The notes beneath the pieces are model-generated. The model made no database searches. It had not been told where the DNA came from and worked only from the letters and a program-made list of their open reading frames with translations. Source: Girardia tigrina (lineage: Eukaryota). Taken from it: a stretch of DNA of 64,000 bases. Every line of letters starts with the position of its first letter. The first letter of the stretch is position 1. Both the position numbers and the translations under genes were made by a program. This document shows, in pieces, positions 1-64,000 of the stretch. Location: positions 73,062 to 137,061 of the forward strand of contig MQRK01243963.1 in the NCBI GenBank assembly GCA_001938485.1. Direction: 5' to 3'.

Positions 1-56
1 TTCCATATGAATTATTAGTAATATAATTATCTACTTACAATTGTAAGTAGATAATA

Positions 57-114
57 TGAGCGTTAGTGAAGCAGGCAGGCAGGCAGGCAGTGACTTGGGC
101 TTTTATAATATAGA
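57..114 (-). mobile_element. 5' end of a non-autonomous Helitron-like element
   Basis: Minus strand reads A|TCTATATTATAAAAGCCCAAGTCA then (CTGC)4 and CACTAACGC; this TC start plus 4-bp microsatellite layout is typical of small Helitrons; no 3' end seen. Confidence 0.45.
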
Positions 115-199
115 TTATAACTATATAATATTGTAATTAATTTATGAAGCTATAATTATGCATTTTTAAAATTAATCAAGTTGACAATTGTACATTAAC

Positions 200-2700
200 T
201 CGCGAGATCTATTATGTTCATTAAAAATTTTTGAACCAAGATTCCTCTCATAGTTATTGGAAGTAAAGAATGTAGCGTACAATGGGATGTAAGGTCAGAA
301 TGACATTTTTCGGACGCATGGAGGGTCATTTGAGACCAGGCTTATCCATGGTCATCAAGTTTATTCTTTTAAAATCCATGGAAATCGGTAATTGTTTCTA
401 AACTTATTAAAACACATTTTGGTAGATCTCCATGGTCATTTCTCCAACATTGTCAGAAGTCGTTTTATGTTACAAACGCGTATTACACCATTAATATTAA
501 TAAATATTTTGTTCAAAAATAAGAATTAAAATTGTCATTTGACCTCTTTGACGAAATAATCTTGTCGGTTAAAAGAAGTCTGAAGCTACATTTATTCGAA
601 TAAATAATAGTCTTCACCAATTTGAGAATGTTGTATTAGACCAATAAAATGTCCCTCCATATTCTGTAAGTAACATTTTGTAAGGTTCTTTGACAGGATT
701 CTAAATCCCACGATTTCGGGAATATGGAAAGGAATATATTCTTTTCTACAAATCACTCTTGGGATTTTAAAATTGTGACATAATGTAAAAATGCTAGATT
801 TATGAATGTTACAGGTGATACTTCTCGTTTATTGTTTGCAATTTATGATGTTCATTTATAGCGACATATTGCGGATTCCATTGTCCATCGTTGAGTTACA
901 TGCCGACCTTAATATGAATTTGGGGTAGCCCAAAATAGTTTAGTTTTGATGGCGTGGCGTTAGGATAAAGTGGTCAAAAATGATTTTTATCATATTTTTC
1001 TAGAAATCTCCTTTGGAAAATTCTTTATCAATTACTGAAGTTACAAACTTTAAATGTTTTTTAGTCAATTTAATAAATATTTCCTCAAGAGAGCATAACG
1101 CCCTCTCATTTAATAGTTTTCTAAAAGTAGAAAGTTTGTTTAAAATAGTGCAGTAGGACAAATACAAAGATTTTCCTACATTTAGAGCTTTCTGGCAACT
1201 CTGTTTGAAACCTTAGAAATGGTTCCTTTTTTTAGAAAACTATAGAAACGTTCCTAAAGCTTTGACTGAGCTACCTAGACGATTTCAAACGGAGTTTTTC
1301 TGTATATATTATATACAACTGCAGAGTTAACTTAAAATCTATCTTTATCAAATTCTTTAAACTTTTGCTAGAGATATATATTCCCGATAGTAAAACTTCG
1401 ATTTAAATAACATATTTTCATGAGTAAAACACATTTTAAAAACATGTTTGTTTATGACGAAGTTGGCAGAGTACTTTGCTTCTTTTGAATGTATAAGTTA
1501 TGATTCATTATCAAACTTAAGATACTATCACGTCGCAAACATTGCGTTAATTCTTATATCCACGGATCGGGGATATATCCTCCATGTATGTGGTTCTTTG
1601 ATGAGGGTCCAACGCGTCTGTGATAAAAATGATCTTGACTCAAATAGTAAAACTTCGATTTAAATAACATATTTTCATGAGTAAAACACATGAGTAAAAG
1701 CATTCTGTAAATCGTTCGATAAATTCCTTATTGAAATAAGTAAGTGTAAAAATACACTGATCAAAGTACGCATTCATGAAGACGATGTTTACAATACAGG
1801 AGGAATGTTTAAAACGATAGTAATGAAATTGTCTTAATATATAGTGTATATTTTATATACGACAAAAATGTTAAGTTTAAATACTGTATTTTATCAAATA
1901 ATTTTAATGTTTGTAGTTACCATTTTGTAGTTACCTCAGGAGCTCTAATGTTTTCAACAACATTTCGATAACTTCGCACAGCATTGATCCTGCTTTTCCT
2001 TTCGTGATTTATTTCGTCTACGAGTGCCATTAATTCAAATATTTCCTTGACACTCTTTAAATTTCGTAGTTTGATTTCACGAACAACATCTTCATCATCA
2101 ATACAATGAATTAACGTTTGAGCTTTTGACTCTTTTTCATCGAGTCTATGTGGCAAAGCATTGTTGTTTACAGACCGGTCTACTTTTTTGAAAAAAAGTT
2201 TGTGCGTTATAAACATCTTTGCGATAACTCAACAGTTTTTCACAATCCGTCGCGGCTTCTCTCGGCTTCTCAAACGCTAGTCTTAGCCGATCCTCAAAAT
2301 TATCAACTTTACCAGCTGTGTCCTCATATGCTTCCAAGAGATCTTCATGTATCATGGAGTAAATACATGTTTTCCATTTTTTTTTGATTAATTTCACTGC
2401 TTCAAAATATCTTCTGCAACGAGAAATAAATTTCTGTAGGTCTTCTCCGATCTAGAATATGTCGGGAATCAGTCAGTTCGTGATTGAATCCACTATCGCC
2501 GACACCATGTTAGGTTGGGAACTTACTTCCATTCTAAATCAAAAATAAATTAAAACTTTCAAAATTTATTCAAAACTACAAAAGGTTAAATTTGTTATTT
2601 AAACAAATTTTCATTTTTTTATTTTCATTTTTTAAAATTTTATTTTCCGGTCGTTCAGGTAAATAAAGACAATATCAGACCCGTCTTTGATTTTCGACAA
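200..2700 (-). mobile_element. Degenerate Gypsy-like LTR retrotransposon (LTR end, PBS, gag-like, RT remnants)
   Basis: Minus strand ...CA|TGGTGTCGGCGATAGTGG at 2507-2490 resembles an LTR end plus tRNA primer-binding site; overlapping frameshifted gag-like ORFs 2397-1917; MDFKRINL near 350-380 resembles RT 'DYRKLN'. Boundaries approximate. Confidence 0.55.
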
Positions 2701-5479
2701 ATCAATAAGTATGTAGACGTGTACAGTGGTAACAGTGCAGTTTGCTGTGAGCTCTTTTTTTCTTTATTTGTTTGAGTACATCAATATACATTGAACATAA
2801 TATATATTGAACATAATATACATCAATATATATTGAACATCAATATACAATACAATAAGAGTCAAGTTAAATTAATAAAATATCCTTATAATTCGAAATT
2901 TTTAAAAAACCGAAATTCCCATTTCTGAAAATTAAAAAATTAACAACAACACTCTCTTACAACCTCTTTATCTCAGGATTTAAATCTCGACAGAATTGCG
3001 GGATCAGAACCTCCAGGTCTTAGGGGTAATGAAATCTCAACAGTTAATGAGTCTTGTATTTTAAGGTTTACATTAACCAACAGTAAATACATATTTTAAA
3101 AACACGAAATAGTAAGACTAATAAGTTAAAGAATTATCTATGTCTACGACAGAATTCTCTTTCACGACATGTTCTCTTTCAGAAGAAGTATTACCATTTG
3201 CGAAGTAATTTAATTTTTTATTTATATTTTTATTGTAGTTTTAATATTTCCAAAATATTCTTGATATTGTTTTTATTTTTTTTTTTAAATTAAAGAAAAA
3301 ACTTTTATTTTTGTTTCTCTTAAAGTGTATTATAATAAATTTTATGAATTATCGTTTTACGATTTTTTATTCTTTTAAGTTTATAATAAATTTATTTTGT
3401 ATTTGACTAAAAAGTAAAAAAATAACAAAAAAAATCAAAATTTAATTTGACAAAATAACATTTTTTAATGTTATTAAATTTTATTTAGAATATCTTCGTT
3501 GATTATGTTTTTTAAGAATATAGAAGAAATTAACCCTCAGACCGCTGTAAATAGGTTTTACAATCCTGGTCTTCATGTTGTCAACCACCCTTATTCTGAG
3601 CAATAGTGTTCAGTAAGTTTATATTTTATGGACAGGTTGAGTAGATATTTACTCCTGTACATCATCATTGCCATATAGGTCAATGATAAGATTTTGATAA
3701 CTCTGATGTTTAATGTGATATTAAGTGTCTTAATCTTTTGCTACATCATATTTTAGGAATCATTTCTGGATGCTAGAACACCAAATTATGAATCCGTAGG
3801 AATTAGTCTTACCGAATATCTTAACTTCATGACAACATGTTCAATACTACGAGTATCATCTTCGGATCCTTTAGTCGACGATAAGTTAAATTAATAAAAT
3901 ATCCTTAAATTACAAATAAAAGATATATTTTATACAAGAAATCAATATCAATATGATTGAAACATAATTAACTCTAATGGTTTCACGGACCATCAAGATT
4001 ACTGAACCGTTTGACTACTATTCCTTGATAAAATGTATATTAATTTGCAAGGATTTAATACGTTATATGCAATTGCTTTTCTTAGGCTCTTAATGTCAAT
4101 CGAAATTCTATTATAACATTCATATTTGTACATGAATTCACTTAATCTCATCATCAACCCATAAAGCTCTAAGTAGCTTCCTGTTAGATTTGGTTTAATG
4201 GCCCTTGTAATTTCCTCAGGTTTCTTAACGACTTATTCCTTCGAATAACTACTGAAGTGACTAATTTTCTTATTATTTACCTTAAATTAGAGACTTTGGA
4301 CATGTTTGTATGAATAATTGTCATAGAAAGAAAAGTACAAAATTAAAAGTAGGCTTCGTTTAAACTAAGCCTTCATAGTACTGTAATTCAAGGATTTGCT
4401 TTTAGTTGTACTTTAACTTGGACTTTAATTACTATCAGTACTCTTTAATTTGATAAAACTTACTCCGATTTGAGTTTTTGCTGTAGTCTGTCTAATAGTT
4501 TTCTCTTTTTGAGTCACTACTCTCAGGGGAATCGTTTCAGAAATGACTTGCAATCTTCTCACTTTTCCTGAATTACAGATGGAAAATATGAATTTATTTC
4601 CCCATATCATTTATATTTAATGTTTAAAACATATTTGTATATTTATTACAATAAAAATAAATAATTGTAAATATAAATCTACATACTGATGTGAAATTAC
4701 CAATTTCTTTCCTAGAAAATGATGTCAAGGAAAATGAATGACCCTGAAAAATGTTTCATGATGATCTTCTTTACTTCTAGTTAATAAGAGAAAGAGAATG
4801 TTGTTATTATACTGAAACTAAATGTATTAATATTCTGAATGTCCCCAGTCTCAAACCTGGCACAATTGAGAGAACACATTGTTCCCTCAGATTGCCATTT
4901 GATCAGACATTTCAGACGAATGAAATCGATGAGGTTTGAGTGTATTGAATTGAGTGTGAAGTTTCATCTCAAAGATTAGCTTTGGGTATGCTGGCAATTG
5001 TTATCGTTACCATATGTCTCCGTTACCTTGTAAAGTACGAAATGATAGAGTAAACATATCGTTTTCTCAAACAGCAATTGATAGCTGCCAATGGTTTGTT
5101 TTCGAGAATGAGATTGATCGCGTTTAGTGGATTTTACTTAATTTTTAGGAAAAAATAAATAAATTTCTCTTAATCAAATGATTTCTTGGTAAAATGGTTT
5201 TTAATTATTGTTTAGTCTCTGTGAGAAATATTTTGAATTGTGTGTTGATATTGTGCATGTTGTATGTTGATTCGGATTGTGCCTCTCCTACACAGATGGA
5301 TGATTGATATTTTCTTTGATTCCTACTAATTAAAAATAATTTAATTTAATTTTAAAGTAAAAAGATTTAAAATAATTTTTGAATGTATTATTTTTTTTAA
5401 TGTAATTTAAAATTTTAATACTATAATTTAATTAAATTTAATTTCTTTAAATCAAATGGTAATTTAGTCATTAAACAAA

Positions 5480-6111
5480 AATAACACCATTTTAGTTTTA
5501 AATTTTTATTGGAAAATATGTTTCGCCACTTTTGTGGCATCTTCAGTTCTGTATTTAATTAGAAAGTTATATAGAAAGATGACCATTACGTCACAGTGTG
5601 TTACGTCAAAATACTCTAATATGATTGGACGATTCACTTTGCATATTTAGACTAGGTTTACAAAACTTTATCAAGAGTGCTTCAGTAATTGTCCTTTCAT
5701 AATTGTGATCAAAGTTATATATCAAAACCCGAAAATCATTATCAAATACCCTACTTTGAGTTCCATGACATTTCACTATGTGGTCCAAAATTGAGCTTTT
5801 TCTACTTGATTGGGTATGTTCTGCAATTTTAGTACGGAGGAGACAATTTTTCTCTCCAATGTACAAGGATTCACACTTGTGACATTTATATTGGTAAACT
5901 AAATTTGCTTTCATACCCAATTGTGTTTTAGATTTATTTGAGAAGTAATTAGAAAGTAATTAATTTTGATCACAATTATGAAAGGACAATTACTGAAGCA
6001 CTCTTGATAAAGTTTTGTAAACCTAGTCTAAATGTGCAAAGTGATTCGTCCAATCATATTAGAGTATTTTGACGTAACACACTATGACGTAATGGTCATC
6101 TTTCTATATAA
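5480..6111 (-). mobile_element. 5'-truncated Penelope-like element: GIY-YIG domain, pLTR, inverted 3' copy
   Basis: ORF 5920-5606 LVYQYKCHKCESLYIGE...IAEH...ILDH...EALLI...PSLN is a PLE GIY-YIG; 5567-5713 is repeated inverted at 5965-6111 (147 bp, 3 mismatches). Confidence 0.88.
5511..5550 (-). ncRNA. Minimal type I hammerhead ribozyme in PLE pLTR
   Basis: agaa CUGAAGA u GCCAC aaaa GUGGC GAAA caua UU uucc, followed by AAUAAA; perfect 5-bp stem II, short stem I. Confidence 0.75.
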
Positions 6112-6490
6112 TTTAATATGTACTTTTTTTAAAAATGTTTAGATTTAATTTTAACTAATTAGATTCTTTATAATTAATAATTTTTATTAACAGATTTTCA
6201 TTTATTGAAAATAATTAATATGAATTCAGAAATATATTGATCATGAAAAATGTTTAATAGTGAATGCGCTTGTAATATTAATAAATGTTGTAAAACTCAT
6301 ATTGATGCTGTTAATAATCTCTTATAATTAGGACACGGAATTTAATGACCTTAAAAATCAAAAAAAATGACTATTTTATTTCCTCTTTCCGGGTGAGATA
6401 TTATTTTGTTCTTCCCCTCTGCCAATAGAGTCGCCACCGTCACCAATCCACCGCAGTCACTCCACTGCGCCACTCACTCTGTTATCAATG

Positions 6491-6525
<35 letters not shown>

Positions 6526-7619
6526 TATTTTTATTATTATTATTATTGTTAGGTTCGATATCAAGAGATGAAATCATAACACCAAAATATATTTATAGCA
6601 CAATTACTTTTTTTTAAAAAAAATTTTGAAGGAAGCTTTTATTGTTTTTTCATCTCAAACCATTATAAATAATATTATAAATATGAACATTTTATAAATT
6701 TTAATTTATTGTTATCATTTTATAATTTCTCAAACTACCATTTTAAAAATTTAATTTATAACTCCATTTTTTACAATTCAACAAATTATTATTTATAATT
6801 TCTCTTATTATAATTTTACATATTTTCAATATTTCCCTGATTTACATTTTTACAATTTCTGAATTTACCACATTTACGATTTTCGAATTTCTTAATTTTG
6901 CAATTTTTTTAATTTCACAATCTCTTAATTTCAAGTATATGGATATATATTTTAATATATATGAATATATATTTATTTATAAGGATATATATTGTTACAC
7001 TTTGACATTTTTACAAATTTTCTTATTTTATAATTTACTAATTTTTTATAATTTAATTTTTCTTTTTTATATTAATAAGTAAAATAACTTTTAGGTGTCT
7101 CAACCAATTGACATTGAATTTCCTCGGATGAAGTGAATTGCAGGATAAGTTTGGATTGGGAAGTATGAAGAACGGAAAGTTTTTAAATGCTTTTGCGGCT
7201 AGTTTCCATTTGCAAGAGGATATTGTGGAGTGTCAGTAAATTCCAGGTAACAAACAAAACTGCAAGCGATACATTACTTCTCTATATCCAGATATATTAA
7301 TACTGAGCATTCAGACCATTCCCAACTTCATGGATTGTATGTAATTGTGCTTATTATTCCGAGTATCAAAAATTGCTTTTATTGTGAGTTATAAGCAAAA
7401 AAATAGGAGTGTTAAAATATCTTCAAATTTGACAAATTTCAGTATGAAAAAAATAAGATTGTTCCTGATTAAACTCAATAGGGATTTGAAAAAATTACAG
7501 ACAAATCTTATTTTATGGTTATGATTATAAATATTTTTTTATTTCGTTTAAGTGTAAAATTAAATCTATCCCTTACATCTAGAATTACCTTTGATAATAT
7601 TATAATATGTTGGCAACTA

Positions 7620-7875
7620 TAAACTGTCCTGTTTCTTAAATCCAATTTTTGGCAGCTAATAACTTTGACCTCTAGAGACACTTAATTGTAAAATATTTTC
7701 ATGTTTTAACATAAATTAAATGTGCTTTATTTTTTGATTTTATATTTAATTGTTTGAAATCATGGATAAATCGAAAATTCTGGTTTTGAAGATAAATTTC
7801 GTCGTGGTTTAAACACAGCTCAGGTTGATCGTTATGACAGCGAAGTATTTTGTGTTGACTCTGTTGACAAGCTCA
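7620..7875 (+). mobile_element. Mariner 5' fragment
   Basis: Frameshifted MDKSKI...FRRGLNTAQ...EVF, the N-terminus of a mariner transposase. Confidence 0.55.
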
Positions 7876-8439
7876 TAATGCATCTTTGGTGCGATAGGTT
7901 TTAATGTTGAGATTTTTACATCCATAGTCACAAGTTGTTGTTGCATGGTATATTAGCAGCAACATATTATGTTTGTAAACTGACAATACTTGACCCACTT
8001 GAAACAAATTATAAAGAGAAATATTCGACAAAGGACTGTCATATGATTTAAGCTTATTAAGAACATTTAAACAAGTCTCGTTTGAATGCTTATTACAATC
8101 ACATTTAGAGTCATTATGACTCTCAGAAAGTCTTTCATCGTTTGCCATCCTTCTAATTGGTTTTCTTATTTCTGTTTTTAATCATGATTATTCGAACAAT
8201 TTTTCTAAATTATTTTTTAAAATATTTAGCCTCTAAAAATATTAATTAAAAAAATAATAATTTTTAACATTTTTTCAATAAATCTTAAAATAATAAAAAT
8301 GTCATCAAATTATTAAAAATACATTTAATTTAAATTTTACTAAAAATATTAAACTTAATTTTAATTGTGTTCGAATAGTCAATCACTTTAAATTTAAATA
8401 AAAAAATACCAATTTCCATCTGGGTGGGAGAATCACCAT

Positions 8440-8990
8440 TATAAATTCAACATACTTAAATCAACATACAGCATCCATACATTTACACATTCAAACAAAT
8501 TAAAATATTCCTCACAAAGCTAAAATAAAAAAATGTGTTGTTTTCTAATATTTTTGCAATTGTTTTAAAAGGCGATGAAGAGTGGATCCTTTTAGATGGC
8601 CGGAATCTTTCAAACGACGATAAAGTTTCAAAACATATTGAAAAGCCAAAACACACCATAAACAGTTAAGGGTCATGGTATTATTCATTACAGTTTTGTG
8701 TAACCTGATGAATCAATTACGACAGATATTTATTGCGAAATATATATTGAGGCTTATTTATGTATATATTTGAGTAATGATAAATCAGCCACCCAACAGA
8801 ACAACTGAGATTGATGAATCAAGATAGTCAAAGTCTTCATTAAGACAAAGCTCGACCACAAGTTGCCAAAATAACCTTGTTAAAATCACAAGCAAAGGAC
8901 TTAGATACTCGATATCATACCTTGCACCAATGGATTACCACTACTATTAATTTCTATGAGGGCGAAATGTTCAAAGCTCAACGAAATCAA
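8440..8990 (+). mobile_element. Degenerate mariner transposase fragment
   Basis: GDEEWI (GDEKW), IHYSF, ITTDIYC, DKARP (DNARP) and LAPMDYH motifs in broken frames. Confidence 0.7.
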
Positions 8991-9542
8991 AAAAATCTTT
9001 ATTTCGATTTAAATTAATTTCATTTACAAATTTAATTGACTCTAATTTTTCACTTCAACATCGGATATTTCCTACTTAACAACATATTATAAAGAAGAAT
9101 CCACTTCCTTTAAGTTGATGATTACCTGATCGAGAGTGAAAGTTACTTTGTAAAATTGTAAATTCTACCAAAAGAAAGCAAATTTTGTAAACAAATTGGA
9201 CATTTATTTGAAGACATCTAAAGCAAAAAGTTAATAAATCCTTGTGACCATTATTATCATAGTGAAAGAAACAAAAAATTAGAAAAACTCTTATTTAAAA
9301 ATGAAAAATTAGAGTCAATTAAATTTGTAAATGAAATTAATTTAAATCGAAATAAAGATTTTTTGATTTCGTTCAGTTTTGAACATTTCGTCCTCATAGA
9401 AATTAATGGTAGTGGTAATCCATTGGTGCAAGGTATGATACCGAGTATCTACGGCCATTGCTTGTGATTTTAACAAGGTTATTTTGGCAACTTGTGGTCG
9501 AGCTTTGTCTTAATGAAGACTTTGACTATCTTGATTCATCAA
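8811..9542. repeat. Inverted duplication 8811-9052 / 9302-9542
   Basis: ~240-bp arms, reverse-complementary with scattered mismatches. Confidence 0.95.
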
Positions 9543-10639
9543 GATATTGGATTGGACATTTATTTGAAGACATCTAAAACAAAAAGTTAATAAATCCTTG
9601 TGACCATTATTATCATAGTGAACTGGTTCAAATTGAAAAACAACATATTGTTTGATCATGGCAGGATTTAGGTAAAGGCAGGTCCTACTCTATTTTACTT
9701 AAGGAAGTTTTATAAATCCCAAAATGGATAGTAATGAAATATATTAATTGCCATGTTGTAACAAGTCCAATGTCAATTCCTGAAATTCAATACTTAATCA
9801 ATTTAAAGGATATTTCCGAAATAACTTTACTCCAATAATGAAACTAAATTTTAATTTTTAAGGAAGACTTTATCGAATTATTATTTTTCTTTTAGAAAAA
9901 ATAGCCGTTACGAATTAATCATGCATATGAATAATGATGGAAATGGAAACCAATGTACTTAGAAAACACTTTAACGACTTTGGTTGAACTTTCAATTTGA
10001 ACCAGTTCACTATGATAATAATGGTCACAAGGATTTATTAACTTTTTGCTTTAGATGTCTTCAAATAAATGTCCAATTTGTTTACAAAATTTGCTTTCTT
10101 TTGGTAGAATTTACAATTTCTATACAAATAGAAATGAATCTGTTAAATGATACATTACTTAGCGTTATTAAACAGTGTTAAACGATGTCAGTGAAAAGTA
10201 AATCATGAACAAAAATAATGTTACAAAACTGAAAAAAAGGCACATAAATGGGACAAATATCATGTAAGAACATAATGAAGACTTATAAAATAGTTTCTAT
10301 GACAGGAAAATTCGACCTCTTTATTACTTAAATATATCCCTAGAAACCGATTCATTCTTTCAATCTCTTAATGACAGAAGAATACTAAACATTACATTAC
10401 TCTGGGAGTTTAATTATATTTTAATTGGTTTTTTATTGCTACCAAATCAAAAGGCAATAAAAATACCAAAATTAATCGTATATATTTAAGAACACATTTA
10501 TAATTCAGTTTTTCATATCCGTGTAATTTGAAATGAATATAAACATCCTTCCAATAACAAGTACAGAGAACCCTTGAGAATAAGCATTAACACCTGCTAG
10601 ATAAATAATCATCTATTCTTAAACATATAATTACCAAAA

Positions 10640-11145
10640 CTTTAATATGCAAAAACTTCCAAAGGATTTGACTTTTTTTACCATTTGAGGGACAGCTTGT
10701 TAATGCCGTTTGAAAGAAAATTTTGTGGGCAAGGATTTATATATTCTTGGACAGTTATTTTTACAGAATCTTCCGAATTAATTATTTTCCTATCAAAAAT
10801 TTGTTCAAATTGAGAAAGAACTGGTAGTCAGTTGGGACTTGATCTGGTGAGTATGGAGAATGATGCTGAAGGACCAACTCAAGTTCCTGTAGTTTTGTCA
10901 CGGTCTTAAGAGTAGAATGTAGTTTTGAATTGTCGTGCAACAAGATGTGAGTCTTCTTATTTACCGAACGCAGCTGTTTTCCTTTGAGTTTCCGCATCGT
11001 ATCTTTCAACTGGTTGCAGTAGACATCTGCTGTGATAGACGAACGAAGATTCATGAAGTCATAATGGCTTACACCAGCGGCAGACCACCATACACTCCCA
11101 ATCAGCTTCTTTTGGTGAAAATATCATACTTTACAACCTACTGTT
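10640..11145 (-). mobile_element. Mariner transposase C-terminal fragment
   Basis: ORF 11054-10782: ITADVYCNQL...LLHDNS...HSPYSPDQVPTDY. Confidence 0.85.
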
Positions 11146-12229
11146 AATATAATTTTATTATGAGTTATAATTATAAAATTGATAATTGCATTGTAATTTC
11201 GAAAAGAGCTACTAATATTCGTAACCATTGTAATAAGTCTTATTTCATCAATAAACGCTGATATAAATACTCTAATTGAATACAGATAGAAAAAAAGTTA
11301 CAGAAGAAGAGAAGAATCTTTCCAGTGATTAAATATGCTGAATCAAGAATGCTTCAGTAAAAATTAATCTTATTCCATATAGATTTATAAAAGTTGGTTT
11401 CCTCAACAATAAATACCAAAACTGAATAAGTAGTAGTAATACATTTCACTTAAAACTCCAAATAAAATTCGATTTCCTCGAAACTTAATTCCTTTTTCTA
11501 AACAAAATTTCTTGAAAATTAAATACAAGTTTTAAAATCCCCGAATGGTTAATATCAAAAACATTGAGTATTCAATAACGACATCATTTTTAAAACTCAT
11601 CTCATGCAATAATACGGTAACCCGGTGATTTTTTCTTGTAGTATTAGCCCACATAAAATGTTAAATTACCAAGCCTAACATGCGCTGTCTGCGACTATGT
11701 TACAATATTCGAATTTCTTCATCAGAGGTCAAAGATGACTCAAGTTTTGAACTTTAATATTGTGACGAATGTTTAAGGTCAAAAGCATAAAACAAAGTTT
11801 TAATACGGATGATAATCTTCAAATCAAAATATGACAAAGTTTAAAAGTATACAATGGTCACTAAAAATTTTCGGGATGCGTTGGACCAGTAGACAGTAAA
11901 ATACTGAAGGATACCACCCAGGTATTACAAAGCCGACCATTGGGTACTTGATAAAATCATAAATTAAGATCCCAACGAGAGCCACAATTTATTTGCTAAT
12001 AACCGCATAATGTTACTTGGTTTTCTTCGAAAACGTACACTATTTATCTCGTTTTTTTTCTGAATCCTTCTATTATCTGACGATATTGAACCTTGGTCGA
12101 CCTAGATGCTGACCTAACATGTGGGTTCTGGGGTTATGTGTATTTTTGAATACTTACGAATCATTCGTATACTTGTGATGAGTCTGACATCAGCTTAGTT
12201 AATCTTACTAAATATTTGCGTCAATTTCG

Positions 12230-14050
12230 CTAAAATTATTGTAGTTTGTGTTGTCTTCATTCCTTGTCCAAGGGGTATCCTCCATAATAATACCATCCAT
12301 TCGTAATATACTACTCACTGCTGTAATAATCACAAGTGCCCGAATAGCCCAATCACGATTTTAATTTACCATCCTCAACATCGAACTGATTTTAAAACCT
12401 TTCCTACAATATCTTTTGAACTTCTTCATCCCAGCCCATCTAATGTTTTATGTGTGAGTCCCTAAATATATATATATAAACAACTTGCGATTGGTAAATA
12501 GCATGTCCATTCCCAAAGAATCATGTAGTTCTCCTGTGTATACATTATCCAGATCTCTTATTACAAGTTATTGGTTTCTTCTCAATTACTTATTTCTTGA
12601 ACCATCACATCGTTATCTAAACCAATTATTTTATCGGAAAGATAGGCCAAATCATTCATTTGATTAGTCCTATTTGGTCTACTCTCCCCTGAAGGTAGAC
12701 CTTATCAAATCTATTATAGTACATTTGGACCAAATTTTCGCTACTCTAGCAATCTAGCAAACTCTAACATAACTTCTTCGACAATAGCTATGAATTTCAT
12801 AGTTTGTTTCCTGAAGTCCAACACTGGCCGTACTCTTGTTGTTTTGAGTTTGACTTATTACAATCCTATTAAGTATATCATATTATGAATTCCCTTGTCT
12901 CAGTTTTCATCTAACTTTATCAAAAACCTTCTGTAATCAATGAATTCACCTCCTCTCGAAAGAACTCCTTATTTTCATTAGAAATATCATAATTGACACA
13001 TGACGCTTTTTGTTGTTCCACGCCCTAGTGTTCCAACAATTATCATCAACAGTCATTTATTACTTAAAAGTGTTTATCATCTGATCAACAGAAAAATAAC
13101 TAGCAAATTAAAAATAAATTTGCTCCAGGTATTACATGTAAGCGATAATACTGCTTGGGCAGTATTACGAGTTACAAAAGGATGTTTGAGCGACTGAAAT
13201 CAAATAGCAAATTAAGGCTGCAGTTTGGGGTCCAAACGTATTCATTCGCAACTTACCATAGCAAAGTATAAAAAGAAGTGCAAGGCTTTATAATCATTCT
13301 GTTTAATTTTTAATTTTCTTTATTTTTTAACCCCAGTTACTGCAGCAATAACTTATCATCTTGCTTCATAACTGTCCAATGTCATGCTTATCCCATGATC
13401 TTCTACCATTAACATTTATATGTCTTTGGAAAAATGGTGTTTTCCATTTTGATATCGACATCTACAAGCAATCTTTCAACCAAATTGCACTTTATTGCAC
13501 TTCTTTTTATACTTTACTATGGTAAGTTGCGAATGAATACGAGTGGATGCCAAACTGCAGCCTTAATCTGCTATTTGATTTCAGTCGCTCAAACATCCTT
13601 TTGTAACTCGTAAATCTTCTACTGCCCAAGCAGTATTATCGCTTACATGTAATACCTGGAGCAAATTTATTTTTAATTTACTAGTTATTTTTCTGTTGAT
13701 CAGATGATAAACACTTTTAAGTAATAAATGACTGTCACTTCAACAGTATGTCAAGGTTCTTCTTTCTTTGCAAAACATTCTAATACTGAGGATCATCTCC
13801 AGCATCGAATTTCTTCAGATTGTGGATACCTTTCATTTCCACGAAAGCTTACTACAAATTGCATGGAAAATATATATTAATCAGACCCCAGAATTCATTT
13901 ATTATAACCAAACAAATTATAATCATTTTATTTCATCGATTTGATTCTGAGTAATTATTGCCATAGATCCACCGACACAAAGTGCTTCACACTCATTGAT
14001 TCCAATCAGATCTGTCCATAAAGCCTAAAGTTTACTTCCACAATAATAAC
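12230..14050 (-). mobile_element. Highly degenerate RTE-like LINE RT remnants
   Basis: Minus-strand remnants resembling FIDY.KAFDKV (~12950) and GIP.G (~12275); heavily frameshifted; clade assignment tentative. Confidence 0.45.
13049..13735. repeat. Inverted duplication 13049-13283 / 13495-13735
   Basis: ~235-bp arms with a few substitutions and a small indel; 211-bp spacer. Confidence 0.95.
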
Positions 14051-15003
14051 CAGTAAAATTCAATCTTTAGTCGATTTAATCCACGACCCAAGTGTACACT
14101 AATAATAATTTTTTTATCTAATTTATCTTCTTATTTACCTTTTTTTAGAAAAAGTTCTTTTTTCAGCAAAATAGTAAAATTCACAAAATAAACTTCATTC
14201 AAAACTAAAATTAATTTCAGTTTTTTGCAATTCAACAAAAACCATTTAAAAACAATTTTTTTAAAAAAAATCAATTTTTCATTAAAGAAATTTCTTAAAA
14301 CATTAAATTTTGAATAAAAATCATAATTAATTTTACTGATCTTTTTCGTTATAAAAAATAATTCATTAAATTCTAAATCAAAAAGAAAAATTAATTTGAA
14401 AAATATATTTGTAATGAAACAATCAATCAATCTTGGACAAAAAGAGGAGGCGGAGGAGGGGGGGGTAATCTGTTATTGATTTTATACACGGACCCACATC
14501 TAGGACAAATCAATAGATTGGCTGACATTACACATTAATACGCAAAAAATACACATTAACCAACATAAAATCCAATATAAATATCTCGAATATGTATATA
14601 TTTATAATTAATTAACAGAACACCGTTACAACATTCATTTTATACTCTATCAATATTTGAAATAATAATAATTATTATTATTATTATTATAATAGAAATA
14701 ATGGAATTAATAATAGAAGTAATAATAATAATAAATAATAATGATAATAGTAATAATATAAATAAATCAGCTGTCATACACGGGCGACAACAACGACAAC
14801 AACAGAAGCAACAACAAGATGTGGTGTACAAATCTCGTCCACAAAATTGCCATGGATATAGCGACACAGATCGAGGTTCACAATTTCCTGTTCTCATGAT
14901 TTTCTGTGTAGGAAATTGTGAGCCCCAGTGTCGATTGGATTTGAAAGAGAACACAGCCCGAGACCGACAATTTGTGATGAACACCGAGTCATCGATCGGT
15001 CGC

Positions 15004-16554
15004 TCATTTGAGGCTCAGATCGATCGGTGTGTCTTGGCCCTGATTGGTCAGATAGATATCAGACATATTGTCGGTCGGCTGCCGATAAAGCGACAAACAG
15101 GTGTTCTCGCTGTATTTGAGTACGCTCGGTTCGTAAGATCTTGACGGCAAGCACGAATTACTGGTAATTATAGGGTGGTTATCAATGTTTTTATTATTAT
15201 GACATGATAATTGGTACAGTTGGTTTGAAGGGTTGTGAGAATCTAACCAGGGGGCGGCTTGTAAGGGGGGCATCATCATAGAGTGGTTATAGGAATATGA
15301 CTGTAATAAAGACTGAATGATGGATGTTACTGGGTTTGAATTGATTGGGAGAGATTGTCTGATTTCTGTTGACATGGTAACTGTTTCCGCTTGAAGACTA
15401 CCAACAAAGGAGTGGTCGGACTCAATTCCTCCTACTACGTCTACTTCTTCACAGTCATCGATGTTCACATGAAGAGGGGATTTCTGAGGAATTTGTGATT
15501 CGGTATTTGAAGATAACTGACTTTCGGCTGGGGTCTTTCTGGGCGATGTTGTAACACTGAATAAATTTTTACTGATTGACCCGGAATAGTTTTTGTCTAT
15601 AACTGCTTTATAACTGTCGACCGATCTCGGTCGACTAGGAGGTCTTAAACCAAGTATCATGTTTTCTGAGAATCGATCGATTAATTTCTGTTTCGCGTCG
15701 AATTTTAACGACATTTCGCATTGATTATCGTCAACGATTTCTTTATCAAAATCAGAATCATTGTTTGTCTCGTTGTCAATAATCCCTCCATACCTCGTGA
15801 ACCATTCCGACTCGATCGGGACTCGAATATTTATATAACGTGACGTGTCACTGTCAATGAAATCTTCGTATGGCATTTCTCTGATGGTCACGGTGAGATT
15901 TCTGATTGTCACATCTGTCACGATGGTATTCGCATGATATTTGAATCTTTCGACTAGAGGTTTGATTTCTTCATCTTTAACTGATTGCTCGGAAAGTATT
16001 TCTTTTTCGATAGATTTTTTAGACCAAGAATCGATTTGGTTTTCTAAAGACACCAAAGGACGTTCATATTGAGACCGGATGCTTTTCGATTCAATTTTTT
16101 GCTCTTCTTTATTTTCAACATTCACTTCTTTTTGACTTTCGTAAGATAATTTTTTCATTTGTTTTTCAACTGATTTTAATTTGTCTTGTTTGGATTTTTT
16201 GTGCCGCTTTTTCATTTTTGCCGAATATTCATTAATTGATAATAATTTTCGTGGTTTACGGATTCCACATTCTAAATGCTTGCTCCAAGATAACTCAGAT
16301 TTATATGTTGGGGGTTTATTATTTTTAAAGGAATTATCGTTTGATTTATTTGCACTTTCGTTGTCGGAGAAGAAGCTCGGAGAAAATTTACTGGAAAATT
16401 TCCAATCATCTTCTGTACTCTGGGACTTTCTTGTCTTTTCTATTTCTTGGTCATACAAACCATTAACGACTGGCTTTTCGGATACCTTTAAACTTGGAAC
16501 GTGAATTCTGTGTTTAAGAATTTTAAGGCATATTTTTGGTCGTGTTTCGGTTTC
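15004..16554 (-). CDS. Pc/CBX: Pc/CBX terminal exon 5 (C-box, EEVDVV, PIDLS, stop)
   Basis: Acceptor TTTCTTTAG| at 16555; phase 0 and in frame with the 484-aa ORF 15004..16458 (32 extra codons upstream); TGA at 15006-15004. Confidence 0.92.
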   Translation of the reverse strand, partial: ETETRPKICLKILKHRIHVPSLKVSEKPVVNGLYDQEIEKTRKSQSTEDDWKFSSKFSPSFFSDNESANKSNDNSFKNNKPPTYKSELSWSKHLECGIRKPRKLLSINEYSAKMKKRHKKSKQDKLKSVEKQMKKLSYESQKEVNVENKEEQKIESKSIRSQYERPLVSLENQIDSWSKKSIEKEILSEQSVKDEEIKPLVERFKYHANTIVTDVTIRNLTVTIREMPYEDFIDSDTSRYINIRVPIESEWFTRYGGIIDNETNNDSDFDKEIVDDNQCEMSLKFDAKQKLIDRFSENMILGLRPPSRPRSVDSYKAVIDKNYSGSISKNLFSVTTSPRKTPAESQLSSNTESQIPQKSPLHVNIDDCEEVDVVGGIESDHSFVGSLQAETVTMSTEIRQSLPINSNPVTSIIQSLLQSYSYNHSMMMPPLQAAPWLDSHNPSNQLYQLSCHNNKNIDNHPIITSNSCLPSRSYEPSVLKYSENTCLSLYRQPTDNMSDIYLTNQGQDTPIDLSLK

Positions 16555-19500
16555 CTAAAGAAATATAAATAATTATTAAATTTTTAATAATTATTTTTTA
16601 TACTTATAATTTAGTTATAAATGATACTCAAAATAACACTAATACAGCATATATTATTTTATATTTATGTTGATCATTCGTCTTGCTTTTAAAGAATCAA
16701 TCCTTATTTTCAAAAATATGTTCCTTTTGAACATATGTACTTAACTTTTGTATCAAAAATAGAGATCATATTCTTAAATATTTTTTATTACAAAGAAATC
16801 ATCAAAGACGTCATCATTAGCATGATGATTAAAATAGCATTTATATAAAATTAAAAATTATATAATACCTATGTAAATTGATCGATTATGTCCTGGGATC
16901 CGAAATAAACTCTATCCGAGTACAATTTAAAAGTGGTGCTTAATTTCCGGAAATTATTTGGAAAGAGTATCGAAGTTATAATAATTAGGTCATAAAATCT
17001 TAAATGTTATGTTTAAGCGATACTATTGATGAGGTTTTTTAAATGTTTTTTAAATAAAAAACAATAAATAAGTCTAAGAAAGAAATTGAAGTAACATTAT
17101 ATTTTGATAAAAAGCCTAAATATTGCTTAATTCTACCTTTTTTCTGAAGGAATTAAAAACTTTAAAAATGCATTGTTGAAAGCAACGAACAATGAATTAA
17201 ATTTGAAAATTGTACCAAGATCTCATAAAATTCAAAATATGTTCAGTAATAAAAATATTCCAACTTCAAAACTTTGTTCTGATATTGTTTATGAATATAA
17301 CTGTATATAATATAACTGTAATTGTCCGTTATCTCTGTAAACGAATTCAAGAACATGGTCGATAAAAGAGTAAGAGCAATATTGCAGAACATAAGAAAAA
17401 AAGGAAATGTGATATTAATTTTGATAATTTCAAGAATCTGAGCAAGAATTTTGTTAATTATTGGGAGAGTGTCGTGTGAAGCATTACTTAGGTTGTGTTG
17501 CCCTAAAATCAATGTTCAATCGGCAGTCTCAACCAGCTTATTGAGAATTTTTGATTAGCATGATTTGATGCAATCGATTACATAATCATTATTTTTGTAT
17601 TTATATACAGGTGAATTGATTATTAATTAGTGACCTGAAGATGACGGTAGATCCGTCGAAATATATTGTCATACAATATATTTTAAAATGAATAAATTTT
17701 GTTTTCAATAATCAAATCAAATCACAATCGCCACTTTATCTATTCTGTCGATTGATCCATCGGAATGACATTAGTAAAATTTAAATCACTCCAATGTTGT
17801 TTTCGTATTTATAATAAAAATATCAAATCAACAAAATTAAAAACCTTATGACATTAATAATGTTTAAATAATTAATAAAAAAATTAAATCAATGTAAACA
17901 TGATTTATTCTGCAATATTAACGAATTTCTTTAAATATCAATAAATATTATTCATTATAAATATTGTAAATTACGAAAATAGAATCTTCAATTTATCTTT
18001 ATTGTAATATGTTTACATTGAAAATTGTTATAATTTAGCAATTATTTTCTAAATATAATCTGAAATATAATTCTGTTCCACTAACAAAATATGAAATAAA
18101 TACTAAACGAATGGATATTAATATTTAAAATTAATTATTTTGATGAATTCAATTGTTTCTGTCCCGTGAGATTGAGAATTATTTATTTATAATTAAATTA
18201 TAAAGTTAAACAAATGTGATCGATTTTTTCCATAAATTTATATTATTTCCTGGAGTAACACTTACAAAGATTTTATAATCAAAATTAAATTTTGACAGAG
18301 TATAAATTTATAGGGATTTTATTAAAGGATAAAGTTGTCAAATGTTTTAAGATACCCTATATAAAACCAAGCAAATAATTCTTATTAATACCAGAATTAA
18401 AGCCTTTGAGCTTGTCTTCATTTTATATATTATTCCAGAGCTAAGCAACCGCTTTGGCATTGAAGATCCAATAAAAGATGAATGGCCACGGCCTTCAAGG
18501 CTGCAATTATTTTTCAAACGGTCTTCCGTTAAAATCCCAATTTTTTTAAAAACCTCTATCACTTTTAAGACCTTTTTAAAAATATAGTTGAAGTTCATTT
18601 ATATTAGGTTGTATAGTATGAAAGTTGTAGGCATGATTACAATAAATTCCAATAGTTATAATCTGACAATAACTAGCTTGATGATACTTTCTAGTTATAA
18701 ATGTGTTCACTATTTGAATAGAATCGAAAAGTGGATCAAATACGATAATCTCTAACGTTCAACAAGCTAGGTAGACAAGAGTGAAGCAGTAAAACGCAGC
18801 CCAATGTACAACATTCATCAAAAGAAGCTTATTGTGAGTGTATGGTGGTCTGCCGTCAGTGTAATCCATTATAAGTTCATTAAACCTGGTTCGTCGATCA
18901 CAGCATATGTCTACTGTAACCAATTCGATGATATGATGGGAAAACTCAAAGAAAAACAGCCGTGTTTGGTAAACAGGTTGATTCACTTCTTGCTCCATAA
19001 GACTGTAATAAAACTACAGGAATTTGAGTTTGAACTTCTGTATCATCCCTCATAATCACTAGACTTAGCCCCAACTGACTACCATTTTTCCTCAATTTGA
19101 AGAACTTTTTGAAAGGATAAAAATTCAATTCCGAAGATGCAAAAAATGGACTTCCAGGAATTTATAGATTCTCGCCGACCAAATTTTTATTTAAACGGCC
19201 TCAACAAGCTGCTGCTCAAGTGGCAAAAGTATGTGGGTAATATGAGTGAATACTCTAATGAATGACATAAATATTTATATTTGTAAATTATCAATAAACT
19301 TTCACTTTAGTTCCACAAATTTCATACTTGACGATCTAATAAAAAATTATGATTGAACGAAAAATTGATTCATTCAAGAAATAGCTTAGGTATAAAATTC
19401 ATAAGACGACAAACAAAGTTTAAAACATTTTATATTAATATTAATAGGTTATTAAATTTTATACAAAGTCAACTCAATTTCTTTACCTTGAGATTTTATA

Positions 19501-22500
19501 ATTTATAAAATTTTTTTAAAATTTTTTTCTTATTGATATTATCCAATTTTAATTAAAAGAAATTTTAACAAATTATTTCTATGACAAAATAAATTTAGAC
19601 AAGCAAAAGATGCTGCATTTGACAGAACTGTTTCTGGCGCCAGGTCAGCAAATTCCGGCACCGCAGATGCAACTTCTTCCTTTTCCTATTGTTCTCCCAA
19701 AAATGCTACAACTATGTTATTCAATAGAAAATTATTAATTAAAATGAATATTCATTCTTTATATTTTTTATAGTTTATAGAAACGCATTCTTTAGAAAAT
19801 TATCAAATAAAAATTTTAATTTTTTTGTAATTTATCAAACATAAAAGAAAGCATAAATTATAATGATATTTATTTATCAAATAATCATAAAATAATAATA
19901 TATTTCAACCGATGTTAGATATATTTATTTATATATTATAAATCAAATTAGCTAGAAGTTATATTGTCGAACTAGATCGATATTATAAATATAAATGATT
20001 AATTTATACCATTACATTATTAAAATAATAATAATTATTAATGATACTGTTATTATTATTCCTCTTTTTAAAAAATGGTTTTTTTCAGTTATCGTGTATA
20101 TTTTTAGAAATGAATTTAAATCATTTGAATTAATAAAATTAACAATTAATTAATATATTATTAATAATATATTATTATTGTAATTTTAATTTAATAAATT
20201 AATGTTTAATTTATAAAAAAAAATAATAATAAAAAAATTTATGATATAAAAGTCTTGTTTGAATGTAATTTAAAAATTAAAATTAAAATAAATCTTTTTT
20301 CTTATTAAATAAAATTAATTTTCAAATGCAAAAGAAGCAAATTAAAGAAAAAAGGTTCAAATGGAAATTTTAATATATATCAACGCGAATTTAAACTGAT
20401 TCTAGAAGCAGACATTGCGTAAGTCTACCAGAAAATCCATTTAGGATTTGTTGAGACACAAACTTCTGTAATACTTGTAATTCATTTTTTTGAAAATTTT
20501 ATCAGTTTCAAGTTAGAAATTTCACTTCTCTTATGGATGAGTGAATACATGGGAATGGAGAAATTCCGTGAATTTATTTGAAGACAAGTAAATATTTATC
20601 CAACAAATTGTTTTATTGGAGTGAATTGTACTGTAGAGCAATCCAGATGTCTTGATGGGGGTTTTTAATGGTTTTTTAATTCAGTTTTAATAAAATATGT
20701 ATTCTCTGTACCACTTACTGTATCAGAAAATGAGGAATTCAAAGATCAATTATTCATTAGAGAATTTTTTTTATTATTAAACAAAACAATTTTAGAAGGA
20801 TGACTAAATGATAACTGATTAATTTATTTGGTGTCTCAACGTTTGCCATCAAGTTCACTTCTAAGGTTAGAAGCTAACATCCAAAAACACAAATTCTTGT
20901 TAAGCAAGGTTTACAAGAAAGTCCATATATATTTGATAAGATAGATTTATTATTTCTCCATGAACTGTTCTAGAATTACCTTGAACATTTATCAAAGATC
21001 TTATCCGAAAATAAAAATTTTACAGATAAACTTATTTCCTATAATCCCTAGAACCAATTTTACATTCTCAATAAAATATAATTTTGATACAAATGACTTT
21101 TAAATCCATAAATTAAAATTATATTATTTATTATAAACGATAATAAAAAAATCAAAAAAAAATAAATAATTAATAAAAATTAAAATTTTAAAACACAAAA
21201 ACTATTATTATTGTTGTTACGGTTTTATTGTACATTTTTGTTGGTTTTGCACGCTAAACTGTCAATCGTACCTCGAGATCAAAGTACCGGATCCTTATTA
21301 TTAAAAAAGGATCATATTATACCAATAATCTATTCTATTGGTAGTTTCGGATAGTTTATATTACAGTATATATTGTAATACTTTATTTTATTTAATTATT
21401 GAAATTCTCTCATACTTTTGTGATTTATTTTGATCATTCTGTACCTTTCCAAACAGTGTTAATATTTTAGTATTATTGTTAAATTATTAAATCAAACTAT
21501 TTGAACATTTATATTTTTAAGATAAGGTTTAAAGAAGCTTATCAAACAACTTATTTCTTTGATTACCTTGCCTGAATTTTACACATATGACAACGAAATA
21601 ATTTCATATATACATAGAACACGACACTTCCAACAATTGGGTTTAAATTTCGACAGAAAAAAGTAAATTAATTGTGAAAATATTACATGTTTTGACAAGT
21701 TGTGTTGATTTAAAGTTTTAGGAGGTTATTTTAGTCGAATGCTAAATATGTTTAGGTCCGTACCCCACACTAAACAAAATTCATGTACCCGATCAGGTAA
21801 TTATATATATATATANNNNNNNNNNNNNNNNNNNNNNNNNNNNNNNNNNNNNNNNNNNNNNNNNNNNNNNNNNNNNNNNNNNNNNNNNNNNNNNNNNNNN
21901 NNNNNNNNNNNNNNNNNNNNNNNNNNNNNNNNNNNNNNNNNNNNNNNNNNNNNNNNNNNNNNNNNNNNNNNNNNNNNNNNNNNNNNNNNNNNNNNNNNNN
22001 NNACAATCAAATGATAACATTTTCTGAATATAACATACAGTAATATATTTAGTAAAGATCGATATTGAATTTATTTTTAATTGAATCTATAAAGTAATAA
22101 ATATAAATAGCAATCTAAGCGGTATTTTCACGTATTATTTTATCAATTATTCAAATAGCGCATTTAACGACGGTTGTCGATACGGTCATATTTATTATTA
22201 TTATTCTATATTCTTCACATACAATAATTATTAATATAACAAAAACACACTAAAAACAACATATAATAGAAATTGCTGCATACAATTATTGTACTTTGTG
22301 ATGATAATTTTGGCCTAATAAAATTGATTTTTATCTAGGGTTAAAAATCATTTAACAAATTAAAATTTAAAGGGTTGTGATGTAGAATGATGGAATCGGG
22401 ACACAAAATATGACCAACTCTTGAATTTAATCTTAATACAATAATTTGTACGTAGCTTGCGATATATATATATATATATATATTCTTAATTTGGTATTAA

Positions 22501-25500
22501 GGTGGCACGAAAGTTTTCCTTTTTTTGATATGTGCACTGTTCATTGCATTTTTAATTTATTTATTATATATTTTTTATATGAAAGTTTCTGTTATATTAA
22601 ACTTTAAACTCGAAATATGAAAAGAAAAAAGTTATAAATTGAATGAATTCGTTTTTGGTGAGGGCAAAGTCCTTACACTAATATAATAAAAGATAGGGGA
22701 ACGACATTTAATATTTTACATAAAATAGATGCATGTTTTAATTTTCGATGTAATTCCAATTCTCTCTAACGTATTTTTTCAAGAGGTTCATATTAGTTTT
22801 GAACATTTCTTTGATCAGATTAATGTAGTATTCAGAGCTGATGATTCCTTCCGTGAAATCAACCTTCAGGACTTCTTTGGAATTGAAAAAGTATGCTTAA
22901 CATGACAAATTTTTGATGAAAAGTGCGTGGATGGCTTTTGGTAGTTTTTATGAGTGAAACCCGCTCTTTTGATTTTTTCTTGGAGTAGGGAATATTTGCA
23001 CATTAAATGAATCCAAACTCCTCTAACATGTGAAGATTGTTTCCACATTCTGTTTGTTTTCTTGCCATCATTTCCGTCATTAAGAAGATTGGCAAGAAAC
23101 TACAGAAGAGCTAAGTTATTCTCAGTTGATTCAGCTGAAGCTACAAGATTATATGACTCACGTTCAGTCGCTGAGAACGTGACCAGTTTCCACTGGTATT
23201 CCACTTTTTTCTGTGAAACGTACTTGTTCGACCAGAAGAAGACTTTCGAATCCACTTACAGATGGTAGTTTTTTATGGATCTTATTCATTATGTGCTTCT
23301 TGTAGATGAAAAATAATGTCATTTCTGTCAACAATTCTAAACAATAAAAAGAAATACACTTCGAAATTTGACTGAATCATACATTTCTTCAAATAATCAC
23401 CAATTAATTCTTATTAAGCCTGGATAATCCCTAATGTTAGAACTACAGTTATGTAAAAGACATCCACGATCTATTTATCCGTAACTTTGATAATAAATCA
23501 TAAAACTTATTAAAAAAAATTCACCGCAGAAAATATCTGATAATTATTAATATATTTCAAATTAAACTTAATGCAAAAATTGACATTTGATTTGAGAGAA
23601 ACTGGTGAAATGGCAAACAAAATTACAGTTTATTAATATTTAATAAAATAACCGACGTTAACCAATAAAAAACAGCGATTAGCCGAACATAAACCCTAGG
23701 TTGCCAAACAGCTCCAACCGATCGTTTATGGGAACTATCGGGAATAAAAGTGCCCAAATTGCACTTATTGGAGAAACAAATTGGCTATAATTCGTTTGAT
23801 TAGTTTTCAATCTCCAGCACGGAGAGCACCATCCCACAGAAACATCACTGCCGTGCACATTTTGACAACCGTGTCGCCCATTTGTCACACTTGTCATAAT
23901 TGATTCCAGAATATTATCCTTGGAATCATTTGGAAATTTGCATAACAATACTCGCTCAGTAAAGATTTTTAGTTACAAAGATTTTTCCCCATTATCGGAC
24001 AAGGTTTAGAAAAGATGACAATATACAGACCAATATATTTTTATATTTTATACATAGAATATAAATATACAACTTCAGATAAAACTGGGAATAAAAAATT
24101 TTAAATAAAGTCCTTAAATGTCTATAATACTCTCCAATGGAATAGAGATCATTATTTAAAAAATAGAAAAAATGTTGAAAAATTGACTTCAATTCCAGCT
24201 CGTATTCAGTGTCTTGTCTGCATATATCAAATACTTATCAGTCTGTTAGGGTCTTCCATCCAATCATGGGTAATTTGCAGCAGTCTGTGACATTCACTAT
24301 CCAACAAAATTAGTTTTTCAATTATAGAAATATGGTTAGTTGATTATGCGTGCGTATTTCCCATATTCGTCTGATGAAATTATCACAAATATATCCCACT
24401 TTTATAGCATAATGATGTGTCACAGTTGCATATTTCATCCTTCCATTCTGTCAAACTGACACATTTATAATTTAATAATGGAGCGTTTGCAGCCATCGTC
24501 TTACAACAGATTCATGGATTACATTACATTAGACTTCGAGACTTCGGCGATGTGCCTCTTACAATTAATACATTTCTTTACTATTTATGATATATCATTA
24601 CTATTCCTCGTAATCCTGGTTTTATTATACAACAGTAATTTCCTTATTTTATTGATCTAGATAGATGTCATTCATCATAAAGAACCACAAAATACCCAAC
24701 AAATAAATTTATATATACTTAATTATCCTCAAACATGCAACATGATTATATCTTCCAAATGGAAGACTTTGATGATGCTATGAAACGGGTTTAAAATTAA
24801 GGTTCTTGGAGTTTAGAATTTGATACTACATTTTATAAATGAAATCTTACAGAAAACAAAATTTGTAGGCAATTATAGTAATCATTATAAGCTTTTGTAA
24901 AATCATTATAACATATGTTTTTCCTGGGCTGAGTTATTTCAACCCCGGCCTGACAATTCACAAGTACTTCTATAATGAATCAAGAAAAGAAGCTCTTAAA
25001 CTTGAGTAGATCGTCATCACTAAGTCGGGACTCTGTCTCAGTGGTAACTTTTTCAATGAAACCTTGAAACGTTTAGGTCATAAGTTTAAATCATACGAAA
25101 TAGATTTGAAAATAATAAAATCATTGTAATTCAACACCTTAACATGGATAAAATATACATATACAACGAGTAAGAGTGTTTGAACAAATAGAATGATCGC
25201 AAAGATCATATATCAACACATTAACTGACACTCATTAAAAACAAATATTTTATAAATATACACTTGAAATTTTAAAGTTTTTTTTGTCATGTTTATCATT
25301 GCAAACAGATGTTTAATATTCCAAAATTATAGATAATAAAAAGTGGACTCCAATAATAACTGCTTAATTGTAATCTAAACGGTAACTGTCACCGTTTATA
25401 TATACCGGTACAGTGAAACATTTTCCCAAAGGGATTCCGATGTCTTTTAAAGCCGTCAAATGAACTGATTTCCAACTAATTTCATCATAACATTAATAAT

Positions 25501-28500
25501 TATTAAATATACTAAAATCCAGTGATTTTCGATTATAGAGTTAAAAAGAACATAGCACTGAATGATTTTCTAAAAGTTTTAAAAATTTCAGAAACACCAT
25601 TTCTAAAAATATAGACAATTTTAGGATAGTGTTAGTAATATCCAAAGTGAGACTTTCTTACATTTATATCAAGCGGATGTCTAACCTCAGAGAAATTGGA
25701 GAGAATTCAACATACAAGATCAAAAGAGGATGTAACAGAAAAAATGACTACCTTAAAACCGCAAGTAGGATACCGACTGATAAACTTGAAAGCCAAGGAG
25801 TCCTTTAAATGTACATTCGCTGGCTGCCCAAAGTTGACTGGATCAGCCAAAGACATCCAAAGCCGTGGAACATCTGAATATGGTTGGTTGTTTACAGGAT
25901 GTCCAAAGCGGCTTATAAGCGAAAAGCTTATCTCAAAATGCTACAACCACGAGTATCTATAATGATTGTACTCAGATTGTCTTAGAGTATTATGAAGAAT
26001 ACGCAGAACAGAGAAATAAATAAAACGTGAGACGAGTGCAGTTGAACACTTAGCTTCCTTTATATGCCAGATGGATAATTGCAGTCAGAGTTATAAAACA
26101 AATGAATGACTAACGAGGCATTCGATCAAAGATCATAAACTGTAAATGCAAAATGACCAGCAATGTGGTAGTGCAGATCGATTGAATCCCGAGAATAAAA
26201 TCTTAGTTTTGCCTATATTCGGTGAAATACATCACGCGATATCGTATGAAGTGAAAGCTTTCCGGTTGATGTATATGAAAACGAATGGACCATTTTCATG
26301 TCCTTTTTCCGTTTTACGAAAAAATTGATTGCAAAACTATGGAACCCGATATCACATAAATATTCAAAAACGGGCAACAACTCTGAAAGTTAACGGAATG
26401 ACCATTACTTATCTTGTATTTGATTAAAAAGCTTTACCAGATTTAGAGCCAATATTTTCATACCCTGTGTGTCAATGCTACTACGCAGTAAACCCCATAT
26501 TCGAGGAGAGCCAAATTGGAGAGAAAAATAATCATCTCAAAATACGAAATTGTGAATATTAACAGCCGACTTGATCGAGTAAAGTTTCTGGATCGCTGCA
26601 TTTTTAACAAGAATAGAACTTGGTCCACTTCGAAGGATGAATTTTAAGTTCTTCTAATTAACTTTGATTCACATTATGAGAAACTTCACTGTGAATCCAT
26701 GTTAATCAGGCTACATCGATTACCATATGCAGCGTTAATATTATATATTTGTAATTAATTTTGTTCAACAATAAAAAAGAATATATTTAGAATGTCACAA
26801 CGAAGAAAATCGTCAAGGTATTTTATAATATTGAAAAATTTATATTTTATACTTCTATTAAAAATCGGTCTTTATCAATCATTTCTTTTCTAATTTATTT
26901 TTTATGGTAAATCTGTTAAAGATGTATTTCTACTTACATTATTTAATTTATTAAGATTTTCGTCATTTGGCGATTTTTCGTCACATTTGTTCTTCATCAT
27001 TTCATCATCGATCTTTACTTCAACGGGAAATGATTTAATTTCAGTTTCTTTAGCGACTTCCATGTCTTGGAGCTTGGAACTTTCTCTCTTCAGTTTCTGT
27101 TTTTCTCTTTGTCTAAATTAATTATTACGATTATTATTATTAGAATTTAATATTTATTTAATATTACTCTTCTTCGAATATATCTATCAAACTTTTGTCG
27201 AGAATATTTGACTGTGGCTCCCACGTGTTGTATCTGAATTATTCATTTTTTATAATAAAATTAGTCTATTTTTTGTATAAATTTATCAGAAATATAGATT
27301 TAGGTTACGTATTATTAAATTAATATGGTATTTTTTTAAATACAGTCCACACTCGGTTTTGGGGCAAAAGATATCAAATTTTGCCCCAAAAACCAAAAAA
27401 ACACCCAAAAAATTAAAAAAACATCGAAAAACTAAATAAAATTTATTCCAATTTTTTAAAATAATCAGTTATTGTTTTCCCCATTTTAAATTCCTTCCTT
27501 AAAAAATTATTAAATTGCATTCTAAACTTGATGTATTCTTTTTGAACATCAAAAGGTATATATTCAATAACATTTTCCAATTCTTTAAGTTTTTCCCATC
27601 ACAGCTTTAGTTTATCATAACGAACTTTTTCACAAATTTCAGCTGTTCCGGTCTCCTTCTCCAGCGGTTCTGTTAAATTTTCTTCATAAACCTCAACAAT
27701 AACGTCCTCTATATCTTCCTCAAGCATATGAATTTTCATATGGTTTCTTCTTTTTTGGAAAATGCCTTTTTGAAACAATTAATAATCGATTCTTTGGATA
27801 TTACCTCCCAGACAATAGAAGTAAAAACAATAGCATTTTTAATATTAATGTTTTCAAATGGATCATTATTTAAATCGTCTTCTTCAGTTGCCAAAAAATC
27901 AACAAGAGAATTATTGTAACGATCCTTGAATGCCTTTATCAAACCCATATCCAATGGCTGTGTTACGGAAGTTGTGTTTTTTTGGCAAATATAAAAAAAA
28001 GTTGGATATTCGGATGGGATGGTGCATTATCTAAAATAATTAAAATTTTCCTTTTCTCCACTTCCAAGAAAAATTTTCAATTAATTTTCTCTCTGTTGTT
28101 TTTCCATCCTTCAAACATTTCGCAATTTCAAATTTTTCGCTCGATGTTAGTTTTTTCATCATTGGGAATAATGCTTTTTTTACAAAATTTAATATAAATT
28201 TAAACAAAATTTAACAAAAAAATTAATAAAATTTTAAAAAAAAAGCTTGTAATATTTTAAATTTGGGGAAATTTTGATACTTATTTCAGACCAAGATTAA
28301 ATATTATTTTTAGGTTAAAAAATATGCCCCAAAAAACGAAACATAATTGTACTTTTGGAATAAAAACACAATATAAATAATATGTAATAGTGTGATTATC
28401 TTAAAACTTGCCCCAAAAACCAAAATTTCCCCAGAAATCAAGGTGCCCCACCATAAAGAATGCCCCGGAAACGAGGGTGGACTGTATGTAAATACCATAA

Positions 28501-30436
28501 AATACATGGTAAAATACATATTAACGACAGTTAAGATGGATTATTGGTGGATAACCATTATTAAATAGATTTATATCACATTACCATTTAATTATAAATA
28601 AAAATATAGATTATTGTTAGGTAAAGCATTGTATTATAAATTAAATTCATTGGACAGAATGAATGCAAAATTCCTAACGTAACAATAGATAAACATTCAA
28701 TTGTTCAGTTTTAGAAACATTTAAAATAAAAGAAAATTTGGAAAACTAATTTTAATAAATAAAGATTTTTTTTCAAATCTGCATAATAACAACAAAAATT
28801 GTAGGAAAAATATAAAATAACTAAACATTTTATTTGATTAAAATATGAAGTCACCGTCAAAGGGTTTAGAAACTTTTTTCCATATGGGGGTTGATGTTGC
28901 GAAATAAAATTTGTAGAAAAGTAAAGGGTTCTACTTGCAAAGTACTTCAACTACTACTTAATGACGTAAAGTTAAGAAAAAATATTCTCCAAAATGATTT
29001 TTTATAATATGACGAAATTTATAATACTATTTCTCGAAAAATTCGCTTCATTCAACCGTTAAAAAACGTGAAAGTAAATTTGTTTCGGAAAAGTCTTTTT
29101 TATGAGTTTTTTTTAGTTTGGGGGCATCCTAGAGCCAAACCATAGGAGAATATTAATCATAGGATTCCTTTTCAATTACCAACGAATCCATGCAACATTA
29201 AATTAAAATTAATTGCAACATTTACTTATTGACATTAAATGTTTCTAATTTTTCACAATTTGTGCTTTTCATCCCATTTTCTAGACTAATTTTGTAATAA
29301 TAAAATTTATTTTTCCCCATGTGTATATTTGGTGTTTGTATGCCTTTCTTTTCTTAAGGGAAAATGTATGAAAAAAATTGTTTTAAGGGAAAAAAATCTA
29401 TTTAAACAATTGATTTAAAATGGAATTCAATATATAAACCCACAAACAGAATATAGAGTCAAAATGACAATTAAATTTTTTTTAAAAATAAATTTTAATA
29501 ATCAATAATTCTGAATAATATAATTAAATGATAATAATTATGAATAATAAAAATAAAAAATGTGTCATACTTATCATCCCAATCTTTCCATTTGATGAAA
29601 TAAAGTGGTTCTTTATTCTAAAATTAATAAATAATTAAAAAAATTATTTAAAAGAACAAGAATAATTTTTTTCTTAATTTTACCAAATTGATCTAACATC
29701 AAATGTTCTTTATAATTATTATATATATTTTATATATGTTTCTAATATATTTTATAATTTTTATATTTCTTTAAATAGAAAACAAAATTAAATTAGAAAA
29801 TTAGATATTTTTATTTATTATTCGAGGGGCGTAAAAATTGTTGTGAATAAATGAAAGTAAAAATAAAAAAACAATAACAATTCGTGAGAAAAAGTTATTT
29901 TCAAGTGATTACATCATCACCACCCGCTCGGAGTCATGACAACCGGTCAGAGATATCCAATGGCAGATTGGGTTACAATTGGATAAGAATCGTAGAGGCT
30001 GAAAATCCATCTAGAGACTTTTGTCTATAATTTATTATTTAAAGATTTTTAATGAAAAAACAAGATTTTTTTCTTAGTAGAAATATGCATTGACAATTTA
30101 AAAATTAATTTAATTTTATTTATGATATTTATCATTATTAAAACCTTAAAAAATAATAAATTATTATAAATAAGTACTCTATGAATTCTAAAAATATTAA
30201 AATAAAAATCCATTAAAAATACTCAGATAATACGTAAAAATAAAATAAACTTATATCAGAAAAAAATATTATTAAAATAAAAAAAGATAGTAAAATCGAC
30301 ATTTAATAACACCATAAAAGAACGAATAATTTTCAGAATATTTTTCACTCACCGATCGAATTTTCTTTTTCCGAATCGTTTCCACAATGAAAACATCGTT
30401 CACTGGTTCGTTTGTCGCGAATTTCCGTTTTCTCAT
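15004..30436 (-). CDS. Pc/CBX: Polycomb/chromobox (Pc, CBX2/4/6/7/8 class) PRC1 subunit; 5 coding exons, 640 aa
   Basis: Spliced exons 84+47+66+175+1551 = 1923 nt in one open frame. Chromodomain VFIVETIRKKKIRSNKEPLYFIKWKDWDDKYNTWEPQSNILDKSLIDIF has an intact F/W/W aromatic cage and Pc-type hydrophobic clasp residues (V before F, L in NILD). Pc/C-box NTIVTDVTIRNLTVTIRE is present. Extra small exons in the 10.4-kb intron 4 cannot be excluded. Confidence 0.92.
16900..17760 (+). mobile_element. Penelope-like element 3' part in Pc intron 4, antisense to the gene
   Basis: Broken GIY-YIG: LCSDIVYEYNC...RYLCKRIQEH...SNIAEH...CPKINVQ, then a hammerhead and AATAAA. Confidence 0.8.
17631..17671 (+). 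ncRNA. Minimal type I hammerhead ribozyme with intact core
   Basis: UGAC CUGAAGA u GACGG uagau CCGUC GAA AUAUAU U|GUCA: stem I UGAC/GUCA, stem II GACGG/CCGUC, palindromic stem III; predicted cut after 17667. Confidence 0.85.
18604..19339 (+). mobile_element. Internally deleted mariner with both TIRs (Pc intron 4)
   Basis: TA-flanked TIRs TTAGGTTGTATAGTATGAAAGTTG / CAAATTTCATACTTGACGATCTAA; motifs SVWWS, DLAPTDYH. Confidence 0.9.
20540..21000 (+). mobile_element. Possible PLE RT C-terminal remnant
   Basis: GVNCTVE...PDVLM resembles 'I.FT.E...FLDVL'; very decayed. Confidence 0.3.
21802..22002. other. (TA)n running into an assembly gap (N 21816-22002)
   Basis: Directly visible. Confidence 0.99.
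25690..26650 (+). mobile_element. Possible degenerate LTR-retrotransposon gag/pol remnant
   Basis: Zn-knuckle-like CTFAGCPKLTGSAKD and weak RT-like segments near 26260-26470; no clean ORF. Confidence 0.3.
26938..27112 (-). CDS. Pc/CBX: Pc/CBX exon 4 (EQREKQKLKRESSK...ENLNKLNN), 175 nt
   Basis: Follows a 55-nt intron; acceptor TTTAG|, donor AAT|GTAAGT; open frame ending in phase 0. Confidence 0.85.
27168..27233 (-). CDS. Pc/CBX: Pc/CBX exon 3 (YNTWEPQSNILDKSLIDIFEE), 66 nt
   Basis: Acceptor TTCAG|, donor GA|GTAATA; TWEP...NILD motif; phase 2 at both ends. Confidence 0.93.
27343..28484 (-). mobile_element. Internally deleted pogo/Tigger DNA transposon (Pc intron 2)
   Basis: TA-flanked TIRs CAGTCCACACTCGGTTTTGGGG / CCCCGGAAACGAGGGTGGACTG; DDE motifs LDNAPSHP, NTTSVTQPLDMGLIKAFK, IINCFKKA. 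Confidence 0.92.
29571..29617 (-). CDS. Pc/CBX: Pc/CBX exon 2 (NKEPLYFIKWKDWDDK), 47 nt
   Basis: Acceptor TTTTAG|, donor AA|GTATGA; YxxKWKxW chromodomain core; too short for the ORF track. Confidence 0.92.
30353..30436 (-). CDS. Pc/CBX: Pc/CBX coding exon 1 (MRKRKFATNEPVNDVFIVETIRKKKIRS)
   Basis: ATG at 30436; donor TCG|GTGAGT, phase 0; encodes the chromodomain N-terminus. Confidence 0.88.
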
Positions 30437-30684
30437 TCTGGATTTTTGTTTTAAATTTAAAATAAATCCGAAATAAATCCACAGAGAGTGAGAGAATGAC
30501 AATTAAAACAAAAAGGGAAAAACAACGTTTTCAATCGAAGACAAATTAACAAACGTAATAAGACAAATATAAATATAAAACACGAATGAAGCGACAAAAC
30601 AAATCCAACAAATACAAAACTAGACTGAATAATAATCGATACAAGCCACAACAATTTATAACCTAATATCAACACACAATTGCC

Positions 30685-30920
30685 ACACACACCCGCTCGA
30701 TGGCGTGTTTGTCTGTTTTTGTATTTCTAGTAGTCAATCAAAATGGACTTTAGCAACAGAGATTATTCGGTGTGTCAACATAACGAACTAATTAGAAAAT
30801 CTTTAGCTTGTGTGTCTGATTCAATTTTAGCGTCAACCAATGAAAATCCAAGGAATTAATAACGGCTGATTAACAAATCTATATCAAGTTGGCTGCTTGA
30901 TTAAACTGATTTAATAAACA
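30685..30920 (-). promoter_or_regulatory. Probable Pc/CBX promoter region
   Basis: Locally less AT-rich, 250-480 bp upstream of the ATG; contains GATGGCG (YY1/Pho-like), TTAGCAAC (RFX half-site) and CCAAT; TSS not determinable. Confidence 0.4.
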
Positions 30921-31699
30921 AACAGACAAAATGTATTAAAACTAATACAAAAAATGTTATACGAAATATTATTTTATTAAATATTATTAATCAATATTAA
31001 TAATGATTTTGAAAATAAATTTTAATTCTAGTAATTTGGTTTGAAAAAAATGTTATTTAAAAATTCAAAAACGAAAGATTTAATAGTGTGTGAGAGAGAC
31101 ATTTTTAATTAAATCAGTTTGAAAATGTGTTTTGATTAATTGAATTTAATTGGATGGAAAATGTAAATAGTTAATTTTTTTCTATTAAATATTGTTTGGC
31201 GTTGTTTATAGAATGTTAACAGTTACAAAATTTTCGACCTTTGAACATTGAACAAATCGTTTATGAACAAAAAAAAAGAACGAAGAACGAATTACCGTTT
31301 TTGTGTTAATATATTTTAAAAAGTTTTCGTTTTTTTTCGTAAGGATTGATTGTCGTTTTAATATACGTGAAAAATAGTTTTAAATTATTAAAAAAAATAT
31401 AATTTTTTTATTAAGTTGTTTAAAACAATTTTCCAAATCTGTTAATTATACCTTGAAATTTGTGAATCATAAAGTGAAATATAAATAATAATCTGTCACA
31501 GTGTAATGTAGTTCTTTAATAACAACTTATAATACCACTTCTTAAAAAACCTTTAAATCATAGAACAAATATGGTTCTTTCAAAGAACTTCTTTGTCTTG
31601 AAAAATATCTAGAACAAGAAGACATTAAGAACTTCGTTCCAGTAAAACTAAGAAAACAAAAAGTTATCTCAATTTCAAATGGTCAAGTTACTTTGATTT

Positions 31700-32650
31700 C
31701 TCTAATTTGAATATAATTATTTATTATACAATAATTTGAAAATTTGAGAACAGATATTTATTAAAGGATTTTTTAAAAAATCAACGTCTGATATGTTTCG
31801 ATCACAATCTTTGATCATCTTCAGCAACTTTATTTGTGTTATATTTTTATGTTTTTATAATTTATTTAATATTTTTTATTTTATTTAAAGATATTAAATA
31901 TTGAGGCTGCTTTGCTTTTCCCATTTTGGATATTAATCAATGGGTTATGGTATCTTATTAGCAATGATTCACAATACATAAAGTGAATCGAAATTCTTCT
32001 GAAGAATAGAATATTCATCTTTTGAAATTGATGAAATTCTATTTCTGTAAAACCTTACTTGATCTACTCGACTGTGAGTGTTCATTTATCCGTCTCTCCA
32101 ATGTACTAGTTTTTACACCCAGACAATTAAAATGTACACAAGATTAGCTTTCACTAAATTGTCAGTTTTGGATTTCACTGTAAAGTAATTTCTTACTTTG
32201 TATGTTGTAGACACTATTTTAACATTATCAATAATTTTATAAATGTTATTCTTAAATCTTCTGAAACCGTCTGAATAAGGATTTTTCTATTTTTAAAGCG
32301 TTCCCTTTCATCTTCCTTCTTGGACTTGTTAGTGTAGAATCTCTAGCGTCAATTTAATATTTTTTTCTATTTGTTCATTCGGGTACATATTATTATGTAA
32401 AGGTTTCCTAAGAATATCCAACACATGTACTTGTTGAGGAAAATATTCGTTGAGGAAATATTCGTTAAGGAAAGATTCAAAGCCGTGATCATACATTTTT
32501 TATCTCTCTTGATAGTGACTTTTTGATGTCGTGTAAAATCATGTGTCTGTTACCTTTCTGTACCAATCTGTTTCATATTTACCAATAATTCTTTAAACAA
32601 GAACATTCAAAAATCTTTATATTACAAATTTTGATAATAAAAATAATGCT
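31700..32650 (-). mobile_element. Penelope-like element 3' part (RT thumb, GIY-YIG, pLTR)
   Basis: FLNVLV...YETDWYRKVTDT, KANLVY...YIGET...NEHSQSSRSS; hammerhead downstream. Confidence 0.82.
31785..31829 (-). ncRNA. Minimal hammerhead ribozyme motif in PLE pLTR
   Basis: CUGAAGA u GAUCA aagauug UGAUC GAAA cauauc; core and stem II intact, stem I register imperfect. Confidence 0.65.
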
Positions 32651-34524
32651 GCCAATTGCAATATTCTCACATAAGATGAATCTAGAAGGCTGTTATACCT
32701 TCAAGTGATATTTGTACTTCTTTCACTGTTACAACCCTTGATAAGATAATTGAATTGACGTTTAATTAGTAAGTGATTATTCAAGACAAAACAAGTATTA
32801 CTAAATTATTGTAAAGTTATCCAGTTTTTCTTTGTATTCAAGTGATTAATTTTATAATTATACTTTTCAGATAATGAATTTTTATTTCTTAGGCGGATCT
32901 TTGACTGAGTTGTTGACGACGGTGACTGAAATGGAACTATTTGAGATGTGATTCTAATTATTAGATGATATTAACAGTAGAAATAATAATTATTATAATG
33001 ATAAGAAATTTATATAACACTTTGAAAGAGCTTTGAAAGATTATAAACTCAGTATGTTCTGCTATGTTAGAAATACTAAAGTAATAAATAAAAGAATTAT
33101 AAGACAGATGGACGAAGCTTCAGGAAAGAGGTTCAGCACATCAATATAAAATAAAGAATATATTATTACATTATTTGCAATGGAAATGTAAAAATTCTGA
33201 ATGTCTAAAGTGTAAGTAAAATTATTTAAATCTAATCAGTAAATGTAAAGTTTTTATTAAAAAAATATTACTTTTAAGCGTGGAAAATTATTAAGGAATT
33301 CTTATGAAGGTTTTTATAAATGAAAAAAAGTTAAGAATTAACTTTAAAGTTTGTAAATATCCAATAATGTCAACGTTTATGCAATTCTCAAATTAACTTA
33401 AAGGTAAAATCGTTATTGGAAAACTTAATGTTCTAAATCAACTGATCCTATAAAGCAACATACATTATTTATCAAGTTATAACATGTACCCCTTAAGGTG
33501 TCCTATCCAGTGGGGCATCTTACCACATAATCGCTATTTGATTTATTGTCCGTCATGTTCATGTACTAGAAAATCATAGGTTCGTTCGTTTGTAAACTTG
33601 CATGACAGTTCAAAGGACGATACAAATGTCTTAATAGAACGGGACCCGTTATAAAGGTTAGTTGCCCCGGACAAAAAGACAAAAAATAAAGGTACATATT
33701 TTAAATTAAATGTAAAGTATATTCTTCAAAAGAAACATAAAATAACATAACAGTGATAATCAAGCTGCTAAGAACAGTGGAAATTAATTGAAAAATATCT
33801 GTATTTTGTGAAAAGTGGTTAATTATATATTTTTTTATATTTTTATATAATATCAATTGTTTATTATTCCACAAACAATTAAACTGTTTCTATGTTTTAT
33901 TTTTTATCAAATGAGTATTTTATACATGAATTTCGTTGAAATAGTGCAAGCCGAAATGACTCCAAACCAACTATCGAAACGAATCTACCTCTTTTACAAG
34001 GAAACGAAATCCGTCAATATTATATTGTTTTAAAATATAAAATAACAAAACCTAAGATATTAAAATAAACAATCCTTTATTTTGCATGAATTATTTTGTA
34101 AACATTATAATATATTTAACCATGAATTACTTTACATAAATTAGTATTTTTGAACACCCAAAAAACATTTAGTTTATTATTCTCACATATTTATTACTGT
34201 TAGGGATTAAAAGTCAAATGAAAATTTCTGATCTATAAAAAAATACATTCTGGAAATATATTGTTCATTTTGATATGAATGATAATGTTCATCACATAAA
34301 TTATTCTACGTGTTCCAAAGGCACTAACATCGCTACCAACACCGACGAATATGAGGCCGAGGAACAATTGTTACCAAGTTAATTCAAACGCAATATTAAT
34401 TATATAATAATATTAATAAGGGATATTCATAATCATATGTACAAGGTATTTTAAAGTTGCTAAAATTCAGGTCAGCTGTAGAAATATATTTATGATACAT
34501 TGTTGTCACCAGATGTGGTTTCAA

Positions 34525-34929
34525 CCGGGTGTTTTTTTAGTCAAAAAATACTGGGTGGCCCTAGCACTGGGGATCCAAAATGCCTAGAAAATAATTCAGG
34601 TGCATGTTACTGATATGCAGCATTGAAATAGTATTGATCTACAAAAGCAAATCTAAAATTATTTAACAAGAATTCAATAATGCATACATGCAATTCCAAA
34701 TTTATGTCCACAGGAAAATTGTATATAATAAAAAAAATAAAAAAAGTACTGAAATTTTTAGATTTTTTGGAGCTCCTTCAAAAAGTTTCGTTTAATTTTT
34801 ATTTCTACCTTAAAAAACACATTATATACTGGGTGACCCAAAACAATAGAAATAAAATAACTAGGTGGCCCATAAAAATGACTGCGGAGCCCTCGGGCCA
34901 GGCAGGTAACAGTTAAAAAAAACGGCCTG
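34525..34929. mobile_element. Non-autonomous hAT element (MITE)
   Basis: Exact 8-bp TSD GGTTTCAA (34517-34524, 34930-34937); imperfect 14-bp TIRs; subterminal CT(G/A)GGTG(G/A)CCC repeats. Confidence 0.8.
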
Positions 34930-35269
34930 GGTTTCAACGAATGAAAAAGAAAATCCAGAAATCAAGGAAATCGAAAATCACATCAGGGCAACTTTCCAAA
35001 AAAGAAATGCAAATAAAAGAAATAATGGGTGATTAAAAATAAGCATTAGAATATAATCAAACAGACGAATAAACGGAAGAATATTTCACAAAGTAAAGAC
35101 GTTTGAGCATACGTTGAATCAAAGTAGAAATTTAAATGTAAGTCTTAATATATTTTACGAACGATAGGGATGTTCAAAAATATTCAAAGAGATCCGCTAA
35201 AAATAAGAGCTAAAGAAGATTATCCGAAAAAGGAGGAGACCGGAGAGGAAGACTAAACAATATGTACAA

Positions 35270-36450
35270 CGGTTTTAAACCTGGGGGGCTGAAAAGAAAA
35301 AAGACATTCCTATGAAATGGTAGTTAATAGACCCCCCTAAAGTACGGGATCGACTTTATTTTTGAAGCAAAGAAACTACTGAAATTTTATTTAAACAATA
35401 CAATTAATAATATGCTCCAAAAGGACTTTCCTCCGAGTTGTGTGTACACAAATTTTCTTGCTATTGTTAGAAGATTCAATTTGTCTGTCCTTTCCTTGTG
35501 GCAATGTAGCAGCATGCGATTGTTAAAACGCTTTTGTGTCATTGAACTCCATAAGTACGCCTTGAGTCTTCTCGTAGCAGAATAAGAGCGTTCGAGTATT
35601 GAAGTTGTCACTGGTATCCTCAGAGAGATTATGAGAAATTTCTGAAAACAAAGACGTTCCCATTACCAATGTAACCAACATCTCAGCAATCATCCTCAAA
35701 TTTTTTACTACTTTCCTGAAAGCAAAACTGGCCTTTTCATAATTTCTCTCACAAAATCCAGCAAAAGATTCAGCAGACTTTTCAAACTCGCAGAGCTGAT
35801 ATCAGACTCATAAAATCGGAGGACAGACTTGTCTAAGGGAATATCTTCTGATCCAATCCAATTTGCGGCCGTTACAAGTATCTTTTCATTTTTGAAAGGC
35901 ATTTCTAAAGAGACTTGGGAGAGATGTCGGGTAAGTTCTTTGCAGATTTTGTCCATAGCTTCAAAATAAATGACTCTGTGATAGTCTTCTGCTGGCTTGT
36001 TACAATGAGATCCAGGTACTTATTTAAATCGTTTCGGATGACACTTTCTGCGTAGTGCACAGGGTGATGCTATAACGTAGACTGCTAAGCTGTTTGAGAA
36101 ATATGTCTTATCGAAAGGCTTGAAGTGTACTATATTGCTCATTTAACTGAGACAAAACCGAATTTCCTTTTCTTTGTTTTTGTTTCATTGCAGCTTCCAG
36201 TTTTTAAAACAATTAATCGTAAAAGCGGTTTTCAAATTGTTACTGAATGTTTCCTTCAGTCAACGTACGACAAATGTAGAAAAATACTTTTATTTTTGAA
36301 ACACACAACGATATCAACGAAAATTCCTTGTACCAATGATACTGAAAAGTTCGAAATGAACCCTTTCCACAATCTACGCAGGCGTCTTTCAATATATTTT
36401 CTGAAGTTGGTTGAAATGGCACTTTTGAGGTTCAACCATTACAGAAAAAA
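35270..36450 (-). mobile_element. Internally deleted hAT transposase
   Basis: N-terminal RTFQYHWYKEF...VFFYIC (TTF-finger-like) and dimerisation domain PVTTSILERSYSATRRLKAYLWSSMTQKRFN. Confidence 0.82.
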
Positions 36451-37269
36451 CATAAAATTCAGATGACTGTTGAATTTGTGAGGATAAAAACTCAGTGAAC
36501 AATACAAGAGCTGTGGCACCATTTACACTTAAGTATACAAATTGTTTAGTATAAATATGTGATAAAATAAACTTATTATAGTTATCATTAAGATCCAAGT
36601 AGTAAATGGAGAAAATAACAAAGTAATATAAAGGGAATTTTATTGCAAAAATCATTGTGTTGTCCTTTTTATTTGGCGTGGTAAGAAACTGCAAAAACGA
36701 ACCTTGGAATTTTGATCTGCTTGAATTGATTTATATGAGTGAAATAAGCGCAAAGCGTCCACATTTCGATACTTTAAAATACAATGAACCAGATACCAGT
36801 ATACGCATTTTAAATAAAATGTAATTTAATAAAGTATTAAATCTGAAAATCAGCATTCTACGACCGTCAATAAAAATAAAAAATAATATTAAATTTTAGA
36901 ATAAGAACTATAGAAAGTTTCCATGGTTTCTAATATGGTTTCTATTATAAACTATATCATTAAACCGATGTAAGAAACAAATATTTCTATGCAACAAGTA
37001 GAGAACAGTCTCGGACATTGGTTTATACGAAATTATCAGTAGTAGACCTATAATGCATATATTTAGGGACCACCATGTGTCTTAAAACACTCGTATTTAT
37101 TTAACTCTATAATCATTATACCATAATTTAGAAACTAACATTCTTGTGATAATAAAAAAGCCTCTTGTCTGTTTGTAGTTGGACAAAAAAGGATGTCCCA
37201 TGTATTTTTAACATAATACATTCCCCTTACATATATAGCTAGCGGGGGGCTGATGTATGCCTTTGCCCC

Positions 37270-38520
37270 TATTGTCGAAACTGGGGGTTCCGGCGCGTAT
37301 GTGTGCAGTAAATATACATAAGTAAGGATGATACATAGAACTTAACCAGACTAGAGAGTACCAGCCGGGAATAATGATAGAATCGAAAATAAGATGAAAC
37401 CATGTTTATCATGTAATAAAGGTGGGTAAATGAGTTATCAGTGCCAAAACTAAGGAAGAAGGGTATGTTATCGAAAAAATATAAAAAGATTAATGCATTT
37501 CACCTTCCCCAAGTAAGGAGACTATTATACGAATGTAAAATAATAATCTAACAATTCGTGTTTAACAATAATTGTTCATTTAGACAAAACCAATATCTCA
37601 GGTTCTTGGTCGAACGGGTAAGATGGAGAATACGTAACTGTGAATGTCGTGATTGTATTGATTGTGTACATTCGGTGAATTTTACTTCTTTAACAATCAT
37701 GTTAATAAAATTATTTGATATATCTGATAAAAATTCACGTAAATGATTTACATAAACTGAATATTTAATGTCAATCATTTTTAAGTTTAAAGTATTAACT
37801 GTATACATTCCGAATTGAAAAGGTGACACTTTTTAATGAACATTGATAATAAAAAGGTTTAAAACTCTTTAGAGAGTTAAAAGATTTATTAAAATGTCCC
37901 TCGAATTCTAGTTGAATCAGTTAAGATTAACGGTATTTTGAAACAATTACTTGGTTTTAAATCTCCTTTTCGTATTACAGTGCAACTCGCTTAACATGAC
38001 CACTACTTAAGATATTCAAAAATATCTGGAACGGACCGGATTGATAACCGTGCTTTAATTTAACGTAGATAAGAATTCTGGTTAACGTGGCCGCAGACAG
38101 AAGTATTACGGCTGATCACCATCCTCGATGCTATCATGACGATTTCCACAGTATTGAAAGTAGTCAAAGATTCGACTATCACAAACGGCTTTCATCTTCA
38201 CGTCGAAGAGCTTGCCAATGCAGATGGGGAGGACAAGATCAATGAAGCCAGTGGGTCAACATACTACGTTGGTAGCTCAAATACTTTGACTAGAATATGG
38301 TGGATGAAGACTCCGCCATCATTGTAGCAGTTTCTGCGAAATGATCTCGTTAGGAAATTGATCATGGATCAGACTCTAGCTCTAAGGAAGGAACAGCTTT
38401 GGTCAATGACTCTTATCTTCTATCAAATTTATATTCAACAGAACGCTTTTTTGACCTGCAGTCAGAGCTGATCAGTGTCCCAAAGTGCAGGAATTCATAG
38501 TGAGCATGACAGTCCGTGAT
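37270..38520 (+). mobile_element. Possible degenerate Gypsy remnants
   Basis: CLSCNKGG*MSYQC knuckle near 37400; FDYHKR..LHV RNase-H-like start near 38170. Confidence 0.35.
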
Positions 38521-38759
38521 AGACATCTTTGATTGTATTGTTTTATAATGTATGAAACTAAAAAAAACGACTGTTTTTTAATGAATTATTGTTGTATTAA
38601 TACTTTTATAACTAGGTGTAGAAACTTAATATAAATAAGTTATTTGTTAAGATTTGTTGTATAGTGAACGACGGTTAACGTGGGAATCCATTCAACACGG
38701 CCAAAAGTTTCAGAACGGATTTGGCAACCATAAGCGGTATGTACTGTATATTATAGTTA

Positions 38760-39364
38760 CATTAATTTGTATTTTAGCACAAAATGAAGTTAAGGAACAA
38801 AATTAAAAAAATAATTCAGTATTAAGGAACCAAAAAATGTGTTCCAAATTGGTTTCTTCTACATTTTGTGTCATCATCCTCTTTTTCAATGCAAGAACAA
38901 CATTATTTTGTAATTGCATGATGTAAGCCACAATTCAAAGTTTGAAGATTTGATAAATAGGTTTTCATTCATTTGTAAGTTTTTAAACAATCTACAAACG
39001 TTACACGAGTCGCAACCAACTGTTACATTGCTGGTTACTCTAGGGGTCATACATGTTCCAACTATAATGTGACACTTTTAACGAAAATTGAACATAAAAT
39101 ATATTAAAACCTTTAGTTTAAAAATGTCTCCTGAAATGTTTTTTTTCAAATCCAAGTAGGTTCGGTTTGTATTTATTTACATATTTGATTTAAAAGTGAA
39201 GAGTATTTTGGTATATTAATAATAATTTTAAAATATTACATGGTCACCAATAGGATCAATATTTAATTTTTAAATATAATTATATACTTTTCTTGTATTA
39301 GTAAAACTATTCATTAATTTTTAGAATTGTCTCAACTGACACAAAATACGGGCTAAAAGGTTAA
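38760..39364 (+). mobile_element. Possible piggyBac 3' remnant
   Basis: Ends GGGCTAAAAGG|TTAA; decayed Cys-rich tail (HTCSNYNVTL). Confidence 0.3.
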
Positions 39365-39476
39365 TTTAAAAATTAATTATTTTTTATAGCATTTGAAACT
39401 TAAATATACCAGTTACTTTTTAATATTATTACTATTATTCTTTACATTTTTTAAAGACTTCTTACAACTTCTACTA

Positions 39477-40612
39477 CTAGGTCGTCAAATATGAAATTTG
39501 TGGAACTAAAGTGAAAGTTTATTGATAATTTACCAATAGAAATATTTATGTCATTCATCAAAGTATTATCGACACGCATACCCTTTCAGCGGAAGCTTGT
39601 TCATACCGTATGAATAAAAATTTGCTGGGCGAGAATAAATAAATTCTTGGAAGGTTATTTTTACGGCATCTTCAAAGTTGAATGTTTTCCTATCAAAAAG
39701 TAGTTCAAATTGAAGAAGAAATGGTAATCCGTAAGCGCTACGCCTAGTGAATATGGAGGATAATGCAGAAGTTCCAACTCAAAATACTAAAGTTTGTCAC
39801 GGTCTTTAATGTAGTCTGTGGTTTTCCATGGTTGTGTTTTTCTTTGAGTTTCCGCGTCATATCTTCCACTTAATTGCAGTAGACATCATGAAACCAGATT
39901 TTATGAAGTTAAAATGGATTACACATGCGCAGACAACTAATCATTCAACATCACATTCTTTTGATGAATGTTGTACATTGGCCTGTGGTTTAGTGTTTCA
40001 GTCGTGTCCACGAAGCTTGCTGAACGTTTGAAAATATCATATTGGATACTCTTTTCATCACAAGTGATAATTTAATACAAAAAGTGATCACATTTATAAC
40101 GAGAAAGCATCATCAAGCAATCATCCAAACACTTTTGTTTCTGTTTTTTTGTGGAATCCTCTTATCTAACCTTTTCACTTTACCAATTTGAGTCAAGTGA
40201 TTTAATATTTTTTGCTTTGTAACAGCAAACATTAGCGATTAATTATGAGCATTTTGAGATGGATCAGTCTCCACTGTTATCTTCACGAATTTCCTGAACC
40301 ACTATGAGACTGTCTACCGCGTAGTAGCATTGTAACTGAATAGACTCTTGATGTTTTGCTTCTAATGTTGAGGTTCAATGTAGGAACTCGTACTTCATAA
40401 TAGTTAGAATTTCTATCTTTTCCATTTTGTAAAATAATGATTATTAAAACAAGTTTTCAGTAATGTTAATTAATGTTTATTGATGTGTTCAATAGTCAAG
40501 ATATGTAGCAATTAAATAAAAAAGTGGAGCAGCAAAATGTTAAGCTATTGTCAAATTATAAATATTTGAAATTATGGTAAAATGTCTAAAAATTTCATAC
40601 TTGACTATCTAA
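39477..40612 (-). mobile_element. Near full-length degenerate mariner, same family as 18604-19339
   Basis: TA-flanked TIRs CTAGGTCGTCAAATATGAAATTT / AAATTTCATACTTGACTATCTAA; TCDEK and HYPPYS motifs; 3' end aligns with 19200-19339. Confidence 0.9.
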
Positions 40613-42189
40613 TAAATAGAATAGAAACACTTATCGAATTTTATTTTTTTTGCTCTACAAAAGGATCTTCTAGATTCCTTTTGACACTATAATATGTACA
40701 AACTTTGAAAAAGAATATATAGAAAATAGATCCAAAGCAAAAGAAAACTAATTCTGTTACTTTTATATTTTTTTAAAGTTTCGATGCTTGTACACTTACA
40801 AAATAGGTAAATGTATATTTTGAAAATAAAGTAATAAAGAAATGGTACTAATTTAAGGGTCGGTCGATTTGGGTGATCTTTTACCCTTGATAGAGGTTGA
40901 GATGTTCCGATTTTTGCAGTCGCTATGACATTAAACTATCATTTTCTTCTTGTGTGAAGTTTTATTAAACATTAAATCGATATTGTAATGGGTCTTCATG
41001 GTACAATTTATTTATTTCAGTACGCGCTGTCATTTATTTAATTTTGATACATCAGTTCTATAACAGCGTTAATCTCAGATTCGTTTGTAGATCTGAAAAA
41101 CAAATAAATTGTCGAAAGCCTGTTGTAAAACAATTTATTATATTTGTCAAAGTTTTTGACAAAAATCTCTTATCTAATATCTCTTACATCATAAAAACAT
41201 AATAAAAATCATATTAATTTAAAACGTAACTTCATGAAAATATTAAGTGAATTCTGAATATTATTTAGGAGAAACATAAAAAATATCTATGCGAAATCTA
41301 TATATATATTTGAAAGTTGTCACAAAATACTTTAACTGAATTATTATTATTTTATATAATATTATAAAATGTTATATTAATGCGTGGTTGTTGATGTAGC
41401 TCGAAATTAAGTGAAAGCTACGTTTATCGTTTCTCAATGTTCGTAAATAATTTTAAAACGTGTCTAAAGTTCCAGAGGCCAGGGTGACGGGTTAATTTTA
41501 GGGAAACTGGTTCTGGAAAAATTAAAAGATATTGGCATTTAAATTATAAAGTGTATGTAATATTGTAGCAGACGATGCTCAAAAATTGTTTTTAATAAAA
41601 CTAATTTACTAAAATATCTATTTATTAAATCTTTCCAATATCCAAAGCATTATGTGTTCAGGTAAAACATCATTATATTGAAGGTTTTATCTATTTTTTT
41701 AATGTATCCTCAGAAAGGCATTTTGTTTCGTAAGGAGAAGTGAAAAGGTTTATGGGATACTTTGGGTTGTACGATTTTGTACACTTTATTAATCCTACAG
41801 AGAATGTTTGTAGCCCTTTGTGATTTTTCTGACTTGAAGGACAATTTATCTTCTTTAGAGATAAAACAATTCTTTTTACCTAAGCAAATATGAAACTCTT
41901 GGTTTTTTTAACATTGTAAGTCACCAATTATTATTAATTATTACTATATTATTTAAAAATACAAGATATTCCTGTACATTGAAAATTTAACAATATTAAT
42001 ATATGTAATTATAAAAAAACGTTTTAATGTTAATAAATAATTGAAGGAAATATTCATTGAAACTGTAATTATATTTTTTAAATATGAAATTCTAGCCACA
42101 ATTCTCAGTATAACTAAAATGAACAAAATAAAGGATCACAGAACAAAGATTTTCAGAATACATCTGTAATTAGTCTTTCAAACATTTTC

Positions 42190-42620
42190 AAATAACACAA
42201 TAACATTTTCTGTGTAATATCATCATGCTAGGTGTAGTGGAGTCAGTGTAAGAAAGTTGGGGCTTCCAAGTTGATTGCGTCGCGCAAAATGTAAAACTAA
42301 AATCCACTCACTATAATCATTTCATGCAAAAAAGAACAATATCGATGAACATCCTAGCTAACATGATTCTGGAGGAACATGATTATGATCTTATGTATCA
42401 CCCTCGCTACAGCTTAGTATTCTCTTCAAGTAAATTAAACCTTTTCCATACATATTAAGTGACACTCATTAGTCAAACACGTTGTATATTTTCTGGATCA
42501 CAAAGTTCAGACTGAATGTTTCTTTGATCAATAAACATGAGATGTCCGAATTAAATTACCTTAACTAATTGAGGCCCTCAACAGCTTTCCTAAATTGGGG
42601 ATATCGTTTTATTTAATAGT
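42190..42620 (+). mobile_element. Old mariner-like remnant
   Basis: YDLMYHPRYS...LFSS resembles HPPYSPDLAPS. Confidence 0.4.
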
Positions 42621-42854
42621 TATTAATAGATATTTTTACATTCCAAAATCGAAACAAACTGTGTAAAAAAGCTCATAAAAACCTTCTAGTTCCTCTATTG
42701 ACCAACAGAAGAGACGCTAATAAGGTACTCTGTAAACTGTTCAAGTATATTGTTTACTTCACTCTTCCTTGAACCAACTAAAAAGACAAATGGCACAAGA
42801 GAGTATTCTTATTAACAAGTTACAATTTATTTTTATTTTATATAGAGAGTAGTA

Positions 42855-43070
42855 TTAGAGTGAACCAAACGTCTTTTCGTATTTTTTATTAAAAATTTAA
42901 ACATAATTTTACAACAAATAAAAAACAGTTAAGTTTCAAAGTAAAGACCATTTGAATCTATAGCTTGAACCCCTCTATGGACAAGTTGTGCGATCCCGCT
43001 GCTGTACCAATCCTTGTTCTTAGAAGCGAAGAACTGGTGACACCCGTTTTCGACCTCGTATCGTTCACTC
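42855..43070 (-). mobile_element. Mariner 3' end with TIR
   Basis: EVENGCHQFFASKNKDWYSSGIAQLVHRGVQAIDSNGLYFET* followed by a TA-flanked terminus. Confidence 0.75.
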
Positions 43071-44239
43071 ATTGTTCAATTGAAGTACAAATAATGTTAT
43101 TCAATCTTTACAAGAAGTAGAAATGGCAAAGAATGATTTCCATATTTATGTTTTTCCGTAGGAATTTAAACTAACGAATATTTTAGTTTTTTTTCCAAAA
43201 GTTACTTCGTTTCAAAATCTGAACCCATAAATCATTTATTTACTCAAACAATATAAAGCAATGAATGTAAAGATGATTATCAATTTTAAGTCATAAATCA
43301 AAGGTAATAAAGTTCAATGTACAAAAAAATCTACAAAAGGTGTAAGTTTTTTATATAATGAAGATTGGTAACTCCTTGACGGATGGAATTCACTGATTTC
43401 TGAACCACCAAATATTTCTTAAGGATCCACAGACCCCATTATCACAAGATGATAGATCTGACGACTTGAGTGGTCATAATACAGGATCGAACATTCCTGA
43501 AATCGCATTCGAAATCATAACAGTTAGGGGGCACAGTGTTTCCAAGAATGCCGATTTTGCTTACTCTAGCATATCCCATGAAAAACAGATATTAAACAAA
43601 ACTTCGGCTTACGTGGATATAGTTATATATCTTGACACATAATTTAGTAAACTGTTATTTGTCATTTTCAATTAATAAAATACTTTTTCGTTGATAATGT
43701 TGTTTTACTAACAATGAATTCAAGAGCATCGGTATTTGGTCCCATATTCCTCTGAACGTTCTTTTTTCGAACTCTTTTGTCCATTATTTAATTACAGACT
43801 TTCAGGTGGTTCAAAATCAACCCTAACATTCAGACTTCTTTTTCATTCATAGCATGATGTAACTGGTAACGTTCAAACTATAATGCAGCTGCTATAACTC
43901 GAAACTCCATTGAATAATCACTGATATCATTCCTGATGAAAGCTGAAACAAAAATATAGCAAATTAAGACATGTTTGTATTGGTTATTAATGGATAACTA
44001 TATAATTTAATTTAAATTTCTTCATTTTGGATTATTTAATTTTTTTTAATTTTGTAATTCCAATTTATAAATTCCAATCACATCATTTACCAGTGACTGA
44101 TTTATTGTATGGTATTTTTATTTTTTACTTATATTCTTGTATATTTACTTCCATATGTTATTTCATGCTTGCGTGCATTGCATTATTGTTATTTTTATTA
44201 TTATCATTTTTTTACATAACGAAAATTTATTTATATTTA

Positions 44240-44596
44240 TTCGAGTTGGAAATTCATAAAGACAAATAAATTTCTTGCTCTTTTCCGAATTGTGCGGAAC
44301 ACGAGAAATACGCCGATAAACTTTTGATCGATTTCAAACGGAATTTCGTTGATTTAGTGAAAGAGAAATTGTTCTATGAGAATTTCAGTCACAATCTGAG
44401 AGCACTGAAACGGTACATTAAAATGTATTCTCTCAGATTCACTAAAGAAGATTATATATCTTTTATTAAACTTTTATACGGAGTACTTATTCAAAAAGAC
44501 ATCGATGTAATAACAACATTAAATGTCATAACAGAACTTAAATCCCTTTTCAGAAAATGCGGTCTTTTAATACGAGATGATTTGACAATAAATTGA
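44240..44596 (+). pseudogene. PSME4: 5' fragment of proteasome activator PA200/Blm10 (PSME4)
   Basis: RYIKMYSLRFTKEDYISFIKLLY...FRKCGLLIRDDLTIN* matches the PSME4 N-terminal motif as recalled ([22 protein letters not shown]...KKKELLSRADLELPW); TGA at the conserved W; frameshifts upstream; no further exons found. Confidence 0.8.
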
Positions 44597-45141
44597 ATAT
44601 TGATCAAGTATGAAATTTGAAAAAAATCAATACGCATTAATTAATTAGAATTAATTACCTGACGACGAAATTGAGGATTTGAGCTCTCTAACCATTTGTG
44701 CTTTCTTTGTACTCCAGCCAGTGATTTTTTTTACTGTACTAATTGACTATTATTATCCGTTACGGCTGTTTGACCGATTATTTGATTTCCAAACGGTATA
44801 AAGTTATTTGTTGTTTTTTGGAAACGTTGATATATTTTTTTGTCTGACGTTAGTTGATTACTGAATATTAAAATTTACTTAACTAGCGGTTGAGTTTTTT
44901 TTTGGTTGAACATTTGTTTTAAAAAAAATATTATTTTTTTTACCAAACAACTAAATTCATCTAAGTAGATTACTGCTTTAGGTTAATTTAGTTTATTAGA
45001 TTATATAATTAGATTATAATATTATATTATTATTCGATCTATCCCAACAGTTATTAATGGATAACTATGTACACTAAAGCAAATATAACATTGGAAACGT
45101 AGTAACTTATGGAATTTCCTGTAATATAAGATAGTTCTAGG

Positions 45142-48100
45142 AATGGCCTGATTGATGGTTGCGAGGAGGGTCATATGGCCCGGGCCCCTCATGTCGAGGG
45201 GCTCAGTAATCCAAAAACTAAAATGTTGGGCTCTACTTTGTACCCCTCAATACGCGTTTCTTAATAAACATAACGCAACGCAAATAGAAGTATTTCTTAA
45301 AATTGCGGACTTCAATATTCCTCAAAATATCTCACGAGATTCAGATAACATCAGCTTTAAATATCGGCTTCTAGAAACCATTTTCTAATGGGGAAATATT
45401 GGATAGAGATTGATTGTGCTGAAGCAAAAAAACATCTTTATTTTGTATTCCCTGATTACTTTGTACTGCAGGATGATGTACAAGAGTTCTTGGAAGTCTA
45501 TCCGGTTTGAATAATGAAATAAGTTGGAAGAAATTGAAAGACAGCATATCAAGATATGAAACTTCAATGAAACATAAAGAGAATTATGTTACTTGGAAGT
45601 CGTGAATTGAATTTGCAACATCAAACTCTTCCTAAGATCTTGACTTTTACAAGACATAATAAACGAAACTAGTAATTCGAAAAACGTTTTACAACGAATT
45701 ATGAATATCATAATTTTTTAAGTGAACATAAGTTCTTCTCCCATAAGTTCTACAGAACATACAATGACAATGGAAATTTTCTTGGAATTAGAGAAATACT
45801 AAGTAAGTATGAGCCAATTTTACACGACTAAGTGAAAAGAGTTTGCAAATCACTGGGAAAACCCGAAGCGTCTGCAAGTTCGTTATTCGTCTTCATTTAC
45901 TCAAAATGAATTTATTGAAATTTGTAAATCCTTTGTCCAAAAAAATACTAGAAGAAATCCAGAATTACAAATATTTTTCTATCATTATTGATACACTCCA
46001 GATTGTTCACACAATGAGCAAACCAGTCTCTTAATTCGATATTTGAAATTATTGGATAATACAAACTTTTCGGTTAAAAAACGATTCATCATGTTTGATT
46101 CTTTTACGCAAAAGAAAGGAACTGGAATTGCATTACGGATTCTGGAACTCATAAAAACATTTGAACTTAATTTCTATTTTTGTATTAGACAAGGATACGA
46201 TAATGGTGCAAACATGGCAGTACAGGATAATGGTGTACAAGCGGTTTTACTTCGACAATCCTAATTCTATTTTTTCAAGCTGCCGGAATCATACCTTGAA
46301 TATAATAAGGGTTGATAGTGTAGAACTATGTAAGGAAATAGTATTATACTTTAGAAGAATTAAACAAATGTACAATTTCTTTAAAAGTAACCCACAAAGA
46401 TGAGAAAATTAAAAAAAAGTTGTTGGATATTCACATCATTCGTTATCGAAAATAAGATGTTCAGTTACAAAAAAATTGTCAGGAAACTTACCGCTGTAGA
46501 CTGAGCTGAAATACTTAATCCTCAACTTCTTACACGTTGTGAATTCCAGTCTATTAAGCATTATTTAGATACGTTTAAATGTGTTCTTTTGTCAACGATT
46601 TGGCTTGAAATTTTGAACTTATTGCAACGAACAAATGCATTAATAAAGTCTGTAAATACGACTTAAAACTTCGAGATGAAAAACATAGATATCATTATTA
46701 AACAACTTCAAGATTTTATAGAGGATAATATAATAAAATATTTGTAAATGTAACAGATGTTGCATGAAATGTCAAAAAATATGAAAATTAAATTTTTCAT
46801 GAACTAATTGGTGAACTTTTTTGAAAATATACAGAAAAATGTTTACTATAGATCTAACTTCAGAAGATTTACTAAAAAAGATATTGGATTGCAATTTACT
46901 TTAGTTGTTTTCTAATATAAGGTTGATACAAAAGAAATGTCGTTTTTTAACCGTCAACTTTAAATGAACATAACTTTCTTTAGAATTAACTTTATTAGTC
47001 AAACTAACAACCATTACATTGAACACATTGTTGCCAACGGGTTACAAGTTTTTGTATTCCAGTTTCATAAAATTCGGGAGTTCTGGAGGCGATGAAGTCG
47101 TCCAAGGCTCTTTCAGCATCTCCTTGGTTTCTGAAGCATTTTTCGCTAAGGAGTTGGCTGAAATGTTTAAAAAGGTGATAGTCTGTAGGAGAAAGGTCTG
47201 GTGAGTACAGTGGAGGAGGCAAAGTTTCATATCCCAGTTCGTTTAACTTCAGCATGGTCTTTCTTGCAACATGTGGACGAGCGTTGTCATGCAGAAGAAT
47301 TGGCCCATTCCTATTGAGTAATGTCGGCCGTTTTTTTTGTAGTTCTTGGTGCATTTTGTCAATTTGCTGACAATCCTTTTTTGCTGTAATTGTTTCGCTT
47401 GTAATGGATTAAACCGTGTGCGGACCACCAAACAGTTACCATGACTTCTTTGGTGTAATTTTGACTTCGGGAAAGGCTTTGGAGCCTCATTGAAATCCAA
47501 CCACTGAGCTGAACGTCGCGGGTTGTCGCATATGATCCATTTTTCATCGCAAGTTACAATTCGATACAGAAACGGGTCGCTTTGATTACGCAAAAGCAGA
47601 GAAAAACACACGTTAAAACGACGATTTTTTTGATTTTCGTTTAATTCATGCGGCAACCATTTGTCCAGCTTTTCACTTTCCTGATTTTCTTCAACTGTTG
47701 ATTGATCGTCAACTTGTGATGGTCGACTACCATGTTCTTCATCTTCAAGGCTCTCCTTCAAGTTGCCACTACGAAGCTTAGAAAACTAACATTGTACTGT
47801 TCATAAGTGGTATGTATTCCAAATACATTGTTAATATTCCGAGCGTTTCTGTCACTTTTCGTCCTAGTTTGAAATCGTAGAATAAAATTGTTCTCATTTC
47901 CTTCTTTTCTAACATTTCTAAAATAAAATAAATACACCTTAAATTAACAACAATAATGTCATACTTGGTATCAAAATATAGAGTAAAGCTTAATCATTAA
48001 AGTAAATTTAAATATGAATCTATTTATTAATGATTTTCTAAATATTTCAAACAATGAATATTAAATACACTAAAAACGACATTTCGTTTGCATCAACCTT

Positions 48101-48549
48101 ATATATCGATCATTCTTAAAATATTTTTGACTTTACCAGCTTCTGTTACTTCTCCGTAAAGATGCTGTAGTGTCATGAATTGAATTAAAAATTATAATAG
48201 CTCGGTAATGGAGCAAGAAAGATGGAATGGTTTGTCATTTCTGAACATCAATTCTGATTTTGCATAGAACTTAGATTTTTTAACTTTTATTAAAGAATTT
48301 TCTGGAAGTAAAGCATCCAAAGCGGCTTTAAAATAATTTATATTATACATATATATTTATATCTTAATTTGTTACTTTATTTTGAATTTCACAATGAATT
48401 AAATAATTGTAATGTTTTTGAAAATAATTTTTTAATACGAATATTATTTTAATGAAGTTTTATTATTATGTCGTTAACATTATAATTTATGGGTGCTTTA
48501 AATTCATATAAAAAGATTTATATACCCCATCTATCCCTCTCAGGCCTTG
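45142..48549 (+). mobile_element. Degenerate hAT transposon interrupted by a mariner
   Basis: DNGNFLG, YFSIIIDT, QGYDNGANMA, NHTLN motifs; removing the mariner restores LFSNISIILKIFLTLPAS; termini share GGCCTGA; 6/8 TSD GTTCTAGG/GTTATAAG. Confidence 0.85.
46918..48101 (-). mobile_element. Mariner element, 1184 bp, frameshifted transposase
   Basis: TA TSD; TIRs TAAGGTTGATACAAAAGAAATGTCGTTTTT / AAAAACGACATTTCGTTTGCATCAACCTTA; WLPHEL, TCDEKW, HDNARPH, YSPDLSPTDY. Confidence 0.96.
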
Positions 48550-49397
48550 GTTATAAGAATCCTTCTTTGTTTTTTGGGACCTCACAGTTTTATAGTAACA
48601 ATAATAATTTTTATGGCAAAATATATTTATAATAATCGTAAAAAGTAGAAATAAAATCAAAAAATTAAGAAACATAACTCAACGTTACATATCAATCATA
48701 AAATAATATTTTACAGAAGCAAAGTAAATCGGAAAATCCTAATAATTTCCTATGGAGATTTCCGAGCAAAAATTATTTAAATCATCAAATAATTACAAAA
48801 ATTATGTATTAATATAGAATGAATTTAATTCAAAGAATATTTAATGTCAAAAAATATCAATTTTTCTTCATCGAAAGTAGAAAATGAGTGTTGTTTTTTC
48901 AAGAACAAAAAAAGAAGAAAATGAAAATTTTCCCATTTTTATTTCTTGTGTCATTAAAGAGAAATAATATTTTGTTTATGTTGATTTTTTTATCAAAACA
49001 ACAAAATGTGAGCCGATTGAAAAATGATATTAATAATTATATCAATCAGACAAATGTTTGCTGACAAAGGGGATGTGAAGAATGATCTTCGAGACGATCC
49101 AGGAAGTACAGATCAGTTATGAAGATCAAATAAATGGTTGCCCATCATCCGTCAAATAATATGATTAATATTTTATTGAAAAAATCGTAATTTTCTGGTT
49201 TATTCTAATTTATGAACTTGTCAAGTTCTGAAGAAACAAAAATAACAAAAATCAAAATTAAAATTTTCTTTCATAAAAAAAGAAATAATTAAAAAATCAA
49301 TTTTCCAAATTAACGATTAAACAAGATATTTTAATTAATTTCTTTTTAAAAAAAACAATAAATTAAAATCCAATTTATTTAATTTTTATTTTTAATA

Positions 49398-50060
49398 CAG
49401 TGTAAGCCGCTTAATAGGACCACATTTGTCCCAAGCCCAACTGGTCCTATTAAGCGAAGTGGTGTTATTTTTCGACAAAGTACACTTTTCGAGTTGCTAC
49501 AAGAGAGAAGTTGGTGGTGACGATTTCATAAGAGGGTGTGAGCTTGCTGCAGCTCTCGTCAGCAGCCAGTCTGCAACCCTTTCCATTGTGCTCTAGCAAG
49601 ATTGATGTCGAGTTAGGCGACATACACACATGCGTACCAGGGATGGTAAGTGTATTGGGCTACCGCCACTAACTGTACTTTTGCTTGCAGGACACTTTTC
49701 CTCTTGCTGTGTCCTGTGTGTGTGTGCTACAAATGTAGCAGGTGCTCTCTGCAGCTAAAGAGATAAGAACAAATACAGTAAATACAAATTCAGTCAAGAC
49801 CTGCTTCTTTGTTACGTGTATATGTGTATGTTGATTGGGGTGGGTGTATGACCTACGCTGAAAACACGTTTTTCATGACTTTCTTGTTGTTTGAAGGGTC
49901 AAACAGTTTCATGAGTGGTCCCATTAACCGACTTTTTACTGGTCCTATTAAGCGGCTGCTTTAATAGTCGAAACATAGGAAATGATTCGGTCCCACAGAA
50001 TTTGGTCCTATTAAGCGGCTGGTCCTATTAACCAGTGGTCCTATTAAGCGGCTTTCACTG
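49398..50060. mobile_element. Non-autonomous pogo/Tigger-type MITE
   Basis: TA-flanked near-perfect TIRs CAGTGTAAGCCGCTTAATAGGACCAC / GTGGTCCTATTAAGCGGCTTTCACTG; several subterminal GGTCCTATTAA repeats. Confidence 0.9.
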
Positions 50061-50588
50061 TATATAAATAAATATTGATGACAGAGTTGCCGCAGCTGCG
50101 GCTAAGAATCATTGGTGAGGGGTCCCTGGGTGATGGGGAAATGACTAATTCTAACTCACAACCAATCAAGATTGGCCTCGATCCAAACGTCACGAAAATG
50201 AAAGGTTTTCAATACCGAACCCAGTGTTTGATACCACAGAGAAACGACTGTTTTTGCTCATTCGAGCGATTTTTCTCAAATGTACAATGGCATATCAAAA
50301 CATTTTTTTTATTTTTCCATTCCAAAACGAAACAAACCACACAGTTAAGCAGTTTCATAATTTTTAAAATGCATTTCTAATTTTTAATTATTATTTTTTT
50401 TAAACATTTTTTTTATTTAATACTTTTTCACATCACAATTTAGAGGAAAACATAAATGATACATCAAAATTTAGATTTTTCATAATAGTCCTAAACAAAT
50501 ATTTCAGTCATTACATAAAAACTAATTATTTTTATTTTAATACATATTACCGAAAATTAATACTGAAAATTAATGTTGATCAAATAAT

Positions 50589-51045
50589 GTTCAAAACAAC
50601 ACTCTCTGATTATTTCTTCGTTGGATATGTAAAGAAGGTGTCGGCTAAAGTGCTTGGCGCACATTTCAATGATACGTTTTGCGACTCTTGTGGCGTATGT
50701 TTTGACTTCATCGTCATTCCATCCCAAGGAGTGAAGTAGGGAATCGTTATCAGTGTGCCATCTTCCTAGGCTTCCGATGACAAAGTGAAAAATCTTAACT
50801 TCGTCCTTGTAATGGCGTTCGAGGAGGTCCATTTGAACTTCAAGGTAGTGGTCACATGCCCTTGTGTAAGCGTCAATGAATTGTTTATTTGCGATGGGTC
50901 CAAGGTCGACATAGATGTCCATGATCTTCCAAGTGTTGTCTGGGAAAGCGTGTGATCTTTCTGTGAAGACAGTGTCGTCGCCGAGTCTTTTGCGTAGGAA
51001 TTTTGCAATTTCGTCTTTGATTTTGTTGTGTTTGGACCTGGCAAC
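50589..51045 (-). mobile_element. Isolated restriction-like endonuclease (RLE) domain of an R2/R4/NeSL-type non-LTR element
   Basis: Open frame SKHNKIKDEIAKFL...FPDNTWKIMDI...AYTRACDHY...FVIGSLGRW follows the RHN, PD..D, K..KY and IGALGxW motif order of RLE domains. Confidence 0.7.
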
Positions 51046-52649
51046 ACAAATATTTCAGTCTTAAACAAATATTTCAGTCATTATATAAAAAATAATTATT
51101 TTTATTTTAATACAATATTACCGAAAATTAATACTGAAAATTAATGTTGATCAAATAATATTCTTCGTTTATTTAAATGTTCGATGTAAATGTACCGAAT
51201 TGATTCCAACTGTTCTTCCACCTTCATAGAGATTATTCCACAACATTATATCATTAATATTTTAAAATATTTTATTTTGTTTTTATTTTTATGATTTTAA
51301 ACAAATTAAGTTTTATTATTAATAAAATCTCGTAAAAAATGAAAACAAGAAACATCTTCTAAAATTGAAAGAATAAAAAACGTGAAAGATTTATGAAGAA
51401 TATTTTTGGAGACAAAATTGACATTTATATTTTCCGTTTTTTATAATTTGTTTGAAATATAAAAATATTTTCAAACTCATTCATCACATTTAATTATTTT
51501 CAGCTTTATTAAAACAAAAAATATAAAAGTCTCAAAAATTTTAGGATTTTTTTGTCATTGTCATTTTATTCTTAATTGTCTTTAACAATCTTTTAAATAT
51601 TGAAAAAAAGGAATTAATAATGAAAATTTATGGCATTATTGTAGTGAATCTGTTAGTTTTATTGGTATAATTATTGTGGTATATCGGCAAATTGTTTCAT
51701 TCTTTTGTTCTTTTGATTCATTAGTCACAGAAAAATTTACTCAAGTGTTATTTTGCTTCTTAAATTTATTTAACAATATTTTTTATATTTTAAAACTTTT
51801 TTTATTGTCACTAAAATTACAATTTAATGTACACAATAGTACTAATTTATCGGCTTTACTTGTTTAACAATTCAATAAAATATAAAATAAAATAAATAAA
51901 TAAAATTTAATTTTAAAAGATTTTATCAATTTTAGAATTTATATTTGCACTTTTGTTTAATAGTTCCAGAAATTCTCCATCATTTAATGTATATTAATGT
52001 ACAATAAAATACTTTTAAAATGATTTCGAAGAGTCTTTGACTGTACTCTTATCTGATCCATCTAGCTTCCATAATCTTTATTCATGTCTTCAGTTGCAAA
52101 ATTAAAACCATTGCCTTTATGATACATTTGAAACTGTCCATACAACCTTTTGTAAAGACCACATTTCGAAGAATACAGTTTGCACGTTCATTTAATCTCA
52201 TTAGGATTAGTTGATTTGCTTGAAGTAGTCGGTAAGGTAACGCTCAAATATGTAAAGACTACTAAATATTTATTGTTCTAATAAAATTTTTAGTAAAAGC
52301 GTATAAATTGGACAGTCCTCATTTTTTACGAGAATAGTGAGAATGGAAAATAATCTGACAATAAAGCACAGACTGCGTTCTTGTGTAGTTCGAATGTGTT
52401 ACTTTCGAGAGAAGTAGAGTATTGCCGAAAACTTGCTATGTATAACTTCGTATCAAATTTAAATTATGTGCAACATATTTTTATGTTTTAAGTTTGCGTG
52501 ATGATCAAAATTTTATTAATGATATTTCTATTACTCATTTGTATTTTTGTTTCTCTTTTTTTTAAATCGATATTCATTTCGTCAATTTCATTTATTTAGT
52601 TAATCCTTTTTCTTCTTTTTTTCAAAATTAAATTTTATTTTAAATAATT

Positions 52650-53070
52650 TATTATTTTAAATTAAATATTTTAAAAAAACGAAATACGAGCATCAAAGTT
52701 TATTGCGATTAATTTCGACGAATCAACCTTCACCATCAGGCGAAACTAGATCGATACTGATTAACGGACCTTTATATATCGAATGATTGTATATATAATC
52801 ATTTCGCAATCATTAAAACCTTGATAAAAGCACGTTGATTTCTGGATCATGTGTCTTCATCAACAGTACTTCACACATCACCCTCTCACAGAAATAGTCA
52901 AATTGTGAAAACAAAATTTTAAAATTATTTAAATTTACAATACTATTTAAACATTTTCTACGTTGAGCAATGTAATTCTCAACATCTTTTCAATTATGTT
53001 CCTGGATTCGTTTACACAGATGACGACAAGTCTCTCCGATGTATGTGGCATAACACAATTTGACAAAAGT
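52650..53070 (-). mobile_element. Penelope-like element GIY-YIG plus pLTR with decayed hammerhead (52704-52743)
   Basis: CYATYIGETCRHLCKRIQEH...ERVMCEVLLMKTHDPEINV; then CUGAUGG u GAAGG uugau UCGUC GAA AUUAAU C and AAUAAA. Confidence 0.82.
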
Positions 53071-56000
53071 ACAGCAACATTGAACTGAAATTAATCAATG
53101 ATCAAATTTTGGTTTATCAGTCTAAATAAAATTGATGAATGTTGTGATTTATTCGATATTTATGACTGTACACAATAAAATTTATGGTTTAATTTAAATA
53201 ATTTTGTAATCTAGCAATTGTGAAATAGAGAATAGAAAGTAGGTTTTTTTACTAATAAGGTTTTCGTTAAATCAGTCTGAGGATATGAATATCTTGACGA
53301 AAAAAGTGAACTAATTTTAGGACATTTTGAATAGAGAAAACTAAAGACATATTTTATAATTAACAATTTTTTGGTCCGTGAAGAAGACTAAAAGTAGTGT
53401 GGAAATATCAAGCAACGAAGAAATTATAAGGGAATAAACTGCTGATTGAAACCCATGGTAATAACCCAAAACAAATAATACATTTATAATTTATATTCTG
53501 AAGTGAAATACAAATCAAAGAAATCTTCTTCAATTAAAGTGTTATTATTTTAATTGTCGATTATAAGGAATTCATTCTATTAATTTTTGAATAAAATCCA
53601 AGTAAATGTGTAGAGACATGACAAATTATATCATACACGTAAAAAATTTTAAATACTTTAATATGATTAAATGAATCAACCTTTAGCTGAAAACATGATT
53701 TGTGATAAAAAATCTTTATAATCCAAAACTGTTTTAAGTATTTACACAAATCTAATTAATTATTTTTAATGTCACAGGTGCAAAGTCTTGTACATTGTAG
53801 AGACAAATCGTCATCTTATTTCTGTCGAATTTTTCAGGTTCATTATGGATATCTTTTAGTGTTGGTAGGATGAGATCTAAGTATACCCATTAGCACTCTG
53901 TAGAAACTTCACTTACGCGTTTTTCCTGATATTTTTGTCATTCTTGGGTTATCTACGATACATTGCTCTTTTATAGAAGAATCTGACTCTTCTTTCTATT
54001 ATGCTGTTTTTCGGGTTTCTATTAACTGACACAAAAATACGCTATGGCTATATTAACACATAATGTATTCGCAAGCGATTCCCAGTTACCGAAGCTAATC
54101 TATAAAGCGCTAATTTGTTTTCTAATATTATTATATTAATAATTATTTATTTATTTATTAATTATTTATTAATAATAATAATAGAATATTACTAATTTTC
54201 TAATATTTTGATTTTAAATGACGGTAATGTGTGTAATTTCAAACAATCAATTTTCGAAAACTTTATTTAATTTGAATTTATTTAATCACAATTTGAACTT
54301 TTTATTCCGAATAGAATTTGTTTAGTACTAAGTTGAATTTGTAAAGGTATGAAAGTCCTAAATATACTCAATCAAGTAGAAATAGTTCGATTATGATTAA
54401 TAAAAATGTCAAGAAAGTCAAAGTTGTGGTCATAGAAAGACATATTTTAAAGATTTTTCTATACATTAATAAAGAATTGTACCCGCAGCATTGTTATTAA
54501 AGTTTGTCTTTAATATTTGTATGATTCAACTTCATAAATATCAATTAATAATCTTTGTTTGTATTATTATTAAAGTTGTCGTTATTAAAAATTAAAAATA
54601 TATTTTAAATTAATATTTCAATTATAGTTAATAGGCGTTAATAGACTTATTATATGTTCATATGTTACTAGGACGCTATTTTAATGGGCATGATTTTATA
54701 ATTACGCCCCAGGAAAATAAAATAAATACTTTCTTTTTTTTCAGGTCACAAAGGTTTTAATCAGACCAAAAGGCGACTTGAATCCGAGGTGGATTGAGAA
54801 AACCCCTACAGAATTGTCAAAGATTATCTTTGTTTCGTGACATGGATGTCATTGTAATAATTGGTTAGGTTTTCGCAATATCCTATTGAAACCCGTAGGT
54901 TCACGGTCTCATTATTTCAAGTCTTCTTCATGATACTTAATCTCTTAAATGATACAAAGTTGTGACATTTATATAACATTAACCGAACGAGTTAGTCGAA
55001 ATAACATTTTTAACATATAAACTTTACTAATTAAAAGTAAATGATGTTTTATAATGTCTTTCTGTCATAATTAAAAAAATTATTTAAATACTTTTGTTTG
55101 AATTATAGAAAATATTAGTATATTATTTTGGCTATCTCCATCCAGTAAGGACCCAATCTAATTGAAGGATCTGAGAAAATTCATACTTGAATCCCCAATT
55201 TTGGTAAAATACATTCCCTTACAAGTTAAAAAATTGACAAAACTTGGTTTTCATGACACATTAAAGTTATAAAATCTCGATGAAGTATTAACTTAGAGAA
55301 TGAATATATTTGGCGCCATTTTTGGTACAGTATGATAGTTATATTTGAGTTCGAAATCAGAGACAGAGGTTTATTTTTCCAATTTCCTAACTTCAATTTT
55401 GATCGGAAAATACTTTCTCCTTTCTCCCCAAATGTTTCTTTGGAACTAATTCTCAAGATTATTCGAAAACATTACTTAAACCAACTTCTTCCTCTGACTG
55501 TAAGATCGTGGTACAACCAGACATCATATTTATGTTTTCTATTATAAATTCAATATGAATCAAAACACTTTTGAAATTATTCTTTGAATTTTAAAATTAG
55601 AAATATCATAAAATTTCTCAGGAAAGGTAACTGCAAATCATAAATGTTAATAACCAAAAATCATTAAAATATGTTCATTTTCTTCTTCTGGTGTTCAGGT
55701 GTCCAAATCAAAGTAAACCTTCCTTCAATAATGAAGAATACTTTAATTTCTACCTCACAAAACAAATACGGCTTCCCAAGAAAACTTAATTATAAAACCA
55801 ACCCAAAATATGTTCAATCACAGCGATTGAGATAAACAGAAGATTATTCCTAATAGAATCACACAGTCAAACGGACATTTAGCCGAGGAGAGGTTGTTCT
55901 CTTCGTGTTTCTCTTATAAATTAAAACAGTCGTAATTATTTCTATTAAGTACTTTAAACTCTTATCTCGGTACATAAGATTTGCGTCAGCAGAATTGGTC

Positions 56001-56478
56001 ACGAGATTTCTGTGAATTAGTCAAAACGGAAAACTAATAACAAGTTGGATATCACGTAAATTCTCTATAGAAAATAACATGAACTAAACCCATTTATTGA
56101 GATAGTTGAGACTCTCTCATGGAGAAATAATATGAGCATTTTTGTAGTAACTTAAAAAGACACCAAGAAAGACTAGTTTTAAAAGGTAACAAGGAGTCGA
56201 AGTCCTTAATAGATGATGGCAAAAGTATGGCGACATTATCAAATGAACAATAACCCACTGGATAATTTCAACAAAGAAGCATAATTCCTATTCAGATTAA
56301 TATTTTTATTTCTATTCCATTAGGAAATTATATATATTTACATACATTAATTAATTAATTAATTAGAAATATTTTCCTAATGATGTTTTACTTTCATTAT
56401 GAATGAATTGAATCCTTCTTTTGATACGTATATTTTAATTGAAGACTTATTTAAGAGACATAAATACGAAATATGTAA

Positions 56479-56480
<2 letters not shown>

Positions 56481-56538
<58 letters not shown>

Positions 56539-56563
56539 ATATATGTATATATATATAGAGAGA
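56481..56563. repeat. (TA)n-(TG)n-(AG)n compound microsatellite
   Basis: Directly visible. Confidence 0.97.
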
Positions 56564-56569
56564 GTCTTG

Positions 56570-59500
56570 TGAAAGCTAATTTGTATTTTTGAAAAATAAT
56601 TTTGTTAAGTTTTTTTAAGAAATTGATTATTGAACATGTTTTGATATTTCATATTCCATCATCAGTAATTATATTATTGTTAGTTTTCATTTATGTTTTA
56701 ATGAAATAATGTTTTTATTTATTTTAATAATTCAAAATATTATTTGATAATAATTGCAAAATTTTTTAAAATCTAATTTAAGATTTGAAACAGCTTTACT
56801 TTGTCCAATTGAATGTGTATTAATTGGTTGTAGTGTTTCATTAATAATGATTCACAAAACTGGGCTCATATGGTGAATCGAAGCCTTTCCGTAAAACAGA
56901 AAACTTATCCTTTGAAACAAAAGAGATTCTCTTTTTACAATTATTTCTATTGAATATGAGATCAGGAATAAATTTAAATTTAAAGATTTAATTTTGGATA
57001 TGATCCTTAAGGCGACTATGAATGTATGGTTTCATTTTATGTCTCCAATTTATTTACAAATGTGCCTTTAGACGAAATTTGATTTGTGTGAAAAATTTAG
57101 CCAGATTCACACTGCCGTCAGCCGTCAACAGCCAGCTATCAGTAGAAAAGGATAAAGCCAGCACAAAAATTGTGACTCACTCAATGCAAAATTATGAGGC
57201 CATTCACGCTGCACTCATCAGTAGCTGAGTAGTGACTGGGAACACTTTCAGCATGCTGGCAGAGTTTGTTCAATGATAGATACTTACCGATTTCTGAAAC
57301 TGCAGACGTGGGTCCAAAAGGCTTTGCATAAAATCACAAAGTACATGCATTGCTAAATCTTCTCTACATACGCTGCATTGCCAATAATCATATTCTCTGC
57401 AAGTCATTCAAATACATTGCGTAAATGCACATGGAATCCATTCCATCATTAGAATATGAATTATATCTCACAGCCAATGCTTGTGAAGATCATTGGCGGT
57501 GAAAGAAACCGGTTAAATTCTAGCTGACGTTATTTTCTTGACCTAAATGTGAATGAGTTTGTCAGCGTCAGCTTTTTCTGCTGACAGTTGCCTGCTGACT
57601 GTTGATTGCTGACGGTAGTGTGAATTTAGCTTAATGGAATGATAATTCTGACTCTTTGAATGAGGTAATGAATATAGAAGCGTTAAAGAACGTCTTAAAT
57701 TTTCTGCCTTAAATGTACCATTTCTGAACAACATTCAGAAAGATTGAGTCACAAGAGATTTTCCATTAGTGGGCCTCCCATCTCTTTCAATGGTATTGAG
57801 CCTAAGGCTCTTTAGAGGGTCCACCCAAACTAAAGTCCTTAAGGGCCCCCCGATAGGCCTCCTACGGGGTCAGTGTCCTTCTGCCNNNNNNNNNNCGGTT
57901 TTCCAGTTGCAAAAGACCAGCCATGGAATTTGGTGCCATGGCCATACATACCTTTGGCGGTTACGGTGGACGCGTAACATCCTCTGAATGGGCACTGGAA
58001 ATGTCCTTTTGCTTTCCATTAGTACTAACGTTGACACCAAAGTCTCTTGAGGATAAAATCTATACAAAGACTGAAAGAAAACCTGTTCTGAACAAGAGAT
58101 ATGTTGATGACATATTTCTTGTTTTCTTTTAAAATTCTTGAATGATCTTCCTCCTAATATTAACTTCACTATAGAATCGGAAGCAAATAATAAACATTCT
58201 TTTGATTAGGATGAATGAGAAATATCAAACTGAATTATACAGAAACACAACAGATACATGTCTCTATACAATAACACAAATTTTTTCTTTGGAAAAATAT
58301 AGAAAGGGAATAATGAAGGACTTGGTTCACAGAGTTTAGAATTTTTCTTCCAATTTTGAAGCCGAAAATCATGGTTAGATATTCTTAGAGACGGATTGAG
58401 GGACAAAATATGCACAAACAAACAGATGGATCACAACATTTAGAGTACAACTGACAAATTATGTACACAAACACGGGCAAAGAAAAGATTAAAGGTCTAA
58501 AAACTTGAGGAGCACAAACAAATAATCAAAATACCCTATTCTAGGATTTAAAATATGTTAGAAGAGTATTTGTAAAAATATGGGTAAGGTCAAAGTGGTT
58601 TTGGTGACATCCAAATTTCAATGCTTCTTCAAAAATAAATCGAAAACTATTTGTGAATTGCTAATCTGGTTATAAATTTGATGGTCACAAGTGTAAAAAC
58701 TCATACATTGGAGATAGGGATCAATGCATCAGCCAGTCAGACATACCTCCAAATTTTGTCCGTGGGAAACTAAAGATATCCATGCTTTAGTGTCCGAAGA
58801 TAACCGAATGCTACTTGAACACCCGGCAGTAATTTGTATCATTAGTGGACTAACAATTCACTTTTAAGGATTAGTTACTATTCTGGTTGTAAAAGCAATG
58901 GGGTAGATCGGCATTATTATTGTGAAGCATGGTGAACCTGTGGTTGATGATGAGATATCATTGCTGTGATATCCGATGAACCAATCGGATTGAGAAATGA
59001 TACGATGATGCATGTTATCAAGCAGAGAAATACTGAGTTGATCCACAGTTGGTGGGAATACTATCAGCTTTTTAGGACATCCTAAAAAGTCACGAGATTA
59101 ATTACCTTTAGAAGTGAGAGATGGTTACACTGGAGAGACAAATCGTAATCTCAAAACCTGTATAAGTGAGCATTCACAATCGAGTAGATCGACTAAGATT
59201 TTTGATTATTGGTTATATTGTGAAAATAGAATCTATTTCTGATTCAAAGGATGAAATTTCTATTTTACAGAAGGGTGCTAATGATTTATATCATGAGCGA
59301 TAGTTCTACGAATCATTATTGATTAGACACTTCAGCCTATTAATAAACATTTAAACTGGACTAAGTAAAGCTGTTTCAAATCAAAAAATCTTTAATTAAA
59401 TTTTAAAAAAATTTGCTATTATTATCCTATAATAATTATTAAAAAAAAACTAAAAAAATCATTACAACTAAACTAACATACATTAAATTATAATTACTGA

Positions 59501-59620
59501 TGATTGAGTATGAAACATTGAAAATGTTAAAAAGTCAAGTTCATAAGAAAAACTATAACTAACAAAATTAACAGAAATAATGCAAAGTTAAGAATTCGAA
59601 CAGTTTTAAAACCATTTATT
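56570..59620 (+). mobile_element. Penelope-like element body with an inverted 3' copy at its 5' end
   Basis: RT motifs MVSFYVSNLFTNVPLDE (~57027), KRYVDDIF (~58100), NINFTIESE; GIY-YIG at 58660-58715 and 59127-59350; ~56570-56870 is a diverged inverted copy of ~59290-59600; both copies carry decayed CUGAUGA hammerhead remnants. Confidence 0.82.
57100..57630. mobile_element. PIF/Harbinger-type MITE inserted in the PLE RT
   Basis: TTA TSD; TIRs GCCAGATTCACACTGCCGTCAGC / GCTGACGGTAGTGTGAATTTAGC. Confidence 0.85.
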
Positions 59621-59859
59621 TTCTAAAAGTTTTTAAATAACCTTATTAAAATTACTTTTGAGTCAATTTATTTAAAATTAAAAAATACCAAACATATAAC
59701 AAATGTAACAAATGAAGGGGAATATACAGCAAAATTACTATTACAATTTTCGTTTTCTGAAGAAGATTAAGAGTTTAAATGTTTTCTCGAGAATATTTTT
59801 CCAGTAGGACTTAAAATTTAGATATTATTTCAACTAATAAAATTTCCTATTATTTTTCT

Positions 59860-60100
59860 AATAAAGCTAAAACACCATTGGATATGGAAGCCGATATAGT
59901 TTACCAATATAAATGTCACAGTACATTGGAGAGACAACTCGTCCCCTCCACACTTGTATTGCTGAACATACTCAAACAAGTAGAAATAGCTCCATTATTT
60001 GTAGGAAAGGACACGACAGTAATTTTCGTGTTTAATCAGTAACTTTAAATATAATTATGAAAGAATAATTACTAAATCATTGTTAATTAAGTTTTTGAAA
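59860..60100 (+). mobile_element. PLE GIY-YIG fragment related to 5606-5920
   Basis: ADIVYQYKCH...YIGET...IAEHTQTSRNSSI. Confidence 0.75.
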
Positions 60101-60107
60101 CACACAC

Positions 60108-60171
<64 letters not shown>

Positions 60172-60221
60172 NNNNNNNNNNNNNNNNNNNNNNNNNNNNN
60201 NNNNNNNNNNNNNNNNNNNNN

Positions 60222-60259
<38 letters not shown>
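60101..60259. repeat. (TA)n microsatellite spanning an assembly gap (N 60172-60221)
   Basis: Directly visible. Confidence 0.97.
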
Positions 60260-60262
<3 letters not shown>

Positions 60263-61554
60263 TATTTCATAACAATTATGTTGTGTTGTCTTAATTTTGA
60301 TTTAATTTATGCTTTAAAGTTTATTAATTAATTCGAGTTTTCCTTTTAAATAAATAATAAGTAAATGAAGAACAAAATATAGCTTGATATTTTTTAACAA
60401 GGTATTTCTACAAATAATCTCCTCATAATGTAAGAAATTTTGATAAAAATTTACGATAATCGAAAAAGAAAAGACAAAAAAGTAAAAAATAAAAATTAAA
60501 TAAAAAATTATAAATCTTAAATTAACATTCAAGTAATAAGGATCGACCATGAATGAATTTTAATTTCTTAATTCAAATGATTTAAATCTGCAGTTGTAAA
60601 TTTATGTTATTTTGGTGTAAAATTGAATCTGTTCATTATGATTATTATTATTTCTTTTTTATTTTCAAAACCTTTGAAGAATGTTAATTTTTCTTATATG
60701 CACTGGGATGGAACCTTTTTAAAAGGTTTCTCACTTGATGATATAAAATGGGTTCGTATTTTGAGTTAATAATAATTAATATAATATGCAATAATATTTT
60801 AAAATTTATATAAATCCTTTTTTATTTTTTGTTTTATTAAATTCAATCTTTTTTACAAAAGAATCATTTATGAATGACGTTGTCAAAGATAACTAATTTT
60901 ATTTCTTTGTAATTTTCTATAACGTTGATTAATATAAAACACAATTTTCATTTATAAATTGTGAAAAAAAGATCAATTGTTTATATATGAATCGTTCTTT
61001 AAATAATAATTAATTAATAATAATCAATAATAGATAAAAAAGCAATAATTAAAATGAATATATTATTTAGGAAAATATAACTGCTTCCATGTTCCATAAA
61101 TTTAAAATTAAAAATAATAAATAAAGTGAAGTGAATAATTTATTGCTTCCATTATTCTTTTGAAAAATAAAAATTTTAAAATCTGTTATTGGACGTTTCT
61201 AAGATGCTCAGGGCAAAGAAATGTTAAAATGAGTATTCAAATTATAAATAAAAATTAAAGATATACTATATATAAGATACATTAAATATATAAAATTTAT
61301 AAAATATATAAAGTATTAAGAATGTTTTCCTAGTAAAGTTTTCTTCAATTTTAATTTAAATAACTTAATTTTCAACAAGTTGTCCATTTTCGAGCCTCAA
61401 TAATTTAATATTTTTATTTTTGATCTACTTCGTCGTACATTTTTATAACTTAAATTTTGAAATTTTCTTAGATTTTAATACTTTTTAACTTTGGTTAGTT
61501 ATTTAATTTTTAATTAAACTAGCAAGACTTAAAATTTACAAAAGTGTATACAGT

Positions 61555-62580
61555 GTCAGGTATTAGATTAGAATCAAACATCAAAACATATGTAACATAA
61601 AATAATTGTGATATCGATATCACATGTTTTAATATACAACTCAGAAAAAGGATTGTCACGCAGGAGCAGAAAAAGTTTATCATTATTGAAGGATAAATTC
61701 GAGATGGAAGAGGAACGCAAAACGGTAAAAGAAGTAGTCGGGGCGTGTAAATTTTTATACGTGAAAATTGTCAAAAAACCAAAACAGATACTTCGAAAAT
61801 GAAAGAGGAGACAATAAAAATAACTTCATCGGAAGCGTTTGAGAAGGTATATATGGGCCGCATATATATGCGGCCCATGGAGGGAGACAATAAGAAAAGA
61901 AAAGTATGTAATGGCCATGATTGACCATTTCATTAAATATATCGTTTTGACAGCAATCAAACGACAAGATGAGCATATGATTATGCACACAATATTGACA
62001 AAATGGATATTGAAATTTGGCTCTCCCAAAGAAATACATGTAGACTGCGGGAAAAGTTTTGAATCGCAGGCAATAAAAGAAAATTAATTATTAAAGAAGC
62101 TATACAATTAGTGTTCTCGAGCCCGTACCATCATAATACGAACGGCATGGTTGAACGACAATTTCGTACTATACGTGAATATATACAAGCAAGTTTAATG
62201 AAATGAAGGAGACTAGTTTGGTAGATATGCTCCCAGAGTTGGAATTCACGTTGAATGTGACACGTCAAAAAACGATTGGGAATAGCCCTGCTGAAAGGAT
62301 ATTCAATAGGAAAATAGATAGACAGCAAAGGTATAGTAATGGTAGGCAGGCTTCAGACGATAACATTAAAGTCCCAGAGGAACAAACAAGACGCAAGTTC
62401 AAGGTGGGAGATCAGGTTTGGGTAAAAAAGAAGTGAAACATAAAGGAAATGACAGATATGAGGGCCCATACACCATTATAGAAAAGATTCATGAGAGGAG
62501 TTATAAATTGGAAGATATAGACAAGAAACAAATAATCACAAATGTTGAAAAGTTCAAAAATTTTAAAGAAAAGGGGGAAT
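61555..62580 (+). mobile_element. Gypsy integrase pseudogene with polypurine tract
   Basis: ICGP...MIDHF...KFGSPKEIHVDCGKSFES, SSPYHHNTNGMVERQFRTI, FKVGDQVW, RYEGPY; PPT AAAGAAAAGGGGGA near 62565-62578. Confidence 0.9.
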
Positions 62581-62993
62581 ATTAGGATTTTTTATGAAAT
62601 GTTTTTAAAATTTTTGAAATAATAATTGAATTCGAATTATCATTTTAAAATTAAAAAAAAATCAAGAAATAAATAAAGTTACGTTAACTATGATAACATT
62701 TCGTAAATTTAAATAAAAAATGAAATTATTTAATTGTCAGAAATTAAAAAAAAGTCAAATGGATTATTAATACTATATTTATTTTCATTGTACCGGTTTC
62801 AGATTTATGAAATAAATAGTTCCTCAAAAGTAAAAAAAATAAATTAATTTAATTTCGATTAAATTTGTTTAAATAAAATGTATTAGACATTTTTTGTGGA
62901 GAAATAAAATTTGAAAAACTGATGTCGGCTTTTAATATTGATAGCGTGGAAGATGTTCCAAAAACATCTAACATAACAAACATCTAACAAAAA

Positions 62994-63330
62994 CATCGCC
63001 AGTTCTGCTTACGAAAAGTGACCCACTAGGTATTTGTATTTGATGTACACCTCCAACAAAAATATTAAAGAGAGGCGCACTTCGAACCCATTTAAAGTTT
63101 GAGAATAAGTTGAGAACATTTCGCCCCCAATATTTCTAATCATTCGCTTTACCAGGTTAAACTACGGAATCATAAACGACAGGTATCCTGAGAGAAACTT
63201 CGGAAGGAACCAGCTACTAGATGGTTCGATTAGTCTTTCCCCCTATACTCAAGTCTGACGATCGATTTGCACATCAGAACCGCGGTGGTCCTCCATCAGA
63301 GTTTCAACTTCAACCTGCACAAGTATAGTT
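62994..63330 (-). pseudogene. Dispersed, degenerate 28S (LSU) rRNA fragment
   Basis: Reverse complement has conserved LSU blocks GAAAGACTAATCGAACCATCTAGTAGCTGGTTCCTTCCGAAGTTTC, CTATTCTCAAACTTTAAATGGGT-like and GTAAGCAGAACTGGCG, with substitutions and deletions. Confidence 0.93.
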
Positions 63331-64000
63331 TGTTCATAGTTATCTCACAAACAAAGGTTCATTAACAACATACTGTCAATTAATACTTAGTGGTACTTCC
63401 TTTTGCTTCAAGAACGACTCGAATTCGACTAGGCATGGATTTAACCAGACAGAGATTGTACTCCGGTATGAACTGCTGGACCCTTACCAGCAGCAATTTA
63501 TCAATAAGGCTTTGTTGACTCATTGGCCCTTACTTATTGACCTCCTTCTAAACAATGGCTCAATAGGGTTAATAAAGTTTGAAAATAGGGTTAAAATCTG
63601 GACATCAGCCTGGCCAAGGATGCAAAATAATGATATTTTTGAACGCCAGTCACTGTTTGATAATTCTAGCCAGCGGAAAGGTTCACCATCTTTTTGGAAA
63701 ACTGGCGATGTATCATTATAAGGGCAGCATGTCTTTTAATATCTTCGAGGTAAACATTTGAGTTGATTGTCGTACAGGCTGGCATTAGCCAAAGAGTGAA
63801 ATCCCCCCCGTGTGCTGAATGTTATCCCGAGAACACGACAGTTTTAGAATTCTTTACGCTTTTGATGGTGTATTGAGCGTTTTAACGTTACCCAGCGCGA
63901 CGAAACGACTGACAGTTGTAGCTGTAATATTTGCTCAGTATTTTCATCTGAAAAATTATTTTGTGTCAATCGTCTTTTATCCAAGCCGATATTTACGGAA
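63331..64000 (-). mobile_element. Degenerate Tc1-like transposon 3' part, continuing beyond the window
   Basis: VFQKDG, WPG*CPDFNPI, LVKSMPSRIRVVLEAKGSTTKY*. Confidence 0.85.

Follow-up and report, generated by a model that had tools for sequence, protein, structure and literature searches.

Several stretches of DNA in the 64,000-nt Girardia tigrina window analysed here (contig MQRK01243963.1, assembly GCA_001938485.1, positions 73,062 to 137,061, forward strand) lie between long direct repeats, which raises the question of whether they are payloads brought in by one process or the products of separate events. The original prediction placed at least six such loci in a single layout, and all six listed repeats are present:

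Pair A, 1387/1644, 48 bp, exact
Pair B, 2864/3883, 25 bp, exact
Pair C, 9195/9551, 72 bp, 1 mismatch
Pair D, 43983/45050, 19 bp, exact
Pair E, 50492/51062, 97/98 columns, 2 substitutions and 1 indel
Pair F, 58704/59126, 11 bp, 1 mismatch

Exact repeats of at least 18 bp spaced 100-1600 bp apart average 0.05 per window in 20 Markov simulations and occur at 6 non-microsatellite loci in the window itself; the sixth, 27381/28408 (18 bp), was dropped, its motif being repeated within a pogo-like element. The repeats at A to E, all at least 19 bp, are above chance, and the 11-bp repeat at F is not above chance by length, since repeats of at least 11 bp number 260 observed versus 216 simulated. Partial re-copies are seen at 9546, 51046, 1692 and 62963/62979. 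The six repeats form a mixed set with no common anatomy, and the proposed arrangement of a payload between two target copies proves false at B and is not established at A. Divergence of 0 to 3% within the repeat pairs, compared with about 30% in the F family, indicates events of different age.

True insertions with a long target duplication are present at D (19 bp) and E (about 110 bp), as established by paralogs that retain the empty site. Site E consists of the following elements:

50492-50602, plus strand: target copy 1, the 97-bp repeat with 14 native bases missing from copy 2
50603-51045, minus strand: payload, an internal RLE-domain piece of a high-copy LINE
51046-51159, plus strand: 15-base re-copy and repeat 2

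The payload matches an R2-type RLE domain (E 2.9e-4), as predicted, and is cut at both ends, without about 190 bases of the 3' end and tail; it is intron-free and compatible with a DNA or RNA template. Six of 7 paralogs read through copy 1 into the sequence that follows repeat 2 and, judged against these empty paralogs, E shows re-priming on a 4-base microhomology; at its left junction microhomology was not seen. The best paralog is 87% alike and E's own repeats are 97% alike, so the donor is not among the 40 of 692 candidates that were scored. In a survey of the same LINE, from which 4 of 19 loci were removed as duplicates and in which the 5' ends of about 5 copies may fall outside the aligned stretch, a flanking repeat of at least 12 bp was seen in none of the 15 distinct copies, and the natural (TTAAA)n tail, absent at E, was reached by 13 of them.

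The second true insertion, D, comprises:

43983-44001, plus strand: repeat 1, 19 bp
44002-45049, plus strand: payload, a multi-copy solo-LTR-like element
45050-45068, plus strand: repeat 2

Payloads had been described as free of element termini, which does not hold here: the right end is natural (...CA) and the left end is about 22 bases short, with a 2-base overlap at the breakpoint. The payload carries three spliced 5' exons of PSME4 (about 44242-44619), whose N-terminus matches human PA200 (E 1.3e-4) in agreement with the predicted label; Pfam gave no name to this piece or to the RLE piece at E. The PSME4 piece was taken up earlier by the element family, as spliced RNA, and not at the D site. 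Members of this family, with TG..CA ends, have a 5-bp TSD (at most 1 mismatch) in 4 of the 5 copies with both ends visible; 11 loci, each spanning about 3 kb, showed no parent element (two LTRs, PBS, gag-pol), and no internal region was seen at D. Paralogs L280-L282 carry a single repeat followed by the post-repeat-2 sequence, with scores of 56-57 (L280, L281/L282; 5 loci) versus shuffle means of 28-29, one shuffle run reaching 65; L278 shows no continuation, L279 only a weak one, and the empty paralogs are only 70-83% alike. D is likely a solo LTR of which one end integrated in the normal way, with host joining or re-repair at the other end; a normal 5-bp TSD insertion that was repaired later would explain D as well as one-ended integration does. 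At D and E alike, the repeats are not the termini of the inserted element.

Site C differs in that its payload derives from an inverted neighbour, as predicted:

8811-9052, plus strand: donor, 96% to 9302-9542, inverted
9195-9266, plus strand: repeat 1, 72 bp
9267-9550, minus strand: payload, 35 bases of filler, then the inverted donor copy, then a 5-base re-copy
9551-9622, plus strand: repeat 2
9990-10119, minus strand: second local inverted copy, in which left flank, one repeat and right flank are joined as an empty C site

Empty copies with a single repeat are thus seen in paralogs for E and D and, 440 bp away in this inverted copy, for C.

At B the anatomy is reversed, the supposed payload being native and repeat 1 being the patch, in a transposon end:

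2508-2961, minus strand: end of a high-copy LTR-like element, split by a foreign patch
2641-2885, no strand assigned: the true insert, a chimera in three parts
3883-3907, plus strand: repeat 2, 25 bp

The TG..CA ends and adjoining gag-like ORF of the split element are a by-eye reading. Both of its halves are matched in 9 of 11 paralog loci, where about 21 bases lie between them (L037-L040 in this set are a single locus assembled four times), and an empty site for the insert is found among the paralogs. The insert takes the place of about 21 bases and joins a 75-bp piece resembling the RT of another retroelement (79%), a 16/26-bp stutter array and a 25-bp copy of 3883-3907, for which repeat 2 is presumably the donor. 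A long direct repeat flanking DNA, as these sites caution, does not reveal which piece came in. A similar ambiguity attends A:

1387-1434, plus strand: repeat 1, 48 bp, exact pair
1435-1643, no strand assigned: spacer, 209 bp, with self-matches alone in its own genome
1644-1699, plus strand: repeat 2 and an 8-base re-copy

DNA and protein searches of the genome for other copies of the spacer found only the spacer itself, which may accordingly be native DNA and not a payload; the upstream flank is likewise single in the genome search, and repeat 2 may itself be the templated patch. Searches for a donor or empty site, again with DNA and protein, gave self and one 71% fragment only, whose upstream DNA agreed with neither insertion model, and the reading frames at A are ambiguous.

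Two further junctions have other origins:

58704-59136, plus strand: F, a multi-copy insert of about 410 bp with an 11-bp repeat
62963-62990, plus strand: 12-base re-copy, from repeat end to a 28S rRNA fragment (Rfam LSU match)

The F insert lies within a decayed endonuclease region of Penelope-like type (a by-eye label), at the Tyr-Ile-Gly-Glu codons, recurs in Penelope paralogs, and has an empty site. It is an old insert of a Penelope subfamily, multiplied by its host element, with no local repair event. The re-copy at 62963-62990 is single copy in two paralogs; the predicted re-copies are all present, and for this one no flanking repeat was seen beside the 28S rRNA piece.

Taken together, we consider it probable, though well short of assured, that separate error-prone repairs of DNA breaks left these sites as scars, with the target duplicated and nearby or transposon DNA copied in. 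The copying was probably by strand-annealing repair, finished via polymerase-theta-type microhomology joining. Staggered nicks or a re-started fork would give the 19-110-bp duplication; a free 3' end could take a neighbour as template, as at C, in the 25-bp patch of B and possibly at A, or else a repeat copy or the corresponding cDNA, as at E and in the RT piece of B, and release with re-priming on 2-5 shared bases would leave the stutter. The breakpoints are without poly-A and show an approximately 21-bp deletion with filler at B, a 35-bp filler at C and the re-copy at E, and the A and C junctions are compatible with iterative re-priming. The empty sites, the re-priming at E and a POLQ-like gene together indicate that patch repair, as originally suggested, is a fit for sites C, D and E as well as for the true insert at B; it does not extend to F, an old inherited insert. 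POLQ-like exons, whose best hits in the PDB are to polymerase theta (E 2.4e-11 and 3.3e-8), are present in the genome, as are Ku-like matches, and the presence of such a gene would not in itself prove activity at these sites. Payloads of 240-440 bp are long for polymerase theta by itself. Also against repair are the duplications of 72-110 bp, longer than the 4-21-nt TSDs tabulated for repair-mediated duplications, and site A, for which the searches gave neither donor nor empty copy. The idea of one very active process is not supported, in view of the differing ages, the multi-copy D and F inserts with fixed ends, the reversal at B, the earlier PSME4 capture and the minority share of long duplications among paralog-defined interruptions.

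It seems unlikely that the sites are instead aberrant retroelement insertions, site by site, with host repair finishing the junctions only, such that E arose from RNA as a LINE insertion, either primed internally or made without the endonuclease, and D began as a one-ended integrase event before its reduction to a solo LTR. The payloads at D and E and the RT piece at B are all retroelement-derived, D has one natural and one truncated end as in the one-ended HIV integration described in PMC5041404, and the stutter at E is on the LINE 5' side; however, the local DNA at C, at J and in the 25-bp patch is left unexplained, and repeats form at least 27% of sampled DNA (0.40 of 1.48 Mb), so that DNA donors would often be retroelements anyway. 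A single Penelope reverse-transcriptase template-jumping process behind all sites, also part of the original prediction, is quite improbable. Remains of Penelope-like elements are plentiful, the F site coincides with a recurrent Penelope junction, and Adineta Penelope elements are described as capturing host DNA, keeping introns and forming inverted ends (PMC3846280), but no Penelope sequence, pLTR or tail was found at A-E, and Penelope-linked duplications are 11-13 bp here (F, 5432-6105, L150) and 8-10 bp in Adineta (PMC3846280) versus 19-110 bp; the idea fits F and the fold-back at 5432-6105 only.

Assembly or amplification chimeras are very improbable as an explanation, even though the assembly has 255,254 contigs, the pairs at A, B and D, along with one inverted copy at C, show 100% identity, N gaps adjoin several repeat pairs outside the window, and public run X2 has no contig over 9358-9585. 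The C and E repeat copies have diverged, F recurs in paralogs, and the C junction at 9542-9551 is bridged by one contig (span 9476-9609) of run X1, a run that has 7 listed differences from the window and may still be kin of the source sample. Least credible is that the RLE LINE itself makes very long TSDs, like R9 or Dualen, and mobilises other RNAs: E does join a piece of such a LINE to a duplication of about 110 bp, with precedent in PMC9977147, but the tail-bearing, repeat-free copies in the LINE survey largely refute it.

Hand curation of 1.42 Mb beyond the window yielded 12 cases of the same layout, or about 8 per Mb, and the window is a dense spot for it. Counted genome-wide per kb of spacing, direct pairs show a short-range excess, with 113 at spacings of 100-250 bp and 2.8 at 10-20 kb. 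None of the 12 outside candidates has a junction re-copy of more than 8 bases, and two outside cases with paralogs (c2427, c185) show local patchwork. Long duplications are a minority of 192 paralog-defined interruptions, in a survey made insensitive by lacking the paralogs that resolved D and E. A local match of any kind was found for 13 of 146 interruptions. Only about 3 of these matches cover most of the insert, too few for a rate, and among them are a tandem duplication and what is likely a Penelope fold-back. A literature search, thin for subscription journals, found no paper on this layout in planarians. We regard as tentative and rather doubtful the larger proposal that staggered breaks in this flatworm-like genome are mended by fill-in with capture so frequently that inserts bearing target duplications of 20-140 bp number on the order of 10,000, matched by an equal number of local inverted copies, in local clusters of which this window is one and at no less than 10 times the vertebrate density of repair-mediated duplications, the mark of a hypermutable mode of repair fixed in the germline of an animal rich in stem cells. 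If the density holds genome-wide under a like-for-like pipeline, planarians, which are RNAi-tractable, would offer a direct model of how the germline of an animal comes to carry long target duplications together with captured DNA, and such events would be one source of their repeat-rich, hard-to-assemble genomes.

Comparison with known systems places these sites among several precedents. R9 and Dualen, with TSDs of 126 bp and a median of 900 bp, respectively (PMC9977147), resemble E in a long duplication around a LINE piece, whereas tail-intact copies of the E LINE have no long TSD. One-ended aberrant retroviral integration as described in PMC5041404 resembles D in one normal end, one truncated end and an altered host duplication, whereas D resembles a solo LTR and no internal region was seen in it. 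E is like the class 2 templated sequence insertion polymorphisms (PMC5110952) in carrying a distant-region patch without poly-A or LINE endonuclease signature; long TSDs are not known to be a class 2 trait, and E is known from one assembly rather than as a polymorphism. Relative to the SD-MMEJ and polymerase-theta templated insertions outlined in PMC2943611, the payloads at these sites measure 200-1000 bp and derive in part from distant loci, and the enzyme is known from its gene alone. Repair-mediated duplications (Pace et al. 2009, PMC2671141) are tabulated with TSDs of 4-21 nt, unlike the 19-110 bp here, and at 0.08-0.65 per Mb of TE DNA, a figure not comparable with the local pairs counted here by a looser method, roughly 8 per Mb for direct pairs and 8 per Mb for unique inverted ones. 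By a definition of at least 50 bp with a donor within 5 kb, C belongs to this class (242-bp insert, donor 250 bp distant, 96%), D, E and F with their distant donors do not, and the local part of B is just 25 bp. C and B share with the duplications described there short copies from within 5 kb, chimeric inserts, filler, deletions, microhomology, absence of poly-A and the interruption of transposons, and the three-part insert at B resembles their chimeric acceptors (PMC2671141). In sum, the set provides clear, well-preserved examples of known repair scars.

The window belongs to an assembly of 1.43 Gb in 255,254 contigs, has a G+C content of 28%, and is crowded with mariner, pogo, hAT and integrase remains (Pfam) as well as abundant Penelope-like remains, the Penelope and gypsy labels being a by-eye reading. 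The original prediction placed unrelated payloads between direct repeats at at least six loci and attributed them to one patch-repair or template-jumping process. All six repeats and four junction re-copies were found at the positions claimed; the observation as a whole holds in part, with the layout at site B reversed, and the interpretation is likewise partly supported. The repeats and neighboring features are:

1387 and 1644: site A, 48-bp direct repeat
2641-2885: DNA inserted at site B (RT-like piece, stutter array, 25-bp copy)
2864 and 3883: site B, 25-bp direct repeat
9195 and 9551: site C, 72-bp direct repeat
15004-16554, minus strand: CBX C-terminal motif in a 516-codon open frame, likely a Polycomb gene exon
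43983 and 45050: site D, 19-bp direct repeat
46915-48104: mariner element with terminal inverted repeats
49381-50076: short non-coding element that has inverted ends and contains 17-bp repeats
50492 and 51062: site E, 97-bp direct repeat
58704 and 59126: site F, 11-bp direct repeat

In simulation, repeats of at least 18 bp at the spacing seen at A-E are expected 0.05 times per window, versus six loci observed. For 11-bp repeats about 216 are expected versus 260 observed, and because these are nearly as common by chance, site F must rest on other support. Since a repeat pair by itself cannot tell which DNA was inserted, the direction of insertion was judged from own-genome paralogs representing empty sites and from other copies of each payload.

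The clearest case is site E. Its target is itself a dispersed repeat. In six of seven paralogs a single repeat copy is followed by 14 more bases and then directly by the sequence found beyond repeat 2 in the window, while the seventh stops within the repeat. About 110 bp were therefore duplicated, and the final 14 bases are absent from copy 2. The payload is an internal part of a high-copy RLE LINE (best identity 87% among 40 scored of 692 candidates), other copies of which extend past it on either side; a (TTAAA)n tail ends 13 of 15 copies, about 190 bases beyond the payload's end. That this LINE makes long target-site duplications (TSDs), as PMC9977147 describes for R9 and Dualen, was rejected because none of the 15 copies has a flanking repeat of at least 12 bp. 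The 15-base re-copy closes with the four bases that stand just before the repeat at the empty site, a result expected of release and re-priming.

At site C the payload consists of 35 unexplained bases and an inverted copy, 96% identical, of a neighboring segment that lies 250 bp upstream. The empty site is seen in a further inverted copy (9990-10119), in which left flank, single repeat and right flank are joined. The payload-to-repeat-2 junction lies within one contig of the public sequencing run X1, which has seven listed differences from the window; a second run, X2, has no contig over 9358-9585, and no piece bridges the whole stretch. Another local inverted duplication (13049-13283 and 13495-13735, 95%) has no further copy in the survey sample.

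The payload family at site D has fixed TG and CA ends, with a 5-bp TSD in four of the five copies showing both ends. The window copy keeps its right end, lacks about 22 left-end bases and is flanked by a 19-bp duplication. Target paralogs with one repeat copy run on into the right flank (L280, L281/L282); L279 continues weakly and L278 does not. Both one-ended integration, for which PMC5041404 offers a precedent, and later repair of a normal insertion fit. On another contig (C224761) a gene has three exons that align with the payload's PSME4 piece at 96, 96 and 79% identity; the piece lacks this gene's 10.7-kb and 50-bp introns, both GT-AG. Because the introns are removed and the piece is common to several family members, its capture was from mRNA and predates the insertion at D. 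The family is solo-LTR-like (window 44002-45049; L004-L014), with three spliced PSME4 5′ exons, 5-bp TSDs, and shorter members free of the PSME4 piece.

At site B the supposed payload opens with the second half of a high-copy LTR-like end. The first half is at 2508-2640, and paralogs carry both halves about 21 bases apart. Repeat 1 is the patch; within the inserted DNA (2641-2885) the RT-like piece is 79% identical to another contig, and the source of the 25-bp copy is 1 kb away. For site A, neither a donor nor an empty copy was found in the own-genome search. Two readings fit: a payload of 209 bp flanked by a 48-bp duplication, or a patch of roughly 50 bp whose template lay 257 bp upstream. 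The latter requires no missing donor.

The 410-bp insert at site F has 171 candidate relatives at 68-79%. Five of 19 fetched loci (four distinct) carry it at the identical Penelope-like position with host sequence on either side, and empty copies are common. The insert is old and multiplied together with its Penelope-like host. In L150 the same codons hold another insert (184 bp, 13-bp repeat). Junctions recur at these codons, Tyr-Ile-Gly-Glu in Penelope-like endonuclease regions (window 58704; L150, L132, L166, L177), where two distinct inserts with 11-13-bp repeats and another common piece are joined in several loci. A Penelope-like fold-back insertion at 5432-6105 has 151-bp inverted arms (97%) and an approximately 11-bp duplication. 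Penelope activity explains F and this fold-back, with duplications of 11-13 bp, but not A-E; Penelope duplications are 8-10 bp in PMC3846280.

The survey covered 1.48 Mb of non-N DNA in 21 long contigs, including the window, drawn non-randomly from earlier match lists. Direct pairs scoring at least 18 and lying 100-1600 bp apart numbered 5 in the window versus 43 outside (Poisson P 0.047). By-hand removal of gap-adjacent pairs, tandem arrays and element-internal repeats left 12 outside, or 8.5 per Mb (P 2.4e-4 for the window's 5, the window having been picked for this feature). The layout was absent from the other 90 kb fetched from the window's contig. Inverted pairs of at least 50 bp numbered 44, with 14 lacking another sample copy, three of these in the window. 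Overlaps of 2-10 bp occur at 64 of 192 paralog-defined interruptions, of 11-17 bp at 8 and of at least 18 bp at 18; another 41 are near blunt and 61 have deletions. The 18 with the longest overlaps were read as tandem duplications, adjacent fragments, satellites and low-complexity DNA (one, c242, was checked). By these counts the layout also occurs outside the window but accounts for a minority of cases, the window being a local concentration of it. Local patchwork duplications with a simpler state in a paralog occur on two other contigs (C242783, about 26399-27020, L226; C185218, about 44290-45020, L116). A decayed 28S rRNA fragment (about 62995-63330, minus strand) is joined with stutter to a repeat end, and no flanking repeat was seen there.

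Directly supported are the duplicated targets at C, D and E with their empty sites, the donors and the element ends. An event would begin with a staggered break or fork restart, followed by copying from a neighbor or repeat, with microhomology re-priming. The genome has POLQ-like and Ku-like genes; loci L248-L253 comprise three A-family polymerase loci, one POLQ-like by test. The window's scars resemble repair-mediated duplication (PMC2671141), SD-MMEJ (PMC2943611) and class 2 templated insertions (PMC5110952), from which they differ in duplication length and perhaps, the survey method not being comparable like for like, in density.
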